Source: Roseibacillus sp. (GTDB lineage Bacteria; Verrucomicrobiota; Verrucomicrobiia; Verrucomicrobiales; Akkermansiaceae). Taken from it: a stretch of 64,000 nucleotides of DNA. Each line of letters begins with the position of its first letter. The stretch's first letter is position 1. The position numbers and the translations under genes are program-made. Below the pieces are notes generated by a model. It was not told where the DNA came from. It saw nothing but the letters and a program-made list of their open reading frames with translations, and made no database searches. The stretch spans positions 224,001 to 288,000 of the forward strand of contig JBPOGI010000005.1 of NCBI GenBank assembly GCA_051251855.1, given 5' to 3'. Shown here in pieces: positions 1 to 64,000 of this stretch.

Positions 1-2
1 CG

Positions 3-1352
3 GTGCTGGCGGCCTCTCCGAATGTGATTTTGGTGATGAGCGATGATCAAGGCTGGGGGGATGTGGGATTCAATGGTCATCCTGATCTCGAAACGCCTCA
101 TCTGGATGCGATGGCGGCGAATGGGGTGAAGTTCGACCGATTCTATGCTGCTGCACCGCTTTGTTCGCCAACGAGGGGCAGTGTTCTAACGGGCCGTTTT
201 CCTTTTCGCTATGGTATTCTAGCAGCCCATACCGGCGGGATGCGGACTGGAGAGATTACGGTGGCGGAAGCTCTTCAGAAGCAGGGATACGCTACCGGAT
301 TTTTTGGAAAGTGGCATATTGGTTGGGTGGATCCCGATGATGTGGGCTCCAGAGGGTTTTACTCTCCGCCGAATCATCATGGTTTTGATTATTCCTTTGC
401 TACCACGAGCGCGGTTCCCACTTGGGATCCGGGGGCGACGCCCAAAGGCTGGAATAGCTGGGGTCAGAAAGAAGGAGAGCCTTGGAAGGGTGGCTCGCCT
501 TACTTCGAGAACGGCACTCCTGTGACCGAGAACATGAAGGGAGATGATAGTCGTATTATTATGGACCGGGTGGTTCCGTTTTTGGAGAAAAACAGGGACC
601 AGCCCTTTCTCGCGACGGTTTGGTTTCATGCACCCCATGAGCCGGTGGTGGCTGGGCCTGAGTATCGGGAGCGTTATGCGGAGTTTGATGAGGGGCGGCA
701 GCATTACTTTGGGTGTCTTACGGCGATGGATGACCAGGTTGGAAGACTGCGTGCCAAGTTGCGGGAGCTAGGAATTGAGAAGAATACGCTGGTGATTTTT
801 TGTAGCGACAATGGCCCCGCGGATCCGCTGCATCGCAAGAAAATCGCTTCGGCTGGACCCTTTAAAGGTCACAAGCATACCATGTATGAGGGAGGGCTCT
901 TGGTGCCGGCTTGTATGGAGTGGCCGGGCGCGATTCCGGCGGGTGGCCAGACCAGCGTGCGTTGTTCAACGGTCGATATTTTTCCCACCGTCGCCGAGGT
1001 TGCGGGCTTTGAGTTTAGAGGCAGCCAAAAGAGGCCGATTGATGGTATCGACCTGATGCCAGTGATTCGGGGAGAGCTTGAGGAACGGGAAGAGGCTTTG
1101 TTTTTCGGTTTTCGTCGTCTGCATCAAGGAACAGATGGAAAGGCGATTATTAGCGGGGACTACAAACTTTTGCGGGAAGCGACTAAAGGTGGGAAGGGGC
1201 GGCTGCGGCTCTATGAAATCAACAAGGATCCTTATGAGAAGAAGGACATCGCGGCGGAACGTCCTGAGCTTGTAGAGAGGCTCTCAGCTGAGTTGGAAGA
1301 GCTGGAAAAGAGCTGCCAATTGAGTCGTGATGGTCAGGATTATCGCTATTAG
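3..1352 (+). CDS. Formylglycine-dependent sulfatase (arylsulfatase family); probably 5'-truncated by the window edge
   Basis: PNVILVMSDDQG N-terminal motif, CSPTRGSVLTGR (CxPxR) signature, GKWH and SDNG motifs. Confidence 0.95.
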   Translation: MLAASPNVILVMSDDQGWGDVGFNGHPDLETPHLDAMAANGVKFDRFYAAAPLCSPTRGSVLTGRFPFRYGILAAHTGGMRTGEITVAEALQKQGYATGFFGKWHIGWVDPDDVGSRGFYSPPNHHGFDYSFATTSAVPTWDPGATPKGWNSWGQKEGEPWKGGSPYFENGTPVTENMKGDDSRIIMDRVVPFLEKNRDQPFLATVWFHAPHEPVVAGPEYRERYAEFDEGRQHYFGCLTAMDDQVGRLRAKLRELGIEKNTLVIFCSDNGPADPLHRKKIASAGPFKGHKHTMYEGGLLVPACMEWPGAIPAGGQTSVRCSTVDIFPTVAEVAGFEFRGSQKRPIDGIDLMPVIRGELEEREEALFFGFRRLHQGTDGKAIISGDYKLLREATKGGKGRLRLYEINKDPYEKKDIAAERPELVERLSAELEELEKSCQLSRDGQDYRY

Positions 1353-1468
1353 TGACTGATAATGAGGAGTTCGGAGGTTACCTGATTAAGCGCGATTTTT
1401 CGCTTTTTGACCCTCTGGTCCCGATTCTGACCCTTGACAGGACCTAAAATCGAAGGCTTGTTAGGTTC

Positions 1469-2122
1469 GTGGAAGTAGATCGTGAAAAGACGGAGATCCC
1501 AAAGAAGTCGATTTATCGGCTTTCTCTCTACCATCGATGCCTCGGCAAGCTGCATGAGAATGGCTTGGAAACGGTGAGTTCGTCTGCGCTCGCAAAGGCG
1601 GCGGGTGTGAAGGCGTCGCAGTTGCGACGCGATATCTCGCATGTGGGTCAATTTGGTACGAGAGGTCTGGGTTATCAGGTTGATGAGCTGCGCCTAGCGA
1701 TTCGCGAAACGCTCGGTCGGGAGCATCTGCAGCCAGTGATTCTGGTGGGGGCAGGTAACTTAGGCAGTGCCCTTTTACGCTATGGAGGTTTTCAAAAGGA
1801 AGGTTTTGAGGTCATTGCAGCCTTTGATGCCGTCCCTGAAGCGGTGATGAAAAGGGAAATCGGGGTGCCTCTCCTAGGTCCCGAAAAAATGGACCACTTC
1901 ATTGCTACTAATAAGGTCAAATTGGCGATTCTCTGTGTGCCTGCCGAGAATGCCCAAGAAGTGGCCAACGATTTGGTGCTAGCAGGGGTGCAGGGTATTC
2001 TTAATTTTTCACCTTCTGTCTTGCAGGTTCCCGAGAAAGTGACCGTGAACAATGTCGATTTGGCGCTCGAGCTCGAAAATGTCAGTTTCTTCATTGGCCG
2101 CGATGGTGAGGCTGAGGAGTAG
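1469..2122 (+). CDS. rex: Redox-sensing transcriptional repressor Rex
   Basis: IPKKSIYRLSLY winged helix, QLRRD..GQFGTRGLGY, VGAGNLGSAL Rossmann motif, GILNFSP. Confidence 0.95.
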   Translation: MEVDREKTEIPKKSIYRLSLYHRCLGKLHENGLETVSSSALAKAAGVKASQLRRDISHVGQFGTRGLGYQVDELRLAIRETLGREHLQPVILVGAGNLGSALLRYGGFQKEGFEVIAAFDAVPEAVMKREIGVPLLGPEKMDHFIATNKVKLAILCVPAENAQEVANDLVLAGVQGILNFSPSVLQVPEKVTVNNVDLALELENVSFFIGRDGEAEE

Positions 2123-2175
2123 ATACCGAATTTTCTTCCAAGATTCTGCGGTTAGTGGCGTTGTGTAGATAACTT

Positions 2176-3624
2176 ATGAGTAGGCTCCTTCTTTTATTTT
2201 TACTGTCGATGGCTACCTCTGGTGCCGCTCTCAATGGCGATTGGCGCCGGCTTTCTGATGGTCAAGGAGGCGGGGTCAATGCTCGGGCGGTGGCTCTTCT
2301 TGGTGAGGGGCGAGTGCTGTTAGAGAACGAAGCCGGTGACCAATTCGAGACGCCATTAGAGGTTCTTTCTACCGAGGACCAAGCATGGTTTCAAGAATGG
2401 GAAGCGGAATGGAAAACTCGCGCGGAAGTAGGGAAAAAGCTGAACGAGGCGATTGAACAGCCTGTATTTCGTGACTCCTGGAGACTGTGGGATGAGAAGG
2501 CTTCCGAAGTAGCTAAGCGCTTAGGATGGCGTCCTGAGTCCAAAACGCCGTATTCGAGTAGCTTTCGAAAATATACTAAAGCAGATTATCGTTTCTTAGG
2601 TGCGCGGCCTTACTCGGTGTCTGCCTATGGGGATGACCGAGAACTCTTGGCGCGGATGTCGTTGGTGTTTGCCAACAAAGGAGATTCCTTCTCCGCAGCG
2701 GGGATGGGCGAGGACCACTTTGAGGAAGGAGAGAGTAAGACGACGATGAGAAAGTTCGAGGATATGCTCAAAGAGGATGCCAAAAAGCTGAACGAATCGC
2801 TGGCGAGTGTTCTTGGCGAGGGTGAGACTCAATTTTTCGGTGAAGGTAATGACCGTCGGCGAGTGGTGCGATGGGATTGGAACGGGCATGCTTTCATTCT
2901 TTCGGAAGAAGATGACGAGTATGTCGGTCTATTGATTGTTTCGATCGAAGAAGCGGAAAATCGCGGGCGCACGGACCGGATTTCGGATAAGGAAATCATG
3001 GAGCGTCTCTCGGCGAATGTGGTGCGCGAGGAAAACGGTGATGTTTATGTGAAGAACATCCCGATGGTGAATCAGGGGCCCAAGGGATACTGCGTGCCGG
3101 CGACTTTTGAGCGTGCGATGCGCTATCAGGGAGTGCCTGCGGATATGTATTTGTTGGCGGTGGCCGGAGGAACGGCTCCGGGTGGGGGGACGAATACGCA
3201 GCGCCTTTTTGAAGAAGTGGAGTCCATGGTGCGCCGCAAAGGCCGTCGTCCGGATGATGTGAAAGTGGATCCGCTGCGGATGAGAACGGTGCAACGCTAC
3301 ATTGATGATGGGGTGCCCATTATGTGGCAGATGTGCAGTCTTTCCGATTACAACAGCATCGCGAACAAGCGGACTCAGGAACGCAAGTCGGTCACCGACT
3401 GGACGAGCTATGCGGAGAAGATTGCGGGTGAGGCAAAGGAGAATGCCAAAAAGATGGAGGGCATTGAGGACAATCGCCACGTGTGTATGATCATTGGTTA
3501 CAACGAGGCGACTCAAGAGTTAGCGGTCAGCGACTCTTGGGGTGAACGTTATGCGATTCGATGGGTGCACATAGAGGAGGCCGCTGCGGTAAGCAATGAG
3601 CGAGGCTTTGCGATTAAGCGATAG
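2176..3624 (+). CDS. Secreted papain-like (C39-like) cysteine peptidase with N-terminal SHD1-like domain
   Basis: Signal peptide; SHD1-like segment (W...G..V.A....V.L....G....PL..LS..DQ.W); NQGPKGYC (catalytic Cys), HVCMIIGYN (His), SDSWG. Confidence 0.75.
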   Translation: MSRLLLLFLLSMATSGAALNGDWRRLSDGQGGGVNARAVALLGEGRVLLENEAGDQFETPLEVLSTEDQAWFQEWEAEWKTRAEVGKKLNEAIEQPVFRDSWRLWDEKASEVAKRLGWRPESKTPYSSSFRKYTKADYRFLGARPYSVSAYGDDRELLARMSLVFANKGDSFSAAGMGEDHFEEGESKTTMRKFEDMLKEDAKKLNESLASVLGEGETQFFGEGNDRRRVVRWDWNGHAFILSEEDDEYVGLLIVSIEEAENRGRTDRISDKEIMERLSANVVREENGDVYVKNIPMVNQGPKGYCVPATFERAMRYQGVPADMYLLAVAGGTAPGGGTNTQRLFEEVESMVRRKGRRPDDVKVDPLRMRTVQRYIDDGVPIMWQMCSLSDYNSIANKRTQERKSVTDWTSYAEKIAGEAKENAKKMEGIEDNRHVCMIIGYNEATQELAVSDSWGERYAIRWVHIEEAAAVSNERGFAIKR

Positions 3625-3630
3625 TAGCTA

Positions 3631-6600
3631 CTACTCGCTCCAGCCACCGGGGTCTTTGCGGAACGCTTTGAATTTTCCGTCGTTGCGATCCCAGAGGTAG
3701 ACGTGCCAGAGGTAGGAGCGGTAGACGAGTTGGCAGTTTTCGCGGATGTAGAGTTCTTCGCGCGCGGAGGGGTATTCCCAGCGTAGGTTACGTTTACGGG
3801 AACGGAATTTTTCGCGGTTGAGGAGAATCCAGACCCGTTCGTCTTGGGCGAAGACTTCTTGCAGTCCGGCGACGCGGTTGATGACTTCGGCGTCTCCATT
3901 GCGGTCACGGAGGAGTCCGTTGTCGCTGTAGGTGAAGTCGTAGAGGATGGGGACGGCGAGGTCGTAGTCGGCTTGCCCGACTTCCATCTTGGCGGCGTGG
4001 GGATGGGGCTCGGTAATCATGACCTTGTCACCGTCCCGAAGGTTGGCTTTGACGTAACGGAGGCCGGAGATGGGGTCGCCGAGGATTTTTTCTTCGTAAG
4101 AACCGAGGATGCGCCAGGGGCTCCAGCTGAGGAGAACGACGAGAAGGGCGATGTTGCGGAGGAGGTGTGCACCACGCTGGTTGCCGGTCCACCGCTTGAG
4201 GTATTCGAAAAAGACCCACATCCCGTGACAACCTAACAGAACCCAGAGCGCGATGAGGGTGTATTGGTAGCGGAAGCTGGGGGAGGTGATGAGTAGATTG
4301 AGAAAGAGGACTCCGGCGAGGAGGGAGACGTGCAAGACGATGAGGCGTCGATAGCCTGCGCGAAGGGCGTAGATGAGGCTGACAAGCCAGAATACCGAGA
4401 GGGCGATGTGGAGGCGAGAGTAGCCGATGAAGAGGGCGAAGAGGTTGCCGAGTTCCCAGAAGTTGGGGGCGATGGTGGCTTCGACGTTAGGGGAAATGCC
4501 GACGGGGCGGGTCATGCATTTCATTTGGAAAAGGAGGATGTCGATGGCGATGGCGGCTCCGGTGACCATGAGAGCGAGCACGGCTTTGACCTCCCACTTC
4601 CAGTTCACGTCTTTGCCAAAGAGGACATAGAGCACGACGAGAATGGGGACGAAGGAGATGCTGATTTCTTGGCTGAGGACTGCCAAACCAAAGCAGAAGA
4701 TGGCCCACACTCGCCAGCGTGGATTATTGGCCACGATGAAGCCGCGGATGAAGAAATCGATGAGGAGGAGTAGGAAAAGTTGCTGCTGCTGATAGAAGCG
4801 GGCGATGTGGCCGGTGAAGATGAGGAAGGGGTGAACGGCGAAGAAGAAGGTGGCCGCGACCGCGACCCAGCGGCTGTGGCAGTAGGTGTGCGCCATGCGC
4901 CAGACGACCCAGCCGGTGGCGAGGGAGGTAAGCACGGTGAGCATGCGCAGCACCCAAAGGTTGGCGCCGAAAACTTTGGCAAAGAGGCCGGCGAGGTAGT
5001 GATAGCCGGGGCTGCGACTGTACCAGATGCCATCACCGATTTCGGGGAGGCCTGTTTCGGTGATGGAGACCACGGCTTGAATGGAGGCGTATTCGTCGTC
5101 ATCGATGGGTTGCTCCATCATGCGGTAGGCGCGAGGGATGAGGCAAAGAACGAGAAGGAAGGTGAGGGTGAGCCACGCGGGGATGGTGAACTTGGGAGCG
5201 GCCTTTGGTGTTTTCCAAAAGGCGAGGATAGTACCCCCGAACAAGCTGATGGCCAAGACAAGCAAGGCCCACCATCCGGTTCGGAAGAAGAGGTATTCGC
5301 TGCGCTCTAGGAAGGAGAATTTGAGGAAGACGGCGAGTGCGAGGAGGGTGAGGAAACCAATCGCGAAGCGTTCGGCGGTGCGGGATTGGAGCTTGTGGGG
5401 AAGTAGGAAAAGGATGGGGGTGAGCAGGAGGGCGAGGAAGAGGGCCTGCTTTTTCCAAGAGTGGGTGGACCGTTGTTCGCCAATGTAGGTGAGGAGGGGA
5501 AAGTTGGTCCCGGGGCGGGCGGTGTTGTTGCCTAGGATGAGGGGGAATTGCTCGTCTTTCCACTCGGTCTGCCAAGAGCCATTCGATTGGATGCGCGTCT
5601 CTCGCCCACTGTGAGATTGGATGGATGCGTCGAGGGCGACGGCGACGGGGCGACTGCGGCTGTAGCCGGGATGGGGTTCTTGCAGGAGGCGGACGCGGAT
5701 TTCGTTGCGGCCTTTTTTGAGGACGGGTTGGATGCCGTAGCCGTGAAAGTCCTCTTGGCCACGTTCGCGCAGGATTTCGGGAGGGATGCGCCACCAGCCC
5801 TCTTCCAGCACGCCATAGGGATCGGGGTTACCGGCTTTGGGGTCGTCGGGGTCGCCGCCATCATCAAGAAGTTCGCCGGCGGTGGTGGCGGTTTCGCGCT
5901 CTTGGGTGCGGTTGAGGGTGTTTTCGTAGCGTCGGAAGTCGTTGATGGTGGGGTCGCCATGAGCGGGGTTTTCGAAGCGGTTTCCGACAAAGGCGTCGCC
6001 GGTTTCGTCGGGATCGAGAAGGGTGGGGGTGACTGCCAAGGGGCGGCGTCCGCTCCAGCCCACCATCCATCCGCCACTGCCTAGACCCCGCTTTTCGAGG
6101 GAGGGAGGCTGGATGGGGACGTCGTTGACGTAGAGCATGTAGGGCGCGCGGGAGGCGACTCGGACAAAGGCATCGGCGACGCTGTCGGGTTGGTCCCAGT
6201 GATAGACGAAGTCTTGCCCGCTGGTCGCTCCTTGTTTGTTTTGGAGGGCATTGGCAATCATCCATTGGCCGGAGAATTTTTCTTCGAACAATCCTTTGGG
6301 CACAAAAGTGATGGGGCTGCCGCTGAACCGTCGGCCGGCGATGGCGTTGTCCCAGTGTGAGACGTCGGCGTCTTTGTTAGGCCATTGTCGTTGGCCGAGC
6401 CCTTTGGGGACGGGCTCTCCTTTCCAGGTCTCGTTGCTTCGGAGGGAGACGTGCTCGCCGTTTTCCAGTTTGATTTCGCCGGTGAGGCAGAAGGCGACTC
6501 CGGTCCATCGGCCTTCCGTCTCGACCGCGATGCAGTTTTCGCCGGGGTCGAGGAAAGGGCGGATATCAAAGTAGATGGGGGAACGGTGGTTGGCGTGGCC

Positions 6601-7002
6601 AGTCCATTGGTATTCGCGCGGAAAATTGTAGGCCACGGCAGGGCTGCTGGTGACGGAGCGTTGGCCGGATTCGGTGAGCCCGTTTTGGTAGGGGCGGGTG
6701 GCGCGCCAGTAGCTGAGCGCGCCGATGGGATTGCCGTTGATGAGGACTTCGAAGCCACCTTCGGAGGCGATGGTGAGCCAAGCGTGTTCGACTTCGGCGG
6801 TGAGGGAGAAATTTTGGCGGAAGCAGCCGGTGCGCTGGGTGTCGTCTTGCACGCGAATCCACTTGGCGTCTTGAGGGAATTCGAAGGTGCGTCCGAGTGG
6901 TTCGGAGGGGGAGAGGGCGGTTCCGATGATCCACCACAAGCCGCCGATGGCAAAGGCGCAGGCCAGTGCAAAGCGGAGACGGGCGATGGAAGGTTTTCTC
7001 AC
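3631..7002 (-). CDS. Large GT-C fold (PMT/ArnT-like) membrane glycosyltransferase with ~500-aa N-terminal extracytoplasmic beta-sandwich region
   Basis: About a dozen TM helices in the C-terminal half, acidic loop motif IDDDEY, ARFYQ motif; N-terminal part resembles alpha-L-rhamnosidase N-terminal jelly-roll domains (WI..CFRQNF..A.LTI....FEVLING). Confidence 0.75.
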   Translation of the reverse strand: MRKPSIARLRFALACAFAIGGLWWIIGTALSPSEPLGRTFEFPQDAKWIRVQDDTQRTGCFRQNFSLTAEVEHAWLTIASEGGFEVLINGNPIGALSYWRATRPYQNGLTESGQRSVTSSPAVAYNFPREYQWTGHANHRSPIYFDIRPFLDPGENCIAVETEGRWTGVAFCLTGEIKLENGEHVSLRSNETWKGEPVPKGLGQRQWPNKDADVSHWDNAIAGRRFSGSPITFVPKGLFEEKFSGQWMIANALQNKQGATSGQDFVYHWDQPDSVADAFVRVASRAPYMLYVNDVPIQPPSLEKRGLGSGGWMVGWSGRRPLAVTPTLLDPDETGDAFVGNRFENPAHGDPTINDFRRYENTLNRTQERETATTAGELLDDGGDPDDPKAGNPDPYGVLEEGWWRIPPEILRERGQEDFHGYGIQPVLKKGRNEIRVRLLQEPHPGYSRSRPVAVALDASIQSHSGRETRIQSNGSWQTEWKDEQFPLILGNNTARPGTNFPLLTYIGEQRSTHSWKKQALFLALLLTPILFLLPHKLQSRTAERFAIGFLTLLALAVFLKFSFLERSEYLFFRTGWWALLVLAISLFGGTILAFWKTPKAAPKFTIPAWLTLTFLLVLCLIPRAYRMMEQPIDDDEYASIQAVVSITETGLPEIGDGIWYSRSPGYHYLAGLFAKVFGANLWVLRMLTVLTSLATGWVVWRMAHTYCHSRWVAVAATFFFAVHPFLIFTGHIARFYQQQQLFLLLLIDFFIRGFIVANNPRWRVWAIFCFGLAVLSQEISISFVPILVVLYVLFGKDVNWKWEVKAVLALMVTGAAIAIDILLFQMKCMTRPVGISPNVEATIAPNFWELGNLFALFIGYSRLHIALSVFWLVSLIYALRAGYRRLIVLHVSLLAGVLFLNLLITSPSFRYQYTLIALWVLLGCHGMWVFFEYLKRWTGNQRGAHLLRNIALLVVLLSWSPWRILGSYEEKILGDPISGLRYVKANLRDGDKVMITEPHPHAAKMEVGQADYDLAVPILYDFTYSDNGLLRDRNGDAEVINRVAGLQEVFAQDERVWILLNREKFRSRKRNLRWEYPSAREELYIRENCQLVYRSYLWHVYLWDRNDGKFKAFRKDPGGWSE

Positions 7003-7008
7003 GGAGAG

Positions 7009-8508
7009 TTAGAGGCCTTTCGATTGGCGGCGGGCTTCGGCGGCGGCGGTCATGTTTTCCGCGTTCCATTCTCCTTGCGAGAGGATGAGCCAGGAGGTGG
7101 AGATGACACCTCGCTTGTCCTTGCGGAGATAGGGGCCGTAGAGTTCTTGGATTTCGCGCTGGCGGCGGCGGTTCTGGGCAATGTCACCCACTTGCAGGCT
7201 GGTGAGTTGGTGATGGAAGCGCGCTTGGATGGCGGTGGGTTCGGTTTCGCAGAGGCGGCCAAATTGCTGATGGGCTTCGGCGAGGCGTCCGGCATTGAAG
7301 TCGTCGATGGTGACACGCATCCATGAGCGGGAGAGTTCCCGTTGCCACTCGGGGGGGAGGTCGCTGCGGCGCTCTTCGAGGCTTTGGAGAACTTCTTTGG
7401 CGCGTCCGCCATAGCCGAGCTGTTCCAGTTTCCAGATCTGATAGAGTTGCGCGCAAGTGCTATCGAGTTTGAGGAGAGTTTCGGTGCGGCCTTGTTGCAA
7501 AATGAGGGAGGTGTCGAAGCGGAGGGCGGGCATCCACTTTTGAGCGGATTTGATTTCTTGGAGGCTTTCTTGATAGTTGCCGTCGAGGGTGGCGGTCTTG
7601 GCGGCGCGGAGGTGTTTGCTGGCGTTGAGAACGGGGACGAGTGCGGAGGCGACGAGGATGAGAGTGCTGGCGGCGACTGCTATGCCAGCTCGCTTGAGGA
7701 GGGTTCGACGTCCTTTGTTCGGCATTTGTTTGAGGAGTCCGAAGGCACCCATTCCAAAAGCGATGGCACCGAGCCAAGCAACGAACCAGCCTCGGCCGAC
7801 GAATTGAGAGAAGGCGGGGTTGAGTCCGAACCACCAGATGACTTCGGGGATTTCCTCGATACCCAAGGTGGCGAGGGAGTCCATGGGAGTGCGGAAGGCG
7901 GCCAGAAAGATGGGAGGATCTTGCATGTTGGCCACGAGTTGAATCTCGTTGTAGCGCTCGGAGTGGGCGCGGAAGACGTCGCCACCCAGCCACGTGAGAT
8001 TGTCGTGTTGCTGCTGCAGCCAAGCGGCGTCGCCGGAGGTTTCGACGTCTTGCACGATGACCCATTGGGGATACCACCAGACGAGGGGGAAAACGGACAT
8101 GGACCAGAGAAAGGACCAGGCGAGAAGGTTGTGGGCGATAGCGGGAACTCGTCCGAAGGAGATGGTGTGCAGGGCGTGCTTGATTTTTTGCAGGAAGCGC
8201 TTGAGAAGGCGCTTGGGGAAGGAGCCGGAGAGGGGAGCGCGGTGGGCCTTTGCTTTTACGCGTTCGGCTTTCCAATGGCGAAGAAAGGAGGGGCCTTGTC
8301 TCCAAAGAATCAGAACACATCCGAGGACCCAAATGGTCAAGGCGATGAGGAGTCCGGCTTTGAAGTATTTGGTCACCGGGGAGTCGCGGACGGTGGCGGT
8401 CCCGTCGGCTTCCCATCCTTGCGGAAGAGTGAACCAGCTTTCCTTGAGAGCGAGGGCCATCAGGAGCAGCCCGACAAGGAAGACTCCCAATGCCGCGAGC
8501 CTAGCCAT
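7009..8508 (-). CDS. Membrane protein (~5 TM) with C-terminal TPR-like helical domain, function unknown
   Basis: Several hydrophobic segments followed by amphipathic helical repeats; overlaps the adaptor stop codon by 8 nt, suggesting an operon. Confidence 0.6.
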   Translation of the reverse strand: MARLAALGVFLVGLLLMALALKESWFTLPQGWEADGTATVRDSPVTKYFKAGLLIALTIWVLGCVLILWRQGPSFLRHWKAERVKAKAHRAPLSGSFPKRLLKRFLQKIKHALHTISFGRVPAIAHNLLAWSFLWSMSVFPLVWWYPQWVIVQDVETSGDAAWLQQQHDNLTWLGGDVFRAHSERYNEIQLVANMQDPPIFLAAFRTPMDSLATLGIEEIPEVIWWFGLNPAFSQFVGRGWFVAWLGAIAFGMGAFGLLKQMPNKGRRTLLKRAGIAVAASTLILVASALVPVLNASKHLRAAKTATLDGNYQESLQEIKSAQKWMPALRFDTSLILQQGRTETLLKLDSTCAQLYQIWKLEQLGYGGRAKEVLQSLEERRSDLPPEWQRELSRSWMRVTIDDFNAGRLAEAHQQFGRLCETEPTAIQARFHHQLTSLQVGDIAQNRRRQREIQELYGPYLRKDKRGVISTSWLILSQGEWNAENMTAAAEARRQSKGL

Positions 8509-9988
8509 TGCTTTGGTAGTCGAATTCGCGAGTCTCCGTGACTTCGATTTGGTCGGACTCGCGGAGAATCCAGTGGCCTTCGACGATGACTTCTTCTCCG
8601 GGTTGAATACCGTCTAGAATTTCGACGGCGTAATCATCGACGATGCCCACTTCGACTCGGCGCGCCTGCCAGCCTGACTCGTCATCCTTCATGTAGACCA
8701 CGCCGGCTCCAGCTGAGATGGAGAGGAGGGCGGACCTGGGGATGGCGATTCCGGTTCGGGTGACTGTGAGGCGTCCGAAGCCAGTCATGCCCATCGCGAC
8801 GGGCTTGGTTTCGGGGAGGTTTTGGAGGGTCATGCGCGCTTTGAAAGTGGCGGCCCACTCGGGTGCTCCTGAACCACGAGGGCGGAGAGGGCGGGAGATT
8901 TCGGGGCCTCCTTCGTTGAAGCTGATGACGGGGGTCACGTTTTCGATTTCGGCTTGGAAGGAGTGACCGGGATAGGCTTCGAGCCGCACTTCGCCGGTGA
9001 GGCCTTTTTCCACGAAAGAGAAATCGGATTGGTCGTAGTAGGCTTCGAACCAAAGTCCGCTGACGACCACGAAGCCAGGCTTGCCGGGGTCAGCATTGTA
9101 TTCGCCTTCCTTGATGAGGGTGCGCTCGACGATGCCGTCGATGGGGGAGAGGATTTGATAATTCTGGAGTTCGAGCTCACGATGCGCGACGGCTTCGCGA
9201 GCATCACGGACAGCGTTGCGTGCGATTTGGAGACTTTCGGTGACGCCTTTCTCGGCCATCTGAACGCGGACGAGAGCTTCTCCATAGCTTTGTTCGGCTT
9301 CGGCGAATTCTTTTTCGGCATTGAGGAGGGCGGTCTTGGCGACGACCCCTTTTTCGAAAGCGCGGCGATAGCGTTCCACCATGTCGCGAGCGAGGGCGAC
9401 CTTTTCGGTTTCGGCTTTGACGTTCAGCTTCTCCATGTTGGGCCGCTCTTGCGCGAGGACGTAGGCGGAGCCGGCGACGACGCGCGCGAGTTCGGCTTCG
9501 GCAGTGGAAACGGCGAGCTGGGCACTGGCGAGTTTGATGTCGGCGAGTTCGCTATCGAGCTCGGCCATGACGTCGCCTTTTTTGACGCGGTCTCCTTCTT
9601 GAAAGTGGACCTTGGTGATGGGGGCGAGCGGGACGAGAGGGATGAGGATGGGGTCGCTGGCGCAGACGCCTTCGCCCATGATGAAGCGGGTGAATTCGCG
9701 TTCGCCAGCAGGGGAGACGACAACGGGAAGCGGCTTGTCCATCTTGCGCATCATGGCGGGGTAGCCGAGACCCGAGCTATAGAACTTGGTGGCGGGATCC
9801 ATGTAGGAAGGCCAGAGGACTTTCCAACCCACGGCGAGGATGAAGAGACCGAGGATGAGCCCTCCCCAAAGGAGTCCGCGATTGTCGCGGATGAGCTCGC
9901 TGATCACCCTCGTGAGACGTTTCCACCAAGAGGGATTCTCGGGTGGGAGGTCTTCGGTGGAAGTTGAACTGGAGGAGGAGTTGGGCAT
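8501..9988 (-). CDS. Efflux RND/HlyD-type periplasmic adaptor (membrane fusion protein)
   Basis: One N-terminal TM, lipoyl half-motifs (VHFQEGDRVKKGDVMAEL; ILSPIDGIV), long coiled-coil hairpin, C-terminal VEVG..VEILDGIQPGEEVIVEG. Confidence 0.9.
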   Translation of the reverse strand: MPNSSSSSTSTEDLPPENPSWWKRLTRVISELIRDNRGLLWGGLILGLFILAVGWKVLWPSYMDPATKFYSSGLGYPAMMRKMDKPLPVVVSPAGEREFTRFIMGEGVCASDPILIPLVPLAPITKVHFQEGDRVKKGDVMAELDSELADIKLASAQLAVSTAEAELARVVAGSAYVLAQERPNMEKLNVKAETEKVALARDMVERYRRAFEKGVVAKTALLNAEKEFAEAEQSYGEALVRVQMAEKGVTESLQIARNAVRDAREAVAHRELELQNYQILSPIDGIVERTLIKEGEYNADPGKPGFVVVSGLWFEAYYDQSDFSFVEKGLTGEVRLEAYPGHSFQAEIENVTPVISFNEGGPEISRPLRPRGSGAPEWAATFKARMTLQNLPETKPVAMGMTGFGRLTVTRTGIAIPRSALLSISAGAGVVYMKDDESGWQARRVEVGIVDDYAVEILDGIQPGEEVIVEGHWILRESDQIEVTETREFDYQSNG

Positions 9989-10217
9989 GAATCGAACTGT
10001 TCAAGAGTAATGATAGTCGACTGGTATAAAATGATAGATGAATTGGCACTTGGGGCTAGCCCTGAGTCCGCCATCAAAAGAGGGCCCCACCCGATCACCG
10101 CTCCATTCCACTAGACGGTTTTCGAGTGAGGCTTTTGGGGGAGTGTGAGAGGCTCTTGAGGATATGCAAGTTGGCGAAGTGAGAGCTAGGCTTCGTTGTC
10201 TCTTGAGTCCGCGAATC

Positions 10218-10412
10218 TTAGAGAGGAAAGGTGATGGTGAGAACCAGTGCCGCCGCTAGGGCGACACCAGTATTAACCACTAATCACCAACCAACAGATT
10301 CCGGTAGAAAAGACGCTTTGCACAGACTGCCAAGCCATGGCTGCCAAGGAGTTCTAAAAGAAGAGAGGCTGCTTTTCTCTAGAGGAGATTCGTTTAGATT
10401 TTCACTTTCCAA
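10218..10412 (-). pseudogene. Possible small membrane-protein gene interrupted by an in-frame TGA (10284-10286)
   Basis: Frame from TTG reads LESENLN...PESVGW*LVVNTGVALAAALVLTITFPL*; lies in the gap between GT2 and the adaptor gene on the same strand. Confidence 0.3.
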
Positions 10413-10431
10413 ATAGATTTCTATCCGTTTG

Positions 10432-11460
10432 TTAGGAAGCGAGTTGCGAGATTCCGAGTTGGTTGCGTGACGGGGCTTCTTGACAGGAAACCTCCTCGTC
10501 TACAGGGAGGGTGCGAGGGCGCTGCATGCGCTCGTAGACGCGGTGCTCCATCATGAGACCTTGGTTGACAACGAGAACACCAGTCAGAGCGGTGATGACG
10601 CCGGTGGTGACGAACAAGCTGGCTCCTCCTAAAGTGAAAGTGAGAACGACAGCTACGACGAGTTGAAGGAACCCTAAGCCGACAAGAGCGGCAGCCATCT
10701 TACCTGCGAAATGCATCGGGCAGTCGCGGAAGCGCTTGAGGAAGCTTACGGTGGTCATGTCCATGAGTCCGATAGCGATGCGGCCCCAGCCATACTTGCT
10801 TTCACCGTGGAGGCGTGGGTGGTGCTGGACCACGATTTCGCCCGTCTTGTAGCCGTTGAAAGAAGCGAGGGAGGGAACCATGCGGTGCATGTCGCCGTAC
10901 ATGGGGAGGCTTTTGACCACTTCGCGGCGGTAGGCTTTGAAGCCACAGTTGTGGTCGTGGAGTTTGACGTCAACGAGCTTACTGATAGCAGCATTGAAGA
11001 CGCGGCTCGGAAGAACCTTGTGCCAAGGGTCGTGACGCTTTTTCTTGAAGCCAGAAACGATATCGAAGCCTTCCGCCAACTTTTCGAGGAAGCGAGGAAT
11101 CTCGTTAGGGTCGTCTTGAAGATCTGCGTCCATTGTGAAGACGATGTCACCTTTAGCTTCGCGATAACCGAGGGCGAGGGCATCTGCCTTCCCGCGATTA
11201 TGGCGGAAACGCAGGGAGCGGACATGAGCGCTTTCGCGGCGAGCGAGGGTCTTCATGACATTCCAAGTTGAGTCGGTAGAGCCATCATCAATGAAAATGA
11301 CTTCCCAAGAGGGAGTGAGCTTCTCGGCCTGAGCGCGAATTCCCTGAAAGAGGGTTTCGAGAGTGGCTTCCTCGTTCATTGCGGGGATGATGAAGGTCAA
11401 AGAATCAGCAGTGACGTTGACGTTCGAGGGATGGGACAAGTTGTTTTCTAAGTGAATCAT
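10432..11460 (-). CDS. GT2 polyprenol-phosphate glycosyltransferase (ArnC/DPM1-like)
   Basis: IIPAMNEE, IDDGSTD, FRHNRGKA, MDADLQDDP, DHNCGFKAYR, two C-terminal TMs; start placed at ATG 11460, downstream of the sigma54 promoter, rather than 11712. Confidence 0.92.
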   Translation of the reverse strand: MIHLENNLSHPSNVNVTADSLTFIIPAMNEEATLETLFQGIRAQAEKLTPSWEVIFIDDGSTDSTWNVMKTLARRESAHVRSLRFRHNRGKADALALGYREAKGDIVFTMDADLQDDPNEIPRFLEKLAEGFDIVSGFKKKRHDPWHKVLPSRVFNAAISKLVDVKLHDHNCGFKAYRREVVKSLPMYGDMHRMVPSLASFNGYKTGEIVVQHHPRLHGESKYGWGRIAIGLMDMTTVSFLKRFRDCPMHFAGKMAAALVGLGFLQLVVAVVLTFTLGGASLFVTTGVITALTGVLVVNQGLMMEHRVYERMQRPRTLPVDEEVSCQEAPSRNQLGISQLAS

Positions 11461-11490
11461 TTTGTTTGGAAGTGGTTTCCCCTCGCTCTT

Positions 11491-11506
11491 GGCAATGCTT
11501 GTGCCA
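11491..11506 (-). promoter_or_regulatory. sigma54 -24/-12 promoter for the GT2 operon
   Basis: Minus strand reads TGGCAC-AAGCA-TTGCC (consensus TGGCAC-N5-TTGC), ~30 nt upstream of the GT2 ATG. Confidence 0.85.
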
Positions 11507-11597
11507 GCTTTACTTGGTTGATTTGTAATTATTTGTAATTGAGTGAGTTGCGTCCATAATGGGCAGTGCCAACTTGATGGGCTGAGTCTGGCATCCG

Positions 11598-11641
11598 GTA
11601 AAATTTTCTGTGTTCGGTGACCTTGACCCAGTAAGAAAAAC
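11598..11641. promoter_or_regulatory. Candidate enhancer (UAS) pair for the sigma54 activator
   Basis: GTAAAATTTTC (11598) and GTAAGAAAAAC (11631), similar to boxes at 20137/20168 upstream of the second sigma54 promoter. Confidence 0.4.
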
Positions 11642-11644
11642 AGG

Positions 11645-13147
11645 ATGAATGGAACGACCGTGCCGGTTCGTTGGCTGACTGCTTCCCTCGTGGTGGCGCT
11701 GGCTTCGTGCACGGTGGGTCCTGACTATGAGGCTCCCGAAATTACAGTTCCCGATGCTTGGACGGCTTCTATCAGAAGTGATTTAGGCTCTTCGATTTCG
11801 GGTTCGCAGAACTGGTGGCGAAAGTTTGGTGATGAGGATCTCAATAAGCTCATCTCGAGGGCTCGGGAGGCGAGCCCGAATGTCCGGATTGCTCAGAAGC
11901 GTATCGACCAAGCCTGGTATCAGAGAGGAGTGCTCTCGGCAGCCTTTTATCCCCACGTCGATTTTTCAGCGCGAGATGATTACGGAATGGGGGGATTCAG
12001 CACCAGCGGAGTCAGGCTCGATCCCTTCGAGTCGCACGGGAATTTGACCAAGCTCGACTATGGTTGGGAGTTGGATGTCTTTGGTCGCATCAAGCGGCAG
12101 ACCGAAGCGGCAGAGGCAGAGTGGCAAGCGCGCTATGAAGGCTATCGTGATACCCAGGTCTTTATCACCGCCGAAGTGGCTCTCGATTATATTGCGATGA
12201 GGGCATTGGAAAGTCGTCTTCAGGTAGCGCGGGAATCCACGGCATCTTTCAAGCGAATCTACGACTTGATTGTCATTAGGTATGAGGAGGGAATCTCAGC
12301 TAAGGTTGAAGTTAAGGAAGCTGAGGCGCGTTATCGCACTACGGGAGCGGAAGTGCCTCGGCTGCAGAAGGAGTTGGCGGTGGTTAGGAACAAGTTGGCG
12401 AGCTTGTTGGCAATTCATCCCAATCAGCTCAGCCTGATTGTGAAAGAGGGAGACATTCCTGAGCCACCGGCATCGGTGTCGGTAGGTTTTCCCCTAGAGC
12501 TCTTGCGGTCACGGCCCGATGTTCGAAGGGCGGAGCGCCGCATCGCCAATCAGACTGCGCTTGTAGGGGTAGCAACTGCAGACCTCTACCCTACTCTCTC
12601 TCTCAGCGGGGCGATACGCTACGAGATTTTGGAGCGTGGTTCCGTGATTGAACTTTTGGAGCGCGTGATTGGGCTGGGAGGAAACTTTCGACAACGTATC
12701 TATCATGCTTGTGCGGACCAATACAAAATCGCGGAGCAAAATGAGAAGCTGAACGAGGCGATCATTTTTTACGAGAAGACCATTATTCAGTCTGTGAGGG
12801 AGGTGGAAGATGCTTTGTCGTCCCTGAACTACGAAAGCAAGAGGTTGGAATTGTTGGAAAAAGCCTCGGCCTCGCATAAGGAGACGGCGGAGCTTTTGTT
12901 TGAGAGTTACAAGGCCGGGATGATTGATGTTCGCAGGCTTCTCAATGGTTATCGAGATGCTGCTATCACCGACGATGAACTCTATGCGACCGAAGGACGG
13001 CGAGCGGCGCATGCGGTTCGATTATTCAAAGCCTTGGGTGGAGGCGAGTTGCCGGCGCCCGACAAGTTTCCCGTCGGTAACCAGAATCGCATGCTTCCCA
13101 AAAAGTTCTTCCGCAAGCAAGTGCCCTCCGCGCCTGATGTGAGGTAG
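11645..13147 (+). CDS. Outer-membrane efflux channel lipoprotein (TolC/OprM/NodT family)
   Basis: Lipobox LASC-TVGPDY, WWRKFGD..LNKLI, WELDVFGRIKR, LLRSRPDVRRAE, LFKALGGG. Confidence 0.93.
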   Translation: MNGTTVPVRWLTASLVVALASCTVGPDYEAPEITVPDAWTASIRSDLGSSISGSQNWWRKFGDEDLNKLISRAREASPNVRIAQKRIDQAWYQRGVLSAAFYPHVDFSARDDYGMGGFSTSGVRLDPFESHGNLTKLDYGWELDVFGRIKRQTEAAEAEWQARYEGYRDTQVFITAEVALDYIAMRALESRLQVARESTASFKRIYDLIVIRYEEGISAKVEVKEAEARYRTTGAEVPRLQKELAVVRNKLASLLAIHPNQLSLIVKEGDIPEPPASVSVGFPLELLRSRPDVRRAERRIANQTALVGVATADLYPTLSLSGAIRYEILERGSVIELLERVIGLGGNFRQRIYHACADQYKIAEQNEKLNEAIIFYEKTIIQSVREVEDALSSLNYESKRLELLEKASASHKETAELLFESYKAGMIDVRRLLNGYRDAAITDDELYATEGRRAAHAVRLFKALGGGELPAPDKFPVGNQNRMLPKKFFRKQVPSAPDVR

Positions 13148-13350
13148 AGGCACTTAGGCGAGGGGGGGGGCGCCGACCTCGTTCGAAAAGACCATTGATG
13201 GGGATTTTTTCGCGGTATTCATGCTCATCATGATTTATGATTTTTGAAAGCGACTCTCAGGAAGGGCAACGCTCAAGCCTGGAGGACGCGAACTGAGGAC
13301 AGTTACTCGTCCGGAGCGCGAGTTTGTTTTGAAGGTGAGGGCCGCAGGCT

Positions 13351-13496
13351 CGGGAGAGCGGCTTTGTAAGCCGCTGGGGTTGATCGCGATTCGGAAGGCT
13401 GGGTCAAAGGCTACTGATCCAAGGATTCGAGGATCAGTAGGCCTACCCTCAACTGACCAAGATCCGAGGTAGCGGCTTTTAAAGACCGCTCTCCCG
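13351..13496. repeat. REP/MITE-like element: inverted pair of ~25-bp palindromic units enclosing a hairpin
   Basis: CGGGAGAGCGGCTTTGTAAGCCGCT (13351-13375) vs inverted AGCGGCTTTTAAAGACCGCTCTCCCG (13471-13496); internal stem CTACTGATCC/GGATCAGTAG (13411-13440). Confidence 0.75.
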
Positions 13497-13633
13497 TTTG
13501 CTGCCGCAATATCTTGACCAGTATGCCTAATCTCTAGCCACTCGGCCTAGGCTATCATGGACCACCCCCTTGGGGTTCCTGAGGTCGGTTCTCGATTCAT
13601 TTTACGCTGTCGTTCTGACTCATGTCGTTGTCT

Positions 13634-15037
13634 CTAATCGACAACAACACGGTAAAATTTCTTGCCGGCCAGAGCACCACCCAGGTCGATGAACTGGGCG
13701 TTCGCGTTCGAAGGGGTGTGAGTGAAGGTGGGGGATGGGGGCCAAGTGGATATGTCAGTGGTGGTGTAAATGGCGTAGTTGGCATTCGGGGTGGCCTGCC
13801 ATTGGAGGATTACATTGTTCGCGGAAACTTGGATGGTGAGATTTTCCAACAGTGCAGGGACTGCGGTGCTAAAGAGGTAGGCGGAACCTGAGGAGGGACC
13901 GCCGTCGTCGTCTTGAATCGCTCCAGCAAGAGCGAGGTTGTCCCGAGTTGCCACCGAGTGTCCCATGAAGTCAGCGGTGTTGCCATCGCTCGCGGTGAGG
14001 GTGTTTTGATAGGTGCCATTCGTGTTGAAGACATGGACCGCTCCAGCGTCATTGAGGGAGTTCACTGGGGAACGAAAGGCACCAACGACGATTTGGTTGT
14101 CGATAGCGACGGCGTTTCCAATGCGGTGGAGAGTGGAGCCACCGGCGGGGAGGAGGTCTGCGAGCCAGCTTCCGTTCGAGATTTGAAAAAGGAAGGCGGC
14201 TCCGGAGGACTCGCCTTGTGCGTCGGCTTCCGGGGCACCTACGACGAGCAAGTTGCCTTTTGCTGATAGAGAGGCTCCAAAGACGTCGCCTTCGGTTGGG
14301 TTGGGTGCGGTGAGCTTTTGAAGTTCGTTACCAGTGGTAACGTCGAAGAGATAAACCGAGCCTGCGTCAGCCTCTCCCGAGTGGTCGTCAAAGGAAGACC
14401 CGATACAAGCGTGGCTGCTGGTGAGGGCGACACTGCCGCCGAACTGATCGGCAGGCGCAATGTCATTGGCTTGCAAGCGGTGGAGTTCTGCGAAGGTGCT
14501 TCGGCTGAAGAGGTAGGCTGCTCCCGAATCTTCTGAAGGATTGAGGGCGTCGTTGTCTTCTTGCCAGGCTCCAACTAACACGTGAGTAGAAGAAAGAGCC
14601 ACCGCCTGACCGAACTGGTCGCCATTGGTGGGAGCGCTTGGAAGGAACTTTTTGAGTTCCTGTCCGGTGGTGAGGTCGAACAAGTAAGCGGAGCCTGAGC
14701 CGTTGCCAGGGGCACCAATTAAAACTTGATTGCCTTCCGCTGCCAGTGAGGACCCGAAGAAGTGATTCGCTCCTGCGTCCGAAGCAAGTAGAGTGCGGAG
14801 GTAGGATGAGTCAGACCGTGAGTAAACGTAGACGGCCCCGGCACTGCTCCCTCCTGTATCTTCCCGGTGAGCTCCGACGACGAGGTAGTCCTCGCAAATT
14901 GCTACTGCTTGGCCAAAGCGGTCGAAGGCGCTGGCATCGGGAGCAATCAGCTTAAATTCTTGAGAGGAGGCCTCTCCGTAGCTCACAAGAAGGGAAAAAA
15001 GTGAGCCCAGTATGAGCAATCCAAGGTTTCGTTTCAT
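13634..15037 (-). CDS. Secreted FG-GAP repeat (integrin-alpha-like beta-propeller) protein
   Basis: Signal peptide; seven repeats of FGxxVA...VGA...GAVYLF; C-terminal 'KFYRVV' domain. Confidence 0.9.
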   Translation of the reverse strand: MKRNLGLLILGSLFSLLVSYGEASSQEFKLIAPDASAFDRFGQAVAICEDYLVVGAHREDTGGSSAGAVYVYSRSDSSYLRTLLASDAGANHFFGSSLAAEGNQVLIGAPGNGSGSAYLFDLTTGQELKKFLPSAPTNGDQFGQAVALSSTHVLVGAWQEDNDALNPSEDSGAAYLFSRSTFAELHRLQANDIAPADQFGGSVALTSSHACIGSSFDDHSGEADAGSVYLFDVTTGNELQKLTAPNPTEGDVFGASLSAKGNLLVVGAPEADAQGESSGAAFLFQISNGSWLADLLPAGGSTLHRIGNAVAIDNQIVVGAFRSPVNSLNDAGAVHVFNTNGTYQNTLTASDGNTADFMGHSVATRDNLALAGAIQDDDGGPSSGSAYLFSTAVPALLENLTIQVSANNVILQWQATPNANYAIYTTTDISTWPPSPTFTHTPSNANAQFIDLGGALAGKKFYRVVVD

Positions 15038-15094
15038 TGTTTCTATCTTACGTGATTGTGATACTGGGCTCGACTTTTTACTGACTCCAATTTT

Positions 15095-18000
15095 TTAGTA
15101 GTCTCCGTTTTGGCTGTCGCTGTAGCCATCGTCGCCATCCCAATCGGAGGTGATGTCAGGGCTGCCTTCGCGATAGGCTCCGTTGTGGAAGCTCATGGGG
15201 ACGAGGGCAGGAGTGATACGGATTTGGGCTCCGGAGAAGGTTTCGGTGCTGTTAGCGCCTGCTTCTTCGTTGGCTGCAGCTCTGGTGTAGTCCTCGATGC
15301 AGACCAAGGTGGAGACCTCATTGCTGAAGATGAGGAACTGGTCCTTGGCTTCGGGGTTGGCATTGTTGAGGCTGAAGAGAGGCTGTCTCTTGAGGTCGTC
15401 ACCAGCGCCGCGAGGGGTGTAGCGGTGGGGGTTGCTGTTGAATTTATCGACGGTGTTGTTAGGAATCAGCATCAATCCCAAGTTCTTTCCTGCCAGGCCA
15501 AGGGCAGCGGGATTAATAGTGATTGATTTGCCGGCTCCTGCTTCACGATTGTCGAAGATGAGCTCGGAGAGGTAGCCTGCCACTTGACGGGAAGCCAAAG
15601 TTTCGGGGCTCCAGAGTGAGACTTCGTCGTAGTCGTAGATGGCGAGAGAGAACTCCATCGCGCTGTCGTCGCTCAACAGGTCAAAGGTGACGCTATTGGT
15701 TCCGGCAGGAACGTAGAGCAATTCGGCAGTGGACTCATATTGAGGGTCGTTCATTCCCACTTGTTCCAATATGGAATGAACGCTTGAAGAGTCCACTGCC
15801 TCCTTGTCTGCAACCAATCCAAATTGGGAAGTTCCCAAGGAGGATGGTAAGATTTCCACCATGATGATGACGTCGTTGAAGTCGTTATCGCGTCCGGCAA
15901 AAAGTTGGTCTTCGAAGGCCAAGACGATGGGGTCACCGTCGACTTCCTTAAGCTCGATGTTAGAGGCGCTGAATTCCATTCCGGCAGGGTTCAAGAAAGA
16001 GTCCTGATAGATACGCTTTTCGCCACCATTGCCACCATCCATTACCAATCCAAAGCGGAGTTGGCTGCCGGCAGGAAGAATGCCGAGGCTCACCGAGGAG
16101 CCGGGAATGAGGGGTGCCGTTGGGCCAGTGGCGAAGTTCTTCCAGATAGGCTTCCAAGTTCCTTGGGGGTCTTCGGCATCGTAGTAAGCGAGGGTGTTGT
16201 GATATTCGGCTCCGTCAAAGATGACGGTCACAAAGACTTCGCTGTCCTCTTGGAGGTAGAATTTTTCTTCATCGAAACCACGCTTCTCTTGTTCGAGGGG
16301 AATGCCCTCGGTGTTGCAATTAAGGAGATACTTCACCTCGTTCCAGATGGAGCGAGCCTGTTGGTAAAACTCGGGATAGACACCATATTGGGACAGAATG
16401 TCGACGTTACTGATGTCGAACTCAATGAAGTTGTCTTCCAAGTTGCAAAGAGGGCAGGGGTCGATGGCAGTCGGAATTTCGTCGCCGTCGTCGTCAAAGT
16501 CCTGGAAGTTGAGGATGCCGTCGCCATCTGAGTCGCGGGGGTCCGTTCCGTCAGAACCGGCTTCTTCAGCGTCTGAGAATCCGTCATCGTCAGAGTCGGT
16601 GTCGAGGTAGTCGGGAGTGCCGTCGCCATCGGTGTCGCCAGTTCCTTCCAAGCCATTGGGGATGCCGTCATTGTCTTCGTCGCGGTCATCGAAAGCGTCG
16701 AGATAGTTCGGGTTGCCGTCGCCGTCCTCGTCGCCGAGTCCGTCAGAGGCATCGGTCACGCCATCGTTGTCGGAATCAGTATCGAGGAAGTTAGGTGCTC
16801 CGTCTTGGTCGAAGTCTCCGCTTTGTTCTTCGCTGTCATTGAGCCCGTCACCATCGGCATCGGAGTCCACGTGGTTCGCTTGTCCGTCTTGGTCGATGTC
16901 GAAGACGTCAGGGATGCCGTCGCCGTTACTATCAGTGTAGTCGGTGAGAGAGCCGTCGCCGTTGTCGCCGTCATCACGAGAGTCGGTCCAGTTGCTGATG
17001 CCATCGTTGTCTTCGTCTCCGGTAGGGTTGTAGCCGCTGCCTTCCAATTCGTCATGGACGCCGTCGTTGTCATCGTCGAGGTCGTACTCGTCGTTGATTC
17101 CGTCGCCATCGCTGTCGAGAGCGAGGATAGCATCAGGGCAGATGGTGCCGTCGTTGATGCCTGTCTTGGGTGCGCTAGCCATCCAAGTGACAGCTCCATT
17201 GGTAAGGTTCACGCGGAAGGCTCCGGTGCCCTTGTTGTCGAAACCATAAACAGTTCCGTTAAAGTCGCAGATGAGCGCGCCGAAGGTTTTGCCATTGTTT
17301 CCAAGAATTTTGGTCGCTCCGGTCGAGCGGTCTATCTTGATGAAATCGCCCCTCGAGGTGCTGCCATAAAGAATGCCGTCCACTTTGTTGTAGGCGAGGT
17401 CAATGACTGCTCCTCTGGGCTTAGGGCTGAGCTTTGCCTCGGAGACAACAACCAGGCCATCGACATCGATTCCGTAGATACGTCCGCCACCTGAAACCCA
17501 GTAGAGGTCGTCTTCGGCAAATGTTCCGGCGACGTAGGAGTTGGGCAGTCCAGAGATGAGACCCGCTTTGGCGACACTGCCATCGCTACCGATACGGAGA
17601 AGCTCGGGGCGGTTCTCGCTGCGGTTGAGGCCGTAGATGTAGTTGTTTTTTCCGCGGTAGCCGATGGCGTTGTAGTTGAGACCGTGGTCGGTGTTGCCAA
17701 GGTTGACGAATACGCCGGCATTGACGTCAACGAGAGCCAGTTGGGTCTGTGCGTTGTAAGACTCGAAAGCATAGCCGCTGCAAGTGAAGTTAGGCTGGTA
17801 GTCGCGGTAGTCGGGGATGCCGTCAGCATCGATGTCGTTGAAGAATTCGACGGAGTCTAACAGTCCGTCGTTATCGGAATCGATGTCGAGGTAGTCGGGG
17901 GTTCCGTCATTGTCGGTGTCGGCAGTGAGGGTTTCTTCCTCATTCCACAATCCGTCGTTATCAGAGTCCTCACCGGGGGCGTCGGGGGTGCCGTCGTTGT

Positions 18001-19975
18001 CGGAATCTGAGTCCAAGTGGTCGGGGATTCCGTCACCGTCAAAGTCACCGGAACCTTCGCGGAAGTCTTCGATATTGTCGTTGTCGGAGTCGATGTCTTG
18101 GTAGCCGGGGATTCCGTCGCCATCAGGGTCGAGGTTGCTGTCATCAATATCCAAGATGCCGTCTCCGTCGGAGTCGAGGTCGAGGAAGTTGGGGAAGCCG
18201 TCTTGGTCGAAGTCAGCTTGTCCTTCGTATTCGTCGCTCAGACTGTCGTTGTCAGAGTCACGGTCAAAGAAGTTGGCGGAACCATCACCATCGGAATCGG
18301 TTGTGATGGGTGAGAAGGCAATGGCGTCGAGAGCGAAAGCGGTTTGCTGCAGGGTGGTTTTGACGCTGTAGATTTCCAGCTTGATCGTGGTGTCCGAACC
18401 GTTGCTGTATCCTGCGAAGAAGCGTTCCCATTCTCCGGGTGCTCCGCCTGTGATAGGAACTCCGAGAGAGATGCCGTTGACGCGAAAGTCGAGAGCGGGC
18501 TCAAGTCCTTCGATGGCGGAGGCGACTTCTGCAGAGAAGACATACTTCGCTTCAGGCGAGACTTCGATTTCTTGGCTCCAAACGAGTTCGTTGGCGGTGG
18601 GTCCGGTCCAAACGACCATCATGTTTCCTCCGTTATTGGCATCGCCAAAGTCAGGGAAGTTTGCGGTGGCGTCGTTCGCGTTTTCAGCGATTTCAAAAGC
18701 ACCTTCGGGCTGAGAGACACCTTCGTCCAGGTCGCTGAGGGTGCGGGTGTATTGAGTTTCAAAATTGAGGGGAGTTTTGTTGAAGTTACCATTAGAAATG
18801 AGGTTCTCGGCCTGGCCAACTGCAAAGGCTTCTTCGAAGTTCGAGATGCCGTCGCCGTCAGTATCGGAGTCGTCCCCGTCAGGAATACCGTCTTCATCAG
18901 AGTCAGTATCGAGATAGTTGGGGATGGAGTCGCCGTCCAAGTCGAGGGAACCTTCCACTGCATCAGCAACGCCATCGTTGTCGGAGTCGGTGTCGAGGTA
19001 GTCGGGGGTGGAGTCGGCGTCGGTGTTCTTTTCACCTTCAACAGCGTCGAGAATGCCATCACCGTCAGCGTCGAGGTCTTGGGAGTTTGCGAAGCCGTCG
19101 CCGTCGTTGTCGAAGAGCCCTTCAGTGATATCGAGGATGCCGTCGTTGTCAGAGTCACGATCGCGGTAGTTGGGGAGTCCATCATTGTCGAAGTCAGCGC
19201 TCCCTTCGTCTGCGTCAGAGATTCCGTCTGCGTCCGAGTCTTTGTCGAGGTAGTCGGCGATGCCGTCACCATCGGTGTCTACGGCGCTGTTCCAAAATTC
19301 ACCAGCAGGGACGAGGTAGCTTTCCACGCCACGGGACCAACCCCAGAATTCGGCGCGAATCTCAATGTAGGCGAGGTCAGAGAGAACCCGAGTGAGACGA
19401 GAGTCGCTAGTTTCGAAACTCTCGGGGGTAAGAGGAATCTGATACTGATAGATTTCGCGATACTGTTCCTGCAAAGGAAGGATCTCGAAGCCGCCATGCT
19501 TGAGGTTGGCTTCGACGCGTTCTCCGCTGCTCGAAACGAGTCGGACGTCAGCCGTTGAGGTTGAGGCCCAAGGGGAGCCGATTTCGCGACCGAGGTTCTG
19601 AACCCAAATTCCAAAGTTGAAGGAAGCACCTTTGGCGGAGCTTTGGTCACCGGTCCATTTGTTGAGGCGATAGTAGCCATATCCTGAGGAGTTGTCTTCG
19701 AAGGAAATAGCGGTGATTTGATCGTTCGCTCCAATAGCAGTCGGGGCGCTGAGGATTCCGCCGTTTGCGGTGACGACTCTTTCCTTGAGGTCGGATGCGC
19801 TAAGGACGAGGTCTTGAGAGGAATAGCTGACTGAAGGTTTTTCGAAGTGGTCCGAAAGACTGTCAGAGTCGCTATCCTGCCCGGAGACTGTGAGAATAGA
19901 ACCAACGAGAATGGCCGCGGTCTTGGAAGCGAACGGGCTTGAAGATGAGGGGGTGGTGAACGGTGATTGAAACAT
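15095..19975 (-). CDS. 1626-aa multidomain exoprotein with thrombospondin type-3 (DxDxDG) Ca-binding repeats; adhesin/matrix candidate
   Basis: Dozens of DxDNDGIPDYLDxDSD repeats separating a laminin-B-like N-terminal domain (RVLSDLAYIEIRAEF), a CBM-like domain (NLISNGNF), a YNAIGY..NYIYG propeller and C-terminal AFED..DNDFNDVI (DUF4114-like) domains. Confidence 0.8.
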   Translation of the reverse strand: MFQSPFTTPSSSSPFASKTAAILVGSILTVSGQDSDSDSLSDHFEKPSVSYSSQDLVLSASDLKERVVTANGGILSAPTAIGANDQITAISFEDNSSGYGYYRLNKWTGDQSSAKGASFNFGIWVQNLGREIGSPWASTSTADVRLVSSSGERVEANLKHGGFEILPLQEQYREIYQYQIPLTPESFETSDSRLTRVLSDLAYIEIRAEFWGWSRGVESYLVPAGEFWNSAVDTDGDGIADYLDKDSDADGISDADEGSADFDNDGLPNYRDRDSDNDGILDITEGLFDNDGDGFANSQDLDADGDGILDAVEGEKNTDADSTPDYLDTDSDNDGVADAVEGSLDLDGDSIPNYLDTDSDEDGIPDGDDSDTDGDGISNFEEAFAVGQAENLISNGNFNKTPLNFETQYTRTLSDLDEGVSQPEGAFEIAENANDATANFPDFGDANNGGNMMVVWTGPTANELVWSQEIEVSPEAKYVFSAEVASAIEGLEPALDFRVNGISLGVPITGGAPGEWERFFAGYSNGSDTTIKLEIYSVKTTLQQTAFALDAIAFSPITTDSDGDGSANFFDRDSDNDSLSDEYEGQADFDQDGFPNFLDLDSDGDGILDIDDSNLDPDGDGIPGYQDIDSDNDNIEDFREGSGDFDGDGIPDHLDSDSDNDGTPDAPGEDSDNDGLWNEEETLTADTDNDGTPDYLDIDSDNDGLLDSVEFFNDIDADGIPDYRDYQPNFTCSGYAFESYNAQTQLALVDVNAGVFVNLGNTDHGLNYNAIGYRGKNNYIYGLNRSENRPELLRIGSDGSVAKAGLISGLPNSYVAGTFAEDDLYWVSGGGRIYGIDVDGLVVVSEAKLSPKPRGAVIDLAYNKVDGILYGSTSRGDFIKIDRSTGATKILGNNGKTFGALICDFNGTVYGFDNKGTGAFRVNLTNGAVTWMASAPKTGINDGTICPDAILALDSDGDGINDEYDLDDDNDGVHDELEGSGYNPTGDEDNDGISNWTDSRDDGDNGDGSLTDYTDSNGDGIPDVFDIDQDGQANHVDSDADGDGLNDSEEQSGDFDQDGAPNFLDTDSDNDGVTDASDGLGDEDGDGNPNYLDAFDDRDEDNDGIPNGLEGTGDTDGDGTPDYLDTDSDDDGFSDAEEAGSDGTDPRDSDGDGILNFQDFDDDGDEIPTAIDPCPLCNLEDNFIEFDISNVDILSQYGVYPEFYQQARSIWNEVKYLLNCNTEGIPLEQEKRGFDEEKFYLQEDSEVFVTVIFDGAEYHNTLAYYDAEDPQGTWKPIWKNFATGPTAPLIPGSSVSLGILPAGSQLRFGLVMDGGNGGEKRIYQDSFLNPAGMEFSASNIELKEVDGDPIVLAFEDQLFAGRDNDFNDVIIMVEILPSSLGTSQFGLVADKEAVDSSSVHSILEQVGMNDPQYESTAELLYVPAGTNSVTFDLLSDDSAMEFSLAIYDYDEVSLWSPETLASRQVAGYLSELIFDNREAGAGKSITINPAALGLAGKNLGLMLIPNNTVDKFNSNPHRYTPRGAGDDLKRQPLFSLNNANPEAKDQFLIFSNEVSTLVCIEDYTRAAANEEAGANSTETFSGAQIRITPALVPMSFHNGAYREGSPDITSDWDGDDGYSDSQNGDY

Positions 19976-20040
19976 GGATACGGATTCTGTTTGTGAACGA
20001 GGGGTCCGATGGAGATCGGGCGTTCCTTCTTCTCCGTATT

Positions 20041-20056
20041 GGCAATCACCGTGCCA
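20041..20056 (-). promoter_or_regulatory. sigma54 -24/-12 promoter for the TSP3 exoprotein (and probably FG-GAP) genes
   Basis: Minus strand reads TGGCAC-GGTGA-TTGCC, ~65 nt upstream of ATG 19975. Confidence 0.88.
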
Positions 20057-20136
20057 GCGGGGTAAATATTTCTTTAACTCTCTTATAATCAGCAGTTAAA
20101 CGAGATGGGGGTCAGTTATAGAGAAAGCGGATTCCT

Positions 20137-20178
20137 GTAAGAAATACCGTCCCAGCGATATACTTTGGAACCCTTTAC
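20137..20178. promoter_or_regulatory. Candidate enhancer (UAS) pair for the sigma54 activator
   Basis: GTAAGAAATAC (20137) and GAACCCTTTAC (20168); AT-rich IHF-like TAACTCTCTTATAATCAGCAGTTA (20075-20098) lies between them and the promoter. Confidence 0.4.
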
Positions 20179-20205
20179 TGTCTTCTCTTGCCAGCTTGGC
20201 AGGAA

Positions 20206-22281
20206 TTATTGAGAAGAAAGGACGAGGGAAGTGAGCTTCTCGCGGACTTCGTTAGGTCGGAGGGGTTTGGCCAGATAGTCGGTCATTCCGGCCTCTAAAC
20301 AGGCTTCTTCGTCAGACTTGAGGGCGTTTGCGGTGACCGCAAGAATAGGAATCTCTCGATAGCTCTCGCCAGCCTCTCCCTTACGAATGAGTCGAGTGGC
20401 TTCGAGACCGTCCATTTCCGGCATTCTCATATCCATCATGATGAGGGCAAACTCGGAATTCTCTTTCAGCATTTCTAGCGCTTCACAGCCGTTGACGGCA
20501 ATCTGGCAGCGGCAGTTAAGACTTCTAACAATCAGAGCAGCCAGACGTGCGTTGATGGGATTGTCTTCCGCGATGAGAATAAGAGGGTTCTCATTGGCTT
20601 TTGCGGATGATTCTTTCTCTTCAAGAGGAGGTGAAACAGAGGGCGTAGGCTTTTCTCCAAGAACGAGGCTTCTCAGGGTCTTGAGAAGTTCGCGTTGGCG
20701 GAGGGGTTTGAAGAGAACTTTGGCGAAGCCTTCCTGATAGGCGCGCTCCTTGTCGCCCGTGAGACGGGACGAGGTGACCAGAACGAGAGGAGCCTGTGTG
20801 AATTCGCGGACGGCTCCTGCCAGTTCGATGCCGTCCATGCCAGGCATCATCATGTCGATGAGGAGGACGTGAAACTGTTCCTGACTGGCGAGTTGGAGAG
20901 CTTCGTCTCCTGTGGAAGCGTTGGAAACCGAGAATCCCCAATACTGAAGCCGCTTTCTTAAGAAGATGATGTTGTTTTCATTGTCGTCAACAATGAGTGC
21001 ATGTTTGGCGGCAAAGAGGGTGCTGGTGTCCTCCTCGGTATCGATGGCCTGGCCGGCTTGCAGGGGGAGGGAGAAGCGAAACTCGGCTCCTTGTCCTTCT
21101 TTGCTCGTTGCCTTGATTGTTCCCCCCATTCGTTCCACAAGGCTCCGACAAATCGCGAGACCTAATCCTGTCCCGCCGAACTTGCGGGTGGTCGAGGCGT
21201 CTTCTTGACTGAAGGGCTGGAAAAGATTTTCAGCGAGCGAAGGGTCGAACCCGACGCCCGTGTCTTTCACCGCAATCCAAATGGTTTCTTCGGTTAGCGA
21301 AACCAAAGTGGTGATGGTGCCTGTGGCGGTGAACTTGAGAGAATTGGAAATCAGATTCATCAGAACCTGACGAAGTCGAGTGACGTCGCCACTGAGAGAC
21401 TGCGGAATTTGAGGGTCGATTTCATAGAGCAGCTCGAGCCCCTTTGAGGAGGCGGTTTGAGCATGAAGGTCTAGCACCTCTTCTAGGCAGTCTCGGAGTT
21501 CGTAGTCGACTTCTTCGAGCTCGACCTTACCGCTCTCAATACGGGAAAAGTCGAGGATGTCGTTGATGATGTGGAGAAGGATGTCGCCGCTTCGTTGGAC
21601 CATCTCCAGGTTCTGCTTCTGCTCGGAAGTGAGATCGCTATTCAGGACAAGGTCGGTGAAGCCAATAATCCCGTTGAGCGGAGTTCTGATTTCGTGGCTC
21701 ATGGTGGCGAGAAAGAGAGATTTGGCCTCATTCGCCTTCTCTGCCTCTATGCGGGCGAGCTTGAGATCTTGGTAGGCTGCCTTTCGGGCTGAGATATCGC
21801 GAATGATGCCCTGTATGAGAAAGTCGTCGCCCACTTTGGCTCGGCTGCCCACGATTTCGGTGGGGAAGGTCGTGCCATCAGACCGAACGAGAAGTGCCTC
21901 GTATCGACAATAGCCGGTGTCTCGCACTTGATTGAAGGCGTTGCGAGCGATAGACCAGTCTTCCTTCGATACGATGCGAGCGACCCCTTTGCCCGAGAGT
22001 CTCTCCTTGGGGTAGCCGAGCATCTTTTCTGCGGTGTGGTTCATCTCCACGATTTGGCTTCGCTTATTGAGCAGGACGATGCCATCCATGGAGGCCTCAA
22101 AGATGGCCGTAAATCTTTGTTCTTGGACTTCTAAGCGAGAACCTTTCTCCGCGACTTGTTGTTCGAGGAGGTTGTTCGCTTCAAAGAGTTCAAGGCTTTT
22201 AACTTCTAACAGACGCTCCGCTTCTTTACGGGCGTTGCGCTCGCGTTCAAGACGCTTTTTCCATTTGTCGGCCTCGTCCAT
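20206..22281 (-). CDS. Cytoplasmic hybrid histidine kinase (coiled coil-PAS-HisKA-HATPase-REC-REC), H-NOX-associated
   Basis: ERERNARKEAERLLE coiled coil, PAS, FLATMSHEIRTPLNGIIG H-box, NLISNSLKFT, DTGVG, GGTGLGL, two receivers (LLIDMMMP, IMMDMRMP); no TM. Confidence 0.93.
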   Translation of the reverse strand: MDEADKWKKRLERERNARKEAERLLEVKSLELFEANNLLEQQVAEKGSRLEVQEQRFTAIFEASMDGIVLLNKRSQIVEMNHTAEKMLGYPKERLSGKGVARIVSKEDWSIARNAFNQVRDTGYCRYEALLVRSDGTTFPTEIVGSRAKVGDDFLIQGIIRDISARKAAYQDLKLARIEAEKANEAKSLFLATMSHEIRTPLNGIIGFTDLVLNSDLTSEQKQNLEMVQRSGDILLHIINDILDFSRIESGKVELEEVDYELRDCLEEVLDLHAQTASSKGLELLYEIDPQIPQSLSGDVTRLRQVLMNLISNSLKFTATGTITTLVSLTEETIWIAVKDTGVGFDPSLAENLFQPFSQEDASTTRKFGGTGLGLAICRSLVERMGGTIKATSKEGQGAEFRFSLPLQAGQAIDTEEDTSTLFAAKHALIVDDNENNIIFLRKRLQYWGFSVSNASTGDEALQLASQEQFHVLLIDMMMPGMDGIELAGAVREFTQAPLVLVTSSRLTGDKERAYQEGFAKVLFKPLRQRELLKTLRSLVLGEKPTPSVSPPLEEKESSAKANENPLILIAEDNPINARLAALIVRSLNCRCQIAVNGCEALEMLKENSEFALIMMDMRMPEMDGLEATRLIRKGEAGESYREIPILAVTANALKSDEEACLEAGMTDYLAKPLRPNEVREKLTSLVLSSQ

Positions 22282-22287
22282 GGCTTG

Positions 22288-22821
22288 CTACTGCAAGATG
22301 ATGTGAAAAAGTTCGCGCTCATCTGGGAGGGTTTCGCGAGTGATAGTGGCGCTTTCCTTGTAGTGGTCGGTAGCGCCCCGAATCAGGCCTTCGCAGAGGT
22401 CCTCAAAGTGGCGAGAAGATTCATAGGTCATCTTGAGCTCTTTGGGGCCGACTCGATCACATTCAAAGCGAGGGAGCTCGGCGTCAGGGTAGAGCTTGCG
22501 GACTTCGACGTGAATATGATGCTCGATGCTCTCGAACATATCAAGGGAGGTCGTGAGGCCTTCTCCAAATTGGGGGTAGGCTCCGATAAGGATCCCGAAA
22601 AGATGCTTTCCGAAGGCCTGTAGGAGAACGGGGACCTCGATTTCGGTCTCTTGGCTGAGGGTGACCACGAGATTGACAATCTCGGTGTGATCGTAGGTGC
22701 CTACTGCGGTGTAAATTCCTCCTGAGGGAAGGTCTGACTTTTCGATGAGAGTATCAACCATGTCGAAGCCGTGGGCTTCTTCCACCATTTCTAGAAAACT
22801 TGTAAAGACGACGCCTTTCAT
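22288..22821 (-). CDS. H-NOX (heme NO/oxygen binding) protein
   Basis: MKGVVF start, YTAVGTY, proximal His in IHVEVRKLYPDAELP, YxSxR motif (YESSR). Confidence 0.93.
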   Translation of the reverse strand: MKGVVFTSFLEMVEEAHGFDMVDTLIEKSDLPSGGIYTAVGTYDHTEIVNLVVTLSQETEIEVPVLLQAFGKHLFGILIGAYPQFGEGLTTSLDMFESIEHHIHVEVRKLYPDAELPRFECDRVGPKELKMTYESSRHFEDLCEGLIRGATDHYKESATITRETLPDERELFHIILQ

Positions 22822-22861
22822 AATGAGGTATTTGTATTTGTTGAGGAGAGGCTACGAGTCT

Positions 22862-24223
22862 CTACATGAGACCGTGCCGCTTGAGCTTGTTATAGACCGA
22901 CTTTTCGGTGATGCCAAGGCGGCGGGCTGTCTCGGCCTTGTTCCCATTACAAAGCCGGAGAGTCTGGGTGAGCGCTTCTTTTTCCAGTTGGGCGAGTGAG
23001 ATTCCGCCTAAGCCAGAGATGTTGAGGTCCGAATCTTCTTGGGACTGTCTTCTGACTTCGCGCGGGAGGTCTTTGGCTTCGATGCGGCCGTCGTCGCAGA
23101 AGGCTGCCGAGCGCTCGAGAATGTTCTCGAGTTGGCGCACGTTGCCTGGCCAGTCGTATTCGCGCAGAATTTGTAGAGCCTCGGCGGAGATGGTGAGTTT
23201 TTTCCGGTTTTGGCGCCCCGCGATTTTTCCGAGGAGAGCTTCGGTGAGATGGCTGATGCCATCGATGCGCTCGCGGAGAGGAGGGATTTCGATAGGGATG
23301 ACGCTGAGTCGGTAGTAGAGGTCCTCGCGAAACTCGCCATCGGCAATCTTTTGTTCGAAGTCGATATTGGTGGCGGCGATGATGCGGACATCGGCTTGTA
23401 AGATTTCTTCACCCCCAACGCGTTGAAATTCTCGGTCTTGCAGCACGTTGAGAAGCTTTGGCTGGAGGTCCATAGGGAGGTCTCCGATCTCGTCTAAGAA
23501 GAGAGTGCCGCCTTTGGCTGCCTCTATTTTTCCGATGCGTCGTTTCAGTGCTCCAGTGAAGGCGCCTTTCTCGTGACCAAAGAGTTCACTCTCTAACAAC
23601 TCTCGTGGCAGGGCTGGGCAGCTGACAGTAATGAAGGGTTTTTCGTGGCGAAGACTGTTGGAGTGGATTAAGCGAGCGAGCACTCCTTTACCGACTCCGC
23701 TTTCTCCAGTGAGGAGAACGGTGGAGTCGAGAGGAGCGATTTTCTCAGCCTGGCGAACCACTTCCTCCATCACTTGAGACTCAGCAACCATGGGGACTTG
23801 TGGGCCCAAGCCACCGATGGTTTCACGAAGACCCTCGTTTTCTCGCTCCGCACGACGCAAGCGCCGAGCATTGGCGAGAACGGCCATCAGTTCATCAGGG
23901 TCGAAAGGTTTGGTGAGGTAGTCGACGGCACCCAACTTCATGGCCCGGACGGCATCAGCCGCTTCGTCGGCGGCACTCAGCACCACGGCGGGGATGGAAG
24001 GGTAGTCTTTTGCCATGCGCTCCAGGCATCCAAAGCCATCGAGCTTGGGCATGTTCAGGTCGAGGAGGACGACTTCGGTCTCGTCATCGAGAAGCTTCAT
24101 CGCCTCCTCTCCGTCTTCAGCCTCCAAGACTTCGTATCCTTGTTTGTGGCCATGGATACCAATGATTCTCCGGATGACTTCGTCATCGTCGGCGACGATC
24201 AATTGGCTTTTCTTCTGACTCAT
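22862..24223 (-). CDS. sigma54-dependent response regulator (REC-AAA+-Fis HTH; NtrC/AtoC family)
   Basis: LLDLNMP receiver, GESGVGK Walker A, ESELFGHEKGAFTGA, LFLDEIG, WPGNVRQL, C-terminal HTH. Confidence 0.95.
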   Translation of the reverse strand: MSQKKSQLIVADDDEVIRRIIGIHGHKQGYEVLEAEDGEEAMKLLDDETEVVLLDLNMPKLDGFGCLERMAKDYPSIPAVVLSAADEAADAVRAMKLGAVDYLTKPFDPDELMAVLANARRLRRAERENEGLRETIGGLGPQVPMVAESQVMEEVVRQAEKIAPLDSTVLLTGESGVGKGVLARLIHSNSLRHEKPFITVSCPALPRELLESELFGHEKGAFTGALKRRIGKIEAAKGGTLFLDEIGDLPMDLQPKLLNVLQDREFQRVGGEEILQADVRIIAATNIDFEQKIADGEFREDLYYRLSVIPIEIPPLRERIDGISHLTEALLGKIAGRQNRKKLTISAEALQILREYDWPGNVRQLENILERSAAFCDDGRIEAKDLPREVRRQSQEDSDLNISGLGGISLAQLEKEALTQTLRLCNGNKAETARRLGITEKSVYNKLKRHGLM

Positions 24224-24366
24224 TGAAACTGTGGGGGTGAGCGCTAAAATAGATTGATATTCTGGATTGGTAAAGTTATTAAGAGGGCCATCTTACCCCC
24301 TTAACTGTTATCGAATCCTCTTCTTCCAAAATTGATACTGTCCAACTGAACGCAATATCCAATGGG

Positions 24367-24660
24367 ATGCCGGAAATGGTTTTGGAGATCTTGCAGGATT
24401 TTGGCTCCAGTTTCAGCGAGGAGTTAGCGAAACTGAGTGGCGATCCCTCAGCGGTAGAGGCATCCAATTGGCAAGACTTCTTTCATCGCGCTAAAGGTTC
24501 AGGCGGAACCCTCGGACTCGTTGTCCTTCAAGAGTTGTGTGCGAAGTTGGAAGCGAACGCTAAAGAAGGTCAGCTTCCCAGTGAAGACTCTTTGAAAGAG
24601 TTTGGAACTCTGTTGAAGGACTCTTGTGATGAGGCCGAGGCGTTCTTGAGTCAGTCCTAG
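24367..24660 (+). CDS. Stand-alone Hpt (histidine phosphotransfer) protein; true start may lie upstream
   Basis: FHRAKGSGGTLG (HxxKGxxxxxG) and LQELCAKLE; divergent from the sigma54 regulator; frame open back to 24283. Confidence 0.85.
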   Translation: MPEMVLEILQDFGSSFSEELAKLSGDPSAVEASNWQDFFHRAKGSGGTLGLVVLQELCAKLEANAKEGQLPSEDSLKEFGTLLKDSCDEAEAFLSQS

Positions 24661-27600
24661 TTCGCAAGCGACATTTGGATTTGGAAGAAGTTTTTGTTCA
24701 AGTTTGAGTCTGGACTTGAGACGCGCAGAGAGTGGCGATTGGATCCAAGGGAGGTAACGCCCCCGACTTGCACGGGACCACCGAAGGCGGTGATCGTGGT
24801 AGAAGAGAGAAGATCAAAGTCGACGGCGGAGATGAACTCGTCGGGGAAGGCGAACTCGATATCGTAGGCATTGAAGGCTGGAAGCCAGATGATGCAGATA
24901 TCGGTGGGGGAGGCAGTGACGACTGGCGTGCTGAGGTCTCCGTCCCGAGGGTCAGCCCCTTCTAGATGATACTGAAAGTAGCTATGCCCAGTGATGGGAT
25001 GGGGGTCGAAGGGGCCTACGACATCAAGGTCGCCGAAGAAGAATTTTTCCCAATCATCGTCGAGAAGGTTGGCGTTGGAGTCGGTATCGGTGGCGATAGG
25101 GGTGAAGACGAGGTTGAGAGAAATCGCTTCCATGGTGTCGAAGGCTCCCACGGTGGTCACGTCGGTGTAACCGGTGACACTGAAGACGGTTCCAATGTTG
25201 AGTCCAAGGCCTTGCTCGAGAGGGACTCTGTCCCCGAAGCTATTGACGAAGTAGGCGAGGTTGCTATTCGCGGAGCGACGGTAATCATAGTTATGAAGTG
25301 GAGTGGTGGCAGGCTCGATAGTGACGGTCCATGTTTCGACGGGGCGTTTGAGGCTGGGCACGTTTGCGAGAAGGGTGAGCATCTCGTTGCGGGCTCCGCT
25401 AACAAGAGAAAGAGAGATGTTACTGTAGGGGTTAGTTCGGGGGGCGGAGGTGCTGGCTAAGGGGTCGGTGATGGTTCCATCGCGGAGCGCGTAACGGAGC
25501 GCGTCGAGAGGAAGTGCCATCGCCGGAGTGCTGTCGGAAATAGCCACGTGTCGATCATAAATCGCTTCAGCGAGATTCGAGATCTGCGAGCTGGCTCGTG
25601 ATTGAGTGTCTAGATATTCGAGGATGGCTGGGAAGTCGCAACCGTCTGTGATCAAGGCACGTTTCATCTCGTCGCTGAGAGGTTCTTTTCCACTGTCGTA
25701 GTCGCGACCTCCAAAGAGGGTGAAGCCGCTGGCGTCAGTAGGAACTCCGAGGAGGAGTTGTTCCGCACTAGGAAGATTGGTGAGACCTTCATAGAGTGCT
25801 TGCTCAGCCAAGACGGCGATGGCGTTGTCGACAGGGTCGAGACGCGTCAGGTCAACCGGGGGTTCGTAGAGTAAGTAAGCTGTGCGGGCAGCGGCCACCC
25901 AATCGAGGGCGTCAGCATCTCGATCGGTTCCACTTGCGACGACTGCGACGTTAGGAACTGCGAGGTTGGGCCGAGGCGCTACGCGCAGGGTTTCACGTCC
26001 GCCACGAACGGTTCCAGAGGGGCTTAGATCGTATTGAATGGGCGAAGAGAGAATAACCCATTCGCTGAGAGGCACTGGGTTTGAGATGTCGAGACGAGCT
26101 TCACCAAGGATCGCGGGAGTTCCGGAAGTGACTGGAGTGACTTCGCCTGTTGCCAAGAAGTTGGAGATCATACTGTAGGCGCGGATTTTTTCCCCGGGGG
26201 TGTCGTCTTCACGTTCGCTGGCGGAAAGGTTGGCATTGGTGGGATCGGTGACAGGGGTGCCTCCGTTGTCGTAGGCGTTTGCTTCGTCTCCGGAGGTGTC
26301 GAAGGCCTGCGCATAGAGAAAAAATCCTTCTCCCAAGTAGGGTGGATTACGGTCAGCTTCGGCGAGATATTCGCCGGAGTTATTGGGGTCGGTACTTGTT
26401 CCGCCTGTTCCGAGAATTTCCTCCAAATCGGATTGGAAGTCGCCGTCGCTGTCGGTTCCGCCTGCGGGATCGAGACCGTAGTAGCGCTCTACATAGTCAG
26501 GGACTCCATCTCCATCGCTGTCCAAGGTTGTGGGATCGTTACTGAAGTTGTAGCTACGGCGCACGATGGGTCCGTTGACTCCTTTCATTCGGTCATGGGC
26601 ATAGAACAGCCAATCGGAAGGGTAGCCAATGGTGAGAGGGCCTTGGTAGGTTTGCCAATTGGCTCCGGGAACGTCTTCGCGATAGCGGATGTCGACGACG
26701 GAGTCATCAGCAAGGACGTTGACTAAGACGCTGTCGGCGTAGGTACCGCTCGCAGGTGAGACCGTGATTGGGATACTGGAGAGGGTAATGCTATCCTCGA
26801 GAACCGAGACTGAGGCATTGGCTTGATACTGATTCGACATCACAAAAGTCGCGCCGGTGGGAGCGGCGGGAGACGCTGAGGAAGGATTGTTGAGGCCTTG
26901 ATCGCCGTCGCCGTCATTGGGATTGAGGTCGCGAAGCTCTGTGGTGATCGCTTGAGGAGTAAAGCCGGTGCCCGTGGTCCAATCGGGAACAGTCTCCACT
27001 CGGAGAAGCTGAGCGCTGGGTTGGACCAGAGCTTGAGCATCGAACCAGAAGAGAGTTGCGAAGCGATTGGTGGTATCGATCCAAGGGGAGAGGCTCCCGC
27101 TGGCGACTTGATTGAACCCACCCCCAGAATCTCGGTAAAGGGCCCAGTCGCTCGTGCTGCGGTCGCCGGGAGTTCCTAACAAAGTGAGGAAGCCACGGCC
27201 GGGGACGGGCACCAAACCTGCATAGGCGGTTCCCGCGCTGGCAAAAAAGGTCTCCTGCACATTAAAACTGCTCCCGCTATCGACGGTCGCCCAGACCGCA
27301 ACCGTGCCATCTTGAGAGGTAATAAGCACGCCGTGGGGGGCATTAGGGATGTCTCCGTCGCCCACGGTGATCATGGTTCCTAGCGGAAAGCCGAGTGCGG
27401 GGGCGGTAGCGATACCTTCCGTAAAGCCGAGGAACCCGTGGGTGAAAATTTCACACTTGGCATCACCGGGAACCCAGCTGATAGAGCAGAGCCGACCATC
27501 GTCTCCGTAGACTTCGGTGGCAAGTTGTGAGTTTTCATCGACAGGGTCCTTGGTGGCGAGTGCGATGTTGCCACTGCTGGCATTGCGAACGACTTGGAGC

Positions 27601-28196
27601 CGAGAAGGGCTGAAGCTCTTGTTGATGAGCAAGCCGCGGCGTTCGTCTGTTCCGGGGACACGGAAAGGCTGGAGCGATCCGTTCCCTCGGAGGGAGAGAG
27701 TTTGGTCCGTGGTGGATGGGCCAACGCCAGCGGCGAGAGGCTCTTCGTTGAGTTCGAGGCTTTCCCCTCCTATTCCGTAGAGGGCATGGCTGAGAGTGTA
27801 AGGATTATCACCGAGCTCAAAGAGAGGGACGGTTGCTTGTGGTCCCGCAAAAGTGGTCGAACGCGATGAGGGGCTTGCGCTGCCATCGACGGGGAGGTAG
27901 CGCAATTGGTTCTGATCGACAGAAGATAGAATGAGGTGCTCGATGCCTCCGTCAAAGTATCCCGAGGTTAAGCCAGTGACCTTCGGGAGGTAAGTTTCGG
28001 TAGGTCCGTCTTCTTGTAAGACGTTACTGGTTGTAAAGGTCATGATTCGGACCTGACCAGTTTCGGTATCGGTGAGCGCATAGCCCGCCCTTGATTCAAG
28101 TGGACTCAGCCATTCCTCAGGAAGTTCGACAGAAGGCGCTGCATGAAGAGAGGGCCCGGCAAGGGCAATGAGGAAGAGCGAGAGCTTGGTTTTCAT
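24657..28196 (-). CDS. 1179-aa secreted protein with chitobiase/Fn3-associated Ig-like domain and DxDxDG repeats
   Basis: Signal peptide; ITVSPASGTYADSVLV..Y..P.TI motif; DSDGDGVPDYVE, DSDGDFQSDLEE, DSNANLLDDDWE; C-terminal NFFQIQ. Confidence 0.7.
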   Translation of the reverse strand: MKTKLSLFLIALAGPSLHAAPSVELPEEWLSPLESRAGYALTDTETGQVRIMTFTTSNVLQEDGPTETYLPKVTGLTSGYFDGGIEHLILSSVDQNQLRYLPVDGSASPSSRSTTFAGPQATVPLFELGDNPYTLSHALYGIGGESLELNEEPLAAGVGPSTTDQTLSLRGNGSLQPFRVPGTDERRGLLINKSFSPSRLQVVRNASSGNIALATKDPVDENSQLATEVYGDDGRLCSISWVPGDAKCEIFTHGFLGFTEGIATAPALGFPLGTMITVGDGDIPNAPHGVLITSQDGTVAVWATVDSGSSFNVQETFFASAGTAYAGLVPVPGRGFLTLLGTPGDRSTSDWALYRDSGGGFNQVASGSLSPWIDTTNRFATLFWFDAQALVQPSAQLLRVETVPDWTTGTGFTPQAITTELRDLNPNDGDGDQGLNNPSSASPAAPTGATFVMSNQYQANASVSVLEDSITLSSIPITVSPASGTYADSVLVNVLADDSVVDIRYREDVPGANWQTYQGPLTIGYPSDWLFYAHDRMKGVNGPIVRRSYNFSNDPTTLDSDGDGVPDYVERYYGLDPAGGTDSDGDFQSDLEEILGTGGTSTDPNNSGEYLAEADRNPPYLGEGFFLYAQAFDTSGDEANAYDNGGTPVTDPTNANLSASEREDDTPGEKIRAYSMISNFLATGEVTPVTSGTPAILGEARLDISNPVPLSEWVILSSPIQYDLSPSGTVRGGRETLRVAPRPNLAVPNVAVVASGTDRDADALDWVAAARTAYLLYEPPVDLTRLDPVDNAIAVLAEQALYEGLTNLPSAEQLLLGVPTDASGFTLFGGRDYDSGKEPLSDEMKRALITDGCDFPAILEYLDTQSRASSQISNLAEAIYDRHVAISDSTPAMALPLDALRYALRDGTITDPLASTSAPRTNPYSNISLSLVSGARNEMLTLLANVPSLKRPVETWTVTIEPATTPLHNYDYRRSANSNLAYFVNSFGDRVPLEQGLGLNIGTVFSVTGYTDVTTVGAFDTMEAISLNLVFTPIATDTDSNANLLDDDWEKFFFGDLDVVGPFDPHPITGHSYFQYHLEGADPRDGDLSTPVVTASPTDICIIWLPAFNAYDIEFAFPDEFISAVDFDLLSSTTITAFGGPVQVGGVTSLGSNRHSLRVSSPDSNLNKNFFQIQMSLAN

Positions 28197-28235
28197 CGGC
28201 TGAATGATGGTTAAGGTTGAAGGGCTGGAAAAAGA

Positions 28236-31200
28236 TTAGTTATGTTTGGCGACGTTGGTCGGAATCACGCGATCGATTTCTCCACGCTCATCGAAGGCGA
28301 CGAGAAGGTATTGATAGCTGGCCCCGCTGACGGCAGGGACGGTATCGCGCACCCAGATGGTGGAGTCTCGCTCCTGAGTTCGATCGAAGAGGGTTGCGCT
28401 AACGTCCAGATAAGGAGGGGAGGCGCTATTGGGAACGGGCAATCCTGTTCCGAAGGTGTTATTGTCGCGGGAAAAGATTCCGGCTACCGGGACGGTGAGC
28501 TGGTCGGAGGTGTTGTCATAGGGGTGAAAGACAAAGAAGGGGTCATTGGTTTGGAAGACGTCGAGGATTCCAAACTCGGTGTTGATTTTGGTGGTCTGAT
28601 AAGCCATCCGATCCATCAGAGGGGTCACTTGGACCAAGTTTGGTTGCGCAGAGGGGTAGCGCTCGGAGGGCACTTGATAACGGTAAACCACGAACGAGCT
28701 TAAGGGGCTAATTCCATCCATACCTGAAGAGATGCTGGTGTTCTGTCGGCGATAGCCAAAGAGCCAAGAGAAGGGCTCACGATTGCCGGGGAGAAAGGCA
28801 TCAAAGGCCTCATCCTTTTGCTGTGGAATTGCAGGAGCAGCACCCACGAGGATCAGGGTGGACGCTTTGAATTTGAGGATCTGTTCACCCTGCAGGGGGA
28901 GGGCAAAGTAGGGGCCTTCTCCCGAGACATATTTGCTCACTTTAACCCCCACGTTAGCTAGTCCAGGAAGGGGACGGGCAGGCCAAGGAATGACGCCTTG
29001 TGGACCCGAAGCGGGCTCGGTCCACATGTTGGAAACGATATTCGAGAAATCACCTGAAGTGGTGAGAAGTTCGCCAGTGTTGGGGTGAGGAATAGGGAAG
29101 CCAATGGGGCGAATGCAGTAGGAGAGTTTCTTGTCCGCTGGAACGGAGAGGACCACTGAAAATTCACCGGCACTACCAAACCCCGAGGCGATGGAGTCGG
29201 TGCGGTAGGATCGAAAGACCAGTTCTTCTTCCACTCCATCGGCATTTGTTACGGGGAGGACGAGGTTGTCATCACTAGCGATTTGTTCGGTGAGGTTGAG
29301 GGAGACCACTTCGGGGTCCTGCCCTCCTTCGGCTGCGACCCAAACCTCGAAGCGGTCGATACCGACGGGGTCACAGAACCAAGAAAGCTGTACTACGGCA
29401 TTGCCTCCACTGGGTGCGAGATTTACAGGGTCGGTCATCATTGCCACGCCGAGGTCTTCGTTTTGAGTGGTTACGCAGCCAATGCGTACCATGGGGGAGG
29501 AGTTGCCGTTCTCATCAAAGGTCTGTGCGTAGTAACAGCCTTCGGAACCGTTGTTGAGGACGGGGGCGCTCTCTTTCCAATTGTAGACGGCAGGGAGGGC
29601 GCTTTTGCCTGATTGGCGCGAGATAAGGAGGAAGGGGCCATCAGAGCCTACGCGACGATAGACTCTCACTTCGCGGCAGTCGCCTTTGAGGTAGACTTGG
29701 CCGCAGACTCCGACAATCTCGTCGTTGGTTCGAACGGGAGTGAAGATGGGAGGGGCGGAACCGGGAAAGGTCTCGATCCAAGAAGGGCACCGAGGGTCCC
29801 CTGACTCCGGAGGGAGGAGGGCGAGAACCTTGGGATCGATCTGACCTTCGGGAGTTCGGAGGACATTGGTTGAGATGAGCACGGGACAACAGAGCTCGAC
29901 CCAAGCACGAAATCCGTAGCGGACAATTTCGTCTGGTCCATCGGCTTTGTCGAATGCTGGGATCTCGCGCCAGTCGCTGACTGAGCCATCACCGAGCCGA
30001 CACCTGACTCGAATGGTCGTGCCATCAGGAATGTTAGACGGAACAATAACATCGCGAAATTCTTCCAAGCTTTTGAAGAGGACCGTGCGGGCGTAAGTAC
30101 GTTCGAAGGTGGTGCCTTGTTGTCCTTGGGCGTAGACCCCGACTTCGAGGTCGAAAGATTTGATTTTCTGAAAGACGGTTCTCTTGTCGGATTGGTCTTC
30201 GTAGCGAATGACGCGAACGACAAATCTCTTGAGGTCATCGGCTAAGTCGTAGTCTTTCCGGGGTATCGAAAGCCCTTCGTCCGTGAGGTTCATGCGGGGA
30301 ATGCAGAAGCAAGTTTGGAGAGAACCTTCGGGATTGGGTGGACCGACTCGGTCACGGGGAACGCCAAATTTGGGGCCGGAGTGACCGGAGAGGTTAGCGG
30401 GGGTACAGGCCGAGGTGTCGACCGCACGGACAGTGTACCAAAAGGTCTTTCCCATCGCAAAATCGCTTTCGGAAGTGACCACTGGAGAGCCGGTATCGGG
30501 TCCGTTAGATCCGGGGTCGCCACCGCTAGGAGCGACGTAGTCCGTATCGAGGTCGCTCGCGTCGTCGTCCTCGAAGGTGACGTATTTTTCACCCGAGATG
30601 TGGGCGACTGAACCAATAAGGTTGAAGGTGGGGTCGCCGCCGTAGGTTTGCCAGTCGGTGGCGGAGTGCCAGCGGTAGACTTGGTATTGGCTTGCTGAGT
30701 TTGCGGGATCGGTATTAGGAAGCTGGCGAATGGTGAGCTTGAGGTTCTGCTGCCCGGTTTCTGCAGCAGGGTCTGATCCTGCGAGGTCAAAGGCATTGTC
30801 GACAGTGACAATGACGGGGGCAGAGCAAGGAAGTCGGTCGCAGATGGTGATCTCGGTGGGAGGGGAGAGTGGGCCGGGATGACCCGCGATATCGCGAGGT
30901 GCGACGTAGTAGAAGAAGGTGTCGCCATCGAAGAATTCGATGTCGGGAGCCTCTACTGGGATTTGGGGGTCGTTGAGGCGCACGAAGACATCGCCATCAT
31001 CACCGTAGAAAAAGGTTTCGGGCAGGTAGTTGATATTCGCTGCTTGGGTGGGCGTCATGAGAGCTCCGGCAGGAATGGGCAAGGTGTTGACGCGAACACC
31101 ATCGGCGGTAGCGACATCGGTCTCTGAGGTGAGGAGGAAAGGATCGATCACGTTCGCTTTGGGAACTCGGTAGAGATTGAAGCCGTAGGTGTGGGGGAGT

Positions 31201-32021
31201 AAAGTGCGCAGGCCGTTGGGGGTGGACCAACGAAGGCGGGCATTGAGGTGGTCTTTGGCGGAGGCGGAGACTTGCTGGAGCTCGGCTTCAAATTGATGAG
31301 GAAGGAATTCGGGCTTCCCAGAAGGGAGAAGCATTTGAGGGTTGTTGGTATCGAGAGTGACGCGGCCGATGACGCGAAGGTCATTATCAGAGCCGTCGAC
31401 TTCGCGCACCTCATAGGTCGTTACTGATGGATCCAGCGCCTTGATTGAGAATCCGAGACCGATAGCCATCTGGACGCCGGGGTGAGCCCGACCCAACGAG
31501 ATGAGTGATTGTAAGATTTCTGCGTCAGTCTCGGCGATGGTCATAATTTGTGCGAGCTTTTGGGCCACACCCAAGTCAATGCCACCAGGGAATTCGGGTG
31601 AGCCGAGCGCTGGCATAGCGGCAGGATCGCCTTGGGCCTCGGCATTGAGAGCTACGATTCTTGTGGGTAAAAAGCGGGCGTCCTTGTCGAACTTTTCGCC
31701 CAACTTCAAGAGAGCTTGAATGGCCGAGGGAGAGGTTTGTAAGGTTTGGACCCCGAGGAGATTGTAGGGGGTGGGTGAAGTGGAGTCCCCCGCCTTGGCA
31801 TAGATGCCAAAGCGCTTTCCAAAGGTTGTCTTGGCATCGCCTGGTTGCCAGAGGATGTAATCGTGCAAAGTCGTGCCGCTGTTGGTCTCGAAGGTCTTGC
31901 CCACGGTGTAGACAAGAGGGTCGGCGTTCTGAGCGGGAGAGAGCGCGGTCATCAGCAAGGTGGCAAAAGCCAACAAGGCGGTGAACGGGTGGTGGGAGTT
32001 TGAAGAGGTCATCAGTTTCAT
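28236..32021 (-). CDS. 1261-aa secreted protein, probable tandem fibronectin-III-like domains
   Basis: Signal peptide; recurring Fn3-like strands (GFNLYR, FYYVAPRD.AG, YQVYR, WYTVRAVD, YYAQTFDENGN, YQYLLVAFD). Confidence 0.65.
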   Translation of the reverse strand: MKLMTSSNSHHPFTALLAFATLLMTALSPAQNADPLVYTVGKTFETNSGTTLHDYILWQPGDAKTTFGKRFGIYAKAGDSTSPTPYNLLGVQTLQTSPSAIQALLKLGEKFDKDARFLPTRIVALNAEAQGDPAAMPALGSPEFPGGIDLGVAQKLAQIMTIAETDAEILQSLISLGRAHPGVQMAIGLGFSIKALDPSVTTYEVREVDGSDNDLRVIGRVTLDTNNPQMLLPSGKPEFLPHQFEAELQQVSASAKDHLNARLRWSTPNGLRTLLPHTYGFNLYRVPKANVIDPFLLTSETDVATADGVRVNTLPIPAGALMTPTQAANINYLPETFFYGDDGDVFVRLNDPQIPVEAPDIEFFDGDTFFYYVAPRDIAGHPGPLSPPTEITICDRLPCSAPVIVTVDNAFDLAGSDPAAETGQQNLKLTIRQLPNTDPANSASQYQVYRWHSATDWQTYGGDPTFNLIGSVAHISGEKYVTFEDDDASDLDTDYVAPSGGDPGSNGPDTGSPVVTSESDFAMGKTFWYTVRAVDTSACTPANLSGHSGPKFGVPRDRVGPPNPEGSLQTCFCIPRMNLTDEGLSIPRKDYDLADDLKRFVVRVIRYEDQSDKRTVFQKIKSFDLEVGVYAQGQQGTTFERTYARTVLFKSLEEFRDVIVPSNIPDGTTIRVRCRLGDGSVSDWREIPAFDKADGPDEIVRYGFRAWVELCCPVLISTNVLRTPEGQIDPKVLALLPPESGDPRCPSWIETFPGSAPPIFTPVRTNDEIVGVCGQVYLKGDCREVRVYRRVGSDGPFLLISRQSGKSALPAVYNWKESAPVLNNGSEGCYYAQTFDENGNSSPMVRIGCVTTQNEDLGVAMMTDPVNLAPSGGNAVVQLSWFCDPVGIDRFEVWVAAEGGQDPEVVSLNLTEQIASDDNLVLPVTNADGVEEELVFRSYRTDSIASGFGSAGEFSVVLSVPADKKLSYCIRPIGFPIPHPNTGELLTTSGDFSNIVSNMWTEPASGPQGVIPWPARPLPGLANVGVKVSKYVSGEGPYFALPLQGEQILKFKASTLILVGAAPAIPQQKDEAFDAFLPGNREPFSWLFGYRRQNTSISSGMDGISPLSSFVVYRYQVPSERYPSAQPNLVQVTPLMDRMAYQTTKINTEFGILDVFQTNDPFFVFHPYDNTSDQLTVPVAGIFSRDNNTFGTGLPVPNSASPPYLDVSATLFDRTQERDSTIWVRDTVPAVSGASYQYLLVAFDERGEIDRVIPTNVAKHN

Positions 32022-32078
32022 TACCGGAAAGGCGGTGATAAGATTTTTGTTCGAAGAGATTAAATGAGGTGGGTCTTG

Positions 32079-35000
32079 TTATTGAATGGACCAAGAGCCG
32101 TCGTTAAAGATGAGTTTGACCGACTTGTTGAATTTGATGCAGAAGGGGCACCAGCCCACTTTGGCGGTAAACTTTCCGTTGCCTGCGCCCTTGAGCTTAC
32201 CAGCTTGGGAAGCGAGAATGATTCTGATTTCGCCCTTGATGGAGACCACGCAAAGAGCTTCGCCAGAGACCCCGAGGAAAATCTTTCCGCCGTAGGTAGG
32301 GCCTTCTAGGAAGTAGAAGGCTCCGGCACCCACTCCGGCATCAATTCGGAAGAGGCACGAGGGCGGCACTCCGAGGACGAGTTGCGAGATGGGGAGCCAG
32401 ACTTCGCCATAGACATAAGCACCGGTGAAGGTGGTGCCTGGGTCGACGACGTCATCGATATCGGGGTCGACAAAGATGAGGGGTTCCAGGGTGCAGGTGC
32501 GACCAAAGAAAATGCCGGCCGCGACTTCGTAGTCCGAGAATATGGCACGGGCTTTGGCACCGAGGTAGCATTCATCTAGACCGATGGCTATGGTGGCTCC
32601 GAACTCGAGAATCTTGAAGGCCTGAAAATCGATCTCGCCGTCCGAAAGCTCGAAGGTTCCTCCGACTCCCACCGGTATTGGCGGGATAGCGTCAGCGGTG
32701 TCGAAGTCTTTCAGGGAGAGTTTGACCTCTAGATTGATTTTGCAATCGGCGATCCATTCCACAGAGACGTCTCTCGCCCCGATGCGAACTTCCACCATCT
32801 TTTCACCAGGTTTGATGCAGCCGGAATCCACAAAGTTGTCCTCGGAGGTGTAGGCAAGGATTTCGAGATAGACCTTCAGAGCCATCTCTTCCGGGATTTC
32901 AAACTGCATTTCGGCGTCGAGCCGCAGCTTGCGCAAGGAGTCACCATTGAACTCGGCGTATCCCGAGATTTCGCCTGATCCCATGTACTTGGAAACCTCA
33001 CCTAACAGCGGATTAATCTCGTCTTCTAAGGCGCCGACGGTATCGCTGATGACGGTCTTCATCACCGTGGTGAGTTCGGACAGCACGGACTGCAGCGCCG
33101 AAGTCACCTTGTCCGCGACATCGTAGAGGAGTTGACGTAAGAGGAACTGGGCTTTGCGAACGAATTCGGAATCGAGAATGGCGTCCTTGAGCTCGTCCTT
33201 GATGAGTTGGACGAACTGCTCTTCGGTGAAGTTGTTGAAGAAGTTCTCGGCAAACTCGTCGAACTGAGTTCCACCATCAACGAGGACATCGATGCCCAGC
33301 GCGACTTCCATCTGCAGAAAGAAGTTCCAAGCCCGGGTGGTGACCGGCCTCATGTAGCTATTGAGCAAGGCGTTCTTGGCAGCGGGAGTGCTGGGGAAAA
33401 AGTCGGCAAACTTATCGACGATTTCGCCGCCGGTTTCGACCTTGCTGTGGATTTCTGCCAAGAACCCACGCACGGTGATGAGCACTTCGGTGATTTGCTC
33501 CAGAGCGGGATCGACATCCTCTAACAGCATGTTGATTTGGGCGTTGAGCTCGGAGGCTCCTTCATCCAAGAGAGGCTGAATGACATCGCGGACCGCAGGT
33601 TCCACTAAGTTGGCCAGCAGAAGGTCGAGTAGGGCGTCGACCAGTTCCAGTTCACCTGCGCCATTGCGATAAAGGATCCCTTTGATGTCGGAGGCGGTGA
33701 TGGTGGGAGCTGAGATGTCGCTCTCGTAGTCTTGGGTGGTCTTGATCCCCAGAGTGATGACATCGATGCCCTTGATGATATCCTCGAGGGCCACTTCGAT
33801 CTGGTCCACGAAGCTGGCGGTGTCGGCAATGGCGGTGTTGCCGGTCTCCGCGATAGTGCAGATTTGGTCGCGCAGATCGGCGAGTTCAGGAATGCTGTCG
33901 AAGATGAAATCGGAAGGGTTGTCCAAGGCCATTTGAACTTGATTGCGGAAGGTCTGGTAGTCGTCGGTGGGGTTGTCGAGATAGAGCTGATAGACGAAGC
34001 GGTAGAGCTCGCGAATCGCTCCAGGATTCATCTCCGTGCCCGCAGCGGCATCGACGAGAGGGTTGATGAGACTACAGAGCGCGTCTTCGAGCATCTCATC
34101 GAGTCTTTCGAGACCAGTATCAATGGCTTGTTTGGGGACCGTTCCAATCGCGGTAGAAATGGCTTCCGAAGCCTTGTCGATTTCGCCGTTGAGGAAGTTG
34201 GAAATCTTGATTTCGGGAAGTCCGTCGTAAGTAGCTCCGAAGGAAATATTGGCGAACTTGGCGTCCATCCAATCGACTTGATGCTCCATTTGAGCGACAA
34301 AGATATTTTGTTCGATGGCTTGGGCAGAGGCAAAGCGACGGGTGTTGTCGTCCCAGAAGAGCGGATAGGATAAGGGAATGAATCCAAAGAGGTCTTGCTC
34401 GGCGACCACGAGGTGCTCGTTGGAGATGAGGGTGTCGACGTCGATTCCGGAGTTCTTAGGATTGCGGTAATCGTCGATAGCAATTTCGGCAAAGGGGAAA
34501 CCACTGTGAGTGGGGTCGAATCCGTCTTGGGTGAAAAAAGTGTCGCTGCCAACATTCCACCCCGGCGTGATTGCAAACGGTGCCGTGGAGAGGGTCATGT
34601 TATCCGGCACGGTGGAGGTGGCAGTCGTGATGGCCTGCACCTCCAAGTCGCGGAAGTAGGGGATGTCGATGGTAGCGGCAAAGGTGACGAATCCTGAGTC
34701 AGGACGTTGAGCGGCCGACATGCCGGGTGCTTCGGGATTGTTGAAGCGGAGCTTGCTGGTGGTGATCAGGTTGTAGGGTTGGTTAGGACCGTCGAGCGGG
34801 ATGACCGAGGGAAGGCGGAGTTGGGAATCGATGCCGCCAAAGCCTTCCGGTTCGTCGAGAGCGTTCTGCAGCGTCGAGAGGTTTCCGTTTTTGCAGAAGA
34901 CAAGGGTTCCGATGAGAGGCTCGTTGACATAGTTGGCATACGTCTGAGCGCCGGCAGCAAGTTTGCCGTCAAAGATGGGAGGGCACTGGCCGTCAGGATC

Positions 35001-37814
35001 TTCGTAGTTGAGGAAGGCAAGAGTCTTGAGGTTGAAGGAGGAGTTCCAGTAATCGAGTCCCTTGTCGTTAGCATTGCTTAGGTTGGGCGTCATTTCGCCA
35101 GGTTGGCCATAGCAGTCGAAACGCAGGCCGTTGAATTCCTGATCCCAATTCGAATAGCCGCTTACCGCGATACTACCATTGACCCAACTGGAGCAGCCAT
35201 CTTTCTCGTTGGTGTTGTCGAGGAAAGAGAGTTGGAATTGGGTGATCTTGCAATCGAAGCCATAGAGATCGAGAGTTGGGTCGTAGGTGCCATCACGACC
35301 CACTTGGCGGCCACTGACCCCAGCTTCGCGGATGTAGTACTTGGAGCCTCCTTGGCCCTGATCTTCTAATAGCTCGTATTCGTAGAAGTTGGTGTTTGCG
35401 GCGAGTTTGGAGGCTCCTTTCATGCCGGCGTTCTCGACTGTGAAGTTTAAGCCGGCCAAGTTGTCTTTCCCGTTCTTGTAAGCGCTTTCGCCAGGAAAGT
35501 GAAGGTCGACTGGATTGGCGTCTTCTTCCACGGCTGCCAGCAGAAGAGCTGCCGCCCCGAGGTCTGCGGCGTTGTCATCATAGATCGGACTATTGAAGAG
35601 GTCATTCCTAAGTGCATAGAGATTGTAACCGGGCATGTAGAAGTTGGCCTTGGCGAAGGGATCGGTCTGGTGAGTGAGGTCATTTGCTGCCGGCGACTTT
35701 CGCCCCCAACCCAAGTCGCCATTGTTAGAAACCGTGCCCGGTGACCAGAGGCCCCCTGTGCCAGTGAAAATGAGCTTGCTCCCATCCGGAATGAGATCGA
35801 CTCCCACGGTCGAAAGTCCATCAGTGCAGCCCGCCGCGATAGGGCCAGGACAGGTTTGATAGTAAGGAACCGTGAGGGTGCTGACGCCGTTGAGGCTCGA
35901 GCCCGCCGCTTCGGCAAAGAAACCAGCTTTGAAAACGAGGTCAGAATTTTGGAAGGCGATCTCTGTCTTTTTAGGAAAGTGACTTTGGAAGGAGTAGGCA
36001 GCGATCTTCATCCCTCCATCATCCAAGCGGAAAGTGCCATCACCGGCTGGCGACCAAACAATCCCAGAGGAGACATCGTCGATTCGTCGGAGATATTGAT
36101 CGTTGGAGCATCGCTCAGCCATGGTGGGGTTGTCGAGGTCACCGTCAGCGGCGAAAGCTTCCAACTTTTCAAGGTCTTCGCGATGAACGTAGTTGGGAAG
36201 GTCGGAGCCTGAGGTCCGCGCGACAATGAACCCGTCGGTGCTTACCGTGAAACCGTTGGCGGCCTTATCGAGAGGGAAGACCACAGGGTGTGCTTCGTCG
36301 CCGAGCGCGGGAGCGGTGTAGCCGGAAGTTGAAAAGGTGAAGTCGGACGGGGGGCAGAGAGCCGAATCGAGAGAAATAGAAGATCCCAAAGCGGCGATTT
36401 GGCTTTCGCCTAAATAAGGGTTTTGATTGTGGTTGGGAAAGAAGACGAGGCCCTGCGGGAGGTTGTAGGTAATCGCCGATGCGTTGTAGCCTGCAATGGT
36501 GAAATTCACATTACCGTAGGAAAAATCAGGACCCGCTAAACAGTGGATATCGTTACCGGATCCGTTGGCGAGATAGAGGTTTTCTCCTCCCGAGGTGAGC
36601 GTCATGGTGCCGTCTGCCAGGAGGGCGACATTGAGCAGGTTCTCGGAGCCAAAGGCGACATCAGGTCGGCCAGGAATGGAGCCACCATTGGTGGGGATTT
36701 CGATAGAGGCTGCAATTGAGCTGGGGCCAACCGATCCTATCGAGACCCCGCTTGAGAGTTCATTGACGACCACTGTTTCTGGCCCTGCTACCAGATTGCC
36801 GTTCAAGTGCAGCAATCGTTCGGGTGTAATTTCACAGGTGGCTCCAGTCTCGATGACGCCTCCTCCCTCACCGTGGCGGATGGTGCAGCGAAGGATGTAA
36901 GTTTCGTTTACGGAGTCCAGTTGCACAAGGGGCGTGAGTTGATCTTGTATCACTAGGCTAGTGATTGAGGGGATGGTGCGACCGCCTAGTATTTGATAGG
37001 AGTCGAGAGGCTGGCTCAAGCTGACGATACCATCTCCCGCGAGAGGAACGGGGTTGCCGCTGCTGGCTTCGATGATGTCAAAGTCGGCAAAGAAGGTGAC
37101 ATTTTGTGAAGCAATGGGATCGGCGAATTCATCATAGCGGAGAGCGAAAAATGAAATCCTCGCCTCGAAGCCATCATCGCTGGGGTTGGTAGCGAGGGCG
37201 TAGGTTTTGCTCCACGAGACACTCGATACCGTCGTCTCCACATTGTAGGGAGCGTCCCCATTGACGGTGTTGGTGAACTGGAGGACCCCCAATGGCTCAG
37301 GACTCGAGTCATCCTGCTGTCCCGCCACGTCGCTCCACACGGGCGAACCTACTGTGACTGGCGCGCGTTGAAGCTGTCCACGAACGAAGTAAGTTTCCTT
37401 TTCCGCCAAAAGAGCGTCAGGAATGACGATGCCGTTTAGGGTCGCGGTGCTCGTGCCCCCTCCACCGATTAGAAAAGACTGGGTGGAAGAATAGCCCACC
37501 ATACTGCCTCCATCGAGAGCGATCGCCACCGGGCTCCCGTTGTTGCCGCGCATCAACTGGTAGCAAACTCGGTATTGCCAAAAAGCTAGCCCACCTCCCG
37601 TATTCTGAACCGAAATATCAAAATCAGTATCAAAGCCGTGATGGTTGGTGGTGGCATCGCCATCGAATTCGTCCGAGGCGACCAAGTAGAACCGATTCTC
37701 GACGATTGGACGACTCATCGTCTCGATGAGTTGCGCGGAGGCAAGAGAGGCGAGCAAAGCGGAGAAGAGTGTTGCAAGGAAGCAACGGGAAAAGTGGCAG
37801 GCGTGTGTTCTCAT
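32079..37814 (-). CDS. 1911-aa secreted protein of unknown function (beta-rich / helical / beta-rich, Cys-rich)
   Basis: Signal peptide (LASLASA-Q); long ORF; ~400-aa amphipathic helical block and C-terminal alternating beta-strand region ending WCPFCIK...WSIQ. Confidence 0.75.
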
Positions 37815-38040
37815 GACTCAAAGGAAAGGCTTTAACCGAAGTGGAAGACGGTCTTTTCGAAGTACGGGAAAAGAGGTCCAAAGCCGGTAAAATACTATAG
37901 CGATGAAAACTTAGCCTGATGCGAATCTGGCTAAAGTTGAGGCGTTGTGACTACTGTTCCCGCAATAATCAGGGATATAGTCACCAAAGATCAGGTGGAA
38001 AGGCAAGGGAAGATGAAAAAAAGGAAACAGATTTTATCTG

Positions 38041-38970
38041 TTAGAAGGGTGACTCAGGAATCCACTGAAGAGTTTTGGTGACTGCCTCTTCTCTTTGTTT
38101 GTCGTAAAAGAGAAGATGATGGGAATCTTCAAGTCGAAAGACGGTGGGAGGTTGAGCGAAGGAATTGGAAAATTCCTCGATGAGGGAAGATGTTGTTAAA
38201 TCATCTTTACCACCATGTAGGATAAGGGTTGGAAGGGTGATTGTTTCCGCTTCTTTGTTCATTGATTGTGAGAGGTTTGCTAATGCTCTGAGGTATCGAA
38301 GACTGTATCTTTCGACTTTGTAAGGATTGGTTGCGCTTTGCTGGAAATGGTTTGAGTTGGTGGTGGCTTGAAAAGAGCCTCCTGCTAGGGCTTCAAGGGA
38401 GATGCGGGCCTTGGGAGCGAGGAACGCGGCGGTTTTCAAAGCCGCTACCTGCCATGCTGGAATGGCGTTTAAAGAAACGACGGGAGAGACGAGCACCAAG
38501 CCAACGGGCTTCTCGGTGGCTTGATTCGCTGCATGAAAGGCGATTAGGGAGCCCATGGACTCACCGATCCATACAAAACGAGCTTGGGGGTGACGTTGTC
38601 TGAGAGTTCTATCGAGCTCTAACAGGTCACGCTGCCAGAGCTGGGAGAAGGAGATGTCACCTTGATCCTTGGGGATAGGATCGTAACCGTTCCCTCGAAG
38701 ATTGAGGGCATAGAGAGTAGTGTCAGGTGACTGAGAGGGGAGCGCTTTTCCTAAGTTCCCAAAATCGCGGGCGGCTCCTTCAATACCGTGAAGGCCGATG
38801 AGAACGGTCTTAGGCTGGGCTTGCCGATTCCAGTGGCGCAGGGAAAGTTGTTTGCCGTCGGAGGTGGTGAGAAACGAGGAGGAGGGAGGCGAGGGCGCAT
38901 TTTTCGAAGAGCTGGCACATGAGACCAATAGGAGGAGAGCCAAACCGAGGGGGAGGAGCAGGATGCGCAC
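38041..38970 (-). CDS. Alpha/beta hydrolase lipoprotein (lysophospholipase-like)
   Basis: Lipobox LLVSC, LHG, GESMG nucleophile elbow, LHGGKDD, H. Confidence 0.85.
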   Translation of the reverse strand: MRILLLPLGLALLLLVSCASSSKNAPSPPSSSFLTTSDGKQLSLRHWNRQAQPKTVLIGLHGIEGAARDFGNLGKALPSQSPDTTLYALNLRGNGYDPIPKDQGDISFSQLWQRDLLELDRTLRQRHPQARFVWIGESMGSLIAFHAANQATEKPVGLVLVSPVVSLNAIPAWQVAALKTAAFLAPKARISLEALAGGSFQATTNSNHFQQSATNPYKVERYSLRYLRALANLSQSMNKEAETITLPTLILHGGKDDLTTSSLIEEFSNSFAQPPTVFRLEDSHHLLFYDKQREEAVTKTLQWIPESPF

Positions 38971-39095
38971 GGAGGGAGGCTAGCAATGTCGTGACCCCCT
39001 CACAACAACGTAGCACTAAGAATCCGAGCATTGACTAAGCAAGGGTGTCTCGTAGCATCTGGAGGATTTCAGGTGGAAGCCCTTCCTGCAATTGG

Positions 39096-39671
39096 ATGAT
39101 GAAGCCAAAACAGAAGATTCTACTCGTAATCCTTTTACCTGGATTGGCTTTTTTGATGGCTTCAGGCCTTCTTGTCGTAAGTGGGTTAAATGACCAGGTG
39201 GGAAATGCGGACGTTGCGTTGGTCTTGGGAAATAGGGTGAATCTAGATGGAACCCCATCGCCACGGCTCAAGGCGCGACTTGATACCGCAGCTGAACATT
39301 ATGCTCTGGGGCATTTTCCCAAGATTATTGTCAGTGGTGGTACTGGTGTGGAAGGAGTTCCGGAGGGCACCGCTATGAGAAACTATTTGGTTGGTTTGGG
39401 AGTTCCTCAGAAAGCAATTCTGATCGATAATATGGGCGTGGATACTCGAGCGAGCGTGGAGAACACGATTGCGATTCTAAACTCGACTCAATTGGAGAGT
39501 GTCTTCGTGGTGACGCAATACTTTCATATTCCACGAACCAAGCTTGCGCTCAAGAAGTCCGGTGTGTCTGAGATTTACAATGCGTATCCTCGCTTCTTTG
39601 AAGGGCGTGATTTTTATTCGATTGCAAGAGAGGTTCCGGCCTTTCTTAAGTATCTTGTAGTGCCGCTCTAG
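39096..39671 (+). CDS. YdcF/SanA (DUF218) family protein
   Basis: N-terminal TM, LVLG, ARLD.A, IIVSGG, EGTAM, VVTQYFHIPR. Confidence 0.88.
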   Translation: MMKPKQKILLVILLPGLAFLMASGLLVVSGLNDQVGNADVALVLGNRVNLDGTPSPRLKARLDTAAEHYALGHFPKIIVSGGTGVEGVPEGTAMRNYLVGLGVPQKAILIDNMGVDTRASVENTIAILNSTQLESVFVVTQYFHIPRTKLALKKSGVSEIYNAYPRFFEGRDFYSIAREVPAFLKYLVVPL

Positions 39672-39802
39672 TGAGGAACAAGTCGGAGTATACTAGGCAG
39701 GAGCTTTTGCTGGTGAGCCGCAAGGTGACATGGTAGGGGTAGTGACAGTGGGCTGAGTTGCTGAGTTGCTGAGATTAGGTGCGCTGAAATTCTCTCTGGA
39801 AG

Positions 39803-40285
39803 ATGAACTGGCCGCCACCATCGAAAAATTTGACAGATTATCCGGCGGAGTGTCTGTGGTATCTCATGCCGGGCTTGCTCGTGCATCTCTTCTTCCTGCT
39901 GCTCTCGCTTGTGTTGATGGGGCTTCTATCTTTTTCGAAGTTGAAGATGCCAGAAGTGAAGACAGTTCTCTTGTTTCATGGGTTCCTTCTGGTTTTCGCT
40001 ATGCTAGCCAATGGTGTTTGGAGTTGTTCGGTTTGGGGCAATCTTTACTGGTCTGTTGACTACACCTCAGATTTTTCAGCGTTCTACCCAATCACTCGAG
40101 GAGTGATCGATTATTCATGGGGAGAGGAGATGTCGGGTGGCCTTCGCGACGTCAGCCTGACTGAATTGAACTTCGTTTGGTTTGGGTTTGTGTTGGTGGT
40201 CTGGGCCGCTGGGCTTGCTGCTACATATTTTCTTTTAGAGAGACGTGGTAGAATAGGGACACAATCCGTAGAGCCCATTTCTTAA
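39803..40285 (+). CDS. Hypothetical membrane protein (3 TM)
   Basis: Three hydrophobic segments; co-oriented with neighbours. Confidence 0.6.
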   Translation: MNWPPPSKNLTDYPAECLWYLMPGLLVHLFFLLLSLVLMGLLSFSKLKMPEVKTVLLFHGFLLVFAMLANGVWSCSVWGNLYWSVDYTSDFSAFYPITRGVIDYSWGEEMSGGLRDVSLTELNFVWFGFVLVVWAAGLAATYFLLERRGRIGTQSVEPIS

Positions 40286-40412
40286 TCGTGCTGGCGAGTC
40301 GGAGGTTGAAGGGAGAAGATAGTTTATTAGAAGCGTTCGGCAAAAATGCTGAATATGGTTGTTTTGGTTTCGTCTCACTTTCGCTATTTTGCTGAGAATC
40401 TACCAATCAAAT

Positions 40413-40796
40413 ATGAAATCAATTGTCCTTCTAATTACGTGGATGCTTCTCTTAACCTCAGCTCTTAGCTTTTCCGCGGAATCAGAGGTGAAGGTTGTTG
40501 GGAAATGTCTGAAAATCTCAGCAGTCGGTGGGCAGGTTCAATTGGTTCCTTTGAGATCTATTATTTCGGTAAAAATTTCTCCGCTATACGAAGAGAATGT
40601 GGGAGCAGCCGATGAGGATGTGAAGGGCTATATTGAAATCGTCACCACTGCTCTTGTGAGGGCTCACCTCAAAGATGAACTCACTGCAGTGAACGAGAGG
40701 ATCCGAATCAATGGCATCAATTTTGCGGAGGCTAAGAAATTCGGGGGAGCTATTGAATACGCATTGGCCTATTCGGAAGGCACCGATAAAGGTTAG
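40413..40796 (+). CDS. Hypothetical secreted protein
   Basis: MKSIVLLITWMLLLTSALSFSA signal peptide from ATG 40413. Confidence 0.55.
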   Translation: MKSIVLLITWMLLLTSALSFSAESEVKVVGKCLKISAVGGQVQLVPLRSIISVKISPLYEENVGAADEDVKGYIEIVTTALVRAHLKDELTAVNERIRINGINFAEAKKFGGAIEYALAYSEGTDKG

Positions 40797-40846
40797 TCGA
40801 GCGAAATGGCGGCGTTGAAGTCTACTACTTAAAATCTTTCTATTCT

Positions 40847-41302
40847 ATGAGGCTTTTCTCAGCAGTAGGGCTTTGCATGCTCCTCTTCTTTTCGAGCTGC
40901 GGAAACCCTATTTATATGGCTTCTCAGGTTCCAGGGCTTCGGTCGGTGAGTGAAAGGATGAACGAGAAGGCCTTTGTTCGTTGGATGGAAAGTGATCCGA
41001 TTGACGAGGTGAAGGTGAGAGTGAAGAATGGCCATTATAAGCTGCTTGGGGTGGCTCACTATGCGGACAGGGAACGCTGGATTCCTGGCGTCTCAGGTCC
41101 TAAGAAGGATCATGTTCGGACCGATGTCACTTGGCAGGGGATGGGAGGTTACAAGGCACAATATATCGAGATTACGGAGGACTATATGTCGAAATTTAAC
41201 CAAGCGATGTTACTCGAACGCAAAGGAGTTGTTCTTGATGTCTATGCGAGGGGGCCAAGAAGCCGTGATTACCTCAAGCCGAGCAAAGACCACGAGGGGT
41301 AG
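40847..41302 (+). CDS. Hypothetical lipoprotein
   Basis: Lipobox-like FFSSC after a hydrophobic stretch. Confidence 0.55.
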   Translation: MRLFSAVGLCMLLFFSSCGNPIYMASQVPGLRSVSERMNEKAFVRWMESDPIDEVKVRVKNGHYKLLGVAHYADRERWIPGVSGPKKDHVRTDVTWQGMGGYKAQYIEITEDYMSKFNQAMLLERKGVVLDVYARGPRSRDYLKPSKDHEG

Positions 41303-41368
41303 TCACTTGACTGGCTTTAAGAGGGGGATGTTGGGGCTATTGTTCGCGGCAGTCTGCCAGACCGTTGG

Positions 41369-43387
41369 CTACTTTTGGAGAGAGAGCCAGTCTACCATGG
41401 CTTGGGCTTCGGCTGGCTTGAGGGCGAGATTGGGCATGGCCGGTGGGTAGCCGACTGGGTATTCGGCGAGAGGGTCGGTAATCGACTGGAGGAGGTAGGG
41501 CTTGTCAATGGTGACTTTGACGGTCTTGCCATCGCGGATGACTTCTTGTTTGCGACCGAGAATACCATTGAAGGCGGGGCCGGCGAGGCGGGTACCATCG
41601 AGGGTGTGGCAGGCGGCACAGATGGCTTTGTATTGGGCTTCGGCGTAGGCAAGGGGGCCTTCTTCGAGAGAGAATTTGTCGGTGGCAAGTTCGGCGTGGG
41701 AACCCCCTCCTTGATGGTGGACCATGGTATACCAGGCAGTGTCTTTGTAGAGGGGAAGGTTATTGAGTTTTACTTCGATGACCCAGCCGACGTTTTCGTT
41801 GCTGTATTTTCCTTGGGTGAGGTAGGGCGGGGAGTTGTCGCGGATGCCGGGGATTTCGAGGGTGATGGTTTTGCCGTCGGGGCTGAGGGACTTTCTAGTT
41901 TCGGAGAGTTTTTCGGTTCCGAAGTTGCGGCCGCCGTAGCCTTTGGTAGGGACGTAGGTCCATTGTTTGAGGGCGAAGTTTGTTTTTTCGAGTTGTTCGG
42001 GGGTGATGGCTTGAAAGAGGTCGATTTGGAGTCCGCCGACGTGGTCGCGAACGGCAACCATTTCGTTGAAGTCTGCGGGGACTTTTTCGGCATCGATCCA
42101 AGAGAGGCGTTGAAGTCCGTGGAGTGGTTTCGGATCTTCGCCGGGCTTGGGGAGGAAGCGCCAGAGTCCGCCGTCGCCGATGTGGCCGAGGTAGTAGTTC
42201 TTGTCGGGTCCTTGCACGATGCGGTTGGGGCCGGCGGTGAAGCCGGAACGGCCCTCGGGGTCGTGTCCGCCAGAGTGCAGGAAGACGGCTCCTTGCCAGA
42301 CGCCTTCGACTTCTTCGAGGAAGACGCGGTTGAGGCGGCCCAAGGTGAGGTCACCGATGAGCCATTGTCCGTTGTAGGGTGCGAAGGGGCCGGGGAGGTC
42401 GTTGAGTTGGAGGGGTTGGGTGGGAGAGCGATTGACGATTCCTTGGGGGAGGTGGACGGTGGGTGGGGTTTGGTAGCGGGAGCCGCCAGCAGTGGAGTCG
42501 ACTTCGGCGGGTTGGAAGGCGGCGGTATTGGTTTCTTCGTCCGCGAGAAGGTAGTGACCGTGGAAGCTGCCTTTGCTCAGGCGCAGAAATTCGTTGGTGG
42601 GATTGAAGACGCCTTGGTTGTCGGTGACGATGATTTCGTTGTCGGCACCCATTCCGATTCCGTTAGGAGTGCGGTAGCCTCCGGCGTAGTAGGTGATGTC
42701 AACTTGTTCGGGTGTTTCGGTGCCTGTGATAGGGCCGAAAAGAAAGGTGGAGCCGCGTTTGGTCTTGGGGTTGACGGTGAGGTTGCGCTCGCGTGAGCCA
42801 CCGAGGCGGATAGAGGTGGTGAGGTTGCCGACGAGGTAGGTTTTGTTGTCTTCGACGAGAGTTTCGAATCCTACGGTGTAGGTGTGGAAGTTGGGCTGGG
42901 AGAGGCCGTCAATGAGGACCACTTTTTCGTCGGTGGTGTAGAGCCCGTCGCCGTTGCGGTCTTCGAGGCGGGAGATTTTGTCTTTTTCGCCGATGTAGAT
43001 TTTGCCTGCAACAGTGGTGATGGCGGTAGGTTCGTAGAGGTCGCCCATGAGGCGTTGGGCTTTGACTTTGGCGCGGTCGGAGTTGCCGATGAGCCCAGTG
43101 ACGCGATAGACTTCACCTTCTTTGAAAGGGGCTTTGTTCTGGCGGTCGGGGGTGAAGACGGTGAGGTAGAGGTCCTCGCCATCAAAGGCCATGGCGGAAA
43201 TTTTGAGTTCGACGTCGAGAGTGGGGTAGAGGTTCTCGAGTTGGAAGAGAGGGTGGAGGCTGTCCGTTGAAGTGGACTTGTCCATCTTGGGGTCGAAGCC
43301 TTTTTTCTTGGCTCCGGGTTCGCCAGAGAGGGGGAGGAGAAGGGCTGCGAAGCTAGCGAGGGCGAGGAGTTTGGGCGAGGGAGGCAT
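41369..43387 (-). CDS. Secreted beta-propeller (sugar-dehydrogenase-like) protein with C-terminal monoheme cytochrome c
   Basis: Signal peptide; LEDRNGDG, GYRTPNG, TDNQG motifs; CAACH haem motif with distal Met (PPAMP). Confidence 0.8.
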   Translation of the reverse strand: MPPSPKLLALASFAALLLPLSGEPGAKKKGFDPKMDKSTSTDSLHPLFQLENLYPTLDVELKISAMAFDGEDLYLTVFTPDRQNKAPFKEGEVYRVTGLIGNSDRAKVKAQRLMGDLYEPTAITTVAGKIYIGEKDKISRLEDRNGDGLYTTDEKVVLIDGLSQPNFHTYTVGFETLVEDNKTYLVGNLTTSIRLGGSRERNLTVNPKTKRGSTFLFGPITGTETPEQVDITYYAGGYRTPNGIGMGADNEIIVTDNQGVFNPTNEFLRLSKGSFHGHYLLADEETNTAAFQPAEVDSTAGGSRYQTPPTVHLPQGIVNRSPTQPLQLNDLPGPFAPYNGQWLIGDLTLGRLNRVFLEEVEGVWQGAVFLHSGGHDPEGRSGFTAGPNRIVQGPDKNYYLGHIGDGGLWRFLPKPGEDPKPLHGLQRLSWIDAEKVPADFNEMVAVRDHVGGLQIDLFQAITPEQLEKTNFALKQWTYVPTKGYGGRNFGTEKLSETRKSLSPDGKTITLEIPGIRDNSPPYLTQGKYSNENVGWVIEVKLNNLPLYKDTAWYTMVHHQGGGSHAELATDKFSLEEGPLAYAEAQYKAICAACHTLDGTRLAGPAFNGILGRKQEVIRDGKTVKVTIDKPYLLQSITDPLAEYPVGYPPAMPNLALKPAEAQAMVDWLSLQK

Positions 43388-43519
43388 GGGTGTGATGATG
43401 AGGGGAGTTTACGCGGCTAAGTTGATGGTTCTTATCGGTAAATGGGGTGAGTTTGAGGAGGGTCGACTTGAGTCGAATGGTGCTGTGTTAAGGGAAAGTT
43501 CGTCTGGCGAAAGTTCTCA

Positions 43520-43633
43520 GTGGCGTGGGCCCTCCGGCCCACGAGAGTGGCTTCAGCCGTCTCGGTTGAAGTAGGAGCTTGAACCTCGGCAGGATGCCGA
43601 GGTTGACCTTCGTCGCCCAGAGGGCAACGCCAC
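43520..43633. repeat. REP-like inverted pair with central hairpin
   Basis: GTGGCGTGGGCCCTCCGGCCCACGA vs inverted TCGTCGCCCAGAGGGCAACGCCAC; central AACCTCGGCA-GGA-TGCCGAGGTT (43582-43604). Confidence 0.65.
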
Positions 43634-43651
43634 GATGAAGACTCCTGACTC

Positions 43652-44437
43652 CTAGTGCTCGTCGTTCGAGAAGAGGGAGGCGAAGAGCTGATTCATGTAG
43701 AAGAAGGAGCGCTCGTTGGAGAGTTCGTGGAATTCCGCTTTGCCGATCATGGTGGCTTCGGGGTCGGTGAAGGAGTGGACGGTGTTGCTGAATTGGATGA
43801 GCTGCCAGTCGGTGTCGGTGGTGAGCATGGCTTGTTCGAACTGGGCGACGTCTTCCTGAGGAACGAAGGGGTCGGCGGCTCCGTGGAGAACGAGGACGGC
43901 GGCTTTGGTTTTGGCGGCGTCGGCTGCGAGGGTAGGAGAGACGAGGTCTCCGTGGAAGGAGACGATGGCGTCGAGGTCGGCGCCGCTGCGGCCGAGCTCG
44001 AGGACGGTGCCGCCTCCGAAGCAGAACCCGATGGCGGCGGTTTTGTCTTTGTCGAGGGGGGCTTCTTGTTTGAGGAAGGTGTCGAGGGCGAGTTGGGCGC
44101 GAGAACGCATCATTTCGCGGTCGGCGCGCACGGCTCCGGCGGCTTCACCAGCTTCGCCCATGTTGGTGGGGCGGACGTCAGCGCCATACATGTCGGCGAC
44201 GAAGACGACGCGGTTGGTGCCGGCGACTTCAGCGGCTTTTTTGACGGCAGACTCGGTGACTCCCATCCAGTTCGGGACCATGAGAATGGCAGGAGCAGGA
44301 TCGGTGAGGGAGTCGTCGTAGACAAGCACGCCTTCGAATTGGGTGTCGGCGTCAGAGTAGGCGACTTTCTTCTGAATGAGTTCAGCGGAAGCGGAGAGGG
44401 AAAGGGTAAAGAGTGAGAGAGTGGTCAGTGTTTTCAT
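43652..44437 (-). CDS. Dienelactone hydrolase family protein (secreted)
   Basis: Signal peptide, IGFCFGG, SFHG, LHGAADP, HSFTDP. Confidence 0.9.
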   Translation of the reverse strand: MKTLTTLSLFTLSLSASAELIQKKVAYSDADTQFEGVLVYDDSLTDPAPAILMVPNWMGVTESAVKKAAEVAGTNRVVFVADMYGADVRPTNMGEAGEAAGAVRADREMMRSRAQLALDTFLKQEAPLDKDKTAAIGFCFGGGTVLELGRSGADLDAIVSFHGDLVSPTLAADAAKTKAAVLVLHGAADPFVPQEDVAQFEQAMLTTDTDWQLIQFSNTVHSFTDPEATMIGKAEFHELSNERSFFYMNQLFASLFSNDEH

Positions 44438-44485
44438 GGTTACTAAGGTAGGAGCGATTGAGTGAGGCGCAAGGTTGTTAGGAGG

Positions 44486-45151
44486 CTACTTCCAGAGTGA
44501 AGAAGGAAGTTCTACCACGCGTCCATTGAGGGGAGTGAAGAGGCGGTCATGTTCGCGAGAATAGGAATAGGTTTTGCCGCCAGTGAAGGTTCCGAAGGCG
44601 GGAAGGACGAGTTGGTTTTTGCGGAGAAAAAAGACGGGGGCGCGAAAGCCGGTTCCGGTGCCGTCTTTGATTCTGACGGCGGGGTGGAGGTGGCCGCCGA
44701 TGTGAAAGCCTGAGGGGTTGTCGAGTTCGTCGTCGGGGTCATGGAGAATGTGGAAGTCGTCGATGGTGTATTCGGGGAGGAGGGGGAAGTCTTTACCGAG
44801 GGGATTCTTGCCGCAGGCGGCGTCGTGGTTGCCTTCGACGAGGGTGATGGGGATGGGGGATTTGGCGAGCCAGGGAAGGAGGATGTCGAGGACTTCGGGG
44901 GTGCAGCCGACGCGCGCATGAAGGAGGTCGCCGGCGATGACGAGGTGTGAGGATTTGGTTTCGGTGATGAGTTTGTCGATGCGAGCGAGGTCGGTGAGGG
45001 TGTCGCCTTCGGGGACGGGGAGGCCACGAGCGCGGAAGGCGGCGGATTTGCCGAAGTGGGTGTCGGCGAGGATAAGGGTGTGTGACTGGGGCAGAAAGAG
45101 GGCGTGATCGGCGAGGAGTTGGAGGGGGCCGGGAGGGAGGTTGAGAGTCAC
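44486..45151 (-). CDS. pdeM: Ligase-associated DNA-damage-response metallophosphoesterase/endonuclease PdeM
   Basis: ADTHFGKS..FR..G.PVP, AGDLLH, EGNHD, GHLHP, LPAFG.FTGG; GTG start at 45151 chosen. Confidence 0.82.
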   Translation of the reverse strand: MTLNLPPGPLQLLADHALFLPQSHTLILADTHFGKSAAFRARGLPVPEGDTLTDLARIDKLITETKSSHLVIAGDLLHARVGCTPEVLDILLPWLAKSPIPITLVEGNHDAACGKNPLGKDFPLLPEYTIDDFHILHDPDDELDNPSGFHIGGHLHPAVRIKDGTGTGFRAPVFFLRKNQLVLPAFGTFTGGKTYSYSREHDRLFTPLNGRVVELPSSLWK

Positions 45152-45186
45152 GGGGGGAGTATGGAGGAGATTGAAGGGGGATTCAA

Positions 45187-45353
45187 TTTTTGAACCACAG
45201 AGACGCGGAGGTAGCGCGGAGGACGGGGTTGGATACATTTTGAACAAAAGGCAACGAAGGGAACGAAGCCGAGGTTGGATGGACGGGGTTGGGTGTTCTT
45301 TCAGTAGGAGGTTTTTGAAGCCTTGTCCTTTGTTACCTTTGTTGCCCTCTGTT
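45187..45353. repeat. Intergenic element built from ~9-bp periodic units, with an inverted repeat
   Basis: AACAAAAGGCAACGAAGGGAACGAAG (45243-45268) pairs with CTTTGTTACCTTTGTTGCCCTCTGTT (45328-45353); TTTTGAAC and GGACGGGGTTGG each occur twice. Confidence 0.7.
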
Positions 45354-45480
45354 TTAACTGCGCTGTTTTTTCCTCCTTAGCTCCTGTTTGAAATTGCAGC
45401 GATTGGTTTTTTGAAATAGCCCGTGAGGATTTTGGGGGAAAGGGTTTTGACCTGTCTTTGATTTTGCTAGGGTTCGCGCA

Positions 45481-46584
45481 GTGACTTTGGAGGAAATTGG
45501 TTGGAGCGCGTTTTTCGAGGAGCAATTTGAGCCTTTTCGGAAGAAGGGGTGGGTGCCTGCGCGGCTAGTGGAGGAGACGAAGATTAACTTTCGGGCTTGG
45601 TTGGAGGATGATGAGGAGTTGGAGGTGGTGACAGGAGGGAAGGTTTGGCATGAGGCGAGTTGTGATGCGGAGTTGCCGGCGGTGGGGGATTGGGTAGCGG
45701 TGGAGGTTCAGGGGGAGGATGACGAGCACATCATTCGAGCACGCTTGGAGCGGAGGACGACGTTTTCGAGGAAGAAGCCGGGGAATTCTTCGGAGGAACA
45801 AGTAATTGCAGCCAATGTGGATGTGGTGGTGGTGGTGACGGACGCGGTGGCAGACTTTAATGTCCGGCGGTTGGAGAGGTATTTGGGGCTGATTGCGAAG
45901 AGCGGGGCGAAGGGAGTTCTGTTGGTGAATAAGGCGGACTTGGTGAGCGAGGAGGAGATGGAGGACTTGGTGGCTGAGGTGCGTGAGCTGGATGATAAGG
46001 CGGAAGTTCGGGGGACCAGTGCGACTGAGGGCACGGGATTGAAGGTGCTGAAGGATTATCTTGCCGACGGGCTGACGATGGCTTTGGTGGGGTCGAGTGG
46101 AGTGGGGAAGTCGACACTGGTGAATCAACTGTTAGGTCGCGATGATTTGCTGACGGGAGAAATCAATGAAGTGACCGGAAAGGGGCGCCATACCACGAGC
46201 TGGCGGGAGTTGGTGCTTTTGCCGGAAGGGGGGATGCTGATTGATAATCCGGGAATTCGGGAAGTGCAGATGTGGACCGATGAGGTGACCTTGCGGGAGA
46301 GTTTTATGGATATTGAGGAGCTGACGCTAAATTGCCGCTTCTCAGATTGTAAGCACGAGAAGGATGCGGGCTGTGCGATTGTGGGGGCGGTGGAGTCAGG
46401 CGAGTTGGACCCAGCGCGTTATGAGAGTTTTTTGAATCTCGAGATTGAGATTGCGGATTTGAGGCGGCGTCAGAAGAAGCGGCAAATGGCGACCGAGCGA
46501 TGGGCTAAGCGTGATAAACGGATCAAAGCGAGGAATTGGGAAGACCGAGTGGAGCTGGATAAGGAAGAGCGGGGAGATTGGTGA
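45481..46584 (+). CDS. rsgA: Ribosome small subunit-dependent GTPase A
   Basis: PAVGDWV, NKAD, GSSGVGKST, GRHTT, DNPG, zinc motif CRFSDCKHEKDAGC. Confidence 0.96.
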   Translation: MTLEEIGWSAFFEEQFEPFRKKGWVPARLVEETKINFRAWLEDDEELEVVTGGKVWHEASCDAELPAVGDWVAVEVQGEDDEHIIRARLERRTTFSRKKPGNSSEEQVIAANVDVVVVVTDAVADFNVRRLERYLGLIAKSGAKGVLLVNKADLVSEEEMEDLVAEVRELDDKAEVRGTSATEGTGLKVLKDYLADGLTMALVGSSGVGKSTLVNQLLGRDDLLTGEINEVTGKGRHTTSWRELVLLPEGGMLIDNPGIREVQMWTDEVTLRESFMDIEELTLNCRFSDCKHEKDAGCAIVGAVESGELDPARYESFLNLEIEIADLRRRQKKRQMATERWAKRDKRIKARNWEDRVELDKEERGDW

Positions 46585-46683
46585 GTTTTAAGAATTCCTG
46601 TGGTTCTTAAAGCTATGGAGAAGAGCAGACGGCCTGAGAGGCTTCTCCCCTTGATGAAAAGAAGGGTGAGGCTAGCTCAGCAC

Positions 46684-47046
46684 TCAATAGCTTGCAGTTA
46701 AGTGCTTTTTTTTCGGCTGGAAAGAAACCCCTTTCTTGCGACCAAAGACGAGGAATGGAGCGCCGAAAATAGAAGATAAGAACAAGACTAGAGGCCAAGC
46801 ACGCGGCACGCTGACTTCTTGGGGGCCGGAGTTGAGGTCGGCGAAGTAGCTTTGGGTTATTTCTCTGGCGAGTTCTTCATCCTGGCTGCTAACCATGACG
46901 CGAACCCCGCCCACAGCATTGCTGTAATGCCAGACGGTTTGAACGAGATGTTCGTCGAAAAGGTGGGCCGAGATGCCGTTGGCTTCCAAGAAAGAGCGTA
47001 AGAGATGAGCCCCTTCGGCTTCTTGGAATGTAGCTACGGCATGCAT
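46684..47046 (-). CDS. DUF2007-like protein with C-terminal TM
   Basis: AHLLRSFLEANGI..GGVRVMV pattern. Confidence 0.65.
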   Translation of the reverse strand: MHAVATFQEAEGAHLLRSFLEANGISAHLFDEHLVQTVWHYSNAVGGVRVMVSSQDEELAREITQSYFADLNSGPQEVSVPRAWPLVLFLSSIFGAPFLVFGRKKGVSFQPKKKHLTASY

Positions 47047-47080
47047 GGCTATTTTAAACTACCTTTGTGAAGAGCTGGGG

Positions 47081-47638
47081 CTAAGGGACGATGAAGTACT
47101 TGCCGCGCTTGACGTCAGGTTGGCCAGTGCTGGGATTGACGTATTGCTTGCCGGTCGACGGATCGACGGGGATGGTGGAGGGGTCGCAGAGTTTGTCACC
47201 TGAGCTGGCTCCAGTGGTATCAAGGACGTTGTAGGGTGGGTAGGGGGAGATGACGGTGTTGGCCTTGATGCTGGGGGTCGCCATGGGGATGCTGCCATTA
47301 GAGGTGCGAGCAGGAGTGGTGGGAATCTTAGGTGCAGGAGGCTGATAGGTAGGACGCTGCGCGGGCGGGGTGTAGGTGCGGGTGTTGTTGTAACTTTGGT
47401 TTGCGTTACGCTGTTGGTTCTCGCGATAAGCGGAGACTCCAGCACCGGCAGCGGCTCCGAGGGCGGCTCCAGTGGCGACGTCGCCCCCGTCATCTCCGGC
47501 GATGGCTCCGAGTCCGGCACCACCAAGAGCTCCGATGGCAGCTCCTTGCTGTTGATAAGGAGTGCATGAGACGGCCGCGAAGAGCGCCGTGCTGCTCAGG
47601 AGTGCTGAGAGGCTTTTCAGGAAATTTTGTTTCTTCAT
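47081..47638 (-). CDS. Glycine-zipper lipoprotein
   Basis: Lipobox AVSC, GAAIGALGGAGLGAI..GAALGAAAGAG, Pro-rich linker, C-terminal SPY..DP..KYFIVP. Confidence 0.8.
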   Translation of the reverse strand: MKKQNFLKSLSALLSSTALFAAVSCTPYQQQGAAIGALGGAGLGAIAGDDGGDVATGAALGAAAGAGVSAYRENQQRNANQSYNNTRTYTPPAQRPTYQPPAPKIPTTPARTSNGSIPMATPSIKANTVISPYPPYNVLDTTGASSGDKLCDPSTIPVDPSTGKQYVNPSTGQPDVKRGKYFIVP

Positions 47639-47723
47639 ATCTGCGGGTGTTCGACTTTCTTTAATGCTGTTTTATTCGCACTTCCAGTTCATTTTGACAT
47701 TATGGAGTGGAAATTGGGAGTGT

Positions 47724-48395
47724 TCAAGGCCCAGTTGGGAGACTGGCAGGTCGGCCCGTTTTTTTGACGGCATCTTTATCGCGCGGGACTTCGAGGGGTT
47801 GTTGAGTCGGAACTAGTTCTGTTGGGGGGGTGGGCTGTTTGTCCTTGTGAGCCGGCCTTTCTTTGATGAGGCCAGTGGCGAGGCAGAGGAGATTGTAGTT
47901 GTGGTGGATGACGGCGGGAAAAGTGACACGGCCGGGTTCGGCGACGTTCTCGCGGAGAAGTTTGGAGGTGAGGTCGGCGAGAAGGTCGGTGCCGACTTTG
48001 GCGACTTGCTCGACCCCCATGGCGCTGGTGCCTGCGTTAGCACCGAGCTTGATGGCATCAGAGGTGATTTTTTGCCCTTGAAAGGCCATCGAAGACTGAG
48101 CGGAGACGATGTTACCATTCTTGTCTAGAGTAACTTGGAGGGAGGCGTGGTCATCGGAGGCAAAGAGCCCGCGGAGGTGGTCAATTCGGACGGAGATGAA
48201 GAGTCCACCATCGAGCATAGGGGTCACTTCGGGTTTCCAGGTACGATACTTTGAACCCGAGCGTTCGTAGTCTGCGGCGCGGCTGCCTTTGACTTCCCAA
48301 CCGCCGAGTTGTTCTCCGAGGCGATCGACATTGAGAATGGGCCCAGCCCAGGCGATGGGTGCAGAGAGAAGGAGGCAGAGGAGGAGTTTCTTCAT
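47724..48395 (-). CDS. Hypothetical secreted protein
   Basis: MKKLLLCLLLSAPIAWA signal peptide. Confidence 0.65.
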   Translation of the reverse strand: MKKLLLCLLLSAPIAWAGPILNVDRLGEQLGGWEVKGSRAADYERSGSKYRTWKPEVTPMLDGGLFISVRIDHLRGLFASDDHASLQVTLDKNGNIVSAQSSMAFQGQKITSDAIKLGANAGTSAMGVEQVAKVGTDLLADLTSKLLRENVAEPGRVTFPAVIHHNYNLLCLATGLIKERPAHKDKQPTPPTELVPTQQPLEVPRDKDAVKKTGRPASLPTGP

Positions 48396-48627
48396 GATGA
48401 GGTGGAAAAGGGGTTCGACAATCTTGAGTTGTCATTCACAGACGTGGCGAGCGAGTAGTTTGTTCACAAGAATTCGTCTCGATATGCTAGGAAAACGGCG
48501 GTTGGGGCCGGATTCATTCAGAAAAGTTGGAGAATCGTCATTTTAGGAGAGTTTTCATTGATTGAGTCGATGGAGGCATTTTGAGGTTCGATTTTGAAGT
48601 GGGAAGGTGTTGGGGTAGGTTGAAGAA

Positions 48628-49527
48628 GTGAACGAGACCAATTTTTTGACTCTGAAGAGCGGGCGGAAGCTGTGTTATGGCGACTACGGGGATCCGAATG
48701 GGCGTCCGGTGATGTATTTTCATGGTTGGCCTTCATCTCGAATGCAGGGGTTCGTGTTGGAGGAGCTGTGTTTGGAGAAAGGGGTGCGCTTGATTGCTCC
48801 GGACCGTCCAGGGGTGGGGCAATCGGAATTGCAGCCGGACCGGAATTTAATGGATTGGCCGCCGCTGGTGGAGGAGTTGGCGGATCACGTGGGCTGGGAG
48901 AAATTTTCGATTATGGGGGTTTCTGGGGGAGGTCCTTATGCGGTGGCAGCTGCGGCGGCTTTGCCAGAGAGGGTGGAAAAGGCGGCGGTCATTTGCGGGG
49001 CTCCTCCGCTGGCGAAGTTTCCGAATCGCTCCGAGATGATGTGGCCGTATCGGGCGTTGTTACGTATTCGGCCTTATGCGCCGTTTTTGATCCCGGGGAT
49101 TTTGAAGATGTCGCATTGGATCTCGGAGTATCCTGTGGATGAACCTCCGATGTCTTGGGTGATGAAGTGGACGGCTGATGCGGACCGTGAGGCGCTGGGG
49201 GAAAGTGACTTCGAGTTGGTGACGCGCAGTTTTCGAGAAGGGATTTCGGCGGGAACGAAGGGGGTGCAGATCGATGGCGATGTTTATACCTCGGAGTGGG
49301 GAATTGATTTTGAGAAAATCGAAGTTCCGGTGGAGTTTTGGCACGGGGAAGAGGATAAGAATATCCCGTATTCGATGGTGAAGGAGTATGCTTCGTGGAT
49401 TCCGACCGCGGAGATGCACTCGTTCCCTGGTGAGGGGCATTATTCGATTATCGCGCGTTCGCCACGGAAGGTGTTAGAGAGTCTCTTTCCCGGCGAGCAA
49501 AGGGCTAAGGAGCTGGTGGCACAGTGA
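48628..49527 (+). CDS. Alpha/beta hydrolase
   Basis: FHGWPSSR, PDRPGVG, GVSGG nucleophile, WHGEED, GEGH. Confidence 0.9.
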   Translation: MNETNFLTLKSGRKLCYGDYGDPNGRPVMYFHGWPSSRMQGFVLEELCLEKGVRLIAPDRPGVGQSELQPDRNLMDWPPLVEELADHVGWEKFSIMGVSGGGPYAVAAAAALPERVEKAAVICGAPPLAKFPNRSEMMWPYRALLRIRPYAPFLIPGILKMSHWISEYPVDEPPMSWVMKWTADADREALGESDFELVTRSFREGISAGTKGVQIDGDVYTSEWGIDFEKIEVPVEFWHGEEDKNIPYSMVKEYASWIPTAEMHSFPGEGHYSIIARSPRKVLESLFPGEQRAKELVAQ

Positions 49528-50935
49528 TGGGGCTGTTGAGCTTGAATTCGGGAGTGTCGGGCGGAGAGAGTTCGCGCGTGACGGGATCCCATTGATAGGG
49601 CTGGTTGTAGATGGGGTCGTTAGGGACGGGCTCACCTCTCATGATGGCGAAGGCGGCTTGGGTAAGAGCGTTTTGGTTATTGAATCGCTGAAAACCTGAC
49701 GTCCACGCTGAGACGCTGTTGAGATTAAACACTTCGGCGAATTTACGGCTGTTTCTCGAGAGATGGGCGGGGTCGAGAATGAAAGGTGGGGTGATGCTGT
49801 TCCAGTCTTTCACTTCTTCACTGTGGTATGTCTGCTGAAGCTGAAGGTAGCTTGATGCATTGTAGTCGATGACGGCGTCAGGGTCTGAGGGGTAATGGGG
49901 ATCGTCTGTGTTTGAGAGCATGGGGAGGGTGTAGTATCGAGAGCCCGCATGCCACTCGCCAGTCAGGACACGTCCAAGAGTTGCGGGAGGATGTGTTTGT
50001 AGGCTGAGGGCATCTTCCCACTGTGACGGTCGGAGTTCCTCCACTGGGATTACGGGGATGAGTTCGGTGAGGGTGTAGTTGATGCTTTGGAGTTTCCCCA
50101 GAATACCGACTGTTGTGGAAAGGAGAGTTGGCGTTTCGATTTCTAGAAAGTGGTCTGCCAGTCCGCGGGTGGCTTGGACGGATTCCAAGGCAGCTGCGGT
50201 GTTGCCTTCTTCGATGGAAAGACGAGCGTCTAACAGAAGGATATCGAAAGCTTCCAGTGCGGGCCGAGTGCCTAGAAAGCCCCAGCGGTCAATATTGATG
50301 TCTTTGGTCGATTGTTCAGGCGTTAATCCGATCTCACGAAGCTCATTCAGGAGGCTCTGGTTTTCAGTGAGCCATTGCTTCGTGAGTTCGCTATCCCACG
50401 GAGATTTGCCATCGATTTGGTTTTGCAGGGTCTTCGGGATTTTGAGAGGTGAATTGTCCGAGTTTTCGAGTCGTTCGCAGAACTCTAGCCACTTTAAAAA
50501 TCCGTTTTCTTTGGGCGGGATATTTTTATATTCGACGGCAAGTTCGGGGTAGCGTTCGAGGATACGCTGATAGAGTGCGTCGGCCCATTGGAGAAGTTCG
50601 GCGACTTTGGCTTGGTCGGCTGGGTCTTTGGAATTGAGTAGATTCCAGTAGTGATCGCCGAAAACTGTATTGGGGGTTCTCCAGGGGTTCTTGTCCCAAG
50701 TCATGAGGTCGTCTACGCCATCGTGGAGCCAGTCGAATTTTTTTCCGGTGTAGGGTTCTTTGCTGAAGGTGGGTTTGAGTTGAGGTCGTTCGGATGGAAA
50801 GACGACTTCTCCTTGGGGTGGAGGTGGTTGCTTGGTTGCCTCAGGGAGGAAGACGATGGCGAGAATGAGGAGGAAGGGGCTGAGGATGACGAGGCCAAAG
50901 AGTAGAATGCGTTTGATCGTCTTTCTTGCCATCAT
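49505..50935 (-). CDS. Hypothetical membrane-anchored helical protein
   Basis: N-terminal TM after MARKTIKR; long ORF; converges on and overlaps the hydrolase end. Confidence 0.65.
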   Translation of the reverse strand: MMARKTIKRILLFGLVILSPFLLILAIVFLPEATKQPPPPQGEVVFPSERPQLKPTFSKEPYTGKKFDWLHDGVDDLMTWDKNPWRTPNTVFGDHYWNLLNSKDPADQAKVAELLQWADALYQRILERYPELAVEYKNIPPKENGFLKWLEFCERLENSDNSPLKIPKTLQNQIDGKSPWDSELTKQWLTENQSLLNELREIGLTPEQSTKDINIDRWGFLGTRPALEAFDILLLDARLSIEEGNTAAALESVQATRGLADHFLEIETPTLLSTTVGILGKLQSINYTLTELIPVIPVEELRPSQWEDALSLQTHPPATLGRVLTGEWHAGSRYYTLPMLSNTDDPHYPSDPDAVIDYNASSYLQLQQTYHSEEVKDWNSITPPFILDPAHLSRNSRKFAEVFNLNSVSAWTSGFQRFNNQNALTQAAFAIMRGEPVPNDPIYNQPYQWDPVTRELSPPDTPEFKLNSPITVPPAP

Positions 50936-51048
50936 TGAGAGTGAGCGGAATAGGAGGGGTGGTGACAAGGGGGATTCTTTAGGATCGCATCATACAGGCT
51001 TCCTCTTGAGTGAAGATGCTTGTTTGGAAGGACCTCTTTTCAGGGCAC

Positions 51049-51083
51049 AAAAAAGAGCAGGGGACCGAGGTCGCCTGCTCTTT
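51049..51083 (-). terminator. Rho-independent terminator of tgt-yajC-secDF
   Basis: Minus strand AAAGAGCAGG..CCTGCTC followed by a T-run, just after the secDF stop. Confidence 0.85.
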
Positions 51084-51101
51084 CGGAAATGAATTGGAAA
51101 T

Positions 51102-53570
51102 TTAGTGTTCGAGAGTGGTGCTTTTGCCGGGCATGACTTGGGCTTCGAGCTGGGCGTCGATGACTTCGGCACGAAGGTTTGTGCCGCGTTTCTTGGACCA
51201 CCATGCGACCACGGGAGCAGCAACAAAGATGGAAGAGTAGGTTCCGATGACGACTCCAATCATCATAGCGAGGGCGAAGTCGCGCATGGCGGCACCACCG
51301 AAGATGAAGAGGACGAGGACGGCCACGAAGGTGGTTACCGAGGTGAGGATGGTGCGCGAGAGAGTCGCGTTGATGGCCTCGTTCATGATGTCTTTGATGT
51401 CTCCGCTGCGCAGGGTGAGCTGCTCACGGATTCGGTCGAAGACAACGATGGTATCGTTAATGGAGTAACCGGCGATGGTCAGGATGGCGCCCACGTGGAT
51501 GAGGGAGAATTCGACGCCGAGTAGCATGAGAATGCCCAAGCAGATGATGACGTCGTGTGCGAGGGCGACGAAGGCACCGAGAGCGAAGGAGAATTCGAAT
51601 CGGATGGTGATGTAGATGATAATACCAATGAGGCCAATGCCGAGGGCGATGAGGGAGTTGTTGAGGAAGTCGCCACCCAATGCGGAGGAGACATTTTCGG
51701 TCGAGTATTCTATCTCGGCAAGCTCGGGGAAGTCTTGACGAAGTTGGTCGACCACCTTGGTGACGTCTGTGACCCCAGACTCGTCGGCCTCGTTGGAGGT
51801 GCGGACTACGAGTGAGAAACCAGAAGCGGACTGTTCTTCCTGAACTTGAGCTGCTTTGACAAGGCTGTCGATTTTGCCGACGGACTCTTGCACTTTATCA
51901 ACCGGAAGTTCGTTGTCGCCAAGTTCGAAGCGGGTGAGGGCTCCACCGACAAAGTCGATACCAAGAGCGCTGTCCTTTTTGATGCCACCCATGAGGAGAG
52001 CACCGATGAGGAGAACCGCAGAGATGACGAAGGCGATTTTCCCTTTGGAAAGGAAATCGATAGTCTTCTTGGGAAGGAGGTTGAGGAAGGTGAGCTTTTT
52101 AATGGCACCTGCGTCTTGGAACCACCAGAAGAGGATGCGGGTCACGAGCAGGGCCGCGAACATGGATGCAAGAATTCCAATAGTGAGGGTGATGGCGAAG
52201 CCTTTGACAGTTCCGGAGGCACGCCAGAAGAGAATGAGGGCCGTAATCAGGGTGGTGATGTTGGCGTCGAAGATGGCGGAGAAGGCTTTGTCGTAGGCGG
52301 ACTTGATGGCCGCACCAACGGACTTGCCAGCGGCGAGTTCTTCTCGCAGTCGTTCGAAGATGAGAACGTTGGCGTCGACCGAGACTCCGATCGTGAGGAT
52401 GATGCCGGCGATACCAGGAAGGGTGAAAGTGAAGCCGAACATGGCCATAGCACCGAAGAGGATGAGAATGTTCACGCTCAATCCGAGGAGGGCGATGATG
52501 CCCGCGAAGCGGTAGTAAAGAGTGACGAAGACGAGGGTGAGGGCGAGTCCGGCGATACCGGCGTAGATGCCTTGTTTAATGGTAGCAGCTCCCAGACGGG
52601 CAGATACTTGGCGCTGCTCTTCGACGATGAGCGGGTTTTCAAGAGGATTCATCAACTGCTGGGAGAGGCGCTCCACTTCGGAGGTGCCGCCAGAGATGCC
52701 GGTGATGATGAACTGCTTGCCGAGATTCTTGCTTTGGAAACCAGGGGCGCTGATGACTTTGCCGTCCAGGACGTGGGCCATGCGGTCGCGACCGGGCGTG
52801 ATATCGGCAGTGTATTTGCGCATGGCATCTCCACCTGCGTTGGTGAGGATAATGTTCATGACGCCGGGGCGAGAGAAGTCAGGGAAGGCCTCTTTAATCT
52901 GAGAGCCTTTTACTTCCACGCGTCGCTTGACGAGAATGGGGCGGGTGACGGCTTTAACTGCTTTCTCGCCTTTGGAGTCGAGAGATTGCTCGCCATTCTC
53001 GTCGAGAACGGGTTCCATGACGGGCTCGCCTTCATCATCGCGCTCGGGCTCTTGGAGGAGCTCGTAGCCGGGAGGGCGGGAAGCGGCTCCGGATGCAACT
53101 TGGAAGGCAAGAGAGCTGTTTTCAGGGTGAACGGCGCGGAAATTAAGGACGGCCTGCTTCTGAAGTTCTTCTCTGATTTGGTCTGCCTCTTCTTCGGTAG
53201 TTCCGGGCATCTCGATGGCGATGCGGTCGTCGCCTTGAGCCTGGATGGTCAGGTCTTTGGTGTCGTCTGGGTTGAGACGCTTGGAGATGACTTGGATGGC
53301 GGTCGCTTGGTCTTCAGGGCGAACAGCAAGAGGGGCCCCGGTGATTTCATCCTTCTTGGGATCGATGCGGACGGTGAAGGAAGATCCACCAGCCAAGTCG
53401 ATACCGGACCTGAGCCCTTCGCTCCAAATGGCCAAGCCGCAGAGAGTTGCGACGACTAAGGTGGCGATGGTGCCGATGTTGCGCTTGTTCTTGTCCTTTT
53501 CGGCCGCGAAATAGGCGAAGAGGAGGCCAAGAATAAGAAGGCCGACGAAGAAGATAATATAAGGACTCAT
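51102..53570 (-). CDS. secDF: Fused protein translocase subunit SecDF
   Basis: GIDLAGG, TLPGIAGIILTIGVSVDANVLIFER, DANITT, GIDFVGG, GYSINDTIVVFDRIRE. Confidence 0.97.
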   Translation of the reverse strand: MSPYIIFFVGLLILGLLFAYFAAEKDKNKRNIGTIATLVVATLCGLAIWSEGLRSGIDLAGGSSFTVRIDPKKDEITGAPLAVRPEDQATAIQVISKRLNPDDTKDLTIQAQGDDRIAIEMPGTTEEEADQIREELQKQAVLNFRAVHPENSSLAFQVASGAASRPPGYELLQEPERDDEGEPVMEPVLDENGEQSLDSKGEKAVKAVTRPILVKRRVEVKGSQIKEAFPDFSRPGVMNIILTNAGGDAMRKYTADITPGRDRMAHVLDGKVISAPGFQSKNLGKQFIITGISGGTSEVERLSQQLMNPLENPLIVEEQRQVSARLGAATIKQGIYAGIAGLALTLVFVTLYYRFAGIIALLGLSVNILILFGAMAMFGFTFTLPGIAGIILTIGVSVDANVLIFERLREELAAGKSVGAAIKSAYDKAFSAIFDANITTLITALILFWRASGTVKGFAITLTIGILASMFAALLVTRILFWWFQDAGAIKKLTFLNLLPKKTIDFLSKGKIAFVISAVLLIGALLMGGIKKDSALGIDFVGGALTRFELGDNELPVDKVQESVGKIDSLVKAAQVQEEQSASGFSLVVRTSNEADESGVTDVTKVVDQLRQDFPELAEIEYSTENVSSALGGDFLNNSLIALGIGLIGIIIYITIRFEFSFALGAFVALAHDVIICLGILMLLGVEFSLIHVGAILTIAGYSINDTIVVFDRIREQLTLRSGDIKDIMNEAINATLSRTILTSVTTFVAVLVLFIFGGAAMRDFALAMMIGVVIGTYSSIFVAAPVVAWWSKKRGTNLRAEVIDAQLEAQVMPGKSTTLEH

Positions 53571-53612
53571 GAATGTTGCTTGATGAAATTAAGTGGAGCG
53601 GGGAAGAAGGGG

Positions 53613-53987
53613 CTACTTCTTCTTCTCGCTCTTGTCGGACTTTTCGTCCTTAGCGGATTCCGCTTTCTCGGACTTGAGCTTGATGACGGAGGCGACGGAA
53701 GGTTTGTCGAAGGTGAGGAAGACGTTGTCTCCGCCGGGCTTGAGGGTCACCGTTTTTTCGGAAATCTGGTGCACGGTGCCGTGGAGGCCGCCAGTGGTGA
53801 TCACTTTGTCGCCCTTTTCCATGGAATCGATACGGGCTTGTAGCTCCTTGCGTTGTTTCTGCTGAGGGCGGATGAGCAGGAGGTAAAACATCACGATCAT
53901 CAGGATGATCGGGAGGAATTGGCTAGCGAGAGGATTGCCTCCACCGGATGCGGCGAGGATGAAAAGAGAAGCTAAAGTGGCTGTCAT
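53613..53987 (-). CDS. yajC: Preprotein translocase subunit YajC
   Basis: FYLLLIRPQQKQRK, GDKVITTGGLHG; between tgt and secDF. Confidence 0.96.
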   Translation of the reverse strand: MTATLASLFILAASGGGNPLASQFLPIILMIVMFYLLLIRPQQKQRKELQARIDSMEKGDKVITTGGLHGTVHQISEKTVTLKPGGDNVFLTFDKPSVASVIKLKSEKAESAKDEKSDKSEKKK

Positions 53988-55102
53988 TTGGCGTTTGCGG
54001 TGTAGCGAGCGGTAAAGTCTTCGCGGAAGGCGGTATATTCGCCAGCCACGATGGCCTTTCGCGCATCGCGAGTGAGGCGAAGGTAGAAATCAAGATTGTG
54101 GAACGAAAGCAATCTTAAAGCGAGCATTTCGCCTGCTTTAAAGAGATGACGCAGGTAAGCGCGCGAGAATCCGGAGAGGTGAGGATGGCAATCGGGGGTC
54201 AGGGGGCGGGGGTCGTCGGCGTATTGCAGATTCTTGATGTGGATGGGGCCATCGGCGGTGAAAGCCAGTCCGTGGCGGGCACAACGGGTGGGATGGACGC
54301 AGTCGAACATGTCGACGCCGCGGGCGATCATCTCAAGAATCTGGGTCGGCGTGCCCAATCCCATGGCGTAGCGGGGCTTTTCCTTGGGGAGAAAGGGTTC
54401 GGCATGGTCGATGGCGGCGAACATCTCTTTTTCAGGTTCGCCGACGGAGACTCCTCCAATGGCGTATCCGTCAAAATCGAGGTCGACGAGGTCTTTGGCA
54501 GAGCGTTCGCGCAGATCGGGGTAAACGGAGCCCTGCACGATGCCGAAGTGCTGTTGCTGGGGTTTTCCGTGTTCTTCGGTCCATTGTTTACAGCGGGCGG
54601 CCCAGCGGCTGGTGAGTCCGGTGGATTCCTCGGCGTATCCGCGCTCGCAGGGGTAGGGCGGGCATTCGTCGAAGAGCATGGCGATGTCCGATCCGAGGAT
54701 GGACTGGATTTCCATGGAGGTCTCGGGGGTGAGTTCGAGCTTGGAGCCGTCGAGATGAGAGCGGAAAGTGACCCCTTTCTCGGAGATTTTGCGCAATTTG
54801 GCGAGGGACCAGACTTGGAAGCCTCCCGAATCGGTGAGGAGGGCGTTGGGCCAATCAGCGAATCCGTGCAGGCCGCCCATCTTTTCGATGATCTCGGTGC
54901 CAGGACGAATCCAGAGGTGATAAGTATTACCGAGAATGATTTTCGCGCCTAGCTCGTCCTTTAACTCTCTGGGATGGAGGGTTTTAACGGAGCCTTGAGT
55001 GCCCACCGGCATGAAGACGGGGGTCTCGATCTCCGCATGCGCGGTAGTGAGGGTTCCGGCCCGAGCTTTGGATTCGGGGTCTGTGGCGGCGAGACGAAAC
55101 AT
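53984..55102 (-). CDS. tgt: Queuine tRNA-ribosyltransferase
   Basis: TPVFMPVGT, GNTYHL, TDSGGFQV, GVDMFDCV; start at ATG 55102. Confidence 0.97.
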   Translation of the reverse strand: MFRLAATDPESKARAGTLTTAHAEIETPVFMPVGTQGSVKTLHPRELKDELGAKIILGNTYHLWIRPGTEIIEKMGGLHGFADWPNALLTDSGGFQVWSLAKLRKISEKGVTFRSHLDGSKLELTPETSMEIQSILGSDIAMLFDECPPYPCERGYAEESTGLTSRWAARCKQWTEEHGKPQQQHFGIVQGSVYPDLRERSAKDLVDLDFDGYAIGGVSVGEPEKEMFAAIDHAEPFLPKEKPRYAMGLGTPTQILEMIARGVDMFDCVHPTRCARHGLAFTADGPIHIKNLQYADDPRPLTPDCHPHLSGFSRAYLRHLFKAGEMLALRLLSFHNLDFYLRLTRDARKAIVAGEYTAFREDFTARYTANAK

Positions 55103-55351
55103 CGTGCGAGGGCGGAGACTCGTTTGAGGAGGCCAAATAGTCCAGTTGAAAGAGGGGAGAATGCTGATTGGGTTTCCCGACGGAATAGCGTGAAATTTTT
55201 CCAAGTGGTTGAGCGGGAACAGTGGAGCCGCAAGGGGTGTTTTTTAAGGGCGCGGTGAACGCGATATTGCTTAGGGATTACAAAGTTCTTTCTCAGTCAT
55301 CGTGCCGACTTTGCCTTCCTCAAACCTCTCGACTCTTTAGGATCGTGCCAG

Positions 55352-58141
55352 ATGATGAAGAGTGTATTTCTACTGCTCGCGAGTGCCCATCTTGTCCTTG
55401 GGCAAGCGACGGTCGTGACGTGTTTCGACGAAGCGCACGAAGAAGGGTTGCCGACGATTGGCATTATTCCCGTCGAAGACTATCAGAAGGCGACTGCAGA
55501 AGTTGAGCGCCTCCAGCGTGAACTGGATGCGGTTCAAAAGAAGCAAGAGAGCCGCAAGCGGGTGGCTGCGGTCGTTGCGGAGCAAAAGAAGATGGTGCAG
55601 GCTCTGCGCAATGAGCTGAATGCCGCCAAGAAGGAGGATGGAGACGCGGGCAAAAAGACAGACTTTGCGAAGAGAGAGAAGGCCTTGGTGGAGAAGGTGA
55701 ATCGCATCGAGCGGGAGCGCAACCAGGCAACGGAACAACTTCAAAAGCGAGTGGATAGTCTTCAGTTAGACTTTGGCCGTAAGCAGGACGGATGGGAGCG
55801 GAAGCTCCTCTCGGTCGAAAAGGAGCGCGATGAGGCGATTAGCAAGATTGAGGCTTATGATAGGAAGTGGGAAACGGCTCGTCAGGCTTGGAAGCTGTCG
55901 GTGGAGAAGTGGAATCAAGATGCGGAGCAGGCGGTTCGCCGCGCGCAGAGGGCGGAAGCTCAGAAGGCGGTGGCGAATACTGCTCGCCTAGCGGCGGATT
56001 GGCAGGCCGAGCGAAAGCTTTTGGAAGCAAAGGTCGTGGAGTCGGAGGCTAAGCGGATTGCCGACGGCAAGGCTTGGGAAGAGTCTGCGGAGGACTGGCG
56101 CCTGAGAGCAGCAGCAGCGGTGCGCGCCTCGAATGTGAGAAACGCGCAAGCGGCAGTCGCAAATACGGCTCAATTGGCAGAGGCTTGGCAAAACGAGCGA
56201 AATGAACTGGAAGCGCAAGTGAAAGAGATGTCGGCCACGCTGGCCAAGTTAGAAGGCCAGTTGGGAGTGCAAGGTTTTGAAGACAAGCAAGCGGAGGTTT
56301 TGCGTTTGGGGTTGATGCAGAAGTCGCAGGCGCTGGAAGACCTCGGGTCGGATGCCTCGAAGTTGGCGATGGAGTGGAAGAATGAACGTGAGGAGTCTCG
56401 CCGCGAACTCGACGCTATGCGTGACCTCTACAAATCGACAGCGCGGGATGTGAAAACACGCGACCAGAGAGTTCGGCAATTGGATACAGCGCTCGCCAAT
56501 AAGAACAAGGCGTTGGACGGTCTTGCAATCGAGGCTGGTAAGCTCTCTGAGAGTTGGAAAGAGCAGCGAGGAGGATTGCAGAAGAAGATTGCGAGTTTGG
56601 AGAAGCAGTTGGGTGTTTGTCAGGGCAAGCTCAAAGAAGCGGTGAAGAAAGAGAAGGCAGCCCAATCGCAGATAAAGAAAGTAGCAGAGAAGAAGAATGA
56701 CCTTCAGGTAAGTGCCAAGCTAAAGGAGCAGTTGGCAGTGGCTGCGGACCTGCAAGGGAAGCTGGCACTAGCGAAGCAGACGGAAGATAAGCTTAAAACG
56801 AATTTTGCGCAGTTGAGAGGCGAAGTCACTGAGCTGAAGCTTACCATCAGCGAATACAAGAGTCAGAAAGAGGCAGATGCGAAAGCGATTGCAGCTCTCC
56901 AAGCTGAACTCAAGCAGGTCAAAGAGAGCCACGCCGCGACCGAGCAGAAGCTGGCGTCAGCTAATGAGGTTGTCAAAAAGACACAGCTGGAAGCCAAGAA
57001 TTTGCAGCAGAAGTCTCAGGATCTTGAGCGTCAGCTAGCGGTTGCCAAGAAAGAATTAGCCACAGCCCGCAAGCAGGCGGAAGCGAACGAGAAGGTGAAG
57101 GCCGAGGCGGCTGCGAAGGCGGCTCAGGTGGAGAATCTGGAAAATCAGTTGGGTCGTTTGGCAGTGGCGCAACAGGAGTTGGAAGGTACTTTGATTGCAA
57201 CCTTAGGAGATTTTGAAAAGCTTCAGAAGTCCTACATTGAGTTGAAATCGAAATCTGCTGACGGAGGAGAAGCGGCCAAGCAAGCGATCGCAGCTCGTAA
57301 GGCTGCAGAGGCAGAACTCCTCAAGGTAAAGGAAAAGTTGAAGGGTGAAGAGGCGAATCTGCGGGAAGCAAAAGCACAGGTTCAGCAAGTGGAAGAGAAG
57401 AGGAAGGCTGCGGAAGCCGAGGCTAAGGCGGCTGCGGAAGCGGGGAAGGCGGCCTTGGGAAAGTGTAAAGTCGAGTTGCAGAAAGTACTTCGCGAGATGG
57501 GCGAATTGCAGCTCAAGCAAGGAAAGCTTGTGAAGGAAAAGGCGGCTGCTGAAAAGGGGAAAGAGGCCTTTTTAAAATGTGAAGCCGAATTGGAGAAGCT
57601 ACGTGGCGAAATGGGTGCGCTGCAGCTCGAGCGGGAAAAGCTAGTCAAGGAGACGGCGGCTGCGGAAAAGGCAGCTGCGGAAAAGGGGAAGCAGGCTTTG
57701 GCAGAATCTGAAGCGGAGCTACAGAAAGTGCGCCGTGAGGTGGACGGGTTGCGGAAGGGGCAGGAAGAACTCGTTAAGGAGAAGGAAGCTCTTCGCCAGC
57801 GCTTTGTAAATATCGAGCCCGTGCGCTACCAGTTGGCTTCGGCAAATGTGGTAGCTCAGCAACAGCGAGTTTTGGCGGAAGTGAGGCAGGTGTTAGAGGT
57901 TTATCCTAGTGCCAGTTTTTCGATTAAAGGGCACACCTGTAATATCGGCAGTGAAGAAGCCAATCTGAAGCTGAGCGAAGACCGAGCGATGGTTTTGAGA
58001 GATTTCTTAGTGGAGAATGGACTCGAGGAAGAGCGCTTCACGCTGGTGGAAGGCTGTGGAGATACCGAGCCGCAAGCGAGCAACGAGACTGATGAAGGAC
58101 GTCGCCAAAATCGACGGGTTGAAATTGAGATCGTGCAGTAA
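55352..58141 (+). CDS. Long coiled-coil protein with C-terminal OmpA-like peptidoglycan-binding domain
   Basis: Signal peptide, ~770 aa heptad-rich region, GHTCNIG..NLKLSEDRA..RQNRRVEI. Confidence 0.85.
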   Translation: MMKSVFLLLASAHLVLGQATVVTCFDEAHEEGLPTIGIIPVEDYQKATAEVERLQRELDAVQKKQESRKRVAAVVAEQKKMVQALRNELNAAKKEDGDAGKKTDFAKREKALVEKVNRIERERNQATEQLQKRVDSLQLDFGRKQDGWERKLLSVEKERDEAISKIEAYDRKWETARQAWKLSVEKWNQDAEQAVRRAQRAEAQKAVANTARLAADWQAERKLLEAKVVESEAKRIADGKAWEESAEDWRLRAAAAVRASNVRNAQAAVANTAQLAEAWQNERNELEAQVKEMSATLAKLEGQLGVQGFEDKQAEVLRLGLMQKSQALEDLGSDASKLAMEWKNEREESRRELDAMRDLYKSTARDVKTRDQRVRQLDTALANKNKALDGLAIEAGKLSESWKEQRGGLQKKIASLEKQLGVCQGKLKEAVKKEKAAQSQIKKVAEKKNDLQVSAKLKEQLAVAADLQGKLALAKQTEDKLKTNFAQLRGEVTELKLTISEYKSQKEADAKAIAALQAELKQVKESHAATEQKLASANEVVKKTQLEAKNLQQKSQDLERQLAVAKKELATARKQAEANEKVKAEAAAKAAQVENLENQLGRLAVAQQELEGTLIATLGDFEKLQKSYIELKSKSADGGEAAKQAIAARKAAEAELLKVKEKLKGEEANLREAKAQVQQVEEKRKAAEAEAKAAAEAGKAALGKCKVELQKVLREMGELQLKQGKLVKEKAAAEKGKEAFLKCEAELEKLRGEMGALQLEREKLVKETAAAEKAAAEKGKQALAESEAELQKVRREVDGLRKGQEELVKEKEALRQRFVNIEPVRYQLASANVVAQQQRVLAEVRQVLEVYPSASFSIKGHTCNIGSEEANLKLSEDRAMVLRDFLVENGLEEERFTLVEGCGDTEPQASNETDEGRRQNRRVEIEIVQ
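57428..57785 (+). repeat. Three tandem 114-bp (38-aa) intragenic repeats
   Basis: AAAE.GK.A......EL.K...E...L......LVKE units start at 57428, 57542 and 57656; the third has an extra AAAEK duplication. Confidence 0.8.
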
Positions 58142-58195
58142 CCGGATTTGCGGGAGATATTATAGCACCTCTAGAGTCGGCCTTCCGTTTTTGAA

Positions 58196-58912
58196 ATGAT
58201 TTGGTGCTTACATGGAGCCTTGGGACAGTCGGGAGACTGGAATGCATTTTCGCAAGCCATGGCTGAGCGAGGCCAGGCTTGTCGTGGGGTCGAGTTGTGG
58301 CGCTTTTTAGAATGCGAGGGGATTGGTCTGGTAGACTGGGCGGCGGCGTTCAATTCCGAAGTGCGGGCGGCCGGAGAGAAGGAGAATTACCTTGTCGGCT
58401 ATTCGATGGGAGGGCGTCTCGCTTTGCATGCTTTGTTAGATGATCCTGATTTGTGGACGAAGGCGGTGATTGTTTCAGCTCATCCAGGTCTGTGTGATGA
58501 ACAGGAAAAGTTGGAGCGAATGGCGAGCGATGCGGAGTGGGCAGGCTTGGCTTTGACCTCAGATTGGAAGCAGTTTTTGCAAAGGTGGGATACTCAGGCA
58601 GTGTTGCGAGGGAAGTTGGCGGAAGAGCCTGATCCCAGAATGCGGTTGGTCAATCGTCGGCGAGCAATCGCGCGCTCGTTTATGGAGTGGTCGCTTGGAA
58701 AGCAGGAAAATCTGCGAGGGCGTTTGGAAGAGGTGACTTGCCCTGTGCTTTGGCTCACGGGGGAGCTCGATAGGAAGTTTACTTCTTTGGCTCAGGAGGT
58801 TGTTCCTGCATTAGCGCATGGTTGCCACGAATCGCTATCTTCGGTGGGTCATCGTCTGCCTTGGGAGGCGGATGAGTTGTTCGTGAAGTTGGTGGAGGAG
58901 TTTCTGGAGTAG
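58196..58912 (+). CDS. menH: MenH-like alpha/beta hydrolase (SHCHC synthase-like)
   Basis: LHG.LG, VGYSMGGRLALH, SAHPGL, GELDRKF, GH; no other men genes in the window. Confidence 0.6.
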   Translation: MIWCLHGALGQSGDWNAFSQAMAERGQACRGVELWRFLECEGIGLVDWAAAFNSEVRAAGEKENYLVGYSMGGRLALHALLDDPDLWTKAVIVSAHPGLCDEQEKLERMASDAEWAGLALTSDWKQFLQRWDTQAVLRGKLAEEPDPRMRLVNRRRAIARSFMEWSLGKQENLRGRLEEVTCPVLWLTGELDRKFTSLAQEVVPALAHGCHESLSSVGHRLPWEADELFVKLVEEFLE

Positions 58913-59056
58913 CGCGGGTCTCTGACCTGTGAAGGTGGTCCAAGTTGTCTCGGCTTGGTTTTGGTGGCAGGTCACCTGTTGTTTATGGAAGTGATTGCTT
59001 CGGTATGCCCAGCCAAGGAGGCTGGCGTCTCACTTTCAGGTTGGAACCCTAGATGC

Positions 59057-59092
59057 AAAAAACCCGTGCTCCTCTTTGCAAAGAAGCACGGG
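59057..59092 (-). terminator. Rho-independent terminator
   Basis: CCCGTGCT..AGCACGGG stem followed by T6 on the minus strand, after 59136 stop. Confidence 0.8.
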
Positions 59093-59135
59093 CCTAACCA
59101 AACAAGTTGAGTATCCCAAAAAAGTGGTTCGAATT

Positions 59136-60086
59136 CTAAAACTTGTAGACGGCGTCGAGGGTGAATCGGTCTTTAGTGATGTTATCTCCCTCATCGGTGA
59201 GGGCGAACTCGTAGGCGAAGCCAACCGAGAAGTTGTGTCCAATTTTGCTACGGAATCCGAGTCCGATAGTCATGTAGTCTTCTGAACTACTCGCACCCCA
59301 GTTGAGGAGGTCAGCGCCTTCTGAGGGAGCTACAACAGGGACGTTACCTCCCGCTTGGCTGTTGAAGGCCTGATTGCCTGCTCCTTCGTTAAAGACGGTG
59401 AAGTAGTTAAATTCGATCAAGGGGATGAACCAAGGGCAGGTCTCGTAGCTCAAGTGAGCGCTAAAGAAGCCTTGGGTGGAGAAGTCGTCATCAAGGGGGA
59501 TCTGAATACCTGCACCAGAGGCAAACTGAAGGGCATCCCAAGCTTTGACGGTTTGCAAGGTGAGGTTGATGTTGCCACCGCCGTCGCCTTGAAAAACTTC
59601 GTCGCTACCCCAAGGGAACTCGACCATAGCGCTGACACTAGCTGCGAAGGTGTTGGCTGGGTCGAGGATAAAGGCATACTTGAGTCCGCCGCCAATATTG
59701 GCGAAGCCTTCTCCATCCGAGAATGGGCTGTTGCTGCCGGGGTTGAAATCCACGTAACCGTCTTTCATCGCCACGATTGAGAGGCGATCCGAAAGAGCGT
59801 ATTCGAATTGTAATGCGTAGAGTTGGAGGTCACCGCCAAAGGGCTGTTCTCCGAGGAGTTTGAGGTTGATCTGATCCGGGAACTGATGATGCATCGCAAT
59901 GAAGTGCAGCTGAGTACGAGGCACCGCGAGGTCGAAGAGGGTAGGGTTGGTGATGGGCCGAATGAGGTCGGAGAAGGCATCGGGGTTCCCCATCGCAGAT
60001 GTAGGAGCAGGTTCTACGAAGTCAATCGAACCAGCGCTGGCCGCACCAGCGAGGGCGAGGCTAAGGAGTGTGCTTGTTTTATTCAT
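59136..60086 (-). CDS. Putative outer-membrane beta-barrel protein
   Basis: Signal peptide, alternating beta strands, terminal aromatic motif AVYKF; start at ATG 60086. Confidence 0.7.
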   Translation of the reverse strand: MNKTSTLLSLALAGAASAGSIDFVEPAPTSAMGNPDAFSDLIRPITNPTLFDLAVPRTQLHFIAMHHQFPDQINLKLLGEQPFGGDLQLYALQFEYALSDRLSIVAMKDGYVDFNPGSNSPFSDGEGFANIGGGLKYAFILDPANTFAASVSAMVEFPWGSDEVFQGDGGGNINLTLQTVKAWDALQFASGAGIQIPLDDDFSTQGFFSAHLSYETCPWFIPLIEFNYFTVFNEGAGNQAFNSQAGGNVPVVAPSEGADLLNWGASSSEDYMTIGLGFRSKIGHNFSVGFAYEFALTDEGDNITKDRFTLDAVYKF

Positions 60087-60218
60087 TTCTTGTCGTGTTG
60101 TGACGTTCAAGAAAATGTCATGGGTTTGCTATTTTGGCTCAGCGACTTATAGCAAGTGCTGTGCATATTTTGCTGTGGGAGTTTTTCTGAACTAGCGCAG
60201 GGTAGAGCTACCTCGCAG

Positions 60219-64000
<3,782 letters not shown>

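Follow-up and report, generated by a model that had tools for sequence, protein, structure and literature searches.

A candidate NO-responsive H-NOX/sigma54 circuit linked to surface glycosylation and export genes in Verrucomicrobia

Genes encoding an H-NOX sensor, a hybrid histidine kinase, a stand-alone Hpt and a sigma54 activator lie beside glycosylation, export and exoprotein genes in Roseibacillus sp. (contig JBPOGI010000005.1), within the 64,000-nucleotide stretch analysed here (the window). The four signalling proteins probably constitute one phosphorelay that switches the linked output genes at two sigma54 boxes, with NO turning output off. Such a phosphorelay would be a concrete predicted NO-to-surface circuit for Verrucomicrobia, whose components, transcription starts and enhancer are predicted at base resolution and whose carriers include cultured strains. 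In what follows, G000 is the host genome, G001 and so on are genomes of relatives, and C denotes a contig. The features, in window positions, are:

3631..7002, minus strand: GT-C glycosyltransferase (PMT_2), with an ArnT/STT3-like membrane domain and two N-terminal lectin/rhamnosidase-type sugar-binding domains
7009..8508, minus strand: 499-aa membrane protein with about four hydrophobic helices (hydropathy) and an all-helical C-terminal part
8501..9988, minus strand: membrane fusion protein, or periplasmic adaptor (TIGR01730 above cut-off; HlyD_D23, HlyD_3)
9989..10431: gap, the site of GT4 and LPG_synthase_TM (flippase-like) genes in several relatives, both missing in the window
10432..11460, minus strand: GT2 of ArnC/GtrB type with two C-terminal helices (Glycos_transf_2; best NCBIfam matches ArnC and PgfS, both below cut-off)
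11492..11506, minus strand: sigma54 -24/-12 box of the GT2 operon, exact match to TGGCAC-N5-TTGC, predicted start near 11480
11595..11611: candidate enhancer CGGWAA-N3-TTWCCG of the GT2 promoter, centre 97 bp upstream of the box
11645..13147, plus strand: NodT/TolC-family outer-membrane factor, divergent from GT2 (TIGR01845 above cut-off)
13634..15037, minus strand: FG-GAP repeat protein with a signal-like N-terminal sequence (FG-GAP_2, six stretches)
15095..19975, minus strand: 1626-aa acidic exoprotein (domain matches: Laminin_B-like, TSP3-type repeats with 32 DxDxDG, DUF6923, DUF4114)
20042..20056, minus strand: sigma54 box of the exoprotein operon, exact match, predicted start near 20030
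20134..20150: weaker candidate enhancer of the exoprotein promoter, centre 86 bp upstream, three mismatches to the consensus
20206..22281, minus strand: soluble hybrid histidine kinase (domain matches: N-terminal helix, PAS, HisKA, HATPase, two receivers)
22288..22821, minus strand: stand-alone H-NOX of 177 aa (HNOB, 131.5 bits)
22862..24223, minus strand: sigma54 enhancer-binding response regulator with intact GAFTGA and helix-turn-helix (domain matches)
24367..24660, plus strand: stand-alone Hpt, divergent from the activator (Hpt above cut-off)

All genes named in the initial annotation are present where it placed them, with domain matches for the H-NOX, hybrid kinase, sigma54 activator, Hpt, exoprotein, FG-GAP, GT2, adaptor and PMT_2 genes. 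Its signalling part was recovered in full (HNOB; PAS-HisKA-HATPase-REC-REC; REC-AAA-HTH; Hpt). The NodT/TolC-family outer-membrane factor, which it did not name, is also a member of the module.

The heme contacts of the H-NOX are intact, including the proximal His and the YxSxR motif: H104, Y133 and S135 are invariant among 114 sequences and R137 is conserved in at least 90%. Its best solved relatives are 6OCV and 6BDE. There is no Tyr at residues 138-146, where we take the distal Tyr of the O2-binding class to fall relative to YxSxR, and no MCP fusion. That Tyr is required for O2 binding (PMC8738867). Stand-alone, kinase-adjoining and without the distal Tyr, the protein is predicted to resemble the NO-selective class, and would bind heme and NO rather than O2. 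The kinase, in which a membrane helix was sought by hydropathy and none found, has an invariant H196 (23 sequences) and is co-oriented with the H-NOX gene, 7 bp away. Structure prediction weakly supports a complex of the H-NOX with the kinase dimer, at an ipSAE of 0.54 (best control 0.10), with at least 92% of contacts agreeing between runs and partner pLDDT of at least 86; among reference pairs, 116 of 157 solved ones and 2 of 215 mismatched ones passed the mark used, but just 18 of the solved pairs, and both mismatched pairs, did so with values up to 0.60. By analogy with HnoX-HahK and HqsK, NO-bound H-NOX would bind and inhibit the kinase, leaving output off. No NO synthase or NirK was found above cut-off in the host genome (95% complete), so NO would come from outside or from another enzyme.

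This absence, like the kinase's own PAS domain and two receivers, would also suit a different reading, in which the promoters do answer to the activator but the signal sensed by the H-NOX is heme status, redox, CO or O2, or in which NO turns output on via the second receiver or a phosphatase switch. Given the heme contacts, the lack of the Tyr and the kinase-adjoining position described above, we regard this as unlikely.

In the preferred phosphorelay, phosphate would pass from the kinase to its receiver, to the Hpt and then to the activator. Hpt homologues bearing HxxKG adjoin the signalling block in 11 relatives; the real Hpt start may lie about 15 codons further upstream, where the reading frame is open. 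The activator consists of a receiver, an AAA+ domain with GAFTGA and a helix-turn-helix, and rpoN is present in the host genome. Its recognition helix, LGI(T/A/S)EKS(V/I)YNK, is conserved in orthologues and differs in the three paralogues. The host genome encodes three other sigma54 activators, one of which (G000:C1:1837286) has no recognisable helix-turn-helix.

The two TGGCAC-N5-TTGC boxes on which the initial annotation built its regulon are the sole exact matches in the window; each is on the minus strand, one ahead of the GT2 gene and the other ahead of the exoprotein gene. One-mismatch boxes number six in the window against a shuffle mean of 3.2, and 9 of 100 shuffles reach six. Genome-wide there are 19 exact boxes against 10.4 expected, and a wrong spacing (8) yields 20; counting of exact boxes was accordingly dropped as evidence, and the two boxes by themselves are not beyond chance genome-wide. 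Their significance derives instead from conservation in relatives and from a palindrome that lies upstream in phase with them. In G001, G004, G005, G006 and G007 the GT2 start is preceded at 44-48 nt by a TGGCAY box, and the exoprotein box is conserved in G001:C62, G004:C16, G005 and G058; several exoprotein copies in relatives have no box upstream. Translation of GT2 most likely begins with the ATG at 11460, which orthologues match; a GTG at 11712, which overlaps the outer-membrane factor gene and is unmatched by orthologues, was rejected.

The palindrome consensus was initially drawn up by eye, with the window's own promoters among those inspected, and a matrix trained solely on relatives was used to rank 335 relaxed candidate boxes. 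The GT2 promoter ranks first and the exoprotein promoter third (11.3 bits; next best 7.5), and another enhancer-plus-box promoter lies elsewhere, on G000:C1. Of the 21 GT2 copies, 12 have both box and palindrome upstream; these belong to 11 of the 16 genomes, and five of the 11 (G058, G141, G204, G257, G280) played no part in deriving the motif. As background, the combination turns up at 3 of 335 relaxed boxes and in 0.3% of random windows. By pattern, the combination is absent at the other 9 copies, including those of the activator-bearing G002 and G022. Palindrome centres cluster at -85 to -87, -94 to -100, -108 to -110, -115 to -121 and -128 to -130, and the interval from -84 to -13 contains no centre. 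The window-type palindrome keeps the same offset from the box in relatives, and the promoter motifs are phased and conserved while spacer sequence varies. The phosphorylated activator would bind this palindrome and start transcription at both boxes. An exact enhancer-plus-box scan of 301 genomes was set aside as evidence, since most of its 35 matching genomes are background (backwards control: 18); it also missed known sites in G004, G007, G204, G257 and G265, and was kept for position relative to the activator alone.

It is distinctly improbable that the boxes are served by another activator, such as G000:C1:1837286, with the relay acting mainly post-translationally through a receiver fused to a GT2. 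Such fusions exist (G000:C12, G022, two in G058, and G074); the fused receiver is the host genome's closest to that of the activator (90.5 bits; next 69.3), and a receiver tree places the two as sisters with weak support (84/63), insufficient for a firm grouping. In G228, H-NOX, kinase and Hpt genes adjoin the export genes, and a search for an activator orthologue found none. Against this, the palindrome is missing at four other intergenic exact boxes, including one preceding the P-II gene, and it accompanies the activator family into other gene clusters: in G054, G118 and G170 it is found with the activator at different, unrelated exopolysaccharide genes. In 5 of the 16 activator-bearing genomes, the exact pattern lies within about 23 kb of the activator on the same contig.

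The output of the preferred circuit is best described from the GT-C glycosyltransferase. Its model (pLDDT 86.8) resembles ArnT, AglB and PglB, as well as Pleurotus lectin/rhamnosidase domains; D634, D636 and E637 are invariant in 112 sequences, and in a profile search against solved sequences the sugar-binding part alone matched. The neighboring 499-aa protein, for which the initial annotation gave TPR in a series GT2-adaptor-TPR-GT-C, has no Pfam or NCBIfam match; its C-terminal part is probably TPR-like (look-alikes at 0.95-0.96, recognition score under threshold), and its single-sequence fold is of low confidence (pLDDT 46.7). Wherever an intact locus was examined, its gene is flanked by those of the adaptor and GT-C, and the divergent pair of outer-membrane factor and GT2 is conserved in most loci. 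Decayed GT2 copies are present in G014 and G007.

The GT2 is predicted to be a polyprenyl-phosphate sugar synthase. Between it and the adaptor, GT4 and LPG_synthase_TM genes are found in G001, G002, G204, G257, G265, G280 and G141. In the window, the corresponding gap contains no protein relic of either, and a scan for sigma70 promoters and terminators found none; GT4 and flippase-like paralogues are located on G000:C12. Thus, of the components of three-component glycosylation, the donor synthase and GT-C are present, and a flippase gene is missing from the window locus, while the candidate one is present in the loci of relatives. GT2 and GT4 would charge polyprenyl-phosphate with sugar, the LPG_synthase_TM protein, a flippase candidate, would flip the sugar-lipid, and GT-C would transfer the sugar in the periplasm, with either a surface glycan or the acidic exoprotein as acceptor. 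In the host genome the GT4 and flippase steps would be supplied by the paralogous trio on the other contig. Adaptor and TolC-type channel would form the outer conduit, and the product may be an adhesive or matrix layer. No ABC, RND or MFS pump gene was found among the window's flanking genes, and the adaptor's neighbors in relatives, where matched, are module genes. That the exoprotein is a type I substrate of this conduit is doubted, because its homologues begin with signal-peptide-like segments (by eye). The FG-GAP gene follows the exoprotein gene in G001, G002, G004, G005, G006 and G007.

In 13 relatives from eight genera and two families, the H-NOX gene, with the kinase gene where the contig reaches, has one or more output genes as neighbors, and several different gene orders occur. 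The synteny search that the initial annotation had proposed therefore found signalling and target genes linked across genera, the reverse of the lack of conserved linkage it had named as a refutation. Module loci (L172-L178) include those of the cultured Roseibacillus persicicus, R. ishigakijimensis, Haloferula rosea, H. chungangensis and Luteolibacter algae. A draw of 301 genomes contained an activator orthologue in 16, GT-C in 14 and both in 10 including the host, these related genomes being kin rather than independent cases; H-NOX matches were found in 14 of those 16, and in neither G125 nor G170. A phylum-wide draw of 301 genomes gave just two weaker matches (48-49%), adjoining other kinases; five candidates per genome were scored in both draws, so that misses are possible. 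G074 and G306 have GT-C but yielded no activator orthologue, and in G014, G024, G172 and G301 the stretch retrieved contains the signalling block and no output gene. In G280, the same module holds another H-NOX class with an HNOBA kinase, a non-orthologous pair in the same place, and heme sensing has thus been kept despite a different sensor.

That the locus is an inherited island of neighboring but functionally separate units, partly decayed in the host genome, is very improbable: the loss of GT4 and flippase genes, the decayed GT2 copies, the patchy distribution and the output genes lying apart from the signalling block in G014, G306, G002 and G074 would fit it, but linkage survives differing order and orientation among G000, G004, G006, G007, G022, G058 and G228, G280 holds its replacement pair at the same place, and the phased motifs and common enhancer already weaken it. 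The single-module proposal thus stands on linkage, conserved boxes and a common enhancer tying these boxes to the activator family. The accompanying claim that the regulon is self-contained is not supported, given the absent GT4 and flippase-like genes with paralogues on another contig, the third enhancer-plus-box promoter and the three other sigma54 activators.

A tentative extension, which we consider possible but doubtful, is that the locus is a single-locus NO attachment switch, independently assembled in marine Verrucomicrobia, with a pump-less export machine and one NO-controlled Hpt setting both transcription and enzyme activity. The lectin-bearing GT-C would build or attach a periplasmic glycan, which would pass via the TPR-like scaffold and adaptor to the TolC-type channel; the Hpt would control transcription through the candidate enhancer and enzyme activity through the GT2-fused receiver.

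The closest precedent, missing from the initial annotation, is the V. fischeri path from HnoX-HahK via SypF(Hpt)/LuxU and SypG to syp, the same four-step logic ending in matrix genes, with NO inhibiting output (PMC12369376, PMC10162802). Shared features are an hnoX-kinase operon, a hybrid kinase, an Hpt relay, a sigma54 response regulator and, by prediction here, a surface or matrix glycan output (PMC12369376, PMC10162802). In the window, unlike V. fischeri, the four steps and their predicted targets occupy one locus and a dedicated stand-alone gene encodes the Hpt. The enhancer, CGGWAA-N3-TTWCCG, differs by eye from that of SypG, TTCTCANNNTGMDWN (PMC10162802), and from that of LuxO, TTGCAWWWTGCAA. 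By this comparison the target promoters carry the palindrome and not the SypG enhancer; the palindrome was not found in the literature searched. Judging by domain content, the output presumably differs as well, comprising here GT-C, adaptor, TolC-type channel and large exoproteins. The Vibrio route from H-NOX/HqsK via LuxU to LuxO likewise has an H-NOX-controlled hybrid kinase feeding an Hpt and a sigma54 activator, but LuxO drives Qrr small RNAs (PMC8738867), whereas the predicted targets here are protein genes. The activator scores 338 against the LuxO cut-off of 800 (NF041946) and 406.9 against the PrsR cut-off of 502.6 (TIGR02915). PrsK/PrsR resembles the present system in that exoprotein genes are preceded by a sigma54 box with an activator motif further upstream, and have glycosyltransferase genes and a TPR gene in their vicinity; the kinase PrsK is membrane-bound, unlike the soluble one here, and the PEP-CTERM motif, reported in that paper from Proteobacteria only, lies about 63 nt from the box (PMC1569441). 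None of the three top-ranked promoters precedes any of the 35 PEP-CTERM matches. Motifs and profile scores place the circuit outside the syp, LuxO and PrsR systems.

The output resembles the three-component glycosylation of GtrABC and ArnC/ArnT in its GT2 donor synthase, candidate flippase and GT-C, but differs in the extra GT4, in an LPG_synthase_TM flippase candidate instead of GtrA/MATE, and in a GT-C that has two lectin-like domains and is coupled to the TPR-like membrane protein as well as to the adaptor and TolC-type channel (PMC11127046). The gene content suggests that GT-C is paired with the adaptor and channel; no such route was found in the literature searched. BgsB of Sinorhizobium is an HlyD-type adaptor. 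The export of mixed-linkage glucan by BgsA/BgsB/TolC similarly combines a glycosyltransferase, BgsB and TolC without a separate pump, but BgsA, a processive GT2, is controlled by c-di-GMP (PMC13438883), as opposed to a large membrane GT-C here under predicted transcriptional control via sigma54. By analogy, then, the regulatory logic is already known from V. fischeri. In Vibrio it is scattered across many parts of the chromosome set and intertwined with other kinases, and a one-locus version would permit the whole path from H-NOX to sigma54 to be rebuilt and tested. What is new is this one-locus verrucomicrobial version, its candidate enhancer, and the pairing of predicted lipid-carrier glycosylation with an adaptor and TolC-type channel and no pump gene in the locus.

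The locus is real and conserved. In the source genome (4.96 Mb, 95% complete), Pfam and NCBIfam assignments place a sigma54 response regulator, an H-NOX protein and a soluble hybrid kinase in one minus-strand run, with the Hpt gene divergent from it. Beyond this run, on the minus strand, are genes for an acidic exoprotein of 1626 aa and an FG-GAP protein; a plus-strand gene for a NodT/TolC-family outer-membrane factor (OMF) lies between the FG-GAP and GT2 genes, and GT2, an adaptor, a 499-aa membrane protein and a 1123-aa GT-C complete the locus on the minus strand. By sequence comparison, phospho-acceptor and catalytic motifs are undamaged.

Features of the window
1469-3624 (+): Rex-like redox regulator and C39-like peptidase, convergent with the GT-C gene
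11492-11506: exact sigma54 -24/-12 element (box) of GT2
11645-13147 (+): OMF
20042-20056: exact box of the exoprotein gene
24657-37814 (-): three very large, secreted-looking proteins (1179, 1261 and 1911 aa), convergent with Hpt

The three large proteins match no family above the cut-off. Two of them also adjoin the signalling block in G001, and in G210 a homologue of the 1911-aa protein and another H-NOX are about 15 kb apart. The Rex-like regulator and C39-like peptidase are not retained next to the module in the mapped relatives.

Among 40 relatives searched for H-NOX and GT-C, nine encode the former, ten the latter (full-length or partial, one a weak match) and seven both. The check proposed in the initial annotation, linkage of signalling and target genes in relatives, was run on the window and on regions fetched from 23 relatives around their H-NOX or activator genes; in 13 of these, from eight genera and two families, signalling genes adjoin at least one output gene, with varying order and orientation. 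The activator adjoins other glycosyltransferase clusters in three (G054, G118, with WecG, hexapeptide and sugar-transferase genes, and G170), and output genes are absent from the fetched stretch in seven (G002, G014, G024, G125, G172, G301, G306). No module genes occur at nine additional loci with H-NOX of other classes, the kinase of G301 excepted.

Loci in relatives
Signalling block beside output: G001, G004, G005, G006, G007, G022, G058, G141, G204, G228, G257, G265, G280
H-NOX loci of other classes: G038, G236, G210, G188, G112, G106, G302, G303, G301

Among 301 genomes drawn from the order, H-NOX of any kind occurs in 70, this activator in 16, this GT-C in 14, and activator and GT-C together in 10. 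H-NOX is frequent in the order (32 of 66 genomes in one genus) and mostly of another class; the sole locus of that class mapped in this genus, in G038, lies amid glycosyltransferase genes. G280 has the whole module, but its H-NOX is of a different class and its kinase is of the HNOBA-PAS-GAF type (L120:7222-11780); judged from sequence, this is a sensor swap, non-orthologous H-NOX and kinase accompanying the same module. At four stretches from G118, G054 and G170 (L093, L110, L152, L163), the activator family and palindrome-plus-box promoters occur at different exopolysaccharide clusters (WecG-STAS, a GT2-sugar transferase fusion, GT4s), a putative output swap.

Both exact boxes lie where the initial annotation had placed them. 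The genome encodes rpoN and four sigma54 activators, and contains 19 exact boxes vs 10.4 expected (20 at spacing 8), about six of them intergenic and correctly placed, including the two in the window; exact boxes by themselves prove little. Further intergenic examples at C1:1411739, C6:347630 and C6:590755, one ahead of a P-II gene, lack the palindrome described below. An exact box at C1:1837516 points away from a sigma54 activator gene (C1:1837286-1838896) whose product has GSFTGA and a C-terminus without a recognisable helix-turn-helix.

In relatives, GT2 keeps its -24 element, TGGCAY, at a set distance of 44-48 nt 5' of the start, and the -12 element is frequently ATGA, ATGG or GTGA. In G004, G005, G006, G007, G204, G257 and G280, a perfect -24 element is paired with a -12 element departing from GC (ATGA, ATGG, GTGA, CTGA, TAGC), and the spacer from enhancer to box is AT-rich. 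The -24 element is preceded by a palindrome, CGGWAA-N3-TTWCCG, whose centre is 96-99 bp away and which often recurs at about -116 and -128. A matrix was derived from relatives (18 sites, 10 promoters), window excluded. Applied to 335 relaxed boxes of the source genome, it put the window GT2 promoter at the top (21.1 bits) and the exoprotein promoter in third place (11.3 bits; next best 7.5). In second place is C1:188609 (-), outside the window; its palindrome sites are at -98 and -128, its -12 element is ATGA, and it precedes an 84-aa frame whose start resembles a GT2 N-terminus, like a decayed GT2.

The 16 genomes compared hold 21 GT2 copies, of which 12 have box and palindrome together upstream, five of the 12 in genera outside the motif derivation; the pair is lacking at GT2 of G002, G014, G022 and G074 and at second copies. 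G265 combines two palindromes with a TGGTAC box. Across all fetched loci, 34 of 273 distinct relaxed boxes have a palindrome site, with offsets clustering one helical turn apart. The activator recognition helix is kept in orthologues, unlike those of the other sigma54 activators of the source genome. From the conserved palindrome, this helical phasing and the conserved helix, the activator is predicted to bind the palindrome.

The regulon had also been proposed as self-contained, which does not hold: relatives have GT4 and LPG_synthase_TM genes between GT2 and adaptor, and both are missing from the window. A paralogous trio, GT2 with a C-terminal receiver followed by GT4 and LPG_synthase_TM genes, lies at C12:60014-63749, where the box-plus-palindrome promoter is absent. 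Similar GT2-receiver fusions occur in G022, G058 and G074. The fused receiver is the nearest in the genome to the activator receiver, with weak tree support, and this closeness hints at a possible second, post-translational branch of the relay. In G014, short GT2 and GT4 relics between a flippase-like gene and the OMF (L054:16661-17443) appear to be decay of the two-gene region lost in the window.

The four-step relay logic is already known. In Vibrio fischeri, according to the accounts in PMC12369376 and PMC10162802, HnoX inhibits HahK, whose signal passes through LuxU or the Hpt domain of SypF, and syp has sigma54 promoters that SypG activates. By analogy, when NO is absent an active kinase, a phosphorylated activator and expressed surface genes would be expected; NO supplied by a host, a neighbour or some other enzyme would shut this expression down. 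Neither NO synthase nor NirK turned up in the 95% complete genome. Folding H-NOX with the kinase gave weak support for a complex; as of 2022 no complex of this kind had a solved structure, according to PMC8738867. The available text of PMC9500659 shows no link between H-NOX and Verrucomicrobia. No description of locus, enhancer or output was found in literature (main texts, mostly outside subscription papers) on H-NOX and Verrucomicrobia, H-NOX and sigma54/Hpt, SypG, Verrucomicrobia sigma54 regulons, PEP-CTERM motifs, BgsB/TolC, three-component glycosylation or DUF4114/TSP3.

In the predicted GT-C model (pLDDT 86.8, 112-row alignment), the membrane part matches ArnT and oligosaccharyltransferases, and the N-terminal part matches sugar-binding domains of the lectin/rhamnosidase type. 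These lectin domains favour a glycan as acceptor; recurrent GT2-exoprotein adjacency in G005, G006 and G007 favours the exoprotein. A full-length exoprotein is missing nearby in G280, G228 and G141, and even there the adaptor-TPR-GT-C core stays joined. The output may be likened to three-component periplasmic glycosylation, as far as it is outlined in PMC11127046, to which it adds an adaptor and a channel. BgsA/BgsB/TolC is proposed, in the portion of PMC13438883 available, to be pump-less, and the window output likewise has an adaptor and a channel without a pump.
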